Assembly: GCA_964187785.1 (NCBI GenBank)
Contig: OZ076409.1
Location: forward strand, 75,704,001-75,768,000
Length of the DNA stretch: 64,000 nucleotides
From: Amphiscolops sp. MND2022
Taxonomy: Eukaryota
Direction of reading: 5' to 3'
In this document: positions 1 to 64,000 of the stretch, piece by piece
How the letters are laid out: each line of letters begins with the position of its first letter
Numbering within the stretch: the stretch's first letter is position 1
Translations under genes and position numbers: made by a program
The notes under the pieces: generated by a model
The model's input: only the letters and a program-made list of their open reading frames with translations
Told to the model about the DNA's origin: nothing
Database searches by the model: none

Positions 1-736
1 TGGTATTTTATGGATAAAAGTACCTGGAAGGTGTTTTAAAGGCCTCCAGAAGTGAACATAGTCATGAAACTTTGTGGGGGGTAACGGTATATAGCACCGG
101 AAGTCCAAACCGTTAGTTACAGAATAGGTTTTTTGGTTTCAAAATGTCTTTAGGCGTAGTTTTGTGGGTTGAATCGTCATAATATCAACTAATACGGACT
201 TTTTTCGGAAATAAAATTTTTTCACATTAGTTTCAGGGACCTCCAATGTTTCAGTCAACATAACCGTTACATTTTGATAGCCTTTCAAGTTGGCCTGGTG
301 TCAACTTGGAAGGGCTATCCGTCTAAAATCGTTAATCAAGAGTGTTTTTGGGTAGGTATATGTTGCATTAGTACCAATTAGAGCTTCATCAACAGTTTGC
401 CAACGGCAAAAACGATGTCGTGATAATTCCGTTATAAGAATATTAATTAACAAATTGTTTCCAAAGTTGATTTTTTCCATTCGAAATGTGTCCTAATGCC
501 ACCAAATTGAATAAAATAATAAATGGTATTGACTAAACCTAAATAACATTGAAAAAGAAGCTCAACATTTTTAATAGGTCTCATTATGGAAGCTGAAACC
601 TCACGTTTTAACTTAATTAACGTCAACGCCACATACTTTACATCAACGCCCACCGTCTGTGGGCATGCCGAGGCATGCCCTTCGACGACGTATACCAATT
701 ACATATATATCCACACCCACCCGCGGTAGCAGCTAG
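1..736 (+). mobile_element. Partial (3') cassette with a GATAGCCTT-type palindrome, related in motifs to 19733-21124
   Basis: Its body does not match the 1.3 kb family. It has the palindrome GATAGCCTTTCAAGTTGG...CAACTTGGAAGGGCTATC (276-319), CCGGAAGT (97-104) and the standard 3' end (CAACGCC x2, GGGCATGCCGAGGCATGCCC, CTAG). Confidence 0.65.
661..680. promoter_or_regulatory. Conserved palindrome GGGCATGCCGAGGCATGCCC; 19/20 match to the p53-family response element (RRRCWWGYYY x2); 34 copies, one before each CTAG junction
   Basis: The half-sites GGGCATGCCG and AGGCATGCCC have zero spacer. The motif also forms a 9-bp inverted repeat. It is invariant apart from the AGGCATGCCGAGGCATGCCT variant. 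Function is not demonstrated. Confidence 0.55.
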
Positions 737-1154
737 GTGGCCGTGTCTTTTCGACGTGCTTTTGCATTGAGGAGTGGGTAGGGCCCCGCGACGACCTAGA
801 AAAATTGGATGCTCACCGAAACGTGCAGAATTCTACGAGATCTCATAGTTTGAGCCATACGATTTTGCTGAAATTTGGCATGTGGCCTGGAATTGGTGAG
901 TAGGTAAAACGTGTAGGAGGTGATTTTTCCCAAATTCCACTGTGAGACGAGATATGGGCAAATAACGGTCCCAAAAATGGCAAAAATGCACTTTTTTCAA
1001 CTTTGTCAGCCCATATCTCGTTCCCATGTGCCCGGAGCGGGACGCGTTAAGCTGATTATAAACTCTAGGGTGTTGAGGCTGTACGGGGAAGTCAGGCCCG
1101 TTCCGATCGGACTTGTAGTCTTGGAGAAATAACGGTATTTTTGGGGAACCTTTT

Positions 1155-1303
1155 CTAACGGTCCAGCTTATCTTTGCCATTTTTTCGAAAATGTACTCGC
1201 CTAAAGGCCTCCCCCTGGCCGAATTTACTCCCAGCAAAACCATTTGGCCCTAAATACGGAGTTTCAGCGTTCCAGCATTCCCGGGCGAAAAGTTGTGGGA
1301 CTT
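1155..1303 (+). repeat. ~150 bp highly conserved central block of the 1.3 kb family (example copy)
   Basis: CTAACGGTCCAGCTTATC...CATTTGGCCCTAAATACGGAGTTTCAGCGTTCCAGCATTCCCGGGCGAAAAGTTGTGGGACTT recurs in nearly every 1.3 kb unit while the flanks differ by subtype. Confidence 0.9.
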
Positions 1304-1706
1304 GGAAAATTTTCAAAAATTTTCAAAAAATTTTTTTTTCGTTTTCCGGGCCCCCAATGAAGGGGAAACGACCCCCAACCAGTATTTTGAGTGAATTCAT
1401 GTGGAAAGCCCATGTTTGGAGGAGAAAAATGCCGTTTAGCACATCTTTTTATCTTGACTCAACGTTGACTTATGACGTTTTGAATGTGATGTAAGGATGT
1501 AGGAGGCATGTGATAAGTTGATGTTTTGAGTCTTTATCTCATATGAAAGCGGTTGAGATGCAAGCTGTCCTGCTCAAAACGTCTTTCGTGGTAATTTTCC
1601 AGTGCACCAATACCCTTTGGTGTCATATAAACATACTTTTTGTCGATATATTAACAATTTTAATGTATTTATTCCAATTTTTATTATCTTATAACTCAAA
1701 ACAGTT

Positions 1707-1749
1707 GAGTACATTTCATCTCCCTTTCGGGGGAGATGAGAATGTACTC
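1707..1749. other. Long imperfect palindrome GAGTACATT(T/C)CATCTCCC-loop-GGGAGATGAGAATGTACTC (example; one per complete 1.3 kb unit, about 250-290 bp before the junction)
   Basis: Two ~18-bp arms with one unpaired base in the right arm. The arms are conserved and the loop varies between subtypes. Confidence 0.9.
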
Positions 1750-4700
1750 GCTAAAGACCTAGCGCCATGACCAAAAGTTTGAAACCCACGTTTTTTTATC
1801 TTCTTACAGACTTGTTTTTGTATTTTTTCGGAATTTTTTAAAAATTAAAATACTTGAAATATATTACTTGACTTTACTACTACAACCCACCTCCAACGAC
1901 AACGCCCCCCTGCTTGCATCAACGCCCGCCGTCCGTAGGCATGCCGAGGCATGCCTTTCGACGACGTATGCCAAATACCCAATGCCACGCTGTCATTATC
2001 GCTAGGTGGCCGTGTCTTTTCGACGTGCTTTTGCATCGAGGAGTGGGTAGGGCCCCGCGACGACCTAAAAGAATTGGATGCTCACCGAAACGTGCAGAAT
2101 TCTACGAGATCTCATAGTTTGAGCCATACGATTTTTCTGAAACTTGGCATGTGGCCTGGAATTGGTGAGTAGGTAAAACGTGTAGGAGGTAATTTTTCCC
2201 AAATTCCATTGTGAGAGGAGATATGGGCAAATAACGGACCCAAAAATGGGGAAAATGCACTTTTTTCAAGTTTGTCAGCCAATATCTCATTTCCACGTGC
2301 CCGTAGCGTTCCGCACGTGGACATCAATATTGCTCAGCGCTGTTGGAGGAGTGCGTGGACAAATTTTGGTTTAAATCGGACTTAAACTTGACGAGAAATT
2401 AACGGTTTTTTGGGCGTTTCCGGGGTAAATTTTTTAACGGTCCAGCTTATCTTTGCCATTTTTTCGAAAATGTACATGCCTAAAGGCCTCCCCCTGGCCG
2501 AATTTACTCCCAGCAAACCCATTTGGCCCTAAATACGGAGTTTCAGCGTTCCAGCATTCCGGGGCGGAAAGTTGTGGGACTTGGAAAAATTTCAAAATTT
2601 TTTCAAAAATTTTTTTCCCGTTTTCCGGGCCCCCAATGAAGGGGAACGACCCCCCAACCAGTATTTTGAGTGAATTCATGTGGAACGCCCATGTTTGGAG
2701 GAGAAAAATGCCGTTTAGCACATCTTTTTATCTTAACTTGACATTGACTTATGACGTTTTGAATGTGATGTTAGGATATATGAAGCATGTTAAAAGTTGA
2801 AGTTTTGAGTCTTTATCTCATCGGAAAACCATTGAGATACAAGCAGTTTTGCTAAAAACGATTTTCATTGTAGGTTAGCACAGTATTAGTACACTTTGAT
2901 GTCATTTGAGTATTTTTTTCTTCTATATAATAACTGTTTTTATGTATTTATTCCAATTTATCTCATCTTTTAACATCAAGCAGTTGAGTACATTTCATCT
3001 CCCTTTCGGGGGAGATGAGAATGTACTCGCTAAAAACCTAATGCTATGGCGCCAATGTTTGGATGAGAAGTTTTCTATGCTTTGAAAAAAGTTATTTTTA
3101 ATTACTTGATTTTTTAAAACAATAATTAACATGAAGTACATTACTTGCTCCTACTACTACCACCATACATCTCTAACGTCAACGCCCCCTGCTTGCATCA
3201 ACGCCCCATCGTCCGTGGGCATGCCGAGGCATGCCCTTCGACGACGTATGCCAAATGCCCAGTGCCACGCAGTCTTTCCCCGCTAGGTGGCCGTGTCTTT
3301 TCGACGTGCTTTTGCATTGAGGAGTGGGTAGGGCCCCGCGACGACCTAGAAGAATTGGATGCTCACCGAAACGTGCAGAATTCTACGAGATCTCATAGTT
3401 TGAGCCATACGATTTTTCTGAAATTTGGCATGTGGCCTGGAATTGGTGAGTAGGTAAAACGTGTAGGAGGTGATTTTTCCCAAATTCCACTGTGAGACGA
3501 GATATGGGCAAATAACGGTCCCAAAAATGGCAAAAATGCACTTTTTTCAACTTTGTCAGCCCATATCTCTTTTCCAGGTGCCCGTAGCGTTCCGCACGTG
3601 GACATCAATATTGCTCAGCGCTGTCGGAGGAGTGCGTGGACAAATTTTGGTTTAAATCGGACTTAAACTTGACGAGAAATTAACGGTTTTTTGGGCGTTT
3701 CCGGGGTAAATTTTTTAACGGTCCAGCTTATCTTTGCCATTTTTTCGAAACTGTACATGCCTAAAGGCCTCCCCCTGGCCGAATTTACTCCCAGCAAACC
3801 CATTTGGCCCTAAATACGGAGTTTCAGCGTTCCAGCATTCCGGGGCGGAAAGTTGTGGGACTTGGAAAAATTTCAAAATTTTTTCAAAAAATTTTTTTCC
3901 CGTTTTCCGGGCCCCCAATGAAGGGGAACGACCCCCCAACCAGTATTTTGAGTGAATTCATGTGGAACGCCCATGTTTGGCGGTGAAAAATGCCGTTTAG
4001 AACATCTTTTTATCTTAACTTGACATTGACTTATGACGTTTTGAATGTGATGTTAGGATATATGAAGCATGTTAAAAGTTGAAGTTTTGAGTCTTTATCT
4101 CATCGGAAAACCATTGAGATACAAGCATTTTTGCTAAAAACGATTTTCACTGTAGGTTAGCAGAGTATTAGTACACTTTGATGTCATTTGAGTATTTTTT
4201 TCTTCTATATAATAACTGTTTTTATGTATTTATTCCAATTTATCTCATCTTTTAACATCAAGCAGTTGAGTACATTTCATCTCCCTTTCGGGGGAGATGA
4301 GAATGTACTCGCTAAAAACTTAATGCTATGGCGCCAATGTTTGGATGGGAAGTTTTCTATGCTTTGAAAAAAGTTATTTTTAATTACTTGATTTTTTAAA
4401 ACAATAATTAACATGAAGTACATTACTTGCTCCTACTACTACCACCATACATCTCTAACGTCAACGCCCCCTGCTTGCATCAACGCCCCATCGTCCGTGG
4501 GCATGCCGAGGCATGCCCTTCGACGACGTATGCCAAATGCCCAGTGCCACGCAGTCTTTCCCCGCTAGGTGGCCGTGTCTTTTCGACGTGCTTTTGCATC
4601 GAGGAGTGGGTAGGGCCCCGCGACGACCTAGAAGAATTGGATGCTCACCGAAACGTGCAGAATTCTACGAGATCTCATAGTTTGAGCCATACGATTTTTC

Positions 4701-7700
4701 TGAAATTTGGCATGTGGCCTGGAATTGGTGAGTAGGTAAAACGTGTAGGAGGTAATTTTTCCCAAATTCCATTGTGAGAGGAGATATGGGCAAATAACGG
4801 ACCCAAAAATGGGGAAAATGCACTTTTTTCAAGTTTGTCAGCCAATATCTCATTTCCAGGTGCCCGTAGCGTTCCGCACGTGGACGTCAATATTGCTCAG
4901 CACTGTTAGAAGAGTGCGTGGACAAATTTTGGTTCAAATCGGACTGAAACTTGGCGAGAAATCAACGGTTTTTTGGGCAATTCCGGGGTAAATTTTTTAA
5001 CGGTCCAGCTTATCTTTGCCATTTTTTCGAAAATGTACTTGCCTAAAGGCCTCCCCTGGCCCAATTTCCTCCCAAAAAAACCATTTGGCCCTAAATACGA
5101 GGTTTCAGCGTTCCAGCATTTCCGGGCGAAAAGTTGTGGGACTTAGAATTTTTTCAAAAATTTTCAAATTTTTTTTTCGTTATTTGGGCCCCCAAAGTGG
5201 GGGAAAGGACCCCCCAACCATTAATTTGTGTGAATGCATGTGCAAAGCCCTTGTTTTGACGAGAAAAATACCGTTTCGAACATCTTTTTATTTTAACTTG
5301 GCGTTGACTTAGGACGTTTTGAATGTGATGTTAGGATGTGTGAGGCATGTGAAAAGTTGATGTTTTGAGTCTTTATCTCATGTGAAAGCGATTGAGATAC
5401 AAGCTGTTTCGCTCAAAACGGGTTTCATCGTAATTTCGCAGTGCATCATTGACCTTTGTTGTCTTTTGAAGAATTTTTTCTTCATATAACAACAATTTTG
5501 GTGTGTTTCTTCCAATTTTTCTCATCTTCTAATTTGAAACAGTTGAGTACATTTCATCTCCCTTTCGGGGGAGATGAGAATGTACTCGCTAAAAACCTAG
5601 TGCTTTTGCGCCGCAATGTTTGCAAAAGTTGTTATTATTGCTGTTCCATCAGCATTTTCTAACTGACTTTTTTAAAACTATCAATTAACTTGAAGTACAT
5701 TACTTGAACTTACTACTAATACCATACATCTCTAACGACAACGCCCCCCTGCTTGCATCAACGCCCACCGTCCGTGGGCATGCCGAGGCATGCCCTTCGA
5801 CGACGTATGCCAAATGCCCAGTGCCACGCAGTCATTCTCGCTAGGTGCCGGGATTTCCATTCGATAAGGAATTCTGCGCGTGTGGGTAGGGCCCCTGGCG
5901 CGCTCCTGTGTTTTCGGTTTTCCTACTCCTAAATAGACCCCCTGAATTCCGGGATCTCCTAAACTATCCATACGATTTGGCTGAAATTTGGCACACGTAC
6001 CCCCCTCGGCACGGTGAAGATGATTTCCTACTGACGTTTTTCCCGCTAAACATTTTTTGTTGACCAAAATAACGGTTTTTGGGGTAAAATTTTGAACTTT
6101 TTTTAAATTTCATCTTATATCTCGCCACGGGTACACGCTAGCGCTTCCAAACCTTGCTGACGAAAGTTTGCAAACTGTCTCAGGAATGCTGTGTGAAATT
6201 TTCAGCTCAATCGGACTCAAACTCGAGGAGATATAGCGTTTTCCCGGAGCGGGGGGGTTTCAATTTTCTAACGGTCCAGCTTATCTTTGCCATTTTTTCG
6301 AAAATGCACTCGCCTAAAGGCCTCCCCTGGCCGGTTTTATTCCCGACAAAACCATTTGGCCCTAAATACGGAGTTTCAGCGTTCCAGCATTCCCGGGCGA
6401 AAAGTTGTGGGACTTAGAAAAGTTCAAAAATTTTCAAAAAAAATTTTTTCCGTTATTTGGGCCCTCAAAGTGGGGGAAAAGACCCCCCAACCAGTAAAGC
6501 AAGTGAATGCATGTGGAAAGCCCTTGTTTAGACGAGAAAAATGCCGTCTAGAACGTCTTTTTATCTTAACTTGACATTGACTTTTGTCGTTTTGAAGGTG
6601 ACCGTTAGATACGGAAAATTGATGTTTTGAGTATTTATCCCATCTGAAAGCCATTGAGATACAACATGTTTTGCTCAAAACGTGTTTCATTGCAGTTTCG
6701 CTGTCCATTATCACCCTTTGGTGTCTTTTCACGTAATTTTCGTTTCTATAATAACAATTTTTTTGTGTATTTATTCATTTTATTCTCATCAAATAACTTG
6801 AAACAGTTGAGTACATTCCATCTCCCTTCCCGGGGGAGATGAGAATGTACTCGGTAAAGGTCAGGAACTACGGTCTATATCTTCCACAACACAAAAGGGA
6901 TTGCAAATGGTTTCAGTTTGTCGCAGAAAACTTCTTTTTGCCCTCTGTGACTCGACAAAATGAACGTTTCTTACTTACTTTGAAACTCAGCATACCACAA
7001 CTCATCTCTAACGTCAGCGCCCCCCTACTTGCATCAACGCCCACCGTCCGTGGGCATGCCGAGGCATGCCCTTCGACGACGTATACCAAGATATACCTGG
7101 AGCGCGGTAGCCGCTAGGTGCCGGGATTTCTATTCGATAAAGTATGTGGCGCGCCTTGGGTAGGGTCCCTTGCGCGCTCTTGGGTATGGTGTTCACCAGC
7201 TAGGAAACAGGGGTCGATTTTTCGGGATCTCCTAAACTAGCCACACGATTTGGCTGAAATTTGGCACACGTACTCCCCTCGGCACGGTGAAGATGATTTC
7301 CTACTGACGTTTTTCCCGCAAAATTTTTTTTGTTGTCCAAAATAACGGTTTTTGGGGTAAAATTTTGATTTTTTTTTAAATTTTATCTCATATCTCGCCA
7401 CCGGTTTACGCTAGCGCTTCGAAACCCTGCTAAAGAAAGTTTGCAAACTGTCTCAGGAATGCTGTGTGAAAATTTCAGCTCAATCGGACTTAAACTCGGG
7501 GAGATATAGCGTTTTTCCGGAGCGGGGGGGTTTCATTTTTCTAACGGTCCAGCTTATCTTTGCCATTTTTTCGAAAATGTACTCGCCTAAAGACCTCCCC
7601 TGGCCGGTTTTATTCCCAGCAAAACCATTTGGCCCTAAATACGGAGTTTCAGCGTTCCAGCATTCCCGGGCGAAAAGTTGTGGGACTTAGAAAATTTCAA

Positions 7701-8405
7701 AAATTTTCAAAAAAAATTTTTTCGGTTTTCCGCCCACCCCCCTAGGGGAAAAGACTCCCCAACCAGTAATTTGAGTGAATTCATGTGGAAAGGCCATGTT
7801 TAGAGGAGAAAAATGCCGTTTAGAACGTCTTTTTATCTTGGCTCAACGTTGACTTATGACGTTTTGAAGGTGATGTTTGGAGGTGTAAAGCACGTGAATA
7901 GTAAACGTTATGAGTATTTATCTGATCTGAAAGCCATTGAGATGCAATATGGTTTGCTCAAAACGTAATTCATGGCAGTTTGGCAATCAATCAACACCCT
8001 TTGTTGTCGTTTGACATACTTTTTTGTTGTTATAATAAAAAATTTTGTGTATTTATTCATTTTTTTCTCATCAAATAACTTGAAACAGTTGAGTACATTC
8101 CATCGCCCCCTTCCGGGGGAGATGAGAATGTACTCGCAAAAAGCACCGAACTACGGCCCTTACCTTCCCGAGCTACGCAGTATAAGGATTACATATTGGT
8201 TCCGACATTTTCATAGAGTTAAATCTTGGTAATCTGTCTGGATATGCAGAAAAACCAGCACGTGCTTTTTTATACCAAGTTGCTTACAACGACAATTATT
8301 TTATATCAACGCCCCCATATTTATCAACGCCCCCCGTCCGTGGGCATGCCGAGGCATGCCCTTCGACGACGTGCACCAAGATATACCCCAAGCGCGTTAG
8401 CCTAG

Positions 8406-9691
8406 GTGGCCGGAAATTTTTTTTTCATCAAAATCTTTGCCATTGGGGGAGGGGCCCCGGATGGCCAGTAGTACGGGATAGCTTCCTACCAAATCCAGGC
8501 GGAAAAAACGTGATTTTGGAAACTAGCCGTCAGAATTTGCTCAAATTTTGCATACGGCTTCCTATAACAATCCTAAGAACTAATCCCTACTGGCATTTTG
8601 CCCGAAAAACGCAAAAAGTTGGTCAAAATCTTAGTTTTTTGGTCAAAAAATGGCGTTTTTTCGAAAAAAAAATTTTTCAGAGACAATTACTCGTAACTGG
8701 TTCACCCAGCGCAAAAACGCCTAGCTGATTTATTGTTGGGCACTTCATGAGGAGTACGTATACAAATTTTCGTCTAGATCGGAAAAAAAATGACTAAGTA
8801 TTAGCCGGAATTCGGACGCATTTTTTCGCAAATTTTTGAAAACCTAGTCTATCTCTGCCGTTTTTTGCCCAGATTTTTTTCCAGGTCCTCTCCTAAAGGC
8901 CTCCCCTGGCCGGTTTACTTCCCAGAAAAACCATTTGGCCCTAAATACGGAGTTTCAGCGTTCTAGCATTCCCGGGCGAAAAGATGTGGGACTTAGAAAA
9001 AATTCAAAATTTTTCAAAAAATTTTTTTTTCGTTTTCCGGCCCCCCAATGAAGGGGAACGACCCCCCAACGAGGATTTTTGGTGAATTCACGTGGAAAGG
9101 CCTTGTTTTGTGGAGCAAATTGCCGTTTAGAGCGACTTTTTATCTTAACTTGACGTTGACGTCTGTCGTTTTGAATTTGATATTAGTATGTGTTGAGCAT
9201 GTGAAAAGTTGATGATTTCAGTTGTTCTCTCGTGTTCAAGCCATTGAGATACAAGCGGTAGTGATCAAAATGTGATTTATCGCAATTTGGTGGTGCTTTT
9301 GGTGTATTTTGATTCTTTTAAATAAAAAGTTGTTCTTTATATATTTGGTGTATTGATTCAAATGAACAAGAAACAGTTGAGTACATTTCATCTCCCCCCT
9401 TGTGGGGGAGATGAGGATGTACCCGCTAAATGACACGCACAATGGCCCAATTTTATTTTTATGCGACGTTTTCTAGGCTTTTGCGCAAGCCCACTAAAAT
9501 TTAGACTGGTTTCCTTTTCTTTTACTCCAAAATTTTCCGTACTAACCACCTTACGCACCATCAGCTCATCGTAACATCTGTAACGCCAACGCCACATACT
9601 CTCACTAACGCCCACCGTCTGTGGGCATGCCGAGGCATGCCCTTCGACGACGTATGCCAAATAGCGCCACAGGGCGCCCAATTTTGTCTAG
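8406..9691 (+). mobile_element. Distinct subtype unit (starts GTGGCCGGAAATTTT); near-identical dispersed copies at 21125-22411 and 29181-30465
   Basis: The three non-adjacent copies match along their full length (1285-1287 bp) and have different neighbours. Confidence 0.85.
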
Positions 9692-12600
9692 GTGGCCGTG
9701 TCTTTTCGACGTGCTTTTGCATTGAGGAGTGGGTAGGGCCCCGCGACGACCTAGAAGAATTGGATGCTCACCGAAACGTGCAGAATTCTACGAGATCTCA
9801 TAGTTTGAGCCATACGATTTTTCTGAAATTTGGCATGTGGCCTGGAATTGGTGAGTAGGTAAAACGTGTAGAAGGTAATTTTTCCCAAATTCCACTGTGA
9901 GAGGAGATATGGGCAAATAACGGACCCAAAAATGGCAAAAATGCACATTTTTCAACTTTGTCAGCCAATATCTCTTTTCCAGGTGCCCGTAGCGTTCCGC
10001 ACGTGGACATCAATATTGCTCAGCGCTGTTGGAGGAGTGCGTGGACAAATTTTGGTTTAAATCGGACTAAAACTTGACGAGAAATTAACGGTTTTTTGGG
10101 CGTTTCCGGGGTAAATTTTTTAACGGTCCAGCTTATCTTTGCCATTTTTTCGAAAATGTACATGCCTAAAGGCCTCCCCCTGGCCGAATTTACTCCCAGC
10201 AAACCCATTTGGCCCTAAATACGGAGTTTCAGCGTTCCAGCATTCCGGGGCGGAAAGTTGTGGGACTTGGAAAAATTTCAAAATTTTTTCAAAAATTTTT
10301 TTTCCCGTTTTCCGGGCCCCCAATGAAGGGGAACGACCCCCCAACCAGTATTTTGAGTGAATTCATGTGGAAAGCCCATGTTTGGAGGAGAAAAATGCCG
10401 TTTAGCACATCTTTTTATCTTAACTTGACATTGACTTATGACGTTTTGAATGTGATGTTAGGATATATGAAGCATGTTAAAAGTTGAAGTTTTGAGTCTT
10501 TATCTCATCGGAAAACCATTGAGATACAAGCAGTTTTGCTAAAAACGATTTTCATTGTAGGTTAGCAGAGTATTAGTACACTTTGATGTCATTTGAGTAT
10601 ATTTTTCTTCTATATAATAACTGTTTTTATGTATTTATTCCAATTTATCTCATCTTTTAACATCAAGCAGTTGAGTACATTTCATCTCCCTTTCGGGGGA
10701 GATGAGAATGTACTCGCTAAAAACCTAATGCTATGGCGCCAATGTTTGGATGGGAAGTTTTCTATGCTTTGAAAAAAGTTATTTTTAATTACTTGATTTT
10801 TTAAAACAATAATTAACATGAAGTACATTACTTGCTCCTACTACTACCACCATACATCTCTAACGTCAACGCCCCCTGCTTGCATCAACGCCCCATCGTC
10901 CGTGGGCATGCCGAGGCATGCCCTTCGACGACGTATGCCAAATGCCCAGTGCCACGCAGTCTTTTCCCGCTAGGTGGCCGTGTCTTTTCGACGTGCTTTT
11001 GCATTGAGGAGTGGGTAGGGCCCCGCGACGACCTAGAAGAATTGGATGCTCACCGAAACGTGCAGAATTCTACGAGATCTCATAGTTTGAGCCATACGAT
11101 TTTGCTGAAATTTGGCATGTGGCCTGGAATTGGTGAGTAGGTAAAACGTGTAGGAGGTGATTTTTCCCAAATTCCACTGTGAGACGAGATATGGGCAAAT
11201 AACGGTCCCAAAAATGGCAAAAATGCACTTTTTTCAACTTTGTCAGCCCATATCTCGTTCCCAGGTGCCCGGAGCGGGACGCGTTAAGCTGATTATAAAC
11301 TCTAGGGTGTTGAGGCTGTACGGGGAAGTCAGGCCCGTTCCGATCGGACTTGTAGTCTTGGAGAAATAACGGTATTTTTGGGGAACCTTTTCTAACGGTC
11401 CAGCTTATCTTTGCCATTTTTTCGAAAAGGTACTCGCCTAAAGGCCTCCCCCTGGCCGAATTTACTCCCAGCAAAACCATTTGGCCCTAAATACGGAGTT
11501 TCAGCGTTCCAGCATTCCCGGGCGAAAAGTTGTGGGACTTGGAAAATTTTCAAAAATTTTCAAAAAATTTTTTTTTCGTTTTCCGGGCCCCCAATGAAGG
11601 GGAAACGACCCCCCAACCAGTATTTTGAGTGAATTCATGTGGAAAGCCCTTGTTTTGACGAGAGAAATACCGTTTAGAACATCTTTTTATCTTGACTCAA
11701 CGTTGACTTATGACGTTTTGAATGTGATGTAAGGATGTAGGAGGCATGTGATAAGTTGATGTTTTGAGTCTTTATCTCATATGAAAGCGGTTGAGATGCA
11801 AGCTGTCCTGCTCAAAACGTCTTTCGTTGTAATTTTCCAGTGCACCAATACCCTTTGGTGTCATATAAACATACTTTTTGTCGATATATTAACAATTTTA
11901 ATGTATTTATTCCAATTTTTATTATCTTATAACTCAAAACAGTTGAGTACATTTCATCTCCCTTTCGGGGGAGATGAGAATGTACTCGCTAAAGACCTAG
12001 CGCCATGACCAAAAGTTTGAAACCCACGTTTTTTATCTTCTTACAGACTTGTTTTTGTATTTTTTTGGAATTTCTTAAAAATTAATATACTTGAAATACA
12101 TTACTTGACTTTACTACTACAACCCACCTCCAACGACAACGCCCCCCTGCTTGCATCAACGCCCGCCGTCCGTAGGCATGCCGAGGCATGCCTTTCGACG
12201 ACGTATGCCAAATACCCAATGCCACGCTGTCATTATCGCTAGGTGGCCGTGTCTTTTCGACGTGCTTTTGCATTGAGGAGTGGGTAGGGCCCCGCGACGA
12301 CCTAGAAGAATTGGATGCTCACCGAAACGTGCAGAATTCTACGAGATCTCATAGTTTGAGCCATACGATTTTTCTGAAATTTGGCATGTGGCCTGGAATT
12401 GGTGAGTAGGTAAAACGTGTAGAAGGTAATTTTTCCCAAATTCCACTGTGAGAGGAGATATGGGCAAATAACGGACCCAAAAATGGCAAAAATGCACATT
12501 TTTCAACTTTGTCAGCCAATATCTCTTTTCCAGGTGCCCGTAGCGTTCCGCACGTGGACATCAATATTGCTCAGCGCTGTTGGAGGAGTGCGTGGACAAA

Positions 12601-14815
12601 TTTTAGTTTAAATCGGACTAAAACTTGACGAGAAATTAACGGTTTTTTGGGCGTTTCCGGGGTAAATTTTTTAACGGTCCAGCTTATCTTTGCCATTTTT
12701 TCGAAAATGTACATGCCTAAAGGCCTCCCCCTGGCCGAATTTACTCCCAGCAAACCCATTTGGCCCTAAATACGGAGTTTCAGCGTTCCAGCATTCCGGG
12801 GCGGAAAGTTGTGGGACTTGGAAAAATTTCAAAATTTTTTCAAAAATTTTTTTCCCGTTTTCCGGGCCCCCAATGAAGGGGAACGACCCCCCAACCAGTA
12901 TTTTGAGTGAATTCATGTGGAAAGCCCATGTTTGGAGGAGAAAAATGCCGTTTAGCACATCTTTTTATCTTAACTTGACATTGACTTATGACGTTTTGAA
13001 TGTGATGTTAGGATATATGAAGCATGTTAAAAGTTGAAGTTTTGAGTCTTTATCTCATCGGAAAACCATTGAGATACAAGCAGTTTTGCTAAAAACGATT
13101 TTCATTGTAGGTTAGCAGAGTATTAGTACACTTTGATGTCATTTGAGTATATTTTTCTTCTATATAATAACTGTTTTTATGTATTTATTCCAATTTATCT
13201 CATCTCATTTTAACATCAAGCAGTTGAGTACATTTCATCTCCCTTTCGGGGGAGATGAGAATGTACTCGCTAAAAACCTAATGCTATGGCGCCAATGTTT
13301 GGATGGGAAGTTTTCTATGCTTTGAAAAAAGTTATTTTTAATTACTTGATTTTTTAAAACAATAATTAACATGAAGTACATTACTTGCTCCTACTACTAC
13401 CACCATACATCTCTAACGTCAACGCCCCCTGCTTGCATCAACGCCCCATCGTCCGTGGGCATGCCGAGGCATGCCCTTCGACGACGTATGCCAAATGCCC
13501 AGTGCCACGCAGTCTTTCCCCGCTAGGTGCCGGGATTTCTATTCGATAAAGTATGTGGCGCGTGTGGGTAGGGTCCCTGGCGCGCTCTTGGGTATGGTGT
13601 TCACCAGCTAGGAAATAGGGGTCGATTTTTCGGGATCTCCTAAACTAGCCACACGATTTGGCTGAAATTTGGCACACGTACTCCCCTCGGCATGGTGAAG
13701 ATGATTTCCTACTGACGTTTTTCCCGCAAAATTTTTTTTGTTGTCCAAAATAACGGTTTTTGGGGTAAAATTTTGAATTTTTTTTAAATTTCATCTTATA
13801 TCTCGCCACGGGTTTACGCTAGCGCTTCAAAACCCTGCTAAAGAAAGCTTGCAAACTGTCTCAGGAAGGCGGTGTGAAATTTTCAGCTCAATCGGACTTA
13901 AACTCAGGGAGATATAGCGTTTTTCCGGAGCGGGGGGGTTTCATTTTTCTAACGGTCCAGCTTATCTTAGCCATTTTTTTGAAAATTTACTCGCCTAAAG
14001 ACCTCCCCTGGCCGGTTTTATTCCCAGCAAAACCATTTGGCCCTAAATACGGAGTTTCAGCGTTCCAGCATTCCCGGGCGAAAAGTTGTGGGACTTAGAA
14101 AATTTCAAAAATTTTCAAAAAGTTTTTTTTTCCGTTTTCGGCCCTCCCCCCCTAGGGGAAAAGACCCCCCAACCAGTAATTTGAGTGAATTCATGTGGAA
14201 AGGCCATGTTTAGAGGAGAAAAATCTCGTTTAAATCGTCTTTTTATCTTTATTCAACGTTGACTTATGACGTTTTGAAGGTGATGTTTGGAGGTGTGAAG
14301 CACGTGAAAAGTAAACGTTATGAGTATTTATCTGATCTGAAAGCCATTGAGATGCAACCTGTTTTGCTCAAAACGTAATTCACATCAGTTTGGTAGTCAA
14401 TCAACACCCTTTGTTGTCATTTGACATCTTTTTTTTGTTGATATAAGAAAAAATTTCGTGTATTTATTCATTTTTTTCTCATCAAATAACTTGAAACATT
14501 TGAGTACATTCCATCCCCCCTTCACGGGGGAGATGAGAATGTACTCGCAAAAAGCCCCGAACTACGGCCCTTACCTTCCTGAGCTACGCAGTATAAAGAT
14601 TGCATATTGGTTCCGACATTTTGATAGAGTTATATCTTGGTAATCTGTCTGAGTATGCAGAAAAACCAGCACGTGCTTTTTTATACCAAGTTGCTCACAA
14701 CGACATTTATTTTATATCAACGCCCCCATATTTATCAACGCCCCCCGTCCGTGGGCATGCCGAGGCATGCCCTTCGACGACGTATACCAAGATATGTTCG
14801 AGCGCGTTAGCCTAG

Positions 14816-15857
14816 GTGCCGGGATTTCTATTCGATAAAGTATGTGGCGCGTGTGGGTAGGGTCCCTGGCGCGCTCTTGGGTATGGTGTTCACCAGCTAG
14901 GAAATAGGGGTCGATTTTTCGGGATCTCCTAAACTAGCCACACGATTTGGCTGAAATTTGGCACACGTACTCCCCTCGGCACGGTGAAGATGAAGAAGAT
15001 CCAGCTTATCTTAGCCATTTTTTCGAAAATGTACTCGCCTAAAGACCTCCCCTGGCCGGTTTTATTCCCAGCAAAACCATTTGGCCCTAAATACGGAGTT
15101 TCAGCGTTCCAGCATTCCCGGGCGAAAAGTTGTGGGACTTAGAAAATTTCAAAAATTTTCAAAAATTTTTTTTCGGTTTTCCGCCCTCCCCCCCGAGGGG
15201 AAAAGACCCCCAACCAGTAATTTGAGTGAATTCATGTGGAAAGGCCTTGTTTAGAGGAGAAAAATCCCGTTTATATCGTCTTTTTATCTTTATTCAACGT
15301 TGACTTATGACGTTTTGAAGGTGATGTTTGGAGGTGTGAAGCACGTGAATAGTAAACGTTATGAGTATTTATCTGATCTGAAAGCCATTGAGATGCAATA
15401 TGGTTTGCTCAAAACGTAATTCATGGCAGTTTGGCAATCAATCAACACCCTTTGTTGTCAATTGACATCTTTTTTTGTTGATATAAGAAAAAATTTTGTG
15501 TATTTATTCATTTTTTTCTCATCAAATAACTTGAAACAGTTGAGTACATTCCATCCCCCCCTTCACGGGGGAGATGAGAATGTACTCGCAAAAAGCCCCG
15601 AACTACGGCCCTTACCTTCCTGAGCTACGCAGTATAAAGATTGCATATTGGTTCCGACATTTTCATAGAGTTAAATCTTGGTAATCTGTCTGGATATGCA
15701 GAAAAACCAGCACGTGCTTTTTTATACCAAGTTGCTTACAACGACAATTATTTTATATCAACGCCCCCATATTTATCAACGCCCCCCGTCCGTGGGCATG
15801 CCGAGGCATGCCCTTCGACGACGTATACCAAGATATACATCGAGCGCGTTAGCCTAG
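14816..15857 (+). mobile_element. 1.3 kb-family unit with an internal ~250 bp deletion
   Basis: It is 1042 bp versus 1289 bp for sister units. The breakpoint ...GGTGAAGATGA-AGAAGA-TCCAGCTTATC lies at about 14993-15000. Confidence 0.9.
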
Positions 15858-18800
15858 GTGCCGGGATTTCTATTCGATAAAGTATGTGGCGCGTGTGGGT
15901 AGGGTCCCTGGCGCGCTCTTGGGTATGGTGTTCACCAGCTAGGAAATAGGGGTCGATTTTTCGGGATCTCCTAAACTAGCCACACGATTTGGCTGAAATT
16001 TGGCACACGTACTCCCCTCGGCATGGTGAAGATGATTTCCTACTAGCGTTTTGCTCGCAAAATTTTTTTTGTTGTCCAAAATAACGGTTTTAGGGGTAAA
16101 ATTTTGAATTTTTTTTAAATTTTATCTTATATCTCGCCACGGGTTTACGCTAGCCGCGCCGCACCTTGCTAAGCTTATTTTGCAAACTGTCTCAGGAATG
16201 CTGTGTGAAATTTTCAGCTCAATCGGATTTAAACTCAGGGAGATATAGCGTTTTTCCGGAGCGGGGGGGTTTCATTTTTCTAACGGTCCAGCTTATCTTA
16301 GCCATTTTTTCGAAAATGTACTCGCCTAAAGACCTCCCCTGGCCGGTTTTATTCCCAGCAAAACCATTTGGCCCTAAATACGGAGTTTCAGCGTTCCAGC
16401 ATTCCCGGGCGAAAAGTTGTGGGACTTAGAAAAGTTCAAAAATTTTCAAAAAAATTTTTTTTCCGTTTTCTGCCCTCCCCCCCTAGGGGAAAAGACCCCC
16501 CAACCAGTAATTTGAGTGAATTCATGTGGAAAGGCCATGTTTAGAGGAGAAAAATCCCGTTTAGATCGTCTTTTTATCTTTATTCAACGTTGACTTATGA
16601 CGTTTTGAAGGTGATGTTTGGAGGTGTGAAGCACGTGAAAAGTAAACGTTATGAGTATTTATCTGATCTGAAAGCCATTGAGATGCAACCTGTTTTGCTC
16701 AAAACGTAATTCATATCAGTTTGGTAGTCAATCAACACCCTTTGTTGTCATTTGACATCTTTTTTTGTTGATATAAGAAAAAATTTCGTGTATTTATTCA
16801 TTTTTTTCTCATCAAATAACTTGAAACAGTTGAGTACATTCCATCCCCCCTTCACGGGGGAGATGAGAATGTACTCGCAAAAAGCCCCGAACTACGGCCC
16901 TTACCTTCCTGAGCTACGCAGTATAAAGATTGCATATTGGTTCCGACATTTTGATAGAGTTATATCTTGGTAATCTGTCTGGGTATGCAGAAAAACAAGC
17001 ACGTGCTTTTTTATACCAAGTTGCTCACAACGACATTTATTTTATATCAACGCCCCCATATTTATCAACGCCCACCGTCCGTGGGCATGCCGAGGCATGC
17101 CCTTCGACGACGTATACCAAGATATACCTTGAGCGCGTTAGCCTAGGTGCCCGGATTTCTATTCATTAAAGTATGTTGCGCGTGTGGGTAGGGCCCCGTG
17201 GCGCGCTCTTGTGTCCCTGTTTTAAAATCTGCAATTTCCGGCTGCTTTCGGAGCGATTTTCTAAACTATCCATACGATTCGGCTGAAATTTGGCATGTGA
17301 GTTCCTATGACAGTTCTAAGAAACATTTCCTACTGGCGTTTTGCCCGGAAAATTTTTTTTGTTGACTTATAACGGTTTTTTTGGCCAAAAAATGCAATTT
17401 TTTCAAAAAATTTTTTTTTCGGAGCCCATATCTTTTTTCAGGGTGCCCGGAGCGGGACGCGTTAAACTGATAATAAACTCTACGGTTCATGGGCTTTACG
17501 GAGAACCTAGGCTCGTTTCGATCGGACAAATAGTCTTGGAGATATAACGGCATTTTTTGGGAATTTTTTGGAAATTTTTGTAACGGTCCAGCTTATCTTT
17601 GCCATTTTTTCGAAAATGTACTCGCCTAAAGGCCTCCCCTGGCCGGTTTTATTCCCAGCAAATCCATTTGGCCCTAAATACGGAGTTTCAGCGTTCCAGC
17701 ATTCCCGGGCGAAAAGTTGTGGGACTTAGAAAAATTTCAAAATTTTTCAAAATATTTTTTTCCGTTTTCCGCCCTCCCCCCCGAGGGGAAAAGACCCCCC
17801 AACCAGTAATTTGAGTGAATTCATGTGAAAAGGCCATGTTTAGAGGAGAAAAATGCCGTTTAGATCGTCTTTTTATTTTAACCTGTCGTTGACTTATGTT
17901 GTTTTGAAGGTGATGTTTGGATGTGTGAAGCATGTGAAAAAGTAATTTATTGTGTCTTTAGCTCTTCTAAAAGCCATTGAGATACAAGGTGTAGCACTCA
18001 GAACGTGTTTAATTCTAATTTAGCAATGCATCAACACTTTTTTGTGTCTTTTGACTCTGTTTTAAAAAATTTTTCCGACTAAAATCAAAAAATATTTATA
18101 TTTATTCACATTTTTTTTCTGATCTCATGACTCGAAACAGTTGAGTACATTCCATCTCCCTTCACGGGGGAGATGAGAATGTACTCTTTAGAGACCAGGT
18201 ACTACATTACTTACCTTCCCCGAGCAACGCCCCATAAAAATTGCGTTTTGATCCAGATATTTTGACATAATTTTATCTTTGTAATTTGACTGGAAATGAA
18301 GAAAATGCCGCACGTGCTCTTTTATATCAAGTATCTTAACAACGCCATCTCTTTTACGTCAACGCCCCATAGTTCACATCAACGCCCACCGTCCGTGGGC
18401 ATGCCGAGGCATGCCCTTCGACGACGTATACCAAGATATACTCCCGAGCGCGGTAGCCGCTAGGTGCCGGGATTTCTATTCGATAAAGTAAGTTGCGCGG
18501 TTGGGTAGGGCCCCGTGAGCGCGCCCGTGTCTGTGTTTTTTGAACCTGAATTTGCGGGTGCCAAAATAGACGATCTCCTAAACTATCCATACGATTTTGC
18601 TCAAATTTGGCATACGGGTTCCTGAGACAGATATAAGAACTAATTCCTACTGGCGTTTTGCCCGGAAAATTTTTTTTGTTGCGCAAACTTGAAATTTTTG
18701 ACAAAAAAATGCGATTTTTTTTGAAAAATTTTTTTTGAGAGGCCATATCTTTTTTCAGGGTGCCCGGAGCGGGACGCGTTAAACTGATTATAAACTCTAC

Positions 18801-19732
18801 GGTTCATGGGCTTTACAGAGAACCTAGGCTCGTTTCGCTCGGACAAATAGTCTTGGAGATATAACGGTATTTTTCGGGAATTTTTTGAAAATTTTTCTAA
18901 CGGTCCAGCTTATCTTTGCCATTTTTTCGAAAATGTACTCGCCTAAAGGCCTCCTCTGGCCGGTTTTATTCCCAGCAAAACCATTTGGCCCTAAATACGA
19001 AGTTTCAGCGTTCTAGCATTCTCGGGCGAAAAGTTGTGGGACTTAGAAAATTTTTTTTTAAAACGCAAAATGTGTAAAGTCAACTTCAGGCCTCCCAAAG
19101 TCAAGGAACTTCCACACAACTAGGATTGCAAGTGGATGCATGTGGAAAGTGCTTGAATAGACGAGGAAAATGAGCTATTATAAAACTCTGTAGCTTAACC
19201 TGACGTTGACTTATGACAATTTTAGTGTGAGCTTGCTATGTGAGAAAAAATTTCAAAAATTGAAAATCGAAGCTAAGTCTCATCCAAAACTCATCGGAAT
19301 ACGTTCAATCCATTCCAAAGCGGTTTACTTCCAGCTATAGACTGCAGCAACACTATTCAAGACCATTGTACCCCTTTATATTAGTTTTGACATTGTATTA
19401 TTCATCCGAGAGCACAAAGCAGTTGAGTACATTCCATCTCCCTTTCGGGGGAGATGAGAATGTACTCGCTAAAGAACAGGTACTACAGCCAATTTTTGTA
19501 TTTATGCGAAGCCATTCTATGCTATTGCACATAACAACTATGCTATTGACTTAATTTTGCCTACACTTTGCTATGACATATGCTAAACGTTTGGTCCTTA
19601 CAACAACATACACATGACTAACGTCAACACCACATACTGTTACCAACGCCCACCGTCCGTGGGCATGCCGAGGCATGCCCTTCGACGACGTATGCCAAAC
19701 ACCTTCCAGCGACGCTCGCGCTCCCCGGCTAG

Positions 19733-21124
19733 GTGGTCGGGGCGGTCCCCAGAACGCACATGGAGGCGCGGGGAGGGTCCTGCGCCGACGTAGAATAATT
19801 TCATAAAATACTATTATCCTACATGGGTGTTTTGGAAGCGATTTTGGAACCTACCCGTCAGATTTGGATAATTTTTTGCATGCAGCCATAACTCGAAATT
19901 CTAAGAACTTTTTCTTTCTGTCATTTTCCCCGCAAATTGTTTTTTGTTGACTTATGGCCGAAAAACCGGAAATAACGTCCTTTTTAGACGTTATATCCGA
20001 AGTGTCGTCATAACTTTTTTCCAGGGCATGCTAGCGTTCTCCTTCACTTTTACACTTTGTTTTAGCATCTCAAAATACAACTGGTGGAAAATTTTGGTTG
20101 CATTCGGATCACCCCCCACCGAGATAGAAGGGTTCCCCCCTCCAGTTTTACCCCCCAAAATTGAGAAAATACCAATTTTGAGCATGAAGCCGTGGATTTA
20201 GCGAATCCTCACCCCCCTGATGTTTTGTCGGACATGTTAGGGTCAATCTGGTGACATGTGTTGTTTTCACCCCCAACCCCCCCCTGGGACCGGAAATGAC
20301 ACTTTTTTGTGTTTTTTGACAAAAATGAGCCTTTTTGATTAGTAGGGAGTCGTTTTTGGGCCTCCTAGCAGGATATCGAAGTTGAAATACAACTTGATCA
20401 CAACCCAGTGACAACATGTTGGCCAGTTGCAGGTACCATCATGACCGGAAGTGGGGTCAAACCCCCCTTTTTGTGACCGCTTTTTGACCTTGTGCACCAA
20501 AATGCCAACAACTTGAGGCCTAATGACGCATTCAAATCTGTACAAAGATAGAACGTTAGACAACGGAAGTCCCGCAAGCTCTTTAGCATATACCGGACGT
20601 CACCCCCCATGACCGGAAGTTGTCCAATATGACCGGAAATGGTCCAAAAATTCTTGTAAAATTAACTTTTTCACTTATTGAAGACCACTTCGTTGAACAT
20701 TTTCAATCCCAAAACTAGCGTACTAGCTGGTGGCGTTGAATTTATGGAAATTGAGGAGCTTTATCACCCCCGATAGCCTTCGAAGTTGACCTTGCGTCAA
20801 CTTTGGAGGCTATCGATTCTGAAATGAACAACAAAGTACTTTGTTGCTCTCGTTTTTTTTTTCCGTTTTTTTCCTCAAATATTGTTGAGACATACACATG
20901 GCCGTTAGTTAAAATCAATATTTTAGCCCATGTTATAGCGTGAGTAGCGAAGCGTTACACAGGCTGGTGTGGTTTTGAACTGTAATTATTTTAAAATAAA
21001 AAAAGACCCTCTTAGTCAACTCCACACATTCATACCAACGCCCACCGTCTGTGGGCATGCCGAGGCATGCCCTTCGACGACGTATGACGAATCCATTCCA
21101 ACGACACCCGCAGTCCTCAGCTAG
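19733..21124 (+). mobile_element. 1392 bp cassette of a different family embedded in the 1.3 kb block
   Basis: It lacks the central block and the GAGTACATT hairpin. It has a CGATAGCCTT...GGCTATCG palindrome (20771-20815) and several GACCGGAA(G/A)T motifs. It keeps the same GTG start, the GGGGAGGGTCC motif and the GGGCATGCC/CTAG end. Confidence 0.85.
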
Positions 21125-24100
21125 GTGGCCGGAAATTTTTTTTTTCATCAAAATCTTTGCCATTGGGGGAGGGGCCCCGGATGGCCAGTAGTACGGGATA
21201 GCTTCCTACCAAATCCAGGCGGAAAAAACGTGATTTTGGAAACTAGCCGTCAGAATTTGCTCAAATTTTGCATACGGCTTCCTATAACAATCCTAAGAAC
21301 TAATCCCTACTGGCATTTTGCCCAAAAAACGCAAAAAGTTGGTCAAAATCTTAGTTTTTTGGTCAAAAAATGGCAATTTTTCGAAAAAAATTTTTTTCAG
21401 AGACAATTACTCGTAACTGGTTCACCCAGCGCAAAAACGCCTAGCTGATTTATTGTTGGGCACTTCATGAAGAGTGCGTATACAAATTTTCGTCCAGATC
21501 GGAAAAAAATTGACTAAGTATTAGCCGGAATTCGGACGCATTTTTTCGCAAATTTTTGAAAACCTAGTCTATCTCTGCCGTTTTTTGCCCAGATTTTTTT
21601 CCAGGTCCTCTCCTAAAGGCCTCCCCTGGCCGGTTTACTTCCCAGAAAAACCATTTGGCCCTAAATACGGAGTTTCAGCGTTCTAGCATTCCCGGGCGAA
21701 AAGATGTGGGACTTAGAAAAAATTCAAAATTTTTCAAAAATTTTTTTTTTCGTTTTCCGGCCCCCCAATGAAGGGGAACGACCCCCCAACGAGGATTTTT
21801 GGTGAATTCACGTGGAAAGGCCTTGTTTTTTGGAGCAAATTGCCGTTTAGAGCGACTTTTTATCTTAACTTGACGTTGACCTCTGTCGTTTTGAATTTGA
21901 TATTAGTATGTGTTGAGCATGTGAAAAGTTGATGATTTCAGTTGTTCTCTCGTGTTCAAGCCATTGAGATACAAGCGGTAGTGATCAAAATGTGATTTAT
22001 CGCAATTTGGTGGTGCTTTTGGTGTATTTTGATTCTTTTAAATAAAAAGTTGTTCTTTATATATTTGGTGTATTGATTCAAATGAACAAGAAACAGTTGA
22101 GTACATTTCATCTCCCCCCTTGTGGGGGAGATGAGGATGTACCCGCTAAATGACACGCACAATGGCCCAATTTTATTTTTATGCGACGTTCTCTAGGCTT
22201 TTGCGCAAGCCCACTAAAATTTAGACTGGTTTCCTTTTCTTTTACTCCAAAATTTTCCGTACTAACCACCTTACGCACCACCAGCTCAACGTAACATCTG
22301 TAACGTCAACGCCACACACTCTCACTAACGCCCACCGTCTGTGGGCATGCCGAGGCATGCCCTTCGACGACGTATGCCAAATAGCGCCACAGGGCGCCCA
22401 ATTTTGTCTAGGTGGCCGTGTCTTTTCGACGTGCTTTTGCATCGAGGAGTGGGTAGGGCCCCGCGACGACCTAGAAGAATTGGATGCTCACCGAAACGTG
22501 CAGAATTCTACGAGATCTCATAGTTTGAGCCATACGATTTTGCTGAAATTTGGCATGTGGCCTGGAATTGGTGAGTAGGTAAAACGTGTAGAAGGTAATT
22601 TTTCCCAAATTTCACTGTGAGACGAGATATGGGCAAATAACGGTCCCAAAAATGGCAAAAATGCACTTTTTTCAAGTTTGTCAGCCCATATCTCGTTCCC
22701 AGGTGCCCGGAGCGGGACGCGTTAAGCTGATTATAAACTCTAGGGTGTTGAGGCTGTACGGGGAAGTCAGGCCCGTTCCGATCGGACTTGTAGTCTTGGA
22801 GAAATAACGGTATTTTTGGGGAACCTTTTCTAACGGTCCAGCTTATCTTTGCCATTTTTTCGAAAATGTACTCGCCTAAAGGCCTTCCCCTGGCCGAATT
22901 TACTCCCAGCAAAACCATTTGGCCCTAAATACGGAGTTTCAGCGTTCCAGCATTCCCGGGCGAAAAGCTGTGGGACTTGGAAAATTTTCAAAAATTTTCA
23001 AAAAATTTTTTTTTCGTTTTCCGGGCCCCCAATGAAGGGGAAACGACCCCCCAACCAGTATTTTGAGTGAATTCATGTGGAAAGCCCTTGTTTTGACGAG
23101 AAAAATACCGTTTAGAACATCTTTTTATCTTGAGTCAACGTTGACTTATGACGTTTTGAATGTGATGTAAGGATGTAGGAGGCATGTGATAAGTTGATGT
23201 TTTGAGTCTTTATCTCATATGAAAGCGGTTGAGATGCAAGCTGTCCTGCTCAAAACGTCTTTCGTTGTAATTTTCCAGTGCACCAATACCCTTTGGTGTC
23301 ATATAAACATACTTTTCGTCGATATATTAACAATTTTAATGTATTTATTCCCATTTTTATTATCTTATAACTCAAAACAGTTGAGTACATTTCATCTCCC
23401 TTTCGGGGGAGATGAGAATGTACTCGCTAAAGACCTAGCGCCATGACCAAAAGTTTGAAACCCACGTTTTTTATCTTCTTACAGACTTGTTTTTGTATTT
23501 TTTCGGAATTTTTTAAAAATTAATATACTTGAAATACATTACTTGACTTTACTACTACAATCCACCTCCAACGTCAACGCCCCCCTGCTTGCATCAACGC
23601 CCACCGTCCGTGGGCATGCCGAGGCATGCCCTTCGACGACGTATGCCAAATGCCCAGTGCCACGCAGTCATTATCGCTAGGTGCCGGTGTTTTTTTACAC
23701 AATGGGGGATGTTGCGCGGTTGGGGAGGGTCCCTGACGCGCTTCCGTGGTATCGGGTCTTTCAACCGATGAAAACGACATAAAAAATTGGGATCTCGTAA
23801 ACTAGCCATACGATTTGGCTGAAATTTGTCACACGTACCCCCCTCGGCACGGTGAAGATGATTCCCTACTGACGTTTTTCCCGCTAAACATTTTTTGTTG
23901 ACCAAAATAACGGTTTTTGGGGTAAAATTTTCAACTTTTTTTTAAACTTCATCTTATATCTCGCCACGGGTACACGCTAGCGCTTCCAAACCTTGCTGAC
24001 GAAAGTTTGCAAACTGTCTCAGGAATGCGGTGTGAAATTTTCAGCTCAATCGGACTTAAACTCGAGGAGATATAGCGTTTTTCCGGAGCGGGGGGGTTTC

Positions 24101-26260
24101 ATTTTTCTAACGGTCCAGCTTATCTTTGCCATTTTTTCGAAAATGCACTCGCCTAAAGGCCTCCCCTGGCCGGTTTTAATCCCAGCAAAACCATTTGGCC
24201 CTAAATACGGAGTTTCAGCGTTCCAGCATTCCCGGGCGAAAAGTTGTGGGACTTAGAAAAATTTCAAAATTTTTCAAAAATTTTTTTCCGTTTTCCGCCC
24301 TCCCCCCCGAGGGGAAAAGACCCCCCAACCAGTAATTTGAGTGAATTCATGTGGAAAGGCCATGTTTAGAGAAGAAAAATGCCGTTTAGATTGTCTTTTT
24401 ATTTTAACCTGTCGTTGACTTATGTTGTTTTGAAGGTGATGTTTGGATGTGTGAAGCATGTGAAAAGGTAATTTATTGTGTCTTTAGCTCTTCTAAAAGT
24501 CATTGAGATACACGGTGTGTGACTCAGAACGTGTTTAATTCTAATTTAGCAATGCATCAACACTTTTTTGTGTCTTTTGACTCTGTTTTAAAAAAATTTT
24601 CCGACTAAAATCAAAAATTATTTATAATTATTCACATTTTTTTTCTGATCTCATGACTCGAAACAGTTGAGTACATTCCATCTCCCTTCACGGGGGAGAT
24701 GAGAATGTACTCTTTAGAGACCAGGTACTACAGTACTTACCTTCCCCGAGCAACGCCCCATAAAAATTGCGTTTTGATCCAGATATTTTGACATAATTTT
24801 ATCTTTGTAATTTGACTGGAAATGAAGAAAATGCCGCACGTGCTCTTTTATATCAAGTATCTTAACAACGCCATCTCTTTTACGTCAACGCCCCATAGTT
24901 CACATCAACGCCCACCGTCCGTGGGCATGCCGAGGCATGCCCTTCGACGACGTATACCAAAATATGCTCCCGAGCGCGGTAGCCGCTAGGTGCCGGGATT
25001 TCTATTCGATAAAGTATGTGGCGCGCCTTGGGTAGGGTCCCTTGCGCGCTCTTGGGTATGGTGTTCACCAGCTAGGAAACAGGGGTCGATTTTTCGGGAT
25101 CTCGTAAACTAGCCACACGATTTGGCTGAAATTTGGCACACGTACTCCCCTCGGCACGGTGAAGATGATTTCCTACTGACGTTTTTCCCGCAAAATTTTT
25201 TTTGTTGTCCAAAATAACGGTTTTTGGGGTAAAATTTTGATTTTTTTTTAAATTTTATCTTATATCTCGCCACCGGTTTACGCTAGCGCTTCAAAACCCT
25301 GCTAAAGAAAGCTTGCAAACTGTCTCAGGAATGCGGTGTGAAATTTTCAGCTCAATCGGACTTAAACTCAGAAAGATATAGAGTTTTTCCGGAGCGGGGG
25401 GGGTTTCATTTTTCTAACGGTCCAGCTTATCTTTGCCATTTTTTCGAAAATGCACTCGCCTAAAGGCCTCCCCTGGCCGGTTTTATTCCCAGCAAAACCA
25501 TTTGGCCCTAAATACGGAGTTTCAGCGTTCCAGCATTCCCGGGCGAAAAGTTGTGGGACTTAGAATATTTCAAAAATTTTCAAAAAAAATTTTTCCGTTA
25601 TTTGGGCCCCCAAAGTGGGGCAAAAGACCCCCCAACCAGTAAAGCAAGTGAATGCATGTGGAAAGCCCTTGTTTAGACGAGAAAAATGGCGTTTAGAACG
25701 TTTTTTTATCGTAACTTGACATTGACTTTTGTCGTTTTGAAGGTGACCGTTAGATACGGAAAATTGATGTTTTGAGTGTTTATCCCATCTGAAAGCCATT
25801 GAGATACAACATGTTTTGCTCAAAACGTGTTTCATTGCAGTTTCGCTGTCCATTAACACCCTTTGGTGTCTTTTGACGTAATTTTCTTTTCTATAATAAC
25901 AATTTCTTTGTGTATTTATTCATTTTTTTCTCATCAAAAAACTCGAAACAGTTGAGTACATTCCATCTCCCTTCCCGGGGGAGATGAGAATGTACTCGCT
26001 AAAGGTCAGGAACTACGGTCTATATCTTCCACAACACAAAAGAGATTGCAAATTGTTTCAGTTTGTCGCAGAAAACTTCTTTTTGCACTCTGTGACTCGA
26101 CAAAGTGAACGTTTCTTACTTACTTTGAATCTCACCATACCACAACTCATCTCTAACGTCAACGCCCCCCACACACATCAACGCCCCCCGTCCGTGGGCA
26201 TGCCGAGGCATGCCCTTCGACGACGTATAGCAAAATATATTCGAACGCGGTAGCGGCTAG

Positions 26261-26574
26261 GTGCCGGTGTATTTTTACACAATGGGGGATGTTGCGCGTG
26301 TGGGGAGGGTCCCTGACGCGCTTCCGTGGTTTCGGGTCTTCTAACCTATGATAGCGTGACACCTGACTTCGATCTCGTAAACTAGCCGTACGATTTGGCT
26401 GAAATTTGGCACACGTACCCCCCTCGGCACGGTGAAGATGATTTCCTACTGACGTTTTTCCCGCTAAACATTTTTTGTTGACCAAAATAACGGTTTTTGG
26501 GGTAAAATTTTCAACTTTTTTTAAATTTCATCTTATATCTCGCCACGGGTTCACGCTAGCGCTTCCAAACCTTG
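26261..26574 (+). mobile_element. 3'-truncated unit (314 bp) ending at a cryptic CTTG and fused to the exact start of the next unit
   Basis: Intact sisters read CCAAACCTTG-CTGACGAAAG (about 6147, 23986, 32051). This copy reads CCAAACCTTG-GTGCCCGGATTTCTATTC, which is the start sequence seen at 17147 and 34311. Confidence 0.9.
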
Positions 26575-29500
26575 GTGCCCGGATTTCTATTCATTAAAGT
26601 ATGTTGCGCGTGTGGGTAGGGCCCCGTGGCGCGCTCTTGTGTCCCTGTTTTAAAATCTGCAATTTCCGGCTGCTTTCGGAGCGATTTTCTAAACTATCCA
26701 TACGATTCGGCTGAAATTTGGCATGTGAGTTCCTATGACAGTTCTAAGAAACATTTCCTACTGGCGTTTTGCCCGGAAAATTTTTTTTGTTGACTTAGAA
26801 CGGTTTTTTTGGCCAAAAAATGCAATTTTTTCAAAAAAATTTTTTTTCGGAGCCCATATCTTTTTTCAGGGTGCCCGGAGCGGGACGCGTTAAACTGATT
26901 ATAAACTCTACGGTTCATGGGCTTTACGGAGAACCTAGGCTCGTTTCGATCGGACAAATAGTCTTGGAGATATAACGGCATTTTTTGGGAATTTTTTGGA
27001 AATTTTTCTAACGGTCCAGCTTATCTTTGCCATTTTTTTCGAAAATGTACTCGCCTAAAGGCCTCCCCTGGCCGGTTTTAATCCCAGCAAAACCATTTGG
27101 CCCTAAATACGGAGTTTCAGCGTTCCAGCATTCCCGGGCGAAAAGTTGTGGGACTTAGAAAAATTTCAAAATTTTTCAAAATTTTTTTTTCCGTTTTCCG
27201 CCCTCCCCCCCGAGGGGAAAAGACCCCCCAACCAGTAATTTGAGTGAATTCATGTGGAAAGGCCATGTTTAGAGGAAAAAAATGCCGTTTAGATCGTCTT
27301 TTTATTTTAACCTGTCGTTGACTTATGTTGTTTTGAAGGTGATGTTTGGATGTGTGAAGCATGTGAAAAGGTAATTTATTGTGTCTTTAGCTCTTCTAAA
27401 AGTCATTGAGATACACGGTGTGTGACTCAGAACGTGTTTAATTCTAATTTAGCAATGCATCAACACTTTTTTGTGTCTTTTGACTCGATTAAAAAATGTT
27501 TTCTTCCCAAAACTTTAAAAAAAATCAACAATTTTTCATCTTTTTTTCTGATCTCATGACACGAAACAGTTGAGTACATTCCATCTCCCTTCCCGGGGGA
27601 GATGAGAATGTACTCTTTAGAGACCAGGTACTACAGTACTTACCTTCCCCGAGCAACGCCCCATAAAAATTGCGTTTTGATCCAGATATTTTGACATAAT
27701 TTTATCTTTGTAAATTGACTGGAAATGAAGAAAATGCCGCACGTGCTCTTTTATATCAAGTATCTTAACAACGCCATCTCTTTTACGTCAACGCCCCATA
27801 GTTCACATCAACGCCCACCGTCCGTGGGCATGCCGAGGCATGCCCTTCGACGACGTATGCCAAGATATACTCCCAAGCGCGGTAGCGGCTAGGTGCCGGT
27901 GTTTTTTTACACAATGGGGGAAGTTGCGCGGTTGGGGAGGGTCCCTGACGCGCTCCCGGGATTTCGGATTTTTTAACCTTTACGTACCCATCAAAAATTT
28001 TGGGATCTCGAAAACTAGCCGTACGATTTGGCTGAAATTTGGCACACGTACCCCCCTCGGCACGGTGAAGATGATTCCCTACTGACGTTTTTCCCGCTAA
28101 ACATTTTTTGTTGACCAAAATAACGGTTTTTGGGGTAAAATTTTCAACTTTTTTTAAATTTCATCTTATATCTCGCCACGGGTACACGCTAGCGCTTCCA
28201 AACCTTGCTGACGAAAGTTTGCAAACTGTCTCAGGAATGCTGTGTGAAATTTTGCTCAATCGGACCTAAACTCGAGGAGATATAGCGTTTTTCCGGAGCG
28301 GGGGGGTTTCATTTTTCTAACGGTCCAGCTTATCTTTGCCATTTTTTCGAAAATGCACTCGCCTAAAGGCCTCCCCTGGCCGGTTTTATTCCCAGCAAAA
28401 CCATTTGGCCCTAAATACGGAGTTTCAGCGTTCCAGCATTCCCGGGCGAAAAGTTGTGGGACTTAGAAAATTTCAAAAATTTTCAAAAAATTTTTTTCCG
28501 TTATTTGGGCCCCCAAAGTGGGGGAAAAGACCCCCCAACCAGTAAAGCAAGTGAATGCATGTGCAAAGCCCTCGTTTGGACGAGGAAAATGCCGTTTAGA
28601 ACGTCTTTTTATCTTGGCTCAACGTTGACTTATGACGTTTTGAAGGTGATGTTTGGAGGAGTAAAGCACGTGAATAGTAAACGTTATGAGTATTTATCTG
28701 ATCTGAAAGCCATTGAGATGCAATATGGTTTGCTCAAAACGTAAGTCATTGCAGTTTGGCAATCAATCAACACCCTTTGTTGTCGTTTGACATATTTTTT
28801 TGTTGTTATAATAAAAAATTTTGTGTATTTATTCATTTTTTTCTCATCAAATAACTTGAAACAGTTGAGTACATTCCATCCCCCCCTTCCGGGGGAGATG
28901 AGAATGTACTCGCAAAAAGCACCGAACTACGGCCCTTACCTTCCCGAGCTACGCAGTATAAGGATTACATATTGGTTCCGACATTTTCATAGAGTTATAT
29001 CTTGGTAATCTGTCTGGATATGCCGAAAAATCAGCACGTGCCTTTTAATACCAAGTTGCTCACAACGACAATTATTTTATATCAACGCCCCCATATTTAT
29101 CAACGCCCCCCGTCCGTGGGCATGCCGAGGCATGCCCTTCGACGACGTATACCAAGATATGCGTTAACGCGTTAGCCTAGGTGGCCGGAAATTTTTTTTT
29201 CATCAAAATCTTTGCCATTGGGGGAGGGGCCCCGGATGGCCAGTAGTACGGGATAGCTTCCTACCAAATCCAGATGGAAAAAACGTGATTTTGGAAACTA
29301 GCCGTCAGAATTTGCTCAAATTTTGCATACGGCTTCCTATGACAATCCTAAGAACTAATCCCTACTGGCATTTTGCCCAAAAAACGCAAAAAGTTGGTCA
29401 AAATCTTAGTTTTTTGGTCAAAAAATGGCGTTTTTTCGAAAAAAAATTTTTTCAGAGACAATTACTCGTAACTGGTTCACCCAGCGCAAAAACGCCTAGC

Positions 29501-32500
29501 TGATTTATTGTTGGGCACTTCATGAGGAGTGCGTATACAAATTTTCGTCCAGATCGGAAAAAAAATGACTAAGTATTAGCCGGAATTCGGACGCATTTTT
29601 TCGCAAATTTTTGAAAACCTAGTCTATCTCTGCCGTTTTTTGCCCAGATTTTTTTCCAGGTCCTCTCCTAAAGGCCTCCCCTGGCCGGTTTACTTCCCAG
29701 AAAAACCAATTGGCCCTAAATACGGAGTTTCAGCGTTCTAGCATTCCCGGGCGAAAAGATGTGGGACTTAGAAAAAATTCAAAATTTTTCAAAATTTTTT
29801 TTTCGTTTTCCGGCCCCCCAATGAAGGGGAACGACCCCCCAACGAGGATTTTTGGTGAATTCACGTGGAAAGGCCTTGTTTTGTGGAGCAAATTGCCGTT
29901 TAGAGCAACTTTTTATCTTAACTTGACGTTGACCTCTGTCGTTTTGAATTTGATATTAGTATGTGTTGAGCATGTGAAAAGTTGATGATTTCAGTTGTTC
30001 TCTCGTGTTCAAGCCATTGAGATACAAGCGGTAGTGATCAAAATGTGATTTATCGCAATTTGATGGTGCTTTTGGTAAATTTTGATTCTTCTAAATAAAA
30101 AGTTGTTCTTTATATATTTGGTGTATTGATTCAAATGAACAAGAAACAGTTGAGTACATTTCATCTCCCCCCTTGTGGGGGAGATGAGGATGTACCCGCT
30201 AAATGACACGCACAATGGCCTAATTTTATTTTTATGCGACATTTTTTAGGCTTTTGCGCAAGCCCACTAAAATTTAGATTGGTTTCCTTTTCTTTTACTC
30301 CAAAATTTTCCGTACTAACCACCTTACGCACCACCAGCTCAACGTAACATCTGTAACGTCAACGCCACACACTCTCACTAACGCCCACCGTCCGTGGGCA
30401 TGCCGAGGCATGCCCTTCGACGACGTATGCCAAATAGCGCCACAGGGCGCAAACATTCCCGCTAGGTGGCCGGGATATTTTTTTACCAGTTTTGTGCGTT
30501 TGCGAGCCTTGGGTAGGGCCCTCGAGGCGAGCCAGTAAATCAGAATTGCCTACATAGGAAATCGATACGAAAATACGAGATCTCAAAACTGACCCATTAG
30601 ATCCTGCTCAAATTTTCCACACAGCCTCCTTGAAAGATTCTAAGAACTTTTTCCTAGTGGCGTTTTTCGATTGAAATATTTTATGTTGACCAAAATTGCG
30701 TTTAAAATGCCCATTGTTGCGTTTTTATTGTCTTTTTCGAATTTGACGGTCCATTACTTTTTCTGAGGTGCTCGGAGCGGGGTGCACATCGACAGCAATA
30801 TTACTCAGCAATGCCAGGGGAGTGTGTGGACAAATTTTCGTCCAGATCGGATGAAAATTGATTGAGTAATAGCCAGAAATTTGGTGCATTTTGTCGACTT
30901 TTTCCAAACACCCAGTCTATCTCTGCCGTTTTTTGCCCAGATTTTTTTCCAGGACCTCTCCTAAAGGCCTACCCTGGCCGGTTTACCTCCCAGCAAAACC
31001 ATTTGGCCCTAAATACGGAGTTTCAGCATTCCCCGGGTAAAAGATAAATGACTTAGAATTTTTTCGAAAAATTTTCAATTTTTTTTTTCAAATTCAGGCC
31101 TCCCAAAGGTGAGAAACTTCCACACAACTAGTATTGCAAGTGAATGCATGTGGAAAGTGCTTGAATAGACAAGAAAAATGAGCTATAATACGACTCTGTA
31201 GCTTAACCTGACGTTGACTTATGACAATTTTAGTGTGAGCTTCCTATGTGAGAAATAATTTCAAAAAGTGAAAATTGAAGCTAAGTCTCATCCAAAACTC
31301 ATCGGAATACGTTCAATTCACACCAGAGCGGTTCAATTCCAATTGTATAGTGCAGCAACACTATTCAAGGTCTTTTGGCCCGTTTTTATATTTTTTGACA
31401 CCGTCTTTTACATCCGAAAGTTCGAAACAGTTAAGTACATTCCATCTCCCCTTTGGGGGGAGATGAGAATGTACTCGCTAAAGGTCAGGTACTATAGCGC
31501 CCATTTTGTTTTATTCGACGCTTTTGATGCTTTTGCACACGAATGCATTCGTTTTGTCAAATCATGTTTGACATGCTGAATGTTACTTTACCTCTAGTTT
31601 ACGTTTACCTACTTTTATTACAACATCGCATCGCTAACGTCAACGCCACATACTCGCATCAACGCCCACCGTCCGTGGGCATGCCGAGGCATGCCCTTCG
31701 ACGACGTATGCCAAATAGCGCCACAGGGCGCCCAAATGTTTGCTAGGTGCCGGTGTTTTTTTACACAATGGGGGAAGTTGCGCGGTTGGGGAGGGTCCCT
31801 GACGCGCTTCCGTGGTATCGGGTCTTTCAACCGATGAAAACGCGACAAAAAATTGGGATCTCGTAAACTAGCCATACGATTTGGCTGAAATTTGGCACAC
31901 GTACCCCCCTCGGCACGGTGAAGATGATTCCCTACTGACGTTTTTCCCGCTAAACATTTTTTGTTGACCAAAATAACGGTTTTTGGGGTAAAATTTTCAA
32001 CTTTTTTTAAATTTCATCTTATATCTCGCCACGGGTACACGCTAGCGCTTCCAAACCTTGCTGACGAAAGTTTGCAAACTGTCTCAGGAATGCTGTGTGA
32101 AATTTTCAGCTCAATCGGACTTAAACTCGAGGAGATATAGCGTTTTTCCGGAGCGGGGGGGTTTCATTTTTCTAACGGTCCAGCTTATCTTTGCCATTTT
32201 TTCGAAAATGCAATCGCCTAAAGGCCTCCCCTGGCCGGTTTTATTCCCAACAAAACCATTTGGCCCTAAATACGGAGTTTCAGCGTTCCAGCATTCCCGG
32301 GCGAAAAGTTGTGGGACTTAGAAAAGTTCAAAAATTTTCAAAAAAAAATTTTTCCGTTATTTGGGCCCTCAAAGTGGGGGAAAAGACCCCCCAACCAGTA
32401 AAGCAAGTGAATGCATGTGGAAAGCCCTTGTTTAAACGAGAAAAATGCCGTTTAGAACGTCTTTTTATCGTAACTTGACATTGACTTTTGTCGTTTTGAA

Positions 32501-35500
32501 GGTGACCGTTAGATACGGAAAATTGATGTTTTGAGTATTTATCCCATCTGAAAGCCATTGAGATACAACATGTTTTGCTCAAAACGTGTTTCATTGCAGT
32601 TTCGCTGTCCATTATCACCCTTTGGTGTCTTTTCACGTAATTTTCGTTTCTATAATAACAATTTTTTTGTGTATTTATTCATTTTTTTCTCATCAAATAA
32701 CTTGAAACAGTTGAGTACATTCCATCTCCCTTCCCGGGGGAGATGAGAATGTACTCGCTAAAGGTCAGGAACTACGGACTATATCTTCCACAACACAAAA
32801 GGGATTGCAAATGGTTTCAGTTTGTCGCAGAAAACTTCTTTTTGCCCTCTGTGACTCGACAAAATGAACGTTTCTTACTTACTTTGAAACTCAGCATACC
32901 ACAACTCATCTCTAACGTCAGCGCCCCCCTACTTGCATCAACGCCCACCGTCCGTGGGCATGCCGAGGCATGCCCTTCGACGACGTATACCAAGATATAC
33001 CTGGAGCGCGGTAGCAGCTAGGTGCCGGGATTTCTATTCGATAAAGTATGTGGCGCGCCTTGGGTAGGGTCCCTTGCGCGCTCTTGGGTATGGTGTTCAC
33101 CAGCTAGGAAATAGGGGTCGATTTTTCGGGATCTCCTAAACTAGCCACACGATTTGGCTGAAATTTGGCACACGTACTCCCCTCGGCACGGTGAAGATGA
33201 TTTCCTACTGACGTTTTTCCCGCAAATTTTTTTTTGTTGTCCAAAATAACGGTTTTTGGGGTAAAATTTTGAATTTTTTTAAAATTTTATCTTATATCTC
33301 GCCACGGGTTTACGCTAGCGCTTCAAAACCCTGCTAAAGAAAGCTTGCAAACTGTCTCAGGAATGCGGTGTGAAATTTTCAGCTCAATCGGACTTAAACT
33401 CAGGGAGATATAGCGTTTTTCCGGAGCGGGGGGGTTTCATTTTTCTAACGGTCCAGCTTATCTTAGCCATTTTTTCGAAAATGTACTCGCCTAAAGACCT
33501 CCCCTGGCCGGTTTTATTCCCAGCAAAACCATTTGGCCCTAAATACGGAGTTTCAGCGTTCCAGCATTCCCGGGCGAAAAGTTGTGGGACTTAGAAAAAT
33601 TCAAAAAATTTCAAAAAATTTTTTTTCCGTTATTTGGGCCCCCAAAGTGGGGGAAAAGACCCCCCAACCAGTAAGGCAAGTGAATGCATGTGCAAAGCCC
33701 TTGTTTAGAGGAGAAAAATGCCGTTTAGAACGTCTTTTTATCTTGGCTCAACGTTGACTTATGACGTTTTGAAGGTGATGTTTGGAAGGTGTGAAGCACG
33801 TGAAAAGTAAACGTTATGAGTATTTATCTGATCTGAAAGCCATTGAGATGCAATCTGTTTTGCTCAAAACGTAATTCATATCCGTTTGGTAGTCAATCAA
33901 CACCCTTTGTTGTCATTTGACATCTTTTTTTGTTGTTATAATAAAAAATTTTGTGTATTTATTCATTTTTTTCTCATCAAATAACTTGAAACAGTTGAGT
34001 ACATTCCATCCCCCCTTCACGGGGGAGATGAGAATGTACTCGCAAAAAGCCCCGAACTACGGCCCTTACCTTCCTGAGCTACGCAGTATAAGGATTACAT
34101 ATTGGTTCCGACATTTTGATAGAGTTATATCTTGGTAATCTGTCTGGATATGCAGAAAAATCAGCACGTGCCTTTTAATACCAAGTTGCTCACAACGACA
34201 TTTATTTTATATCAACGCCCCCATATTTATCAACGCCCCCCGTCCGTGGGCATGCCGAGGCATGCCCTTCGACGACGTATACCAAGATATGTTCGAGCGC
34301 GTTAGCCTAGGTGCCCGGATTTCTATTCATTAAAGTATGTTGCGCGTGTGGGTAGGGCCCCTGGCGCGCTCTTGTGTCCCTGTTCTCATAACTGCAATTT
34401 CCGGCAGCATTCTGAGCGATTTTCTAAACTATCCATACGATTCGGCTGAAATTTGGCATGTGAGTTCCTATGACAGTTCTAAGAAACATTTCCTACTGGC
34501 GTTTTGCCCGGAAAATTTTTTTTGTTGACTTATAACGGTTTTTTTGGCCAAAAAATGCGATTTTTTCAAAAAAAAATTTTTTCGGAGCCCATATCTTTTT
34601 TCAGGGTGCCCGGAGCGGGACGCGTTAAACTGATTATAAACTCTACGGTTCATGGGCTTTACGGAGAACCTAGGCTCGTTTCGATCGGACAAATAGTCTT
34701 GGAGATATAACGGCATTTTTTGGGAATTTTTTGGAAATTTTTCTAACGGTCCAGCTTATCTTTGCCATTTTTTCGAAAATGTACTCGCCTAAAGGCCTCC
34801 CCTGGCCGGTTTTAATCCCAGCAAAACCATTTGGCCCTAAATACGGAGTTTCAGCGTTCCAGCATTCCCGGGCGAAAAGTTGTGGGACTTAGAAAAATTT
34901 CAAAATTTTTCAAAAATTTTTTTTCCGTTTTCCGCCCTCCCCCCCGAGGGGAAAAGACCCCCCAACCAGTAATTTGAGTGAATTCATGTGGAAAGGCCAT
35001 GTTTAGAGAAGAAAAATGCCGTTTAGATCGTCTTTTTATTTTAACCTGTCGTTGACTTATGTTGTTTTGAAGGTGATGTTTGGATGTGTGAAGCATGTGA
35101 AAAGGTAATTTATTGTGTCTTTAGCTCTTCTAAAAGTCATTGAGATACACGGTGTGTGACTCAGAACGTGTTTAATTCTAATTTAGCAATGCATCAACAC
35201 TTTTTTGTGTCTTTTGACTCTGTTTTAAAAAATTTTTCCGACTAAAATCAAAAATTATTTATAATTATTCACATTTTTTTTCTGATCTCATGACTCGAAA
35301 CAGTTGAGTACATTCCATCTCCCTTCACGGGGGAGATGAGAATGTACTCTTTAGAGACCAGGTACTACAGTACTTACCTTCCCCGAGCAACGCCCCATAA
35401 AAATTGCGTTTTGATCCAGATATTTTGACATAATTTTATCTTTGTAATTTGACTGGAAATGAAGAAAATGCCGCACGTGCTCTTTTATATCAAGTATCTT

Positions 35501-38500
35501 AACAACGCCATCTCTTTTACGTCAACGCCCCATAGTTCACATCAACGCCCACCGTCCGTGGGCATGCCGAGGCATGCCCTTCGACGACGTATACCAAGAT
35601 ATACTCCCGAGCGCGGTAGCCGCTAGGTGCCGGGATTTCTATTCGATAAAGTATGTGGCGCGTGTGGGTAGGGTCCCTGGCGCGCTCTTGGGTATGGTGT
35701 TCACCAGCTAGGAAATAGGGGTCGATTTTTCGGGATCTCCTAAACTAGCCACACGATTTGGCTGAAATTTGGCACACGTACTCCCCTCGGCACGGTGAAG
35801 ATGATTTCCTACTGACGTTTTTCCCGCAAAATTTTTTTTGTTGTCCAAAATAACGGTTTTTGGGGTAAAATTTTGAATTTTTTTTAAATTTTATCTTATA
35901 TCTCGCCACCGGTTTACGCTAGCGCTTCAAAACCCTGCTAAAGAAAGCTTGCAAACTGTCTCAGGAATGCTGTGTGAAAATTTCAGCTCAATCGGACTTA
36001 AACTCAGGGAGATATAGCGTTTTTCCGGAGCGGGGGGGTTTCATTTTTCTAACGGTCCAGCTTATCTTAGCCATTTTTTCGAAAATGTACTCGCCTAAAG
36101 ACCTCCCCTGGCCGGTTTTATTCCCAGCAAAACCATTTGGCCCTAAATACGGAGTTTCAGCGTTCCAGCATTCCCGGGCGAAAAGTTGTGGGACTTAGAA
36201 AATTTCAAAAATTTTCAAAAAATTTTTTTTCCGTTTTCCGCCCTCCCCCCCTAGGGGAAAAGACCCCCCAACCAGTAATTTGAGTGAATTCATGTGGAAA
36301 GGCCATGTTTAGAGGAGAAAAATCCCGTTTAAATTGTCTTTTTATCTTTATTCAACGTTGACTTATGACGTTTTGAAGGTGATGTTTGGAGGTGTGAAGC
36401 ACGTGAAAAGTAAACGTTATGAGTATTTATCTGATCTGAAAGCCATTGAGATGCAACCTGTTTTGCTCAAAACGTAATTCATATCAGTTTGGTAGTCAAT
36501 CAACACCCTTTGTTGTCGTTTGACATACTTTTTTGTTGTTATAATAAAAAATTTTGTGTATTTATTCATTTTTTTCTCATCAAATAACTTGAAACAGTTG
36601 AGTACATTCCATCCCCCCCCATCCGGGGGAGATGAGAATGTACTCGCAAAAAGCACCGAACTACGGCCCTTACCTTCCCGAGCTACGCAGTATAAGGATT
36701 ACATATTGGTTCCGACATTTTCATAGAGTAACATCTTGGTAATCTGTCTGGATATGCAGAAAAATCAGCACGTGCCTTTTAATACCAAGTTGCTTACAAC
36801 GACAATTATTTTATATCAACGCCCCCATATTTATCAACGCCCCCCGTCCGTGGGCATGCCGAGGCATGCCCTTCGACGACGTATACCAAGATATGTTCGA
36901 GCGCGTTAGCCTAGGTGGCCGGGAATTTTTTTTTCCACATAAATCTTTGCCACTGGGGTAGGGGCCCCGAGTGGCTGTTGTTCGGTTTACTTCCCATAGG
37001 ATTTGCCCGCTGCGGAGACGATCTCAGAAACTAGCCATACGATTTGGCTCAAACTTGGCACAGAGCCTCCTTGAAAGATTATAAGAACTTTTTCCTAGTG
37101 GCGTTTTTCGATTGAAATATTTTATGTTGACCAAAATTGCGTTCAAAGTGTCCATTGTTGCGTAATTTTTGTCTTTTTCAACTTTGATGGTCCATAACTT
37201 TTTTTGAGATGCCCGGAGCGGGTCGCACGTGGTTAACAATATTGCTGGGCACTTCAAGAGCTGTCCGTAGACAAATTTTCGTCCAGATTGGAAAAAAATT
37301 GATGGAGTAATATCCCCAAATCGCACACATTTTGTCGAATTTTTTCGAAACCCTAGTCTATCTCTGCCGTTTTTTGCCCAGATTTTTTTCCAGGACCTCT
37401 CCTAAAGGCCTCCCCTGGCCGGTTTACCTCCCAGAAAAACTATTTGGCCCTAAATACGGAGTTTCAGCATTCCAGTATTCCCCGGGTAAAAGATAAATGA
37501 CTTAGAATTTTTTTCGAAAAATTTTCAAAATTTTTTTTTCAACTTCAGGCCTCCCAAAGTCAGGAAACTTCCACACAACTAGTATTGCAAGTGAATGCAT
37601 GTGGAAAGTGCTTGAAGAGACAAGAAAAATGAGCTATTATACGACTCTGTAGCTTAACCTGACGTTGACTTATGACAAATTTAGTAAGAGCTTCCTATGT
37701 GAGAAAAAATTTCAAAAAGTGAAAATTGAATCTAAGTCTCTTCCAAAACTCATCGGAATACGTTCAATTCACACCAGAGCGGTTCAATTCCAGTTGTATA
37801 GTGCAGCAACACCATTCAAGGTCTTTTGGTCCATTTTTATAACTTTTGACACCGTCTTGTTCATCCGATAGCACAAGACAGTTGAGTACATTCCATCTCC
37901 CCCTTGTGGGGGAGATGAGAATGTACTCGCTAAAAGTCAGGTACTATAGCGCCCATTTTGTTTTATTCGACGCTAGTGATGCTATTGCACACGAATACAA
38001 TAGTTTTGTAAAATCATGTTTGACATGATGAATCTTACTTTACCTTTAGTTTACGTTTACCTACTACTACAACATCGCAGCCCTAACGTCAACGCCACAC
38101 ACTCTCACTAACGCCCACCGTCCGTGGGCATGCCGAGGCATGCCCTTCGACGACGTATGCCAAATAGCGCCACAGGGCGCAAACTTGTCCGCTAGGTGCC
38201 GGGATTTCTATTCGTTCGAGGAAGTGGCGCGTGTGGGTAGGGCCCCTGGCGCGCTCTTGTGTTTCGGGTTCTCCTACTCCTAATTCACACCCCAGATTTC
38301 TCGGATCTCGTAAACTATCCATACGATTTGGCTGAAATTTGGCACACAGCTCAGTTGGAACATTGTAAGAACAAATCCCTACTGACGTTTTGCCCGCTAA
38401 ACATTTTTTGTTGGTCAAAAATGCGATTTTCCGACAAAATTTTTGACTTTTTTTTCTTTTTCATTTCATATCTCGCCACAGGGTCACGCTAGCGCTTTGC

Positions 38501-41500
38501 AACTTATGATCCTTTTGTGTAGGGCGTTGTCTGTAGAACACGTATGCCAAATTTGGTGGCGATCGGACTTAAACTCAGCGAGATAGAGCCATTTTTTAGG
38601 TGCATTTTTTGTCATTTTTTGCATTTGCCGATTTATCTCTGCCATTTTTTGCCCAAATTTTTTTCGAGACACTCTCCTAAAGACCTCCCCTGGCCGTTTT
38701 ACCTCCCAGCAAAACCATTTGGCCCTAAATACGAAGTTTCAGCATTCTAGCATTCTCGGGCGAAAAGTTGTGGGACTTAGAAACATTTTTTGGAAACGCA
38801 AAATGTGTAAAGTCAACTTCAGGACTCCCAAAGTCAAGGAACTTTCACACAACTAGTATTGCAAGTGAATGCATGTGGAAAGTACTCGTATAGACGAGGA
38901 AAATGAGCTATAGAACGTCTCTGTATCTTAATCTGACGTTGACTTATGATGTTTTGAATGTGGGCTTGCTTAAGGGTAAAAAATTTAATAAATGAAAATG
39001 GAAACAGTCTCGTCTAAAACTCATATGAACATGTTCAATCCACCCCAGAGTGGTTTAATTCCAGTTGTCTAGTCCAGCAAAACCATTCAAGGGCATGCAA
39101 CTCACTTTTATAAATTTTGAAATTGTCTTATCCATCCGAGAGCACAAAACATTTGAGTACATTCCATCTCCCTCCTGGGGGAGATGAGAATGTACTCGCT
39201 AAAGTCCAAGTACTACAGGCCACAATTGTTTTAATGCGACGCTCTATATGCTAGTGCATATTGCTACCTAACGTTTGTCTTAATTTTTCCTCTGACTCGA
39301 CATATGCTGTACCTTTGGTCCAAACATTACCATTATAAACAGCACTAACGTCAACGCCACATACTCTTATCAACGCCCACCGTCCGTAGGCATGCCGAGG
39401 CATGCCTTTCGACGACGTATGCCAAATACCTTAAAACCGACGCGCACTCTCCCGCTAGGTGCCGGGATTTCCATTCGATAAGGTATTCTGCGCGTGTGGG
39501 TAGGGCCCCTGGCGCGCTCCTGTGTTTTCGGTTTTCCTACTCCAAATTCACACCCCAGTTATCTCCGATCTCGTAAACTATCCATACGATTTGGCTGAAA
39601 TTTGGCACACAGCTTCGTTGGAACATTGTAAGAACAAATCCCTACTGACGTTTTGCCCGCTAAACATTTTTTGTTGGTCAAAAATGCGATTTTCCGACAA
39701 AATTTTTGACTTTTTTTTCTTTTTCAACTCATATCTCGCCACAGGGTCACGCTAGCGCATTGCAACCTATGATCCTTTTTTGTAGGGCATTGCATGTAGA
39801 ACACGTATGCCAATTTTGGTGGCGATAGGACTTAAACTCAGGGAGATATAACGATTTTTTAGGTGCATTTTTTGACATTTTTTGCATTTGCTGATTTATC
39901 TTTGCCGTTTTTTGCCCAGATTTTTTTTGAGACACTCTCCTAAAGACCTCCCCTGGCCAGTTTACCTCCCAGCAAAACCATTTGGCCCTAAATACGAAGT
40001 TTCAGCGTTCTAGCAATCCCGGGCGAAAAATTATGGGACTTAGAAAATTTTTTTGAAAACGCAAAATGTGTAAAGTCAACTTCAGGCCTCCCAAAGTCAA
40101 GGAACTTTCACACAACTAGGATTGCAAGTGGATGCATGTGGAAAGTACTGGGATAGACGAGAAAAATGAGCTATAGAACGACTCTGTAGCATAACTTGAC
40201 GTTGACTTATGATGTTTTGAATGTGTGCTTGCTAAGGGGTCCGAAATTGAAAATTTTTAAAGAAAATTAATATCGTCAAAAATTCATCGAAATGCCTGCA
40301 ATATACAGTAGAGCGTGTTCAATTGTAGCTGACTAATGCATCAACGCAACTCAAGGTCTTTTAACTCAGTTTCAAATTTTTTTACACTGTATTATCCATC
40401 CGAGAGATCGAAACAGTTGAGTACATTCCATCTCCCTCCCGGGGGAGATGAGAATGTACTCGCTAAAGTCCAGATACCACAGCCCATAATTGTTTCTCTG
40501 CAACGCCATCTATGCTACTGCACATAACTACTAATCTTAGGACTGAATTTTGCCTTCGCTTTGACTTGACATATGCTGAAGGTTTGATCCTTTCACACAT
40601 CAATATTACCTGAACAAAACAACCCTAACATCAACGCCCCACACTCACATCAACGCCCACCGTCCGTGGGCATGCCGAGGCATGCCCTTCGACGACGTAT
40701 ACCAAGATATACATAAGCGCGGTAGCCGCTAGGTGCCGGGATTTCTATTCGATAAAGTATGTGGCGCGCCTTGGGTAGGGTCCCTTGCGCGCTCTTGGGT
40801 ATGGTGTTCACCAGCTAGGAAACAGGGGTCGATTTTTCGGGATCTCCTAAACTAGCCACACGATTTGGCTGAAATTTGGCACACGTACTCCCCTCGGCAC
40901 GGTGAAGATGATTTCCTACTGACGTTTTTCCCGCAAAATTTTTTTTGTTGTCCAAAATAACGGTTTTTGGGGTAAAATTTTGAATTTTTTTTAAATTTTA
41001 TCTTATATCTCGCCACCGGTTTACGCTAGCGCTTCAAAACCCTGCTAAAGAAAGCTTGCAAACTGTCTCAGGAATGCGGTGTTAAATTTTCAGCTCAATC
41101 GGACTTAAACTCAGAGAGATATAGCGTTTTTCCGGAGCGGGGGGGTTTCATTTTTCTAACGGTCCAGCTTATCTTTGCCATTTTTTCGAAAATGCACTCG
41201 CCTAAAGGCCTCCCCTGGCCGGTTTTATTCCCAGCAAAACCATATGGCCCTAAATACGGAGTTTCAGCGTTCCAGCATTCCCGGGCGAAAAGTTGTGGGA
41301 CTTGGAAAATTTCAAAAATTTTCAAAAAATTTTTTTTCCGTTATTTGGGCCCCCAAAGTGGGGGAAAAGACCCCGCAACCAGTAAAGCAAGTGAATGCAT
41401 GTGGAAAGCCCTTAGTTAGATGAGAAAAATGGCGTTTAGAACGTCTTTTTATCTTGGCTCAACGTTGTCTAATGACGTTTTGAAGGTGACCGTTAGATAC

Positions 41501-44112
41501 GGAAAATTGATGTTTTGAGTCTTTATCCCATCTGAAAGCCACTGAGATACAACATGTTTTGCTCAAAACGTATTTCATTGCAGTTTCGCTGTCCATTAAC
41601 ACCCTTTGGTGTCTTTTGACGTATTTTTCTTTTCTATAATAACATTTTTTCTGTGTATTTATTCATTTGTTTTTCATCAAATAACTTGAAACAGTTGAGT
41701 ACATTCCATCTCCCTTCCCGGGGGAGATGAGAATGTACTCGCTAAAGGCCGCGAACTACGGTCTATATCTTCCCCAAAACAAAAGAGATTGAAAATTGTT
41801 TCATTTTGTGGAAAAAGTTCTTCTTTTTGTACACTGTGACTCGACAAAGTGAACGTTTCTTACCTATTTTGAAACTTCCCTCACCAAAAACCATCTCTAA
41901 CGTCAGCGCCCCCCTACTTGCATCAACGCCCCCCGTCCGTGGGCATGCCGAGGCATGCCCTTCGACGACGTATACCAAGATATACCTGGAGCGCGGTAGC
42001 CGCTAGGTGCCGGGATTTCCATTCGATAAGGAATTCTGCGCGTGTGGGTAGGGCCCCTGGCGCGCTCCTGTGTTTTCGGTTTTCCTACTCCAAATTCACA
42101 CCCCAGTTATCTCCGATCTCGTAAACTATCCATACGATTTGGCTGAAATTTGGCACACGTACCCCCCTCGGCACGGTGAAGATGATTTCCTACTGACGTT
42201 TTTCCCGCTAAACATTTTTTGTTGACCAAAATAACGGTTTTTGGGGTAAAATTTTCAACTTTTTTTAAATTTTATCTTATATCTCGCCACGGGTACACGC
42301 TAGCGCTTCCAAACCTTGCTGACGAAAGTTTGCAAACTGTCTCAGGAATGCTGTGTGAAATTTTCGGCTCAATCGGACTTAAACTCGAGGAGATATAGCG
42401 TTTTTCCGGAGCGGGGGGGTTTCATTTTTCTAACGGTCCAGCTTATCTTTGCCATTTTTTCGAAAATGCACTCGCCTAAAGGCCTCCCCTGGCCGGTTTT
42501 ATTCCCAGCAAAACCATTTGGCCCTAAATACGGAGTTTCAGCGTTCCAGCATTCCCGGGCGAAAAGTTGTGGGACTTAGAAAATTTCAAAAATTTTCAAA
42601 AATTTTTTTCCGTTATTTGGGCCCCCAAAGTGGGGGAAAAGACCCCCCAACCAGTAAAGCAAGTGAATGCATGTGCAAAGCCCTTGTTTAGAGGAGAAAA
42701 ATGCCGTTTAGAACGTCTTTTTATCTTGGCTCAACGTTGACTTATGACGTTTTGAAGGTGATGTTTGGAGGTGTAAATCACGTGAATAGTAAACGTTATG
42801 AGTATTTATCTGATCTGAAAGCCATTGAGATGCAATATGGTTTGCTCAAAACGTAATTCATGGCAGTTTGGCAATCAATCAACACCCTTTGTTGTCGTTT
42901 GACATACTTTTTTGTTGTTATAATAAAAATTTTGTGTATTTGTTCATTTTTTTCTCATCAAATAACTTGAAACAGTTGAGTACATTCCATCCCCCCTTCC
43001 GGGGGAGATGAGAATGTACTCGCAAAAAGCAGCGAATTACGGCCCTTACCTTTCCGAGCTACGCAGTATAAGGATTACATATTGGTTCCGACATTTTCAT
43101 AGAGTTAAATCTTGGTAATCTGTCTGGATATGCAGAAAAATCAGCACGTGCCTTTTAATACCAAGTTGCTCACAACGACAATTATTTTATATCAACGCCC
43201 CCATATTTATCAACGCCCCCCGTCCGTGGGCATGCCGAGGCATGCCCTTCGACGACGTATACCAAGATATACATCGAGCGCGTTAGCCTAGGTGGTCCGG
43301 GGCTGTTTTTGCCCCACAAGAACTTTGCGAGGCCTGGGGAGGGTCCCGGAGCCGAGCGCAATATCCAAAATACATCACTAGTCCACCGGGTCCGATTTCG
43401 GCGATTTTGGAATCTAACCATACGATTTTAATAAAACTTTGCACACATACCTAAAATCAAATTATAAGAACTTTTTTCCCCTGACGTATCATCATTGAAA
43501 CATTTGTTGAAAAGTTATGTGCAAATGATCGTGTGTTTTGGTCATTTTTCGCATTTTTCACACAGTAGCTCCACACTTTACGCTATGCATTTGGCCCATT
43601 TTTTGCGTGCGCGGCATAAATGATGTCATGTTTACACATGCCAAAAACTATTTCTCAATTCGCAACAGGAGTGGAGATATGGCGGATAATAGTGGCGGAA
43701 AATTTCATGATTACGAAAATTTGCACATATTTGCCCAACATTTGTTTGAAAAATGAGAAAAATTAAAAAGTCCGCGGATTGCGTTGAAACTTGGCACACA
43801 GGTAGTTGAACAAATTCTAAGAACTTTTTCTCTCTGACGTTTTTCCGAAAAATTGCATCTTCAACCTATATTTGCAATATTTCGGATTTTTTGATTCAAG
43901 GTGATTTATCACTCACATATTCAAAGTCCATTTTCAGCATGAAGCAACGCAGATACCGGCAATGTGCACATATTGCAAAATCATCAACGGCCAATGGTCT
44001 ACCGAACGGTCCAAAAAAATTTTGCCCTCGGGCCCAATGAAAGTGGCCAAAAGTGCCAAAAGCTTTTTTCCAACAGTATCACCATTACAAAATTGATGAT
44101 TTGATCAGGAGG

Positions 44113-45300
44113 AACGGTCCGCACGGTCTCGGACCATAAGGTGAAAAAGTGTCAGTGAGTTATGGTGACGACCAAAATGACATTGGTTGACCTCTAAGAG
44201 GCCTCTGGAAAAATTTGATTTTTTTGAGTCACGGTCCGAGTTGATCTGTTACGTTGTATGAACATTTCATAATCATGTTACTCATAACCGAGTACAGATA
44301 GCACCGTGGGTCATCTTTATCAAAATGAACATTGGGCAGCGGTCTAACGATTGAGTGCAAAAAATATACCTTAGTTGCCGTAGTGACAGAAAAAAATTTT
44401 CAGAAGTGTTGTTTTCAATTTTTCATGTCGACTCGCAGTTACAAAATTGTGATTTTCTCTTCTGCAACGGTCCGAACGGTCTCGGACCATAAGATCAAAA
44501 TTTGTCAGTGTGACATGGTGGCGCCCAAAAACACATTAGAACAGTGGTAGGAAGCTTCTGAACAAATTTCGAAATTTTACGTGGGTCCGAGAGTTATAGT
44601 GTCACATCGTAACTACATTTCGGGTATGCATATCTCCTTACAGAGTACAGATAGCATCATGGGTCACCTTTTCGAAAAAGAACGTGGGCCACTGGTCTAT
44701 CGATTGGTCATAAAAAGTTTTCAGTCACTGCTGCACGGCGTGCACAATATGCCAATATGGGGTAGTTAGCATTTTTTTGCACGACTCGGACCTACAAAAG
44801 TCCCATTTCTGCTCCACCAACGGTCCGTACGGTCTTGAACCATAAGGTCAAAAAGTGTCAGTGTGCTATGGTGACGCCCAAAAACCCATCAGTACACTTG
44901 TAGAGTGCTTCTGAAAAATTTTGGAATTTTTAGGTGAGTCCGAGAGTTATAGAGAGTTATGTTGTCACATCGTAACTACTTTTCGGGTATGTATATCTCC
45001 TGACAGAGTACAGATAGCAACATGGGTCATCTTTTGGAAAGTAAACGTGGCCCACTGGCCTACCGAATGGTGATAAAAAATTTTCACTAGTTGCTACAGG
45101 GAATGATAAAAGTGCTTACATGTGTTACTTACCATTTTTTTAGGCGACTCGGACTTACAAAAAGCTTATTTGCTCGCCAACAACGGTCTCTACGGTCTCC
45201 GACCATAAGGTCAAAAAAGTTTTGTGAGCTATGGTGACGCCCAAAAACCCATCAGTTTACCTGTAGGATGATTCTGAAAAAATTTGTTTTTTTCCAGTTC
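44113..45300 (+). repeat. Internal ~355 bp diverged tandem subrepeat (3 full copies and 1 partial) inside the 4.9 kb unit
   Basis: AACGGTC(C/T)...GACCATAAG...TGGTG(A/G)CG motifs start at 44113, 44466, 44819 and 45182 (spacing 353, 353, 363). Each full copy contains GAGTACAGATAGCA. The same set begins at about 51092, 55992 and 60886. Confidence 0.85.
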
Positions 45301-47148
45301 ACTATGTTAGATACTACATGGCGAACCGTGTTATTTTTCCAACAAAATTATGTTTTTGAGTGCCCGAAATTAGTTTTTAAAGCACAATAGCCACATAAAA
45401 TGTTGTTTTGCATAACATGGGATGTGAATAACATGAAAAAAGTGCCCACTGTGGGTTTGGGGTCATTTTGAAAAAAATCAGCTGCCATTGGACGTTACAC
45501 AACAGAAAATCATACCTCACATATCAATATATGGGTTGAGTGAAAAATAGCTTAAATGATTTTTCAGTCAATCAAGACCCTTTTTTGTTCACAACCACGT
45601 GTACAGCTGACGTTTAACGCATATTGATCTTCCGCAATGGTTACATTACGATTTTGAGTGACAAAAGCCCCGTTGACAAACAAAATTCCAAGATAAAGTT
45701 TGTTTCCAAATCATTTTTTGACGTATACGACCGCCAATTTCTGCCCACACACATCAATTATCCACTTCTCTTAGTCCAGTGGCATGTGAAAAACACAACT
45801 AGGCATTGACAATCCACATACACTATAAATCGAGTAGTCATGGGCAACAATATTTACAAATCAGTAGTGAAATTTGTCTAAAATTGATAACACTTCACAA
45901 TTTTGTTGGAATCAAACTAGCAAAATGGAGGTTTATCAGCAACTTTTGGCTTTCACAGCAACCCACTGGCCCTGTAATATAGGAAAAGGGTGTTTACTGA
46001 ACTTTTAAGGTTATATTTCAGAGTCTGAGGTAGCTAAAAATATCATACTGAAGAGACGCATGACTTCAACTTCAGTATTTTTCCCGATGTGTCAGCACTT
46101 TTTTGGTATCGGCGGTCCCACCAATACTGTTTTTGGTCTGACACTAAACCTTAGGATCAACCAAGGTGGATACCAGACCTGAAAAATCCATGCAAGGAAT
46201 TTCGACATGTCAAAAGTAGTGATGACAGGAGATATTTCCCAAAAATTCCAGTTACTTGTCACGTTCCATTGTGCCTTTTTTAATCGGTCCTTGTCGGTTA
46301 TGGTATTAACGCTCAACAACAACCTCACTGACAACAAACAACTCGTTTATAGTTATAAAAAGTATTTATAATACAACCATGCTCGGTCTGGACAGGTTTT
46401 TCATCCCATTCTTTGTTAACAAGCAAATTTTTTTCCTCAAAAACCCAATTTTTGTCAGGTCGAAAATTGATTTCCCGTGTTTTGAACAACATTATTGTGT
46501 CTGACGTAACCTGTGGCCTCCAAAATACTGAAAAACAGATATATGACTGGTATCAAATGCTTCATTGACATGTGAGCCACGATAACACGTTTTGCAAAGA
46601 AAAATTCAACTTTTAAGTTAAAATTTTGAAGACACATTTTCATAATAAAAACAAAATTCATAAAAAGTAACTTTATTCCCGTCAAATACTATTGATATAC
46701 TATCAGTGTTGCTAATATGAGGTCTATACAGCGGTGTATGGGAAAAATGTGGCGCATAAAGCATTGTGTAACACAAAACTTTCCAAAGTACTGCGCATTT
46801 TTCACTGTACTTTTTGGACTCTATGACAAAAATTTGATAGTGTAAACATCAATGAGCAGTTCAATTTAGTACGATTATTCAACTGTGCATATGTTTCAAA
46901 GTGGACGATCTTTCTGTTGTTCCAAAATCCTTTGTTACGGCTGAAAAGATTCATATGTTTTACAACGCAATGTTCATTAAAAGATAAATTAGCAAAGACT
47001 GAATCAATTTTACAAAAGCTAACAAACTTCTCAATACGTCTTTCAGTACTTGGATTTTGCAGACTATATAGATCTGATTTGCATTTTTATAAAGACATTA
47101 TAACTGAATCTTGCATTTTTATAAAGAACTTATAAAAAAATTTCGTGA

Positions 47149-47187
47149 TAGCCTTCCAAGTTGGCCTTCGGCCAACTTGGAAGGCTA
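47149..47187. other. Perfect 18-bp-arm palindrome TAGCCTTCCAAGTTGGCC-TTC-GGCCAACTTGGAAGGCTA
   Basis: Identical copies at 54128-54166, 59027-59065 and 63921-63959. It lies about 1 kb before the unit end. Confidence 0.95.
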
Positions 47188-48189
47188 GCACTCCAAATAC
47201 CAAAAAACAGGAGTTCCTTTATTCTCAAAATAGCTGTGGACAGTTTCATTCAACTTTCTTTCCTCACGTTAATTGATAAATTCAGAACATAAACATTTCC
47301 ATTCGCTATAAGGAGATCATAATTGAGTTCCATAAAAACATCTTTCATTGTGTCGCTTAAAAATACCATAAAAACTAACTTGAAACATATGAATTGTATG
47401 TGGAACGTACATTCAATTTACCAGTGAGTGTCTACCCTTATTGGCTCCACCAAATCCTCTACCCCTCCACTAGACAGTACGTTACATCATACGTTGATGT
47501 ATTTCATAGTGGTGACATAGGGCCGAAAAAATAACGAAATGGAGTGTATGCATTGCTAATGCTATTAAGTCAGCCAATTGTGGTAGGAAAGGTTCAATAC
47601 TACAGAAAATATCTATTCCAACTGAAAATGATTTGGGGCAAACAGATGGCACACAAAAATACCTCAATAATTTTCACCAATCAATTTCTTCCACAAAAAC
47701 TTTTGTGTCCGATGGTGTATAATTTCCTAATTTGGAATCAGCCAGTCACGTCATTTTCACATCTCAGCTCGGTCATAACAGAGCGTTCTTTTTTGAAATT
47801 GTCTCTACCCAATTTCACTTAACGAGGCTGCTACGTCCCCTATTTGGAGTGTTATTAGTGTTTATAAGGGATTTATCACTCTAATGAACATATACTTCTA
47901 ATGTTGAAACTCTTTCACTTTTCTTTGTAAATTGTTAAAGTAGAACATTGCTGTTATTCAGCAGGAACTCGCTTTGGCTTGCAGAATGATGGAAAATAAA
48001 TGACAAGTCGCCCTGTAAGGCACCACGTGTCGTGGGGATGACAAATATGAAATAAGTTGAACACAACAAAGACTACTTTTGTCAACAGAAGGGAAAACGA
48101 ATATTTTAATTTTGAAAATTTTTATGTTTTTTAATACACATTTTCCTCGCATCTCGGCAGTGCAACTGCAACAACCTCGCCTCCACTGG

Positions 48190-49225
48190 GTGGTCCGGGG
48201 TAGTTCCCCACATTATTTAGTGCGAGGCCGGGGAGGGTCCCGATGCCGAGCTTAATTTTCGCGTGTCGTACTATATCCTTTAGCACACCAGTCAAAAAAC
48301 GGCGATTTTCGAATTGAACCGATAAAACTTCTTTAAACTTTGCATGTGTACTTATCTTGCCGATGTACAAATGATGTTCTGCTGGTCAAACATGATCCTA
48401 TTACTTGGCGGGAAGTTATGAGCAAATGATCGGTTTTTTCACCCTGTTTCGGTACTTTTTCGCTGCGCTATCTGCAGCATGTGAATACAATTGGCTGATA
48501 CTTTGCATGCGAGGCATAAATGATGTCAGGTGTGTGCATGCCAAAAATCATTAGGCTGGTGATACTAGGCTGGGAGATAGAAGTAGAAAAAGTAGTGGAA
48601 AATTGTGAATTCTCCGGTCATCGCGTCATAACTTCCGAACTTTGTATGAGATGGTGTTTAATGGAGCGGTAGCAGTACACTCGAGGTGGTTTCAACATCG
48701 CGTGGTCAGGATAAAAAAATAAAAAATGAAAAGTTCTACAAAAGTTCTACCAAAATTCTAAAAATTTAGAATTTTTTCAAAAATAAAGATTTTCTCATTT
48801 TTCGATGCTTTTTCACATTTTGAACGCAAAAAAGAAGTGACTCTGCACTTACGGTGACAATTAAAGGGGTTTCAGAGGTCAGAAAAGGTAATTGAGACAA
48901 TACTGAACTGTTGCTTCAGTTGTTGGAACTGAATGTGTAAGTATATTTTTGTTCAATTGTAAGTTACAACATCACCGTTCTCCGGAGGACCGCGAAGCAG
49001 TTCGGAGGAAGAACGGTGATGACAAACTACATTGCCTGTACATCACCTGTGATGGTTCGCGCGTGCGTTATAGGATGAATTATTGCAGATGAAAGAAAGC
49101 CGTTTTGAGCAAGTTTTGTACAATGCATAACAATTGATGGTCGTTATCCTGTGAGTTCCGCCTCATTGCTTACCTCTACAATGTCATTACGGCCTTTCTC
49201 GTGATTGTACCTTTGCCTCCACTGG
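48190..49225 (+). mobile_element. 1036 bp short cassette S1
   Basis: Starts GTGGTCCGGGGTAGTTCC and ends GTACCTTTGCCTCCACTGG. Its 5' part shares motifs with the 4.9 kb 5' end. It contains the palindrome CATCACCGTTCT...AGAACGGTGATG (48970-49021). Confidence 0.85.
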
Positions 49226-50273
49226 GTGGTCCGGGGTAGTTCCCCACATTATTTAGTGCGAGGCCGGGGAGGGTCCCGATGCCGAGCTTAATTTTCGCGT
49301 GTCGTACTATATCCTTTAGCACACCAGTCAAAAAACGGCGATTTTCGAATTGAACCGATAAAACTTCTTTAAACTTTGCATGTGTACTTATCTTGCCGAT
49401 GTAAGAATGATGTTCTGCTGGTCAAACATGATCCTATTACTTGGCGGGAAGTTATGAGCAAATGATCGGGTTTTTCACCCATTTTCGGTACTTTTTCGCT
49501 GCGCTATCTGCAGCATGTGGATACAATTGGCTGATACTTTGCATGCGAGGCATAAATGATGTCAGGTGTGTGCATGCCAAAAATCATTAGGCTGGTGATA
49601 CTAGGCTGGGAGATAGAAGTAGAAAAAGTAGTGGAAAATTGTGAATTTTCCCGTCATCGCGTCATAACTTCCGATCTTTGGATGAGATGGTGTTTACTTG
49701 AGCGGTAGCAGTGCAGTCGATGTGTTTTCAACATCGCGTGGTCAGGATAAAAAATAAAAAATAAAAAAGTTCTACAAAAGTTCTACAAAAATTCTAAAAA
49801 GTACGAATTTTTCCAAAAAAAAAGATTTTTTCATTTTCCATTGTATTTCTATACCAGGAATTCAGAAATCACATTATTTTTCGTGTCAACGGCGTCAAAA
49901 TGGGTTGTTTTTTAATATTGACCGCTTTCACCAGCTTGATGTACCAGTTTCGGTAAGTATTTGAAAAATATTCAGGGTTGAGGCAAATGCATAAGTAGCA
50001 CGATTTTAAAACGTCATTTTATTTGTCACCGGTGTTCCGAGGGATGCACAGCAGCACGCAGGAACAACGGTGACCCGGAAGGAAGGCTGTAGATACTTCT
50101 TACGACCGAAGGCAGTCACTGTTTAATTTTCTTCGACATGATTATGTACGTCGTTGCGATGTGCATCGCCAAAAATTCACATCAGTGACCCCAAAGTGGA
50201 ACAATTTATACATGAATTGAGAACAGACAGTACCGTTCGGCCCCCTGGTAATTGGTACCTTTGCCACCACTGG
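49226..50273 (+). mobile_element. 1048 bp short cassette S2
   Basis: The first ~600 bp are near-identical to S1 and the next ~420 bp differ. It contains the palindrome GTCACCGGTGTTCC...GGAACAACGGTGAC (50025-50074) and ends GTACCTTTGCCACCACTGG. Confidence 0.85.
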
Positions 50274-53200
50274 GTGGTCCGGGGTGGTCCCCCACAAGAA
50301 CTATTGCGAGGCCTGGGGAGGGTCCCGGAGCCGAGCGCTATATACAAAATGCATCCATGGTAGACCGGGAGAAAAACAAGCGATTTTCCAATCTAACCGT
50401 TAGATTTCCATGAAACTTTGCACACATACATAAAATTAAATTCTAAGAACTTTTTCCCCCTGACGTATCATGATTGAAACATTTGTTGGAAAGTTATGTG
50501 CAAATGATCGTGTTTTTTGGCCATTTTTCGCATTTTTCACGCAGCAGCTCCACACTTTACGCTATGCATTTGGCCCATTTTTTGCGTGCGAGGCATAAAT
50601 GATGTCATGTTTACACATGCCAAAAATTAATTCTCAATTCGCAACAGGAGTGGAGATATGGCGGATAATATTGGCGGAAAATTTACCGAATACGAAAATT
50701 TGCACATATTTGGCCAAAATTTGTTTCGAAAATGAGAAAAATCAAAAAGTCCGCGGATTGCGTTGAAACTTGGCAAAAAGGTAGTAGAACAAATTCTAAG
50801 AAGTTTTTCCTTCTGACGTTTTTCCGAAAAATTGCATCTTCAACCTATATTTGCAATATTTCGGGTTTTGTGATTCAAGGTGATTTATCACTCACATATT
50901 CAAAGTCCATTATCAGCATGAAGCAATGCAGATACCGCCAATGTGCACATATTGCAAAATCATCAACGGCCAACGGTCTACCGAACGGTCCAAAAAAATT
51001 TTCCCCTCGGGCCCAATCAAAGTGGTCAAAAGTGGCAAAAGGTTTTTTCCAATAGTATCACCATTACAAAATTGATGATTTGACCAGGAGGAACGGTCCG
51101 CACGGTCTCGGACCATAAGGTAAAAAAGTGTCAGTGAGTTATGGTGACGACTAAAATGACATCGGTTGACCTCTAAGAGGCCTCTGGAAAAATTTGATTT
51201 TTTTGAGTCACGGTCCGAGTTGATCTGTTACGTTGTATCAACATTTCATAATCATGTTACTCATAACCGAGTACAGATAGCACCGTGGGTCATCTTTATC
51301 AAAATGAACGTTGGGCAGCGGTCTAACGATTGAGTGCAAAAAATATACTATAGCTGCCATAGTGAAAGAAAAAAATTTTCAGAAGTGTTGTTTTCAATTT
51401 TTCATGTCGACTCGCAGTTACAAAAATGTGATTTTCTCTTCAGCAACGGTCCGAACGGTCTGGTACCATAAGATAAAAATTTGTCAGTGTAACATGGTGG
51501 CGCCCAAAAACACATCAGAACACTGGTAGGAAGCGTCTGAACGATTTTCGAATTTTCACGTGGGTCCGAGAGTTATAGTGTCACATCGTAAGTACATTTC
51601 GGGTATGCATATCTCCTCACAGAGTACAGATAGCATCCTGGGTCACCTTTTCGAAAAAGAACGTGGGCCACTGGTCTATCGATTGGTCATGAAAAGTTTT
51701 CAGTCAGTGCTGCACGGCGTGAATAATATGCCTATATGCGGTATTTAGCATTTTTTTGCACGACTCGGACCTACAAAAGGCCCATTTCTGCTCCACCAAC
51801 GGTCCGTACGGTCTTCGACCATAAGGTCAAAAAGTGTCTGTGTGCTATGGTGACGCCCAAAAACCTATCAGTACACTTGTAGAGTGCTTCTGAAAAATTT
51901 TGGATTTTTTAGGTGAGTCCGAGAGTTATGGAGAGTTATGTTGTCACATCGAAACTACATTTCGGGTATGTATATCTCCTGACAGAGTACAGATAGCAAC
52001 ATGGGTCATCTTTTGGAAAGTGAACGTGAGCCACTGGCCTACCAAATGGTGATAAAAAGTTTTCATCAGTTGGTACAGGGAGTGACAAAAGTGCTTACAT
52101 GGGGTACTTAGCATTTTTCCAGGCGACTCGGACTTACAAAAAGCTTATTTGCCCGCCAACAACGGTCTGTACGGTCTCCACTCAATGGGTCGAAATTTTT
52201 TTGTGGGCTATGGTGACGCTCAAAAACCCATCAGTTTACTTGTGGGATGATTCTGTAAAAATTTAGTGTTTTCGTGCAGACTATGTTACATATTACATTG
52301 GGAACCGTGTTTTTTTCTCTCCAAAATCATGTTTTTGAGTGCCCAAAAACTGTTTGTAAAGCCCAGTAGCCATCTAAAATGTACTTTTGCATAACATGGG
52401 GTGTGAGTAACGTGAAGAAAGTGCTCACTGTGGATTTGGAGTTATGTCGAAAAAATCAGCTGCCATTAGACGTTACATTACAGAAAATCGTACCTTACAT
52501 ATCGATTCATGGGTTGAGTCAAAAACAGCTAAAGTTCTTTTTCAGTCAATCAAGACTCTTTTTTGTTCACAACCAAGCGTACTGCTGACGTCGAACCTAT
52601 TTTGACCTTCCACAATGGTTATAGTGCAATTTTGAGGTACAAAAGCCTCGTTGACAAACAAAATTCCAAGATGAAATAGCTTTCCAAATCATTTTTTGAA
52701 GTATAGGAACGCCATTTTTAGCCGACAACCATCAAATATCCACTTCTCTTGGCCCAGTGGCTTGTGAAAAATACAACTGGGCATTGACAAGGCACAAGGA
52801 CCTTACTTCGAGTAGTCATGTGCCACAATATTTGCTAATCGATAGCAAATTTTGTTGAAAATTGAAACAACATCACATTTTTGGTGGACTCGAAATGACA
52901 AAATGGAGCTTCTGCAGCAACTATAGGCTTTTAGTGCAACTCAGTGGCACTGTTATTTAGGAAAATACGGTCTACAGTAGTTTCATGCTACTTTTTCAGA
53001 ATCTGAGGTACATAAAAATATCATACTGAATAGACATATGACTTAAACATTGGAATTTTTCCGGTTGTGTCACCACTTTTTTGGTATCAGCGGTCCTACC
53101 AACACTGTTTTTGGTCTAAAACTAAACCCGAGGCTCAACCAAGATGTATATCAGACTTGTAAAATAAATGCAAGGACTTTCGACATGTCAAAAGTACTGA

Positions 53201-55168
53201 TAAGAAGAGAAACTTCTCAAAAAATCATGTTATGTGTCATATTCCATTCCAGGTTTTTTAATCGGTGCTTGTCGGTTATGGTATTAACGCTCAACAACGA
53301 CCTCACTTACAACAAACAACTCGTTTATAGTCTTTAAAAGTGTTTATAATACAACCATGCTTGGTCTGGACACATTTTTTATCCCATTCGTTCGTAACAA
53401 TAAAAATTTTTTCCCCAATAACCCAATTTTTGTCAGGTCGAAAACTGATTTTTCGTGCTTTGAACAACATTATTGTGTCTGACGTAACCTGTGGCCTCCG
53501 AAATACTGAAAAACAGATATATGACTGGTATCAAATGCTTCAGTGACATGTGAGCCACGATAACACGTTTTGCAAAGAAAAATTCAACTTTCAACTGAAA
53601 ATTTCGAAGACACATTTTCACAATAGAAACAGAATATATGACAATCTAACCTAATTCCCGTCAATTACTATTAATATAGTATCATTGTTGCGAATATGAG
53701 GTCCATACAGGGGTGTATGGGAAAAATATGGCGCATAAAGCATTGTGTAACACAAAGTTTACCAAAGTACTAAGAATTTGTCACGGTGTTTTTGCACTCT
53801 AACTCTAAAATTTGATGGTGTAAACATCAATGAGCAGTTCAATTTAGTACGGTTTATCAACTGTGTATCCTTTTTCAAAGTGCACGATCTTTCTGTTGTT
53901 CCAAAATCCTTTGTTAGGGCTGAAAAGTGTCATATGTTTTACAACGCAATGTTCATTAAAAGATACATTAGCAAAGACCGAATCAACTTCACAGCAGGTA
54001 ATCAAATTCTCAATACGTCTTTCAGTACTTGGATTTCGCAGACTATATAGATTTGATTTGCATTTTTTTAAAGACTTTATAACTGAATCTTGCATTTTTA
54101 TAAAGAGTTTATAAAAAAATTTCGTGATAGCCTTCCAAGTTGGCCTTCGGCCAACTTGGAAGGCTAACACTACAAACACCAAAAACCAGGAGTTACTTTA
54201 TTCTCAAAATAGGCGAGGAAACTTTCATTGAACTTTCTTTTCTCACCTTAATTGATAAATTCAGGACATGAGCATTTCTATTCGCTATACGATGACCACC
54301 ATTGTGTTCAATAAATAAATCTTTCCTTGTGACGCTTAAAAATACCATAAAAACTAACTTGAAACATATGAATTGTATGTGGAACGTACATTTATCTAAG
54401 CAATGAGTGGCTACTACTATTGGTTCCACGAAATCCTCTACCCCTCCACCAGACAGTACGTTATATCATACGTTGCTGTATTCCACAGTGGTGACATAGG
54501 GCAAAAAAAGGAAATGGAGTTGGCGTGTATGTATTTCTAATGCATTTAAGTCAGCCACTAGTGGTAGGAAAGGTTCAATACTACGGAATAAATCTATCCT
54601 AACTGAAAATTATTTGGGCAAACACATGGCACACAAAAATACTTCAAAAATTTTCAGCAGTCAATTCCTTCCACAAAAATTTTTCTGTCCGATTGTGAAT
54701 AATTTCAATATTTGGAATTCGCCAGTCCCGTCATCTTCGCATCTCAGCTCGGTCACAACAGAGCTTTCTTTTTTACAATTCTCTCCACCCATTTCCACAT
54801 AACGAGGCAGTTACGTTCACTATTTGGAGTGTTATTGGAGATTATAAGGCATTAATCACTGTTATGAACAATTACTTCTAATGTTGATACTCTTCCACTT
54901 TTCTTTGTAAATTGTTAAAGTAGAACATCGCTTTTATTCAGCAGGAACGTCGCGTTGGCTTGCAGATTGATGGATAATAAGTGACAAGTAGCATTGTAAG
55001 GCACCACGTGTAGTGGAGATGCCAAATATGAAATACGTTGAACACAACAAAGACTACTTTTGTCAACATAACGGAAAACGAAAATTTTATTGTTGAAAAT
55101 TCTTATCTTTCTATACACATTTTCCTCGCTTCTCGGCAGTGTAACTGCAACAACCTCGCCTCCACTGG
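50274..55168 (+). mobile_element. 4895 bp non-coding cassette, subtype beta
   Basis: Starts GTGGTCCGGGGTGGTCCCCC. Colinear with alpha but visibly diverged, and near-identical to the unit starting at 60067. Confidence 0.85.
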
Positions 55169-58100
55169 GTGGTCCGGGGCTGTATTGTGCCCCACAGTAG
55201 TCCTTGCGAGGCCGGGGAGGGTCCCGATTGCCGAGCGCATTATCCAAAATACATCACTAGTCCACCGGGTCGGATTTCGGCGATTTTGGAATCTAACCAT
55301 ACGATTTAAATAAAACTTTGCACACATACCTAAAATCAAATTATAAGAACTTTTTTCCCCTGACGTATCATCATTGAAACATTTGTTGAAAAGTTATGTG
55401 CAAATGATCGTGTTTTTTGGCACTTTTTCGCATTTTTCACACAGTAGCTCCACACTTTACGCTATGCATTTGGCCCATTTTTTGCGTGCGCGGCATAAAT
55501 GATGTCATGTTTACACATGCCAAAAATTATTTCTCAATTCGCAACAGGAGTGGAGATATGGCGGATAATAGTGGCGGAAAATTTAACGAATACGAAAATT
55601 TGCACATATTTGGCCAAAATTTGTTTCGAAAATGAGAAAAATAAAAAAGTCCGAGGATTGCGTTGAAACTTGGCACACAGGTAGTAGAACAAATTTTAAG
55701 AACTTTTTTCTTCTGACGTTTTTCCGAAAAATTGCATCTTCAACCTATATATGCAATATTTCGGGTTTTTTGATTCAAGGTGATTTATCACTCACATATT
55801 CAAAGTCCAAATTCAGCATGAAGCAACGCAGATACCGGCAAGGTGCACATATTGCAAAATCATCAACGGCCAACGGTCTACCGAACGGTCCAAAAAAATT
55901 TTCCCCTCGGGCTCAATCAAAGTGGCCAAAAGTGCCAAAAGGTATATTCCAACAGTATCACCATTACAAAATTGATGATTTGACCAGGAGCAACGGTCCG
56001 CACGGTCTCGGACCATAAGGTGAAAAAGTGTCAGTGAGTTATGGTGACGACCAAAATGACATTGGTTGACCTCTAAGAGGCCTCTGGAAAAATTTGATTT
56101 TTTTGAGTCACGGTCCGAGTTGATCTGTTACGTTGTATGAACATTTCATAATCATGTTACTCATAACCGAGTACAGATAGCACCGTGGGTCATCTTTATC
56201 AAAATGAACATTGGGCAGCGGTCTAACGATTGAGTGCAAAAAATATACCTTAGTTGCCGTAGTGACAGAAAAAAATTTTCAGAAGTGTTGTTTTCAAATT
56301 TTCATGTCGACTCGCAGTTACAAAATTGTGATTTTCTCTTCTGCAACGGTCCGAACGGTCTCGGACCATAAGATCAAAATTTGTCAGTGTGACATGGTGG
56401 CGACCAAAAACACATTAGAACAGTGGTAGGAAGCTTCTGAAAAAATTTCGAAATTTTACGTGGGTCCGAGAGTTATAGTGTCACATCGTAACTACATTTC
56501 GGGTATGCATATCTCCTTACAGAGTACAGATAGCATCATGGGTCACCTTTTCGAAAAAGAACGTGGGCCACTGGTCTATCGATTGGTCATAAAAAGTTTT
56601 CAGTCACTGCTGCACGGCGTGCACAATATGCCAATATGGGGTATTTAGCATTTTTTTGCACGACTCGGACCTACAAAAGTCCCATTTCTGCTCCACCAAC
56701 GGTCCGTACGGTCTTGAACCATAAGGTCAAAAAGTGTCAGTGTGCTATGGTGACGCCCAAAAACCTATCAGTACACTGGTAGAGTGCTTCTGAAAAATTT
56801 TGGAATTTATAGGTGAGTCCGAGAGTTATAGAGAGTTATGTTGTCACATCGTAACTACTTTTCGGGTATGTATATCTCCTGACAGAGTACAGATAGCAAC
56901 ATGGGTCATCTTTTGGAAAGTAAACGTGGCCCACTGGCCTACCGAATGGTGATAAAAAGTTTTCACTAGTTGCTACAGGGAATGATAAAAGTGCTTACAT
57001 GTGTTACTTACCATTTTTTTAGGCGACTCGGACTTACAAAAAGCTTATTTGCTCGCCAACAACGGTCTCTACGGTCTCCGACCATAAGGTCAAAAAAGTT
57101 TTGTGAGCTATGGTGACGCCCAAGAACCCATCAGTTTACCTGTAGGATGATTCTGAAAAAATTTGTTTTTTTCCAGTTCACTATGTTAGATATTACATGG
57201 CGAACCGTGTTATTTTTCCAACAAAATTATGTTTTTGAGTGCCCGAAATTAGTTTTTAAAGCACAATAGCCACATAAAATGTTGTTTTGCAAAACATGGG
57301 ATGTGAATAACATGAAAAAAGTGCCCACTGTGGGTTTGGGGTCATTTTGAAAAAATCAGCTGCCATTGGACGTTACACAACAGAAAATCATACCTCACAT
57401 ATCAATATATGGGTTGAGTGAAAAATAGCTTAAATGATTTTTCAGTCAATCAAGACCCTTTTTTGTTCACAACCACGTGTACAGCTGACGTTGAACGCAT
57501 ATTGATCTTCCGCAATGGTTACATTACGATTTTGAGTGACAAAAGCCCCGTTGACAAACAAAATTCCAAGATAAAGTTTGTTTCCAAATCATTTTTTGAC
57601 GTATACAACCGCCAATTTCTGCCCACACACATCAATTATCCACTTCTCTTAGTCCAGTGGCATGTGAAAAACACAACTAGGCATTGACAATCCACATACA
57701 CTAAAAATCGAGTAGTCATGGGCAACAATATTTACAAATCAGTAGTGAAATTTGTCTAAAATTGATAACACATCACAATTTTGTTGGAATCAAACTAGCA
57801 AAATGGAGGTTTATCAGCAACTTTTGGCTTTCACAGCAACCCACTGGCCCTGTAATATAGGAAAAGGGTGTTTACCGAACTTTTAAGGTTATATTTCAGA
57901 GTCTGAGGTAGCTAAAAATATCATACTGAAGAGACGCATGACTTCAACTTCAGTATTTTTCCCGATGTGTCAGCACTTTTTTGGTATCGGCGGTCCCACC
58001 AATACTGTTTTTGGTCTGACACTAAACCTTAGGATCAACCAAGGTGGATACCAGACTTGAAAAATCATTGCAAGGAATTTCGACATGTCAAAAGTAGTGA

Positions 58101-60066
58101 TGACAGGAGATATTTCCCAAAAATTCCAGTTATTTGTCACGTTCCATTGTGCCTTTTTTAATCGGTCCTTGTCGGTTATGGTATTAACGCTCAACAACAA
58201 CCTCACTGACAAGAAACAACTCGTTTATAGTTATAAAAAGTATTTATAATACAACCATGCTCGGTCTGGACAGGTTTTTCATCCCATTCGTTGTTAACAA
58301 GCAAATTTTTTTCCCCAAAAATCCAATTTTTGTCAGGTCGAAAATTGATTTCCCGTGTTTTGAACAACATTATTGTGTCTGACGTAACCTGTGGCCTCCA
58401 AAATACTGAAAAACAGATACATGACTGGTATCAAATGCTTCATTGACATGTGAGCCACGATAACACGTTTTGCAAAGAAAAATTCAACTTTTAAGTTAAA
58501 ATTTTGAAGACACATTTTCATAATAAAAACAAAATTCATAAAAAGTAACTTATTTCCCGTCAAATACTATTGATATACTATCAGTGTTGCTAATATGAGG
58601 TCTATACAGCGGTGTATGGGAAAAATGTGGCGCATAAAGCATTGTGTAACACAAAACTTTCCAAAGTACTGCGCATTTTTCACTGTACTTTTTGGACTCT
58701 ATGACAAAAATTTGATAGTGTAAACATCAATGAGCAGTTCAATTTAGTACGATTATTCAACTGTGCATATGTTTCAAAGTGCACGATCTTTCTGTTGTTC
58801 CAAAATCCTTTGTTACGGCTGAAAAGATTCACATGTTTTACAACGCAATGTTCATTAAAAGATAAATTAGCAAAGACTGAATCAATTTTACAAAAGCTAA
58901 CAAACTTCTCAATACGTCTTTCAGTACTTGGATTTTGCAGACTATATAGATCTGATTTGCATTTTTATAAAGACATTATAACTGAATCTTGCATTTTTAT
59001 AAAGAACTTATAAAAAAATTTCGTGATAGCCTTCCAAGTTGGCCTTCGGCCAACTTGGAAGGCTAGCACTCCAAATACCAAAAACAGGAGTTCCTTTATT
59101 CTCAAAAGAGCTGTGGACAGTTTCATTCAACTTTCTTTTCTCACGTTAATTGATAAATTCAGAACATAAACATTTCCATTCGCTATAAGGAGATCATAAT
59201 TGAGTTCCATAAAAACATCTTTCATTGTGTCGCTTAAAAATACCATAAAAACTAACTTGAAACATATGAATTGTATGTGGAACGTACATTCTATTTACCA
59301 GTGAGTGTCTACCCTTATTGGCTCCACCAAATCCTCTACCCCTCCACTAGACAGTACGTTACATCATACGTTGATGTATTTCACAGTGGTGACATAGGGC
59401 CAAAAAAAAAACGAAATGGAGTGTATGCATTGCTAATGTTATTAAGTCAGCCAATTGTGGTAGGAAAGGTTCAATACTACGAAAAATATCTATTCCAACT
59501 GAAAATGATTTGGGGCAAACACATGGCACACAAAAATACCTCAATAATTTTCACCAATCAATTTCTTCCACAAAAACTTTTGTGTCCGATGGTGTATAAT
59601 TTCCTAATTTGGAATCAGCCAGTCACGTCATTTTCGCATCTCAGCTCGGTCATAACAGAGCGTTCTTTTTTGAAATTGTCTCTACCCAAATTCACGTAAC
59701 GAGGCTGCTACGTCCCCTATTTGGAGTGTTATTAGTGTTTATAAGGGATTAATCACTCTAATGAACATATACTTCTAATGTTGAAACTCTTTCACTTTTC
59801 TTTGTAAATTGTTAAAGTAGAACATTGCTGTTATTCAGCAGGAACTCGCTTTGGCTTGCAGAATGATGGAAAATAAATGACAAGTCGCCCTGTAAGGCAC
59901 CACGTGTTGTGGGGATGACAAATATGAAATAAGTTGAACACAACAAAGACTACTTTTGTCAACAGAAGGGAAAACGAAAATTTTAATTATGAAAATTTTT
60001 ATGTTTTTTAATACACATTTTCCTCGCATCTCGGCAGTGCAACTGCAACAACCTCGCCTCCACTGG
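55169..60066 (+). mobile_element. 4898 bp non-coding cassette, subtype alpha (second copy)
   Basis: Same length and diagnostic variants as 43292-48189. Confidence 0.85.
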
Positions 60067-63000
60067 GTGGTCCGGGGTGGTCCCCCACATGAACTATTGC
60101 GAGGCCTGGGGAGGGTCCCGGAGCCGAGCGCTATATACAAAATGCATCCATGGTAGACCGGGAGAAAAACAAGCGATTTTCCAATCTAACCGTTAGATTT
60201 CCATGAAACTTTGCACACATACATAAAATCAAATTCTAAGAACTTTTTTCCCCTGACGTATCATGATTGAAACATTTGTTGAAAAGTTATGTGCAAATGA
60301 TCGTTTTTTTTTGGCCATTTTTCGCATTTTTCACGCAGCAGCTCCACACTTTACGCTATGCATTTGGCCCATTTTTTGCGTGCGAGGCATAAATGATGTC
60401 ATGTTTGCACATGCCAAAAATTATTTCTCAATTCGCAACAGGAGTGGAGATATGGCGGATAATATTGGCGGAAAATTTAACGAATACGAAAATTTGCACA
60501 TATTTGGCCAACATTTGTTTCAAAAATGACAAAAATTGAAAAGTCCGCCGATTGCGTTGAAACTTGGCACACAGGTAGTAGAACAAATTTTAAGAACTTT
60601 TTTCTCCTGACGTTTTTCCGAAAAATTGCATCTTCAACCTATATTTGCAATATTTCGGGTTTTTTGATTCGAGGTGATTTATCACTCACATATTCAAAGT
60701 CCATTTTCAGCATGAAGCAACGCAGATACCGGCAATGTGCACATATTGCAAAATCTTCAACGGCCAACTGTCTACCAAACGGTCCAAAAAAATTTTCCCC
60801 TCGGGCCCAATCAAAGTGGCCAAAAGTGGCAAAATGTTTTTTCCAACAGTATCACCATTACAAAATTGATGATTTGACAAGGAGGAACGGTCCGCACGGT
60901 CTCGGACCATTAGGTGAAAAAGTGTCAGTGAGTTATGGTGACGACCAAAATGACATTGGTTGACCTCCAAGAGGCCTCTGGTAAAATTTGATTTTTTTGA
61001 GTCACGGTCCGAGTTGATCTGTTACGTTGTATCAACATTTCATAATCATGTTACTCATAACCGAGTACAGATAGCACCGTGGGTCATCTTTATCAAAATG
61101 AACGTTGGGCAGCGGTCTAACGATTGAGTGCAAAAAATATACCTTAGCTGCCATAGTGAAAGAAAAAAATTTTCAGAAGTGTTGTTTTCAATTTTTCATG
61201 TCGACTCGCAGTTACAAAAATGTGATTTTCTCTTCAGGAACGGTCCGAACGGTCTGGTACCATAAGATAAAAATTTGTCAGTGTGACATGGTGGCGCCCA
61301 AAAACACATCAGAACACTGGTAGGAAGCGTCTGAACGATTTTCGAATTTTCACGTGGGTCCGAGAGTTATAGTGTCACATCGTAACTACATTTCGGGTAT
61401 GCATATCTCCTCACAGAGTACAGATAGCATCATGGGTCACCTTTTCGAAAAAGAACGTGGGCCACTGGTCTATCGATTGGTCATAAAAAGTTTTCAGTCA
61501 CTGCTGCACGGCGTGAATAATATGCCAATATGGGGTATTTAGCACTTTTTTGCACGACTCGGACCTACAAAAGGCCCATTTCTGCTCCACCGACGGTCCG
61601 TACGGTCTTCGACCATAAGGTGAAAAAGTGTCAGTGTGCTATGGTGACGCCCAAAAACTCATCAGTTTACTTGTAGAGTGCTTCTGAAAAGTTTTGGAAT
61701 TTTTAGGTGAGTCCGAGTGTTATAGAGAGTTATGTTGTCACATCATAACTACATTTCGGGTATGTATATCTCTTGACAGAGTACAGATAGCAACATGGGT
61801 CATCTTTTGGAAAATAAACGTGGGCCACTGGCCTACCGAATGGTGATAAAAAGTTTTCACCAGTTGCTACAGGGAGTGATAAAAGTGCTTACATGCGTTA
61901 CTTAGCATTTTTTCAGGCGACTCGTACTTACAAAAAGCTCATTTGCTCGCCAACAACGGTCTCTACGGTCTCCGACCATAAGGTCAAAAAAATTTTGTGA
62001 GCTATGGTGACGCCCAAGAACCCATCAGTTTACTTGTGGGATGATTCTGTAAAAATTTAGTGTTTTCGTGCAGACTATGTTACATATTACATTGGGAACC
62101 GTGTTTTTTTCTCTCCAAAATCATGTTTTTGAGTGCCCAAAAACTGTTTTTAAAGCCCAGTAGCCATCTAAAATGTACTTTTGCATAACATGGGGTGTGA
62201 GTAACGTGAAGAAAGTGCTCACTGTGGATTTGGAGTTATGTCGAAAAAATCACCTGCCATTAGACGTTACATTACAGAAAATCGTACCTTACATATCGAT
62301 TCATGGGTTGAGTCAAAAACAACTAAAGTTCTTTTTCAGTCAATCAAAACTCTTTTTTGTTCACAACCAAGTGTACTGCTGACGTCGAACCTGTTTTGAC
62401 CTTCCACAATGGTTATAGTGCAATTTTGAGGTACAAAAGCCTCGTTGACAAACAAAATTCCAAGATGAAATTGCTTTCCAAATCATTTTTTGAAGTATAG
62501 GAACGCCATTTTTAGCCGACAACCATCAAATATCCACTTCTCTTGGCCCAGTGGCTTGTGAAAAATACAACTGGGCATTGACAAGGCACAAGGACCTTAC
62601 TTCGAGTAGTCATGTCCCACAATATTTGCTAATCGATAGCAAATTTTGTTGAAAATTGATACAACATCACATTTTTGGTGGACTCGAAATGACAAATTGG
62701 AGCTTCTGCAGCAACTATAGGCTTTTAGTGCAACTCAGTGGCACTGTTATTTAGGAAAATACGGTCTACAGTAGTTTCATGCTACTTTTTCAGAATCTGA
62801 GGTACATAAAAATATCATTCTGAATAGACATATGACTTAAACATTGGAATTTTTCCAGTTGTGTCACCACTTTTTTGGTATCAGCGGTCCTACCAACACT
62901 GTTTTTGGTCTAAAACTAAACCCGAGGCTCAACCAAGATGTATATCAGACTTGTAAAATCAATGCAAGGACTTTCGGCATGTCAAAAGTACTGATAAGAA

Positions 63001-64000
63001 GAGAAACTTCTCAAAAAATCATGTTATGTGTCATATTCCACTCCACGTTTTTTAATCGGTGCTTGTCGGTTATGGTATTAACGCTCAACAACGACCTCAC
63101 TGACAACAAACAACTCGTTTATAGTCATTAAAAGTGTTTATAATACAACCATGCTTGGTCTGGACACATTTTTTATCCCATTCGTTCGTAACAATGAAAA
63201 ATTTTTCCCCAATAACCCAATTTTTGTCAGGTCGAAAACTGATTTCTCGTGTTTTGAACAACATTATTGTGTCTGGCGTAACCTGTGGCCTCCAAAATAC
63301 TGAAAAAGAGATATATGACTGGTATCAAATGCTTCAGTGACATGTGAGCCACGATAACACGTTTTGCAAAGAAAAATTCAACTTTCAACTGAAAATTTCG
63401 AAGACACATTTTCACAATAGAAACAGAATATATAACAATCTAACCTAATTCCCGTCAATTACTATTAATATAGTATCATTGTTGCGAATATGAGGTCCAT
63501 ACAGGGGTGTATGGGAAAAATATGGCGCATAAAGCATTGTGTAACACAAAGTTTACCAAAGTACTAAGAATTTGTCACGGTTTTTTTGCGCTCTAACTCA
63601 AAAATTTGATGGTGTAAACATCAATGAGCAGTTCAATTAGGTACGGTTTATCAACTGTGTATCTTTTTCAAAGTGCACGATCTTTCTGTTGTTCCAAACT
63701 CCTTTGTTAGGGCTGAAAAGTGTCATATGTTTTACAACGCAATGTTCATTAAAAGATACATTAGCAAAGACCGAATCAACTTCACAGCAGGTAATCAAAT
63801 TCTCAATACGTCTTTCAGTACTTGGATTTCGCAGACTATATAGATTTCATTTGCATTTTTATAAAGACTTTATAACTGAATCTTGCATTTTTATAAAGAG
63901 CTTATAAAAAATTTTCGTGATAGCCTTCCAAGTTGGCCTTCGGCCAACTTGGAAGGCTAACACTACAAACACCAAAAACCAGGAGTTCCTTTAATCTCAA
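60067..64000 (+). mobile_element. 4.9 kb cassette, subtype beta (second copy, cut by the window edge)
   Basis: Matches the unit starting at 50274, including the palindrome at 63921-63959. Confidence 0.85.

Follow-up and report, generated by a model that had tools for sequence, protein, structure and literature searches.

Organisation of the array

The window, by which we mean the whole 64,000-nt stretch of DNA analysed here, is occupied by repeat units joined head to tail. A motif count gives 39 CTRG|GTG junctions, all on the plus strand, and a 40th, CTTG|GTG, lies at 26574/26575; neither a spacer nor a copy-specific duplication was found at any junction of the window. Both features had been anticipated in the original prediction, which spoke of 40 junctions in one orientation. 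On the minus strand CTRGGTG has four matches, every one within a unit, and the two strands together hold 43, compared with a mean of 7.65 and a maximum of 14 in shuffled sequences (0 of 100 shuffles reached 43).

The window opens in the 3′ part (1–736, plus strand) of a 1,994-bp non-autonomous unit that begins 1,258 bp to its left and ends in CTAG. A head-to-tail run of 34 non-autonomous units follows (737–43291, plus strand), mainly of a ~1.3-kb group with several subfamilies, which have the form GTG[G/C]...CTAG and lack a long ORF. This run includes a 1,042-bp internal-deletion derivative of a 1.29-kb subfamily that is intact at both ends (14816–15857, plus strand), a 1,392-bp unit that has a body of its own and only terminal and short internal motifs in common with its neighbours (19733–21124, plus strand), and 314 bp from the 5′ end of a 1.3-kb subfamily unit (26261–26574, plus strand), a fragment that stops at an internal CTTG, giving the 40th junction, and is directly followed by a complete unit (26575–27892, plus strand). 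Next comes a 4.9-kb non-autonomous unit, GTGG...CCACTGG (43292–48189, plus strand), with no stop-to-stop frame longer than 102 aa, degenerate internal 363-bp repeats (44465–45286) and a 47-bp palindrome (47145–47191). Two ~1.04-kb units ending in CCACTGG (48190–50273, plus strand) separate it from three more 4.9-kb units, 88–98% identical to the first (50274–64000, plus strand), which lie at 50274–55168, 55169–60066 and from 60067 to beyond the window.

Unit lengths are ~1.27–1.32 kb for the majority, 1.39 kb, 1.04–1.05 kb and 4.9 kb, besides the 2.0-kb unit that the start of the window truncates. The expectation of at least four families with unalignable bodies holds for the 1.0 (CTGG), 1.4, 2.0 and 4.9 kb types, the only ones largely unalignable to the ~1.3-kb group, but not within that diverged group, whose members align with one another over about one third to full length at ~66–99% identity. 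The neighbour of a given subtype does change as had been described, the ...GCGCGTTAGCCTAG end having a different unit start next to it at each of five places (8402, 14812, 17143, 36911 and 43288).

Two motifs recur within the units. A conserved 5′ box, GG(G/T)AGGGNCC (for example at 2045–2056, plus strand), is placed at nt 26–70 of the unit in 234 of the 245 pieces examined and may serve as an origin or binding site. A subterminal 3′ hairpin, GGGCATGC-CGAG-GCATGCCC (for example at 3217–3236, plus strand), lies some 50 nt upstream of CTAG and is also found in three autonomous elements of this array; it is strong in the 1.3-kb and 1.4-kb units and weak or unclear in those of 1.0 and 4.9 kb. No terminal inverted repeats were seen, the minus-strand matches of units being internal palindromes only (repeats below ~20 nt could escape), and an Rfam search gave no match.

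The array reaches at least 100 kb beyond the window on each side. Many such arrays are carried by this genome across many contigs, the largest clusters being megabase blocks at 70.5–76.5 Mb of C1, 102–103.9 Mb of C2 (contig end) and 2.4–3.9 Mb of C3; small arrays are founded at ordinary host sites, so that the idea of a single dedicated landing-pad locus is not supported. Dispersed copies, often decayed, are also present; solos and small arrays occur, for example, at G000:C2:59.29 Mb, C5:23.87 Mb, C1:29.53 Mb and C10:57.84 Mb.

Target site and absence of duplication

At solo copies and array ends, insertion into host DNA is seen to favour CT[A/G/T]G^[A/G/T]T (CTDG^DT), and this target is not duplicated. 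Host 5′ flanks are CTDG in 9 of 11 cases (P about 8e-18) and not CTDG in the other two; none of eight starts picked for a non-G flank has CTDG, yet all eight have T at −3. In host 3′ flanks the second base is T in 17 of 19 (P about 1e-7). One solo copy has CTGG on its left and CTAG on its right, which excludes a target-site duplication (TSD). The solo copies also confirm that the elements start with GTG, GTG[G/C] being at the same time the rule by which pieces were split. Whether a junction reads CTAG or CTGG follows the upstream unit. Since the element ends recreate the target CTRG^GT, each junction is a new copy of it. Of the two truncated pieces, one stops at CTTG and the other at CCGG; the next bases in the parent are CT and AG, respectively, and not [A/G/T]T.

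Extension of the 5′ flank at 12 loci left four without a recognisable start and ran into another unit at three; 12 further loci, unextended, gave no start. A search for an empty (pre-insertion) allele was negative: the left flank (150 bp) of one solo copy, L074, matched repeats only in its distal 83–95 nt and was unique next to the insertion, and among the loci examined no paralogue spanned the insertion site for the flanks of any of five solos or small arrays. Three other descriptions of the ends were tried and rejected, namely an element with terminal inverted repeats and a 3-bp TSD, because CCAC-TGG-GTGG is true of CTGG units only; a 4-bp CTAG TSD, because L078, L113 and L071 each have one tetramer on the left and another on the right; and GTG as a strict target, because 63 ends are followed by non-G.

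Autonomous members and their proteins

Three autonomous members, of 12–15.6 kb and with GTG…CTAG ends like those of the non-autonomous units, are found in the same array; the nearest, of 12.05 kb (G000:C1:75,689,385-75,701,434), stops 2.6 kb short of the window's left edge. They encode RepHel, composed of an HUH-Y2 Rep, a Pif1 helicase and a C-terminal GIY-YIG-like domain, together with an OB-fold-like protein. In two of the three, RepHel is one frame of ~2,350 aa. Pfam Helitron_like_N and PIF1 both score above cut-off and the HUH and YxxKY motifs are present, with a Helitron_like_N score of ~33 bits against ~200 for HLE1 copies, taken from a different search. PF01541 (GIY-YIG) is found on many homologues; in the two nearest RepHels the domain falls below the Pfam cut-off and is without the usual Arg, and a single-sequence fold of the C-terminal domain had a pLDDT of 35.7. 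A PDB search matched only Pif1 helicases and no Helitron transposase. Many RepHel frames in the genome are intact and some are identical.

The window units are tied to these elements by their ends. The first 882 bp of a 1.32-kb unit (17147–18463, plus strand) are 95% identical to the autonomous element at G000:C1:75,839,108, to which a second copy of this unit (34311-35626) is 96% identical, and in two 1.27-kb units (38196–40732, plus strand) the 5′ ~800 bp are 91% and 93.5% identical to the element at G000:C1:75,689,385, so that four units show 91–96% identity to autonomous elements over 800–880 bp. The two ~1.04-kb units match an autonomous element near G000:C1:3.62 Mb at 84–87% over 600–740 bp of the 5′ end. 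A match to the 3′ end of an autonomous element is present in 35 of the 40 window pieces, and the 4.9-kb units match the examined autonomous elements weakly (66–72% over 130–370 bp). No match was obtained by tblastn of the RepHels against the window units. The 12-kb units were also considered as unrelated Helitrons nested in 1.3-kb units; this was rejected because their bodies replace, and do not interrupt, the middle of the small unit, and other autonomous families carry their own GTG...CTRG ends.

The original prediction had called the array integron-like, with a tyrosine recombinase or an HUH/helicase enzyme of Helitron type as candidates, and the search for longer elements with the same termini decides for the second. 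An integron-like tyrosine recombinase that inserts circular cassettes at an att-like CTRG|GTG would suit precise, oriented and duplication-free stacks of unrelated bodies, but the elements with these ends encode RepHel, the long frames of the 264 kb searched are RepHel and its companion ORF, and none of the eight scanned matched a tyrosine or other recombinase family. The asymmetry of the ends, of which the 3′ one has CTRG and a hairpin, is also that of rolling-circle elements, and we give the recombinase practically no chance. The more general idea that a trans-acting enzyme adds non-autonomous elements at a site regenerated by each junction gains support, since autonomous members share the ends and the junction is a new copy of the target. 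The window units are non-autonomous rolling-circle elements of an apparently undescribed Helitron-like branch.

Stacking preference and mostly single arrival

For one end group counted genome-wide, 4,840 copies end at GTG[G/C], which in the arrays examined is the start of another element, and 76 do not (13 at GTG[A/T] and 63 at non-G). About 98% of the counted ends, which comprise those followed by GTG or by non-G, therefore abut the start motif of another element. Outside the three main clusters, 8 of 10 sampled RepHel loci have mixed arrays. Among 580 internal hexamers in 245 pieces there was no nested insertion with a remainder.

Arrays might also result from selection and chromatin and not from end recognition, if insertion were widespread at CTDG^DT and the host purged dispersed copies while tolerating or amplifying heterochromatic blocks. 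The megabase blocks on C1, C2 (at the contig end) and C3 and the dispersed, often decayed copies are what such a process would leave, but it does not explain why the 580 internal hexamers are unused in the same arrays in which the junctions are used, nor does it sit well with the dispersal of canonical HLE1 and HLE2 copies across this genome; we think it very improbable.

Among unit pairs at least 99% identical, both neighbours differ in 35 of 37, although these pairs are not independent, many coming from one ~10-member subfamily; units thus mostly arrive singly. The identity of the flanks of near-identical pairs stops at a median of 8–9 nt. Nevertheless, more than 60 nt of downstream flank is common to 10 of the 37 pairs, compared with 6.6% of all pairs, so that units also multiply locally, by duplication or hopping. 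In three small arrays, the terminal units show no gradient of identity to their nearest relatives from which a direction of growth could be read.

Some of these data would also fit Helitron-like units that target the hexamer only, with arrays growing mainly through rolling-circle concatemers, 3′ read-through carrying neighbours, and, within the conserved sequences at junctions, gene conversion or unequal exchange. Neighbours come from related subfamilies more often than by chance (45 against 23.8 ± 3.8, with 85% clustering), some downstream flanks are shared, one three-unit order occurs twice (18464-22411 and window-relative 129867-133821), and tandem Helitrons have been reported in bats, flies, rice and maize (extract of PMC5148889). 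However, both neighbours are in common in 0 of 102 pairs at 98% identity or more, joins between 1.3-kb and 4.9-kb units have just the 7-nt motif in common, which is not enough sequence for homologous exchange, each subfamily-specific tail is kept with its own body, and small arrays of 6–8 units are already mixtures of different units. We consider this route unlikely as the main explanation.

Relation to known rolling-circle elements

In trees, the RepHels described here fall outside HLE1 and HLE2 with support of 100/100; the rows were picked by similarity to the seeds and comprise 26 HLE2 and two HLE1 (both from this genome), without outgroup and with plant and fungal HLE2 not knowingly sampled. 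Relatives occur in Perkinsus, Hyalella and metagenomes, the helicase-region homologue search gave three matches, and viral contigs held no relative. One metagenome contig has, after a RepHel, three start motifs that are related although the bodies behind them are not, while most metagenome relatives have no stack in the DNA examined; the second ORF of metagenome locus L206 matches the second ORF here marginally (E 0.002).

The canonical Helitrons (HLE1, Helraiser) resemble these elements in a RepHel with HUH-Y2 and Pif1, a 3′ CTRR, a subterminal hairpin, no TSD, many non-autonomous derivatives and an ssDNA-binding-like second ORF, and the premature stop at an internal CTTG reported for Helraiser mutants (extract of PMC4778049) resembles the 314-bp fragment. 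In contrast, HLE1 has a 5′ TC and not GTG[G/C], an A^T target and not CTDG^DT, a hairpin 11 nt from the end and not ~50 nt as in the one examined here, and a RepHel on a branch separate from the present ones, which measure 2,100–2,850 aa and have the GIY-YIG-like tail. Helraiser does not cluster near its donors, whereas here stacking involves ~98% of the counted ends. HLE2 (Helentron/Helitron2, FoHeli) also has a large RepHel, and the OTU domain appears in some relatives of our elements; short duplicated 5′ ends of 31–85 nt in FoHeli (extract of PMC5148889) compare with 58 nt here, and one HLE2 family of Sphagnum is described as carrying a GIY-YIG domain (PMC11417382). Neither the terminal inverted repeats nor the T^T target of HLE2 is found here, and DUF6570 and AP endonuclease, common among HLE2 matches, are absent from the scanned RepHels and from 61 of 61 homologues.

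The Paramecium HLE, described as a third clade with a CCAA end and a telomeric-repeat target (PMC13085455), neither of which is seen here, resembles our elements in that it lies outside HLE1 and HLE2, inserts in one orientation into a defined sequence, builds a dedicated genomic compartment and has internal satellites. The main text of that paper does not mention GIY or head-to-tail arrays. This lineage, set apart here by its description, could be related to our elements.

The IS91 family is prokaryotic and has a small Y2 transposase without a fused helicase, whereas the helicase is fused in RepHel. An extract of PMC10288648 also implies this for the IS91 transposase. IS91, IS801 and IS1294 are HUH rolling-circle elements that, like ours, insert without TSD and in one orientation beside a tetranucleotide, CTTG or GTTC with T fixed in position 2, which is similar to the site of cleavage at the element's terminus (CTCG or GTTC). 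The extract of PMC13181058 that describes this says nothing of large, mixed, self-stacked arrays. Replitrons are eukaryotic HUH elements that insert in a fixed orientation, with a short motif, RG, upstream (extract of PMC10288648), but according to the same extract they have terminal direct repeats and a Y1 Rep that lacks a helicase, in contrast to Y2 plus Pif1; in our elements the left CTDG is host sequence and need not match the right end. Large local Helitron blocks are known in Meloidogyne (PMC13404089), Xenopus (PMC12001565) and Hydractinia (PMC11934779), and as far as the extracts of these papers go they consist of HLE1 between satellites, short runs of 2–7 copies, or minisatellites inside elements, and none is a stack in which many unrelated families are joined with base precision.

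Proposed mechanism and outlook

Taken as a whole, junction recognition included, the best explanation is in our opinion that the window is part of a mixed head-to-tail array of rolling-circle, Helitron-like transposons of a lineage distinct from HLE1 and HLE2, and we hold this to be probable. By analogy with Helitron and IS91 biology, RepHel would nick at CTRG^GTG and peel off one strand, peeling would halt at the element's own CTRG with formation of a circle, and the circle would be joined into another CTRG^GT; junctions in a tandem array would look like those of such circles. In the least certain step, the integration complex may recognise longer terminal sequences of resident elements, the 5′ box and/or the 3′ end, because the hexamer alone cannot explain the junction preference. 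With such recognition, junctions would out-compete millions of bare hexamers, and elements of every family would be added singly, all in the same orientation, to form arrays between kilobases and megabases in length.

A wider proposal, to which we give somewhat less than an even chance, is that of a further Helitron-like branch across eukaryotes, in which a RepHel-GIY-YIG protein takes as its integration target the ends of resident elements, whatever family these belong to. Such self-regenerating, sequence-specific serial integration would build megabase mixed arrays as a harmless niche, with the same behaviour in distant hosts, as metagenome loci L206 and L187 hint.

The intact, sometimes identical RepHel frames make the system testable in cells. 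If junction targeting is true, it would be a natural mechanism by which cargo of 1–17 kb is inserted at one site repeatedly, in order and without duplication. A eukaryotic RepHel with a target logic like that of IS91 bears on target choice by Helitrons and on their kinship to bacterial rolling-circle elements, and it offers a route from a transposon to a megabase satellite-like block without the need for unequal crossover.

Array Structure and Target Site

The CTRGGTG motif occurs 39 times on the plus strand of the window and 4 times on the minus strand, whereas shuffled windows hold 7.65 copies on average and never reach the total of 43, which bears out the original observation of an array of precise CTRG|GTG junctions. 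A 40th junction is CTTG|GTG, at 26574/26575. Some array members (in loci L073 and L076) start with GTGAG instead of GTG[G/C], so that junction counts are lower bounds. In this 1.07-Gb genome, the array continues unbroken across the 100 kb read on either side of the window (G000:C1:75,704,001-75,768,000). Units split at the motif are mostly 1.27-1.32 kb long and form one diverged group, to which the 1.39-kb, 1.04-kb, 4.9-kb and (cut) 2.0-kb units can be aligned only at their ends. No frame longer than 102 aa is present at 43000-50300. The 4.9-kb units contain degenerate 363-bp internal repeats (44465-45286, 51568-52264, 56344-57165 and 61362-62037), and sequence akin to them is found close to the 5' end of the solo autonomous element at C5:24.28 Mb. 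An imperfect palindrome of ~47 bp, found at 47145-47191 and 275-319, recurs in the otherwise unalignable 4.9-kb, 2.0-kb and 1.4-kb units.

The choice between CTAG and CTGG is set by the upstream unit, and the tetramer is therefore the element's 3' end. Genome-wide, 4,840 ends with the GGCATGCC hairpin are followed by GTG[G/C] and 13 by GTG[A/T], while 63 CTAG ends with this hairpin precede a base other than G; ends whose next base is G but not GTG are left out of these counts. Among the 25 of these 63 non-G ends that were read, five were array-internal variants and one a duplicate, and the second host base was T at 17 of the remaining 19. On the 5' side, the unselected flanks of 11 array or solo boundaries were CTAG (four), CTGG (two), CTTG (three), ATAT (one) and TTTA (one), CTDG having a frequency of 0.8% in the flanking host DNA (70.9 kb); T at -3 was kept in all eight starts that had been chosen because a base other than G precedes them. 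From these 5' and 3' counts, the preferred target is CT[A/G/T]G^[A/G/T]T. It is used without duplication, as seen in one solo copy with CTGG on its left and CTAG on its right; no empty allele was found on looking. Each junction CTRG^GT is itself such a target, which supports the original inference that the site is regenerated at every junction.

Several single loci deserve mention. The solo copy in L106 lies directly 3' of putatively tRNA-like host sequence whose last bases are CTAG. Between two units at G000:C10:57,840,026, 16 nt ending in CTGG intervene, left either by separate insertions into adjacent host targets or by 3' read-through capture. Arrays of opposite orientation meet at G000:C1:23,977,000-23,980,000, the sole orientation switch seen. 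At G000:C1:76,005,438 (L101, L126) an array ends as CTAG|TTAAG, with a LINE-type endonuclease/reverse-transcriptase frame 2.7 kb further on; here the window's array probably terminates on its 3' side, with 132 kb lying between this site and the stretch read around the window.

Autonomous Elements and Their Lineage

Three autonomous elements, encoding a protein with an HUH-Y2 Rep and a Pif1 helicase (RepHel), lie outside the window but within the 264 kb read: 15.6 kb at C1:75,621,742-75,637,322, 12.05 kb at C1:75,689,385-75,701,434 and 12.23 kb at C1:75,839,108-75,851,337. All three start with GTG[G/C] and end with CTAG, like the small units. These three members of the window's array (G000:C1:75.62-75.85 Mb) have RepHel and an OB-fold-like second ORF and are covered by L041 (467-7450 and 8011-8988), L042 (370-7419 and 8114-9040) and L038/L043. 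RepHel is a single frame in two of the three elements (2,327 and 2,349 aa) and is split over three frames, spliced or broken, in the third. In both single frames Helitron_like_N and PIF1 score above their Pfam cut-offs, and the HUH and two-tyrosine YxxKY motifs are present; their GIY-YIG nuclease-like C-terminus falls under the Pfam cut-off. PF01541 is annotated on many of 61 RepHel homologues, and of 97 long homologues, 48 fit our own GIY-YIG-like motif pattern, the Arg being present in 32 of these. The second ORF, 308-325 aa long, is similar to ssDNA-binding proteins with an OB fold (POT1, CTC1 and MEIOB, at 0.90-0.92), with a recognition value below the tool's threshold, and we treat this as a lead only. 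The 15.6-kb element has a further frame of 357 aa (G000:C1:75,624,510-75,625,580) with, presumably, OTU-protease-like motifs; it has no Pfam match itself, and its homologues P0017, P0027 and P0047 carry PF02338.

The RepHel proteins match none of the window units. Four of these units share 91-96% identity with the autonomous elements across 800-880 bp of the 5' end, 35 of the 40 window pieces match an autonomous 3' end, and the 4.9-kb units match weakly. Mobilisation of the window units by RepHel seems to us almost certain. The Rep stretch has at least 120 genome matches (of 486 candidates, 117 were scored). Many lie in frames that stay open for 2,100-2,850 aa, and two contigs share three identical ones, a sign that the family may have been recently active.

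Canonical Helitrons (HLE1) and AP-endonuclease Helentrons (HLE2) are also present in the Amphiscolops genome, dispersed, so that three Helitron-like lineages coexist. The array RepHels were compared with two HLE1 and four HLE2 from this genome and 22 further HLE2 from a database search (two of 24 picked lacked a motif and were dropped). In the Rep and helicase columns a long branch sets them off from HLE1 and HLE2, both with FastTree (55 rows) and with a mixture model (20 rows, support 100/100), in trees without outgroup whose rows were picked by seed similarity, where HLE1 has two rows and, by the tool's warning, long branches meet. DUF6570, an HLE2 marker according to the available text of PMC11417382, is absent from the array RepHels and their 61 homologues. 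We think it very likely that this lineage stands outside HLE1 and HLE2; its elements are Helitron-like in the broad sense and lack the tested defining features of both groups. It is widespread, with 719 representatives at E<=0.001, whose weak end may include other Helitron-like elements, with named members from Perkinsus olseni and Hyalella azteca, and with 39 metagenome loci confirmed out of 422 candidates. Perkinsus olseni proteins (P0015, P0012 cluster) are 42-44% identical to the Amphiscolops Rep region, versus 32-37% for many in-genome families, a closeness for which horizontal transfer or contamination is possible. A distant relative on a metagenome contig (L204:14215-19146) lies beside ankyrin and cyclin genes.

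Growth of the Arrays

In the 264 kb, 142 units were compared. Of the 37 unit pairs that are >=99% identical, 35 differ in both neighbours, and not one of the 102 pairs with >=98% identity has both in common. In the >=99% pairs the flanks cease to match a median of 8-9 nt away from the junction, versus 7-8 nt in all pairs. Eight of ten RepHel loci chosen away from the three main clusters lie in mixed arrays, and arrays with as few as 6-8 units are mixtures already. Local duplication or hopping contributes, since related subfamilies cluster (45 neighbours against 23.8 by chance, at 85%) and in 10 of the 37 pairs the downstream flank is shared over >60 nt. Still, we consider it probable that arrays are built mainly by single insertions targeted to junctions.

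The target hexamer alone cannot explain the preference for junctions, as it extrapolates to ~3.9 million genomic sites and 580 unused copies lie inside 245 pieces. For this reason, and because a 5' box is common to 234 of the 245 pieces and a 3' hairpin to the 1.3-kb group, we infer that RepHel would recognise the ends of resident elements. Rep-mediated integration into a copy of the own nick site is known from TrwC relaxase and AAV Rep. Stacking in another organism is suggested, and only suggested, by two metagenome loci: L206, in which three ~110-bp motifs related to one another come after RepHel, with bodies of 1.65 kb and 2.14 kb that are unrelated, and L187, with a 177-bp block on both sides of RepHel. 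In most other metagenome contigs there is no stack, or the sequence is too short to show one.

Relation to Known Systems

Tandem Helitrons are reportedly treated by Xiong 2016 and Dias 2016. Neither GTG...CTRG Helitron-like elements nor base-precise mixed Helitron stacks are described in the available text of the literature searched, which lies outside Repbase, Dfam and most subscription journals and includes PMC10288648, PMC11417382, PMC13085455, PMC13181058, PMC6431247, PMC13404089, PMC8788227, PMC12001565, PMC5148889, PMC4778049, PMC11934779 and bioRxiv 10.64898/2026.09.17.752431. This novelty may be affected by the supplements of HELIANO, with its unclassified clusters and Sphagnum GIY-YIG family, and by those of the Paramecium study.

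One array piece of 314 bp stops at an internal CTTG and, separately, a 58-bp start is duplicated; both fit premature termination, and resemble that reported for Helraiser mutants in the accessible part of PMC4778049. They can also be likened to the multiple 5' ends of FoHeli (PMC5148889, available text). The bacterial IS91, as far as the text of PMC13181058 is available, makes no target site duplication and uses the target CTTG or GTTC, with T fixed, akin to its own terminal CTCG; the likeness to the array lies in the missing duplication and in a target tetranucleotide resembling the element's own terminus. The outline of the mechanism originally proposed, a trans-acting enzyme adding elements at a regenerated site, stands, but its integron-like label has to be replaced: the array elements behave as a Helitron would whose target logic is of the IS91 type.

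Follow-up and report, generated by a model that had tools for sequence, protein, structure and literature searches.

A p53-like 20-mer inside a conserved end hairpin of stacked, gene-less units in Amphiscolops sp. MND2022

Organisation of the array

The window, by which we mean the whole 64,000-nt stretch of DNA analysed here, is occupied by a head-to-tail array of gene-less units (Table 1). All 40 matches to the common left end (40/40) lie on the + strand and none on the minus strand. The 38 complete units are 1036-4898 bp long, and each of them starts with GTG (38/38) and ends with CTRG, in the form CTAG in 33/38 and CTGG in 5/38. No ORF longer than 145 aa with an ATG, GTG, or TTG start is present within the 64-kb window, and Pfam at the curated cut-off gave 0 matches in 49 frames, which were chosen from the 67 stop-to-stop frames and 3 ORFs of the window. 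No autonomous partner or enzyme gene was found within the window, and no tRNA genes. A bacterial promoter scan of the window stayed at chance level and is irrelevant here.

Table 1. Features of the array, with positions in the window
Feature	Position	Strand	Remarks
Head-to-tail array of gene-less units	1..64000	+	same orientation throughout; both window ends open
Unit with a different body, right part	1..736	+	right-end block retained; homology in last ~120 nt only
Complete units, n=33	737..43291	+	32 of the 1.28-kb family and one 1392-bp unit
1392-bp unit	19733..21124	+	body largely unrelated (42-45% in alignment); left end and right-end block kept
3'-truncated unit, 314 bp	26261..26574	+	ends at an internal CTTG, joined exactly to the GTG where a unit from another subfamily starts
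4.9-kb unit	43292..48189	+	common left end, CACTGG end, internal 363-bp repeats; no p53-like block
Two 1.04-kb units	48190-49225, 49226-50273	+	common left end, CACTGG end; no p53-like block
Further 4.9-kb copies	50274-55168, 55169-60066, 60067-end	+	
CTAG/GTG junction, example	14812..14818	+	unit type changes here; 34 in window, 733 to 43288
Left-end hairpin, example	13557..13586	+	37-45 nt after junction; core GGG-(T/G)AGGG(T/C/G)-CC(C/T), outer stem variable
Right-end block, example, ~48 nt	14736..14783	+	CAACGCC, CGTC-Y-GT, 20-mer, TTCGACGACGT; imperfect hairpin with the 20-mer as core
Internal long hairpin, example	1707..1749	+	bulged bases; 1.28-kb family, ~300 nt before junction; 32 copies
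Perfect palindrome, 18-bp arms, in 4.9-kb unit	47149..47187		related palindromes at 276-319 and 20772-20814
p53-like 20-mer, n=34	661..43247	+	31 GGGCATGCCGAGGCATGCCC (G..C), 3 AGGCATGCCGAGGCATGCCT (A..T)
20-mer starts 1-17	661, 1937, 3217, 4499, 5776, 7052, 8342, 9623, 10904, 12174, 13457, 14753, 15794, 17083, 18397, 19661, 21053	+	
20-mer starts 18-34	22343, 23612, 24923, 26196, 27826, 29118, 30396, 31677, 32956, 34248, 35560, 36852, 38126, 39388, 40668, 41941, 43228	+	
Paired variant G1>A / C20>T, copy 1	1937..1956	+	
Paired variant G1>A / C20>T, copy 2	12174..12193	+	subfamily as copy 1
Paired variant G1>A / C20>T, copy 3	39388..39407	+	another subfamily
Weaker internal p53-like site, 4.9-kb unit	43624..43643	+	CATG-N6-CATG; logKd -6.77, attained by 5% of shuffles

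The 1.28-kb family is diverse, with pairwise identities of 57-99%, and the 33 complete units that lie between 737 and 43291 form 14 clusters at 90% whose members follow one another in shuffled order. Between families the bodies are unrelated and the ends alone are held in common. The initial annotation had spoken of foreign units, which holds for most of the body of the 1392-bp unit; however, ~130 bp near its left end is ~70% identical to the main family, so this unit is not wholly foreign. The array had also been given a range to 43250. The motif copies do end there, 

Junctions between units number 40, with 34 CTAG/GTG, 5 CTGG/GTG, and 1 CTTG/GTG. The p53-like 20-mer precedes every CTAG junction, as first annotated, with 34 copies for 34 occurrences of CTAGGTG and no other CTAGGTG in the window. 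Since it is missing at the five CTGG/GTG junctions and the single CTTG/GTG junction, it lies ahead of 34/40 junctions overall. Unrelated families meet at a 7-nt core. Conservation is poor to the left of CTAG and the last 45 nt of the units are variable, while the left-end hairpin is common to all families, those without the p53-like motif included.

A motif-pattern scan of metagenomes returned 1 match, locus L001, and scans of prokaryote genomes and of phages returned 0 each. The body pieces of L001 are 67-88% identical to window units, its right-end block is intact, and its junction is CGAG/GTG, which is not CTRR. Among the scans of viral contigs all but one returned 0; the two matches of that one, L002 and L003, had neither BLAST similarity to the window nor a significant profile match and were therefore taken as chance.

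The 20-mer and its hairpin

The description of 34 near-perfect p53-family elements at ~1.3 kb was borne out: 34 copies lie on the + strand at a median spacing of 1281 bp (range 1041-1630 bp, with 30/33 intervals at 1260-1320), and shuffled sequence contained no motif match (0/100 shuffles). Every copy matches the p53 consensus at 19/20 positions, with two RRRCWWGYYY half-sites, zero spacer, and CATG cores; the exception is position 10, a G instead of Y. Both the G..C and the A..T variants still fit the consensus, again as annotated. Scoring against a p53 matrix, here one measured for human p53 (PMC2275157, Table 2), gave a predicted logKd of -7.45 for 31 copies and -7.35 for 3 copies. On the same scale the best possible site has a logKd of -7.61 and the p21 site -7.11, which makes the 20-mer a near-optimal, top-tier site in terms of predicted human p53 affinity. 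Because this score is near-optimal, is attained by 0/500 unit shuffles, and is equalled by only ~1-2 per 100,000 random perfect 9-bp hairpins, binding of the 20-mer by a p53-family protein in vitro is likely.

The 20-mer is the centre of a longer right-end block, present in 34 copies at E<1e-3 with none past 43300. The p53 footprint covers less than half the length of the conserved block, and 43-56 nt separate the hairpin core from the unit end. Conservation was counted over 15 representatives, namely the 14 window clusters and L001. To the left of the 20-mer, 27/27 columns are polymorphic at -45..-19 and 8/18 at -18..-1; inside it the count is 2/20, followed by 0/11 at +1..+11 and 17/19 at +12..+30. 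The earlier statement that the motif is far more conserved than its flanks is thus true of the wider flanks and false for the 11-nt 3' flank, which is more invariant than the 20-mer itself.

Selection for p53 binding would be expected to fix the cores and leave positions 1-3, 8-13, and 18-20 and the flanks free, a pattern that is not followed among these few lineages. Of the 12 single changes that are p53-neutral (cost <=0.05 logKd), 10 never occur among the 15 representatives, and the sole neutral changes seen there are those at positions 1 and 20, always together and with pairing kept. The non-consensus G10 is invariant in the same representatives, and affinity-raising changes at positions 10 and 11 are not seen. 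A second constraint could mask the p53-tolerance pattern of variation.

All 225/225 cells of a 15-pair stem can pair, with 13 pairs invariant, one changing from G-C to A-T and one from C-G to T-G, on a stem model drawn from the same sequences on which pairing was scored. Both strands of the block fold about equally well, and the left-end and internal hairpins vary like the right-end stem. On a tree of the flanks the paired variant requires 3 changes, at least 2 of which are forced by well-supported branches. Covariation of the stem is limited to a single pair and no more than three events, and gene conversion or template switching could produce it. Genuine spacer-less CATG/CATG p53 sites likewise tend to be full palindromes, according to PMC1888811.

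Since the 20-mer is central to a longer conserved hairpin at one unit end, it is probably a signal for an enzyme that moves the units. The reading that we favour with moderate confidence, from sequence comparison, is that a self-stacking non-autonomous mobile element, whose movement probably depends on an HUH rolling-circle enzyme, carries a ~48-nt end signal with the 20-mer at its core, and that the match to p53 is incidental; p53-family proteins may bind the site without being the cause of its conservation. The p53-family cluster of the initial annotation survives as a near-optimal predicted site. That p53 binding caused the conservation does not fit the longer block, the frozen neutral positions, the pairing-keeping changes, and the 6 motif-less junctions. 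A structural hairpin role, offered there as equally possible, accounts for the data better than p53 binding does.

The strong form of that earlier proposal, a dense p53-family cluster that the host maintains for damage or germline signalling, either as an enhancer or as a sink for protein, appears extremely unlikely. Predicted top-tier sites do number 34 over 43 kb, and transposons can bring stress-factor sites to hosts (PMC6927752, PMC3485254). However, one site per unit at a fixed distance from the end is a consequence of unit anatomy, their density results incidentally from stacking, no site below a logKd of -6.9 lies in the final 20 kb of the array, and no target gene was found in the window.

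A dual use, in which selection has acted on the end of a mobile element for binding by the p53/p63/p73 family as well, is possible though unlikely. Lying 43-56 nt upstream of the next unit start in an array or circle, the site could drive germline or DNA-damage transcription or mobilisation, or host silencing. The predicted logKd values (-7.45/-7.35) and the chance of ~1e-5 under a hairpin-only null are better than symmetry alone explains, and an incidental match therefore requires either a true coincidence or selection arising from a scan-wide search. Both variants stay within the consensus, and so does a single C18>T read of the 20-mer in run X1 (depth 2.1; 31 short pieces over 20/30 bins, too sparse for counting variants), which may be a sequencing error. 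The specificity of the p53 family is reported as conserved to Drosophila (PMC2807882), and a weaker CATG-N6-CATG site occurs inside units of the families without the block. Against this, the weaker site is at chance level and its 4.9-kb and 1.04-kb copies are homologous, 6/40 junctions have no site, no gene to regulate was found in the window, and the frozen p53-neutral positions, invariant G10, and invariant 3' flank need another cause regardless. There is a precedent in zebrafish EnSpm-N6_DR, a DNA transposon that is non-autonomous and is described as containing functional p53 sites (PMC3485254), which together with ERV LTRs resembles the window units in being multicopy with an embedded near-consensus p53 site. 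The EnSpm-N6_DR site has been shown to be functional, however, and its copies have TIRs and are dispersed near genes, whereas the window site is predicted and lies in a longer frozen end hairpin of stacked copies.

Formation and history of the array

The 45 nt 3' of the block are linked to the upstream body (correlation 0.74 versus 0.22-0.29 across the junction), and segment-distance correlations in general are 0.40-0.88 within units and 0.13-0.29 across the junction. The closest relative of a unit is adjacent in just 3/33 units, and 14/32 neighbour pairs are <70% identical. Neighbours are slightly more alike than expected by chance (0.73 versus 0.69, p=0.008), so local duplication also acts. 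Internal mosaics are found too, for example in unit 23681-24989, which changes subfamily near offset 450. The exact truncation at CTTG is a single event; the other large rearrangement, a 247-bp deletion in 14816-15857, lies away from the unit ends. A lox-like crossover within the palindrome is ruled out because the 45 nt downstream travel with the upstream body. For the same reason a k-mer-switching assembly artefact at the block is unlikely, and a piece from run X1, which may be the source sample, crosses a mixed junction (13440-13590) with 1 difference.

The mosaics, the slight excess of similarity between neighbours, and the finding that the flanks around the paired variant are 95% identical to those of a copy lacking it, as a short conversion tract leaves, would all suit a complex satellite made of dead elements, in which gene conversion or unequal exchange keeps the block uniform and no present function is needed. 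Exchange inside the block, however, would unlink the next 45 nt from the upstream body, and this link stays. Unrelated families are joined at the 7-nt core, L001 has an intact block beside diverged body pieces, and one truncated unit abuts the next unit start exactly. We therefore consider a satellite very improbable.

Movement via RNA is another alternative, and in our judgement a quite improbable one. Here the block would be a 3' RNA structure, either recognised by an RT or self-cleaving, and the mixed array would result from template jumping between full-length RNAs, the units being non-autonomous partners to a retroelement of the Penelope-like or tyrosine-recombinase kind. Where just one side of a pair has changed, in any of the three hairpins, the + strand shows C-G to T-G or T-A to T-G, which is compatible with G-U wobble, and non-autonomous Penelope-like elements are reported to build head-to-tail arrays (PMC8557442). 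Such arrays are similar to ours, as are those of non-LTR retrozymes, in being gene-less and in having a conserved structure at the junction. Penelope-like copies, however, are typically 5'-truncated and partly inverted, as described in PMC8557442, whereas all left ends in the window (40/40) begin at the same GTG with 0 5' truncations and no inverted copies, in units of 1.0-4.9 kb and mixed families. A simple pattern for the hammerhead core matched 0 times on both strands, Rfam gave 0 matches at the gathering score and, with E relaxed to 10 over 5.6 kb, nothing beyond chance matches, and the units have neither an A-rich tail nor an internal complement of the junction. For a DIRS-like complement, matches of 6-9 nt, scored without a control, were judged to be chance. 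Parses as HDV-like and pistol-like ribozymes, made by eye, were rejected because they gave pairing that was inconsistent across families.

Relation to known elements and a proposed end signal

The unit ends do not conform to Helitron1, Helitron2/HINE, Crypton, or Penelope elements. Helitrons have a CTRR 3' end, and tandem copies and 3'-truncated inner copies have been reported for them (PMC5148889, PMC7492417). Like Helitron1, the window units have no TIR, no coding capacity, a CTRR-type 3' end (38/38), and a GC-rich subterminal hairpin, and like its tandem arrays they form head-to-tail copies with one 3'-truncated inner copy. Helitron1 starts with TC, however, in contrast to GTG in the window (38/38), and its hairpin is 10-12 nt from the 3' end instead of 43-56 nt. 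Helitron1 also inserts between A and T without duplication and relies on a RepHel partner, of which the 49 Pfam-tested frames of the window gave no trace at the curated cut-off. The window units also have a second conserved hairpin near the start, their arrays mix unrelated families, and L001 ends with CGAG.

The HINEs of the Helitron2/Helentron type (DINE-1, Cg_HINE, FoHeli) are similar in having hairpins near both ends, with the left one ~40 nt in and not terminal, as well as in the CC-GA(A)-GG hairpin cores (CC-GA-GG in the window), internal tandem repeats as in the 4.9-kb unit, ends common to bodies <70% identical, and, for one window unit, two left ends. FoHeli1/2 are grouped with Helitron2, and their 5' hairpins have a CC-GAA-GG core (PMC5148889, PMC7492417). 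The window units differ in lacking the 8-15 bp asymmetric TIR or subTIR pair; within a unit, the two ends match in inverted orientation over at most 5-7 nt, with a mean of 5.89 compared with 5.85 for the ends of other units. They also differ in having CTRG/GTG junctions where HINEs have a T start and a T-rich or TT target, and in containing no real GTCY microsatellite, only one GTCY-like word. A nested HINE parse across the junction was rejected, the putative 3' subTIR being missing in several subfamilies and in L001.

Cryptons are comparable in having no TIR, a short junction core in common, and a crossover confined to a few bases. They differ in their 11-13 bp inverted arms around a 6-8 bp spacer, since the window units have no conserved arms and are variable left of CTAG, and no Crypton-type tyrosine recombinase was found in the window. 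Terminal repeats have been reported as absent from animal Cryptons. As for a Crypton-type 4-6 bp direct repeat, the G-GTG core is present, but any tandem-array junction resembles a direct repeat. Replitrons, described from plants, algae, and protists, have short direct terminal repeats and a Rep HUH partner (PMC10288648); no such partner was found in the window.

For the end signal of a mobile element, which remains our preferred reading, we suggest the following mechanism. An enzyme encoded elsewhere in the genome would recognise the unit ends as single-stranded hairpins, with the right-end block acting as a subterminal stop or recognition hairpin. It would copy the unit and attach the GTG at the unit's start to the 3' side of a CT-N-G tetranucleotide. 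Because every unit ends with CTRG, each junction would be rebuilt as a target by the unit's own end, so that units would pile up, and homologous exchange in conserved internal blocks may then create further mosaics. Given this reading, the enzyme is probably an HUH rolling-circle transposase (Helitron-like); a tyrosine recombinase is a considerably weaker candidate, and some other enzyme is unlikely. A bolder proposal would have the units represent an undescribed group of eukaryotic elements, with cassette-like stacking of several gene-less families at a self-renewing CT-N-G/GTG and an end signal that doubles as a selected, near-optimal p53-family site shortly before the start of the following unit, so that the p53/p63 pathway of the host, in its DNA-damage or germline role, would turn copying or transcription on and off. 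We regard this as distinctly unlikely.

If the preferred reading is true, the array would represent a non-autonomous element whose ends fit none of the tested superfamily definitions, and which targets its own junction and thereby builds mixed-family arrays. Its short fixed ends would provide a handle for finding the enzyme, which may be site-specific. The array is also a warning that what looks like an almost perfect transcription-factor site may, when it lies in a repeat, be an end hairpin. Should the site in addition be bound and used, it would physically and directly connect p53-family signalling with a working transposon end.

Architecture of the array

Throughout its 64 kb the window is a single array of units that lack genes and all point the same way. 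Profile searching with the unit start gave 40 matches, every one on the + strand, and the 38 complete units all start with GTG and end with CTAG (33 units) or CTGG (5 units). No ORF started by ATG, GTG or TTG is over 145 aa in the window, no match to Pfam at the curated cut-off was obtained among the 49 frames tried, and Rfam and tRNA scans of the window returned no match. CpG is not depleted in the window (1.02 and 0.89). The absence of genes points to a eukaryotic host, tentatively an animal given that some internal words resemble invertebrate HINE repeats.

From 737 to 43291, the 1.28-kb family stands together with one 1392-bp unit whose body is mostly unrelated to it. These units form 14 clusters at 90% and their order is shuffled, with the closest relative adjoining in 3/33 units and 14 of the 32 neighbour pairs under 70% identical. 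Past 43291 are 4.9-kb and 1.04-kb units, which start as the other families do, end in CACTGG and lack the conserved right-end block that contains the p53-like motif. The 4.9-kb subtypes share about 96% identity within and 87-89% between; these units carry internal 363-bp repeats and, about 1 kb before their end, a perfect palindrome with 18-bp arms. The two 1.04-kb units are nearly identical over their first ~610 bp and largely divergent in the remainder, and TTTGCC(T/A)CCACTGG is the terminus of both despite the divergent right parts.

Features of the array (window coordinates)
Feature	Position	Strand	Remarks
1.28-kb family	737 to 43291	+	32 units, 57-99% identical
4.9-kb units	43292-48189, 50274-55168, 55169-60066, 60067-64000		two alternating subtypes
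1.04-kb units	48190-49225 and 49226-50273		left/right mosaic
3'-truncated unit	26261-26574	+	cut after 314 bp at internal CTTG
Unit with internal deletion	14816-15857		247 bp lost; not at an end
A..T motif variant (G1>A, C20>T)	1937, 12174, 39388	+	3/34 copies
Weaker CATG-N6-CATG p53-like sites	43624-43643 and homologous sites; 48524-48543		in families without the block
Related long palindromes	276-319, 20772-20814, 47147-47190		three otherwise unrelated bodies

The p53-like motif and its hairpin

A pattern scan of the window found the motif 34 times, always on the + strand, within 661-43247, with 0 expected by chance; the count and positions of the 34 near-perfect p53-like sites claimed in the initial annotation are thereby confirmed, with corrections. 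The G..C form, GGGCATGCCGAGGCATGCCC, makes up 31/34 copies. Motif-to-motif spacing is 1041-1630 bp (median 1281), and CTAG|GTG lies 43-56 nt past the motif end at every one of the 34 copies. The PWM scoring proposed at the outset, run with a measured human p53 matrix (PMC2275157, Table 2), predicts a logKd of -7.45 for the G..C form and -7.35 for the A..T form, near the best possible site (-7.61); p21 scores -7.11. The 34 copies are the only sites under -6.9 in the window. The weaker CATG-N6-CATG sites adjoin GC(A/G)TGCG(A/C)GGCAT, a word like the centre of the main motif. The motif score was reached in 0/500 shuffles of a unit, and for perfect 9-bp hairpins of random sequence, closed by a 2-nt loop, the probability of -7.45 or better is 0.7-2.2e-5; the likeness to p53 sites is thus strong and goes beyond what symmetry would give.

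Conservation was assessed in 15 representatives, of which 14 stand for clusters of the upstream 255 nt and the other is L001, a homologous metagenome contig. Polymorphic columns number 27/27 at -45 to -19, 8/18 at -18 to -1, 2/20 in the motif, 0/11 at +1 to +11 and 17/19 at +12 to +30. The conserved entity is thus a block of ~48 nt. It folds into a hairpin with imperfect pairing, centred on the 20-mer (z -2.0 to -3.2, strands about equal). In a 15-pair stem model, drawn from the very sequences it was tested on, pairing holds in 225/225 cells and 13 pairs are invariant; of the two varying pairs, one goes from G-C to A-T in 3 rows and the other from C-G to T-G in 3 rows. On a flank tree of 33 rows, with two foreign units left out and L001 as a long branch, the paired change takes 3 steps, at least 2 of them forced. 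Twelve single substitutions are p53-neutral (cost at most 0.05 logKd), and these are observed only at positions 1 and 20, where changes always co-occur; affinity-raising changes at positions 10 and 11 are absent among the 15 representatives. One short contig from a single sequencing run (depth 2.1) has C18>T, which is p53-neutral, leaves the stem with a G-T wobble pair and is possibly an error.

The earlier p53-family reading of the motif is partly supported: the predicted affinity is strong, but the conservation pattern demands a second, stricter cause. The covariation is not to be over-read, since it concerns one pair, the arms can be coupled by conversion or template switching, and spacer-less CATG/CATG p53 sites are usually full palindromes (PMC1888811).

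CAACGCC occurs twice in direct repeat 16-25 nt upstream of the block in most units (e.g. 3179-3208) and is possibly a protein-binding site. A left-end hairpin 37-45 nt past the unit start is common to all families. Units of the 1.28-kb family have a long bulged hairpin ~300 nt before their end and the other families a different long palindrome; the related long palindromes sit at differing distances from the right end. Most 1.28-kb subfamilies have two copies of AATGTACTCGC(C)TAAAG in each unit (e.g. 1190-1209, 1741-1756), one of which is the long hairpin's 3' arm; several 1.28-kb subfamilies and L001 lack the word. GCCCTTC, spanning the motif 3' arm and flank (e.g. 14768-14775), is complementary to the left-end hairpin loop G(T/G)AGGG(T/C) (e.g. 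13568-13574), whose variants are mostly wobble-compatible with it, so that the two may pair across the junction. The families from 43292 to the window end lack the partner.

Unit boundaries and a candidate mechanism

Between neighbouring 100-column segments, distance matrices correlate at 0.40-0.88 within units versus 0.13-0.29 across the junction, where the correlation nevertheless exceeds zero (p at most 0.015). Since the 45 nt from block to junction are linked to the upstream body, unit type switches at CTAG|GTG and not within the palindrome. Two foreign-body units have homology to the 1.28-kb family limited to their last ~110-130 nt. Mosaics also occur within units, at conserved blocks, and adjacent units resemble each other a little more than chance would give (p=0.008); both would suit an inert satellite, which we consider decidedly unlikely.

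The 314-bp truncated unit runs precisely into the GTG that opens a unit of another subfamily, giving one unit with two left ends, and its relatives read on as CTG beyond the truncation point. CT-N-G occurs at 1.2% of positions. This single event points to a start set by an enzyme and to a preference for CT-N-G. The 247-bp deletion has a short filler duplication at its break.

L001 (1172 bp) comprises a homologous unit end and the next unit start. Its body pieces are 67-88% identical to window units, its block is intact in the A..T variant, its internal hairpin shows compensatory change, and its junction is CGAG|GTG. The next-unit start (795-1097) is 72.6% identical over 307 nt to the start of the 1392-bp unit. 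Scans of viral contigs, prokaryote genomes and phages found no real relative, and L001 was the sole metagenome relative.

The array has fixed ends, one orientation, unit-wise mixing and structure-preserving variation, and the motif is missing at 6/40 junctions. HUH rolling-circle transposition fits best: Helitron-type elements are reported to end in CTRR, to have subterminal hairpins and orientation-specific targets, to form tandem and 3'-truncated copies, to possess multiple 5' ends and to contain hairpins with a CC-GAA-GG core (PMC5148889, PMC3627910, PMC4067079, PMC7492417, PMC10288648). An enzyme encoded elsewhere would recognise the end hairpins, attach the GTG start of a unit 3' of CT-N-G and stop at CTRG, recreating the target so that units stack. 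The density of sites in the array follows from stacking, and a host p53 cluster is very improbable. The units appear to work like Helitron-type elements, yet we do not class them there because they have no 5' TC or T, no asymmetric TIR and no TT target, and differ in the distance of the hairpin from the end. Crypton-type recombination fits less well, the units having no arms at the crossover (criterion from PMC3212892), and so does a Penelope-like or retrozyme origin (PMC8557442, 10.64898/2026.07.22.740005). Units have neither hammerheads nor 5' truncation, and an RNA-level element is accordingly unlikely.

Significance of the p53 match

A host p53-family protein, if there is one, would likely bind the motif in vitro, since human and fly members of the family share their specificity (PMC2807882). 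Precedents are p53 sites within a non-autonomous DNA transposon (PMC3485254) and stress-factor sites in Helitrons (PMC6927752). The idea that the mobile-element end is also used as a p53-family site is kept in play by the hairpin-only null of ~1e-5 and by the location of the motif, shortly before the next unit begins. We nonetheless find it rather doubtful, as the conservation pattern needs a second, stricter cause anyway, the weaker CATG-N6-CATG site of the families without the block scores only -6.77, a value that 5% of shuffles attain, and one such match would not be unexpected when many repeat families, hairpins and well-known motifs are scanned. An end signal of a mobile element with an incidental p53 match is, by a modest measure, the probable reading. 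A full-text literature search found no description of the element or of such mixed arrays. Since Repbase and Dfam may already hold these families, novelty is provisional for what we interpret as a non-autonomous transposon array with unusual ends.

Follow-up and report, generated by a model that had tools for sequence, protein, structure and literature searches.

Several described mobile elements share features with the locus reported here, a 64-kb stretch of DNA that is referred to throughout as the window. Helitron1 (HLE1) elements, in the accessible parts of the papers cited, end at the 3' side in CTRR, have no terminal inverted repeats and carry a palindrome near that end (PMC4778049, PMC5876387), and they are found in precise head-to-tail joins, truncated at CTTG and beside unlike neighbours (PMC4778049, PMC5876387, PMC2267711); the same characters are seen at this locus. 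As far as the available text goes, however, such joins occur in pairs or in short single-type runs, and Helitron arrays in Xenopus comprise 2-7 copies (PMC12001565), whereas the present array covers at least 64 kb and holds at least 40 gene-less units, of many types and all in one orientation. Helitron2/Helentron elements (HINE, DINE-1, Cg_HINE, FoHeli) are described in the text available with hairpins towards both ends and, in their non-autonomous forms, with central tandem repeats (PMC4067079, PMC7492417, PMC5148889). Both characters recur here, the repeats (363 bp) in two unit types designated alpha and beta, but the junctions of the array are G-rich (CT(A/G)GGTG), unlike the T-rich sites and T termini of Helitron2.

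A further parallel is offered by the telomere-targeted Helitrons of Paramecium, for which the accessible text gives a proposed sequence- and strand-specific insertion, an absolute orientation bias and gene-less derivatives with internal satellites; each copy there is flanked by its telomeric-repeat target, whereas the units of the array abut without a spacer (PMC13085455). Integron cassette arrays, as described in the available part of PMC8876359, likewise combine heterogeneous units in one orientation by scarless joins at a 7-bp core, and excision and insertion leave filled and empty junctions. The integron core is GTTRRRY, however, from which the core found here differs; no attC-type palindrome surrounds the latter, the units are gene-less, no integrase was seen in the window, and the host is most likely a eukaryote and probably an animal. 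Cryptons (PMC3212892) and Replitrons (PMC10288648) resemble the units in lacking terminal inverted repeats, perhaps in having short direct repeats at their ends, in their non-autonomous derivatives and in their proposed circular or rolling-circle movement, but self-targeted arrays are unreported for either in the accessible text of these two papers. There, animal Cryptons are described without terminal repeats (PMC3212892), and Replitrons are reported from plants, algae and protists (PMC10288648).

The whole window was found to be a head-to-tail series of 40 units without genes, 1.0-4.9 kb long and in a single orientation, and the array runs past both window ends. The order alpha-S1-S2-beta-alpha-beta proposed in the first-pass annotation was borne out by the unit coordinates at 43292-64000, where the cut was set after CTGG. 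Besides these six units there are 34 more (33 of 1.0-1.6 kb and one cut by the window start), and the start and end sequence is common to all of them and to alpha, beta, S1 and S2.

1..736, plus strand: U0, a unit that is incomplete because the window starts inside it
737..43291, plus strand: 33 head-to-tail units, mostly 1.26-1.39 kb, with CTAGGTG joints
43292..48189, plus strand: alpha1, a 4,898-bp non-coding unit that starts with GTG and ends with CTGG
44085..45293, plus strand: internal tandem repeats of ~363 bp in alpha1, present also in beta1, alpha2 and beta2 (4/4 alpha/beta copies)
48190..49225, plus strand: S1, a 1,036-bp unit of a family shared with the flanking units
49226..50273, plus strand: S2, a 1,048-bp unit, its first 613 bp 95.8% identical to S1
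50274..55168, plus strand: beta1, a 4,895-bp unit, 86.6% identical to alpha1
55169..60066, plus strand: alpha2, a 4,898-bp unit
60067..64000, plus strand: beta2, cut by the window end, 96.7% identical to beta1

Alpha and beta are variants of one 4.9-kb family, and alpha1 and alpha2 are 94-99% identical per 250-column block. In the 3' part of S2, the match to S1 is confined to a hairpin and the last ~19 nt, and the stretches between have z values of 0.5-0.7. No tandem array comparable to the 363-bp repeats was reported in the short units. Between positions 737 and 43291 the unit types are many and their order non-periodic, and the transition into alpha1 is unbroken. The bodies of the 1.0 to 4.9 kb units cannot be aligned with one another, yet their ends are identical in kind.

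The longest open reading frame in the window has 145 aa. Pfam gave no match in 18 frames chosen from 28 ORFs and 38 stop-to-stop frames, and no transposase or recombinase was detected among them; no tRNA was found in the window. Rfam gave no match at the gathering threshold over the 64 kb, with no known ribozyme at the unit junctions, and a search by E-value over 9 kb returned four weak non-ribozyme matches and no ribozyme. Viral scans yielded 0, 0, 0, 1 and 13 loci with one match each, hence no array; the one metagenome match was a hairpin located between bacterial genes; in prokaryote genomes the scans found 0 and 2 loci, each with a single match, and blastn against phages and plasmids gave none.

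The units are joined by the core CT(A/G)G|GTG:

43288 and 33 junctions upstream, plus strand: CTAGGTG cores
48186..48192, plus strand: CTGGGTG core of the alpha1/S1 junction
49222, 50270, 55165 and 60063, plus strand: further CTGGGTG cores
60063..60069, plus strand: CTGGGTG core of the 'empty' alpha2/beta2 junction

Each of the 39 plus-strand CTRGGTG matches in the window coincides with a unit junction, and 43 matches were counted on both strands against 7.65 +/- 2.97 in 100 shuffles, so the core is not a product of chance. The right end is CTAG at 34 of the 39 junctions and CTGG at five, all 39 left ends begin (G)GTG, and every junction in the window reads G|G. Across 20 right-end and 18 left-end classes, these seven positions are the only ones fixed (one of them as A/G), and the flanks vary; a near-invariant block of ~80 bp lies just upstream of the core in the 1.3 kb array. 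Every unit is bounded by the common 7-bp core, and within the array element and target are separable only with the help of solo copies. Each junction is an element end and a potential target at once. The first and last bases of the units are not complementary.

Secondary structure is conserved near both ends and in the interior:

43228..43247, unstranded: 20-bp right-end palindrome of the 1.3 kb units, at 34/34 right ends
47149..47187, unstranded: alpha internal hairpin with an 18-bp stem, z -9.71
48222..48250, plus strand: S1 left-end hairpin, with the motif GG-KAGGG-N-CC in a covarying outer stem
48970..49021, unstranded: long hairpin in the interior of S1, ~200 nt short of its right end, z -5.25
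50025..50074, unstranded: long hairpin in the interior of S2, a relative of the S1 hairpin, z -5.57

In 39/39 units the left-end hairpin motif is found 39-47 nt away from the unit start, and left-end hairpins with their native arms are more stable than controls with swapped arms (15 classes; -7.9 vs -6.6 kcal/mol; permutation p 0.002). The palindrome of the 1.3 kb units stands 39-52 nt before CTAG and shows a compensatory G-C to A-T change in 3/34 copies; it was not found in alpha, beta, S1 or S2. All six internal hairpins folded gave z values of -5.3 to -9.7, and that of alpha is identical in 4/4 alpha/beta copies and has relatives in units U0 and U16. These conserved hairpins do not discriminate single-stranded DNA from RNA. 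Other candidate structures were rejected, namely a pseudoknot or guide pairing of the left hairpin loop or of the core with downstream sequence (p 0.13 and 0.63), a small hairpin immediately downstream of the core (15 classes, mean z -0.23), folding of the whole junction into one stable structure (11 folds, z from -2.5 to +0.4), and HDV- and pistol-like folds, for which a by-eye comparison with the consensus was inconsistent between unit types.

The first-pass annotation had described S1 and S2 as cassettes in an alpha-beta junction that occurs filled at one site and empty at another. The ends flanking S1+S2 (2,084 bp) are indeed those joined at 60063, the rejoined junction being identical at 119/120 bases with its sole mismatch 24 nt inside beta. 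Alignment of alpha1/beta1 with alpha2/beta2 gave 297/300 matching columns over the final 300 nt of alpha and 294/301 over the initial 300 nt of beta. While the footprint is real, 'filled versus empty' overstates it, since S1 and S2 belong to the same element family as their flanks. Nor are they foreign cassettes: they begin and end like other units, and besides their similarity to each other both are ~67% identical to alpha/beta across the first ~360 bp. The alternation of alpha and beta carries no weight, since by simple arithmetic it appears in two of the six ways in which two alphas and two betas can be arranged.

48183..48201, plus strand: left copy of a 19-bp direct repeat flanking S1+S2
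50267..50285, plus strand: right copy of the same repeat

The five junctions among the six alpha/S/beta units all have 18 identical bp in common. Because of the 19-bp flanking repeat, insertion, excision and microhomology deletion leave one identical footprint at S1+S2, where the local sequence shows neither the position of the break nor whether the pair was gained or lost; the breakpoint is fixed by the remainder of the array. The earlier proposal of clean whole-unit exchange at junctions is supported mainly by the rest of the window, and less by the site from which it was drawn.

Across the array, near-identical units recur beside different neighbours. In the 1.3 kb array, left and right ancestries are most discordant at the core (0.47-0.50, with a median of 0.00-0.02; 29 junctions, 771 cut points), and with a shorter scanning window a second peak is seen near +420. 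A scan of +/-610 nt in the 1.3 kb array covered 44 pair-sides, of which seven with a matching neighbour (>=90%) were removed; among the 37 change-points left, from pairs that are not independent, 20 lie at most 10 nt from the core and 11 more than 35 nt away. There are 25 distinct left/right end combinations inside 38 units and 31 across 39 junctions, repeated adjacencies are slightly above random order (9 vs 4.6, p 0.05), and linkage across the core is low yet nonzero (r 0.19, p 0.006). Exchange is therefore not limited to the core: interiors recombine too, and homologous exchange is at work, as is shown by interior chimeras and by blocks of several units that recur.

One junction is non-canonical:

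26571..26577, plus strand: junction CTTG/GTG, where a unit truncated after ~313 bp meets an intact left end

The parental site of the truncated unit matches the core at 5/7 positions, as do 18/1,289 positions of that unit type, and the product records a parent switch between core positions 3 and 5. Truncations of Helraiser likewise ended in CTTG, according to the accessible text (PMC4778049). The strand-nick argument depends on this single non-canonical junction.

The best explanation, with a probability of roughly 0.5, is that the units are non-autonomous rolling-circle (HUH) elements that target their own end junction, and that homologous exchange reshuffles their interiors. An HUH-type transposase, encoded elsewhere, would nick one strand after CT(A/G)G, with an existing end junction as its target, and would probably begin at the GTG left end. 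One unit, or several by read-through, would likely be released as a circle closed at CTRG/GTG, and its integration at a chromosomal junction with the identical sequence would neither add nor remove bases. The presence of S1+S2 between alpha and beta may then represent one or two such events, or loss of the pair, and ordinary homologous exchange would recombine unit interiors and copy multi-unit blocks.

This explanation is favoured by the coincidence of all plus-strand cores with junctions in one orientation, by seven fixed positions within variable flanks, by the ancestry-discordance peak and the 20/37 change-points at the core, by the truncation at CTTG shared with Helraiser, by the Helitron-like 3' CTRR (39/39), and by structure kept where sequence is not, in left-end hairpins, palindrome and internal hairpins. 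In the available descriptions, Helraiser is able in vitro to cut and reseal the plus-strand junction of its own ends (PMC5876387), and in maize two unlike Helitrons stand head-to-tail (PMC2267711). The rolling-circle reading is weakened by the lack of a Pfam match in the 18 frames and of a relative in the collections searched, by exchange beyond the core, repeated adjacencies above random and nonzero cross-core linkage, and by departures from Helitron1: the left end is GTG rather than TC, and the palindrome is 39-52 nt rather than 10-12 nt from the end. Helitron1 also inserts between A and T, whereas the junctions in the window are G/G, and the units have an extra left-end hairpin and a long internal hairpin.

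The units lack defining characters of Helitron1, Helitron2, tyrosine-recombinase sites and attC, and they may, tentatively, represent an undescribed eukaryotic DNA transposon superfamily, whose enzyme would recognise two hairpin-bearing ends and use its own 7-bp junction as attachment site. Such a superfamily would form integron-like arrays of tens of elements, with units of 1-5 kb swapped scarlessly.

An invariant core of exactly 7 bp is also expected from a recombinase overlap, yet it seems rather unlikely that the units are cut out as circles and inserted at such a core by a tyrosine recombinase, whether of a Crypton-like kind or of an integron-like kind acting on folded single strands. The scarless one-orientation joins do have the architecture of integron arrays, with their 7-bp core and fixed crossover (PMC8876359, accessible text), Cryptons are described in the available text with terminal direct repeats of 4-6 bp and a proposed circle movement (PMC3212892), and the motifs conserved at fixed distances of ~40-50 nt to either side might serve as arm-type binding sites. 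However, tyrosine-recombinase sites have inverted arms of 11-13 bp about a spacer of 6-8 bp, and such arms around the core score at best 5.5/12 at the 39 junctions against 6.0 +/- 1.2 at random sites, an attC-like inverse core (<=1 mismatch) occurs in only 4/20 right-end classes, and core pairing probability is 0.49/0.48 against 0.36 +/- 0.21 in random windows that were not GC-matched. In addition, the parent switch at CTTG/GTG falls inside the core, and the 18 scanned frames contain no recombinase match.

An old complex satellite with no dedicated enzyme now, shaped by unequal crossing-over and microhomology-mediated deletion, is improbable. The 19-bp direct repeat suffices for the S1+S2 event, the 'empty' site being then a deletion between its copies; the interior chimeras and repeated blocks fit as well, as does unit U12, whose internal deletion with short filler is of a type common in host repair. 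Against this, breakpoints in the 1.3 kb array pile up on the 7-bp core, although the ~80-bp near-invariant block upstream took merely 4/37 change-points, and common ends with covarying hairpins on units with unalignable bodies would go unexplained.

An IS607-like serine transposase acting by strand exchange across the two central G positions (GG) in the core is more improbable still. GG is present at 39/39 canonical junctions, and the 1.3 kb units carry two copies of a short AACGCC-type motif near the right end. IS607 elements, in the accessible text, have no terminal inverted repeats or target duplications, GG ends and short near-end direct-repeat motifs, but their target preference is only (G/C)GG, which would not yield strict arrays (PMC6188088). 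Moreover, the parental site of the CTTG/GTG junction reads GC, not GG, in the seven related units shown, and the conserved hairpins are left unexplained.

Least probable are minus-strand non-autonomous retroelements using target-primed reverse transcription at their own junction, with the left-end hairpin as RNA 3' recognition stem: self-stacking telomeric and rDNA retroelement arrays exist, the one truncated unit lost what would be its minus-strand 5' end and the hairpins could function in RNA, but neither unit end has a poly(A) or simple-repeat tail, the truncated piece occurs in just 1/38 complete units and ends at a core-like site, Rfam showed no ribozyme at either setting, and the pseudoknot test was negative (p 0.13).

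The exchange of many elements at one 7-bp site points to a self-targeting transposon. Self-targeting would provide a harmless landing place and a route to complex satellites, and with the ends defined (the core, the hairpin on the left and the palindrome on the right) the host genome can be searched directly for the enzyme. An integrase that placed units of 1-5 kb at a single site and left no scar would be of interest to genome engineers. Should the enzyme be an ordinary Helitron, or the families already be in Repbase, the array would be a well-resolved example of a Helitron-built satellite. A literature search found no description of such an array; most subscription papers and Repbase/Dfam were outside its scope, so absence from print is not established.

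The possibility that alpha hosts a nested Helitron2 was rejected for want of a partner repeat. The alpha hairpin lies 1 kb inside the unit, and its arm, the only one tested, has no inverted partner near the other unit end, which differs from the asymmetric subterminal inverted repeats of Helitron2/Helentron elements. Its minus-strand tip, CC-GAA-GG, resembles the 5' hairpin of FoHeli1 as given in the available text.

The arrangement of the two long variants, alpha and beta, and the two short cassettes, S1 and S2, was examined by comparing the window with itself, and this bore out the order alpha-S1-S2-beta-alpha-beta proposed by the first-pass annotation. Alpha and beta are 4.9 kb variants that are 86.6% identical. 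The elements, in plus-strand coordinates, are:

1-736, U0, a partial unit at the window start
737-43291, 33 further units, mostly 1.26-1.39 kb, beginning with the left end of alpha, beta, S1 and S2
43292-48189, alpha1
48190-49225, S1
49226-50273, S2
50274-55168, beta1
55169-60066, alpha2
60067 to the window end, beta2

At 60063 alpha2 joins beta2 directly, and the same two ends had been described as separated by exactly S1 and S2 in the first copy. The alpha ends before 48190 and before 60067 indeed matched in 297 of 300 aligned columns, the two beta starts were identical in 294 of 301, and deletion of the 2,084 bp of S1 and S2 gave a sequence identical to the 60063 junction in 119 of 120 bases. 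The further proposal, that cassettes are inserted or excised cleanly at the junction, is compatible with the footprint; neither cut position nor direction follows from this site alone, because insertion, excision or microhomology deletion would all leave the same footprint. A 19-bp direct repeat lies on both sides of S1 and S2, and 18 identical bases are common to all five junctions from alpha1 to beta2. The alpha/beta alternation is weak evidence, since two of the six possible orders alternate.

S1 and S2 share their left end with alpha and beta. They are 95.8% identical to each other over 613 bp and about 67% identical to alpha and beta over ~360 bp; in their 3' parts they share nothing beyond a hairpin and the final ~19 nt. 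The final 1.3 kb-type unit before 43292 joins alpha1 without a gap, and the left 450 nt of the short units aligned to alpha and S1 above shuffles in all seven types tested (z 3.1-12.0). Each unit, a gene-less stretch, starts with GTG and ends with CT(A/G)G, giving a 7-bp junction core, CT(A/G)GGTG. The plus strand of the window has 39 copies of this core, always at a junction (39/39), and the minus strand four, always within units, against 7.65 +/- 2.97 expected on both strands in shuffles. The window is thus a single 40-unit array that is open on either side. Unit length is 1,263-1,317 bp in 30 of the 33 units of 737-43291, though the types are only ~70% identical, and this near-constancy hints at a size constraint. 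U0 and U16 (19733-21124) are bridging types that combine a short-unit right end with an alpha-type internal hairpin; the left end of U16 is alpha-like. The longest open reading frame in the window is 145 amino acids, no Pfam domain was found in the 18 reading frames scanned, and the window contained no tRNA gene, no Rfam match at the gathering threshold and no sequence match to phages or plasmids. No enzyme was found, and no relative in the collections searched. As far as tested, the array is non-coding. This, together with the missing phage and plasmid matches, points to a eukaryotic host, and the repeat motifs give the impression that it may be an animal.

At the left end, GTG is followed at 39-47 nt by a GG-KAGGG-N-CC motif in 39/39 units, which closes a hairpin. 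The outer stem of this hairpin is type-specific in sequence, yet covaries: in 15 classes, left once three near-copies were removed, stems folded better with their own arms than with swapped arms (-7.9 versus -6.6 kcal/mol, p 0.002), and the alignment fold showed both-sided changes in two of six pairs. A long internal hairpin, of which there are three or more versions unrelated in sequence, lies 200-1,000 nt upstream of the right end and was stable in 6/6 folded (z -5.3 to -9.7); the alpha version recurs, altered, in two short units that are unalignable elsewhere. Alpha and beta also contain 363-bp tandem repeats. In short units a 20-bp palindrome lies 39-52 nt ahead of CTAG (34/34, with a compensatory change in three copies); it is missing from alpha, beta, S1 and S2, which terminate in CCACTGG.

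Units 95-99% identical were found again beside different neighbours, and the points at which such pairs diverge were mapped. From 44 pair-sides, seven with matching neighbours were removed; among the 37 kept, in which pairs are not independent, 20 change-points fell within 10 nt of the core and 26 within 35 nt, while four lay where the conserved right-end block begins and seven within the next or own unit. In an alignment of 29 junctions and 771 cut points, from which U16 and the truncated U21 head were excluded, ancestry discordance was highest at the core (0.47-0.50, median 0.00-0.02). The seven core bases are the only positions fixed in all 20 right-end and all 18 left-end classes. Seven bases between variable flanks are a poor substrate for homologous crossover when a far longer conserved block adjoins, and from this we infer a sequence-specific cut at the core. 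Against exchange at the core only stand mosaic interiors with 25 end combinations in 38 units, a second discordance peak near +420, adjacencies that recur slightly above random (p 0.05) and some linkage across the core (r 0.19). Ten more filled/empty configurations exist upstream at class level, but types are few and many are expected by chance.

Several local features were also noted. A ~16-bp direct repeat occurs in unit U1 (1191-1207 and 1741-1756), with similar repeats in other short units. One copy covers part of the internal hairpin's 3' arm; the other, 550 bp upstream, sits where the central block of highest conservation begins, immediately ahead of a small inverted repeat, and the second peak lies close by. 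U12 (14816-15857) has a ~250 bp internal deletion with short filler copied from neighbouring sequence, likely a host end-joining repair scar. In beta2, ~61800-62070 (offsets ~1750-2000) is nearer alpha (93-94%) than beta1 (90%), likely a gene-conversion tract within the 363-bp repeats.

A unit that breaks off after ~313 bp joins an intact left end at 26571, and the rest of the broken unit is absent thereafter. The site in the parent unit reads CTTGCTG and agrees with the core in 5/7 bases, as do 18 of the 1,289 positions of this unit type. In the product, CTTGGTG, the base at position 3 comes from the left parent and the one at position 5 from the right parent, which would place the cut of this one event next to the G at core position 4, and a single-strand nick would fit this product better than exchange of the whole 7-bp overlap.

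One interpretation of these data, to which we give a probability of roughly 0.5, is that a rolling-circle HUH enzyme moves the units. In its favour are the 3' CTRR, a left end that is precise beside a right end that is flexible, the one orientation common to all units, and the conserved hairpins. The chromosomal unit junction would then serve as target, cut as a circle's junction would be. In the accessible parts of the reports, Helraiser truncates at CTTG and forms circles whose end junctions are precise (PMC4778049), it cleaves and rejoins its plus-strand junction in vitro (PMC5876387), and two unlike maize Helitrons lie head-to-tail, an arrangement that the authors took for consecutive insertions (PMC2267711). 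A tyrosine recombinase acting on the core would account for its invariance, but the core lacks inverted arms and the junctions lack an attC-like fold; this reading is rather unlikely. Host recombination alone, which would have to use so poor a crossover substrate, is improbable. An IS607-like serine transposase on the core's central GG (compare the part of PMC6188088 available) is more improbable still, and self-targeted retrotransposition from the minus strand is the least credible.

The array behaves like a stack of Helitrons and resembles an integron, and is assigned to neither. It departs from Helitron1 in its 5' end, which is not TC, in the distance of the hairpin and in the absence of an AT target, and from Helitron2/Helentron, as portrayed in extracts of PMC5148889, PMC4067079 and PMC7492417, in lacking subterminal inverted repeats (alpha and beta tested) and T-rich targets. 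Judging from portions of the respective papers, Paramecium Helitrons set a precedent for proposed strand-specific targeting and an absolute bias in orientation but, unlike this array, insert into telomeric repeats (PMC13085455); Helitron arrays in Xenopus comprise 2-7 copies (PMC12001565), and in Hydractinia single Helitron-like families have undergone large subtelomeric expansions (PMC11934779). Cryptons and Replitrons may share short direct ends with the units, and the passages available report no comparable arrays for them. In the main texts of a mostly open-access literature, no published description of this array architecture was found. The unit families may already be catalogued in Repbase/Dfam, and only tentatively could the array mark an undescribed self-targeting transposon superfamily.

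Two matches outside the window were examined. A 24-nt match to the right-end palindrome (L001, 10001-10024) was rejected as chance; it lies in a terminator-like hairpin between bacterial genes. The single loose-pattern match in L002 (845-908, minus strand) carries no weight, one match being within a rough chance estimate; it lies between two convergent genes on a 2.5 kb contig resembling a circular Rep-encoding virus, and its hairpin is similar to the left-end hairpin.
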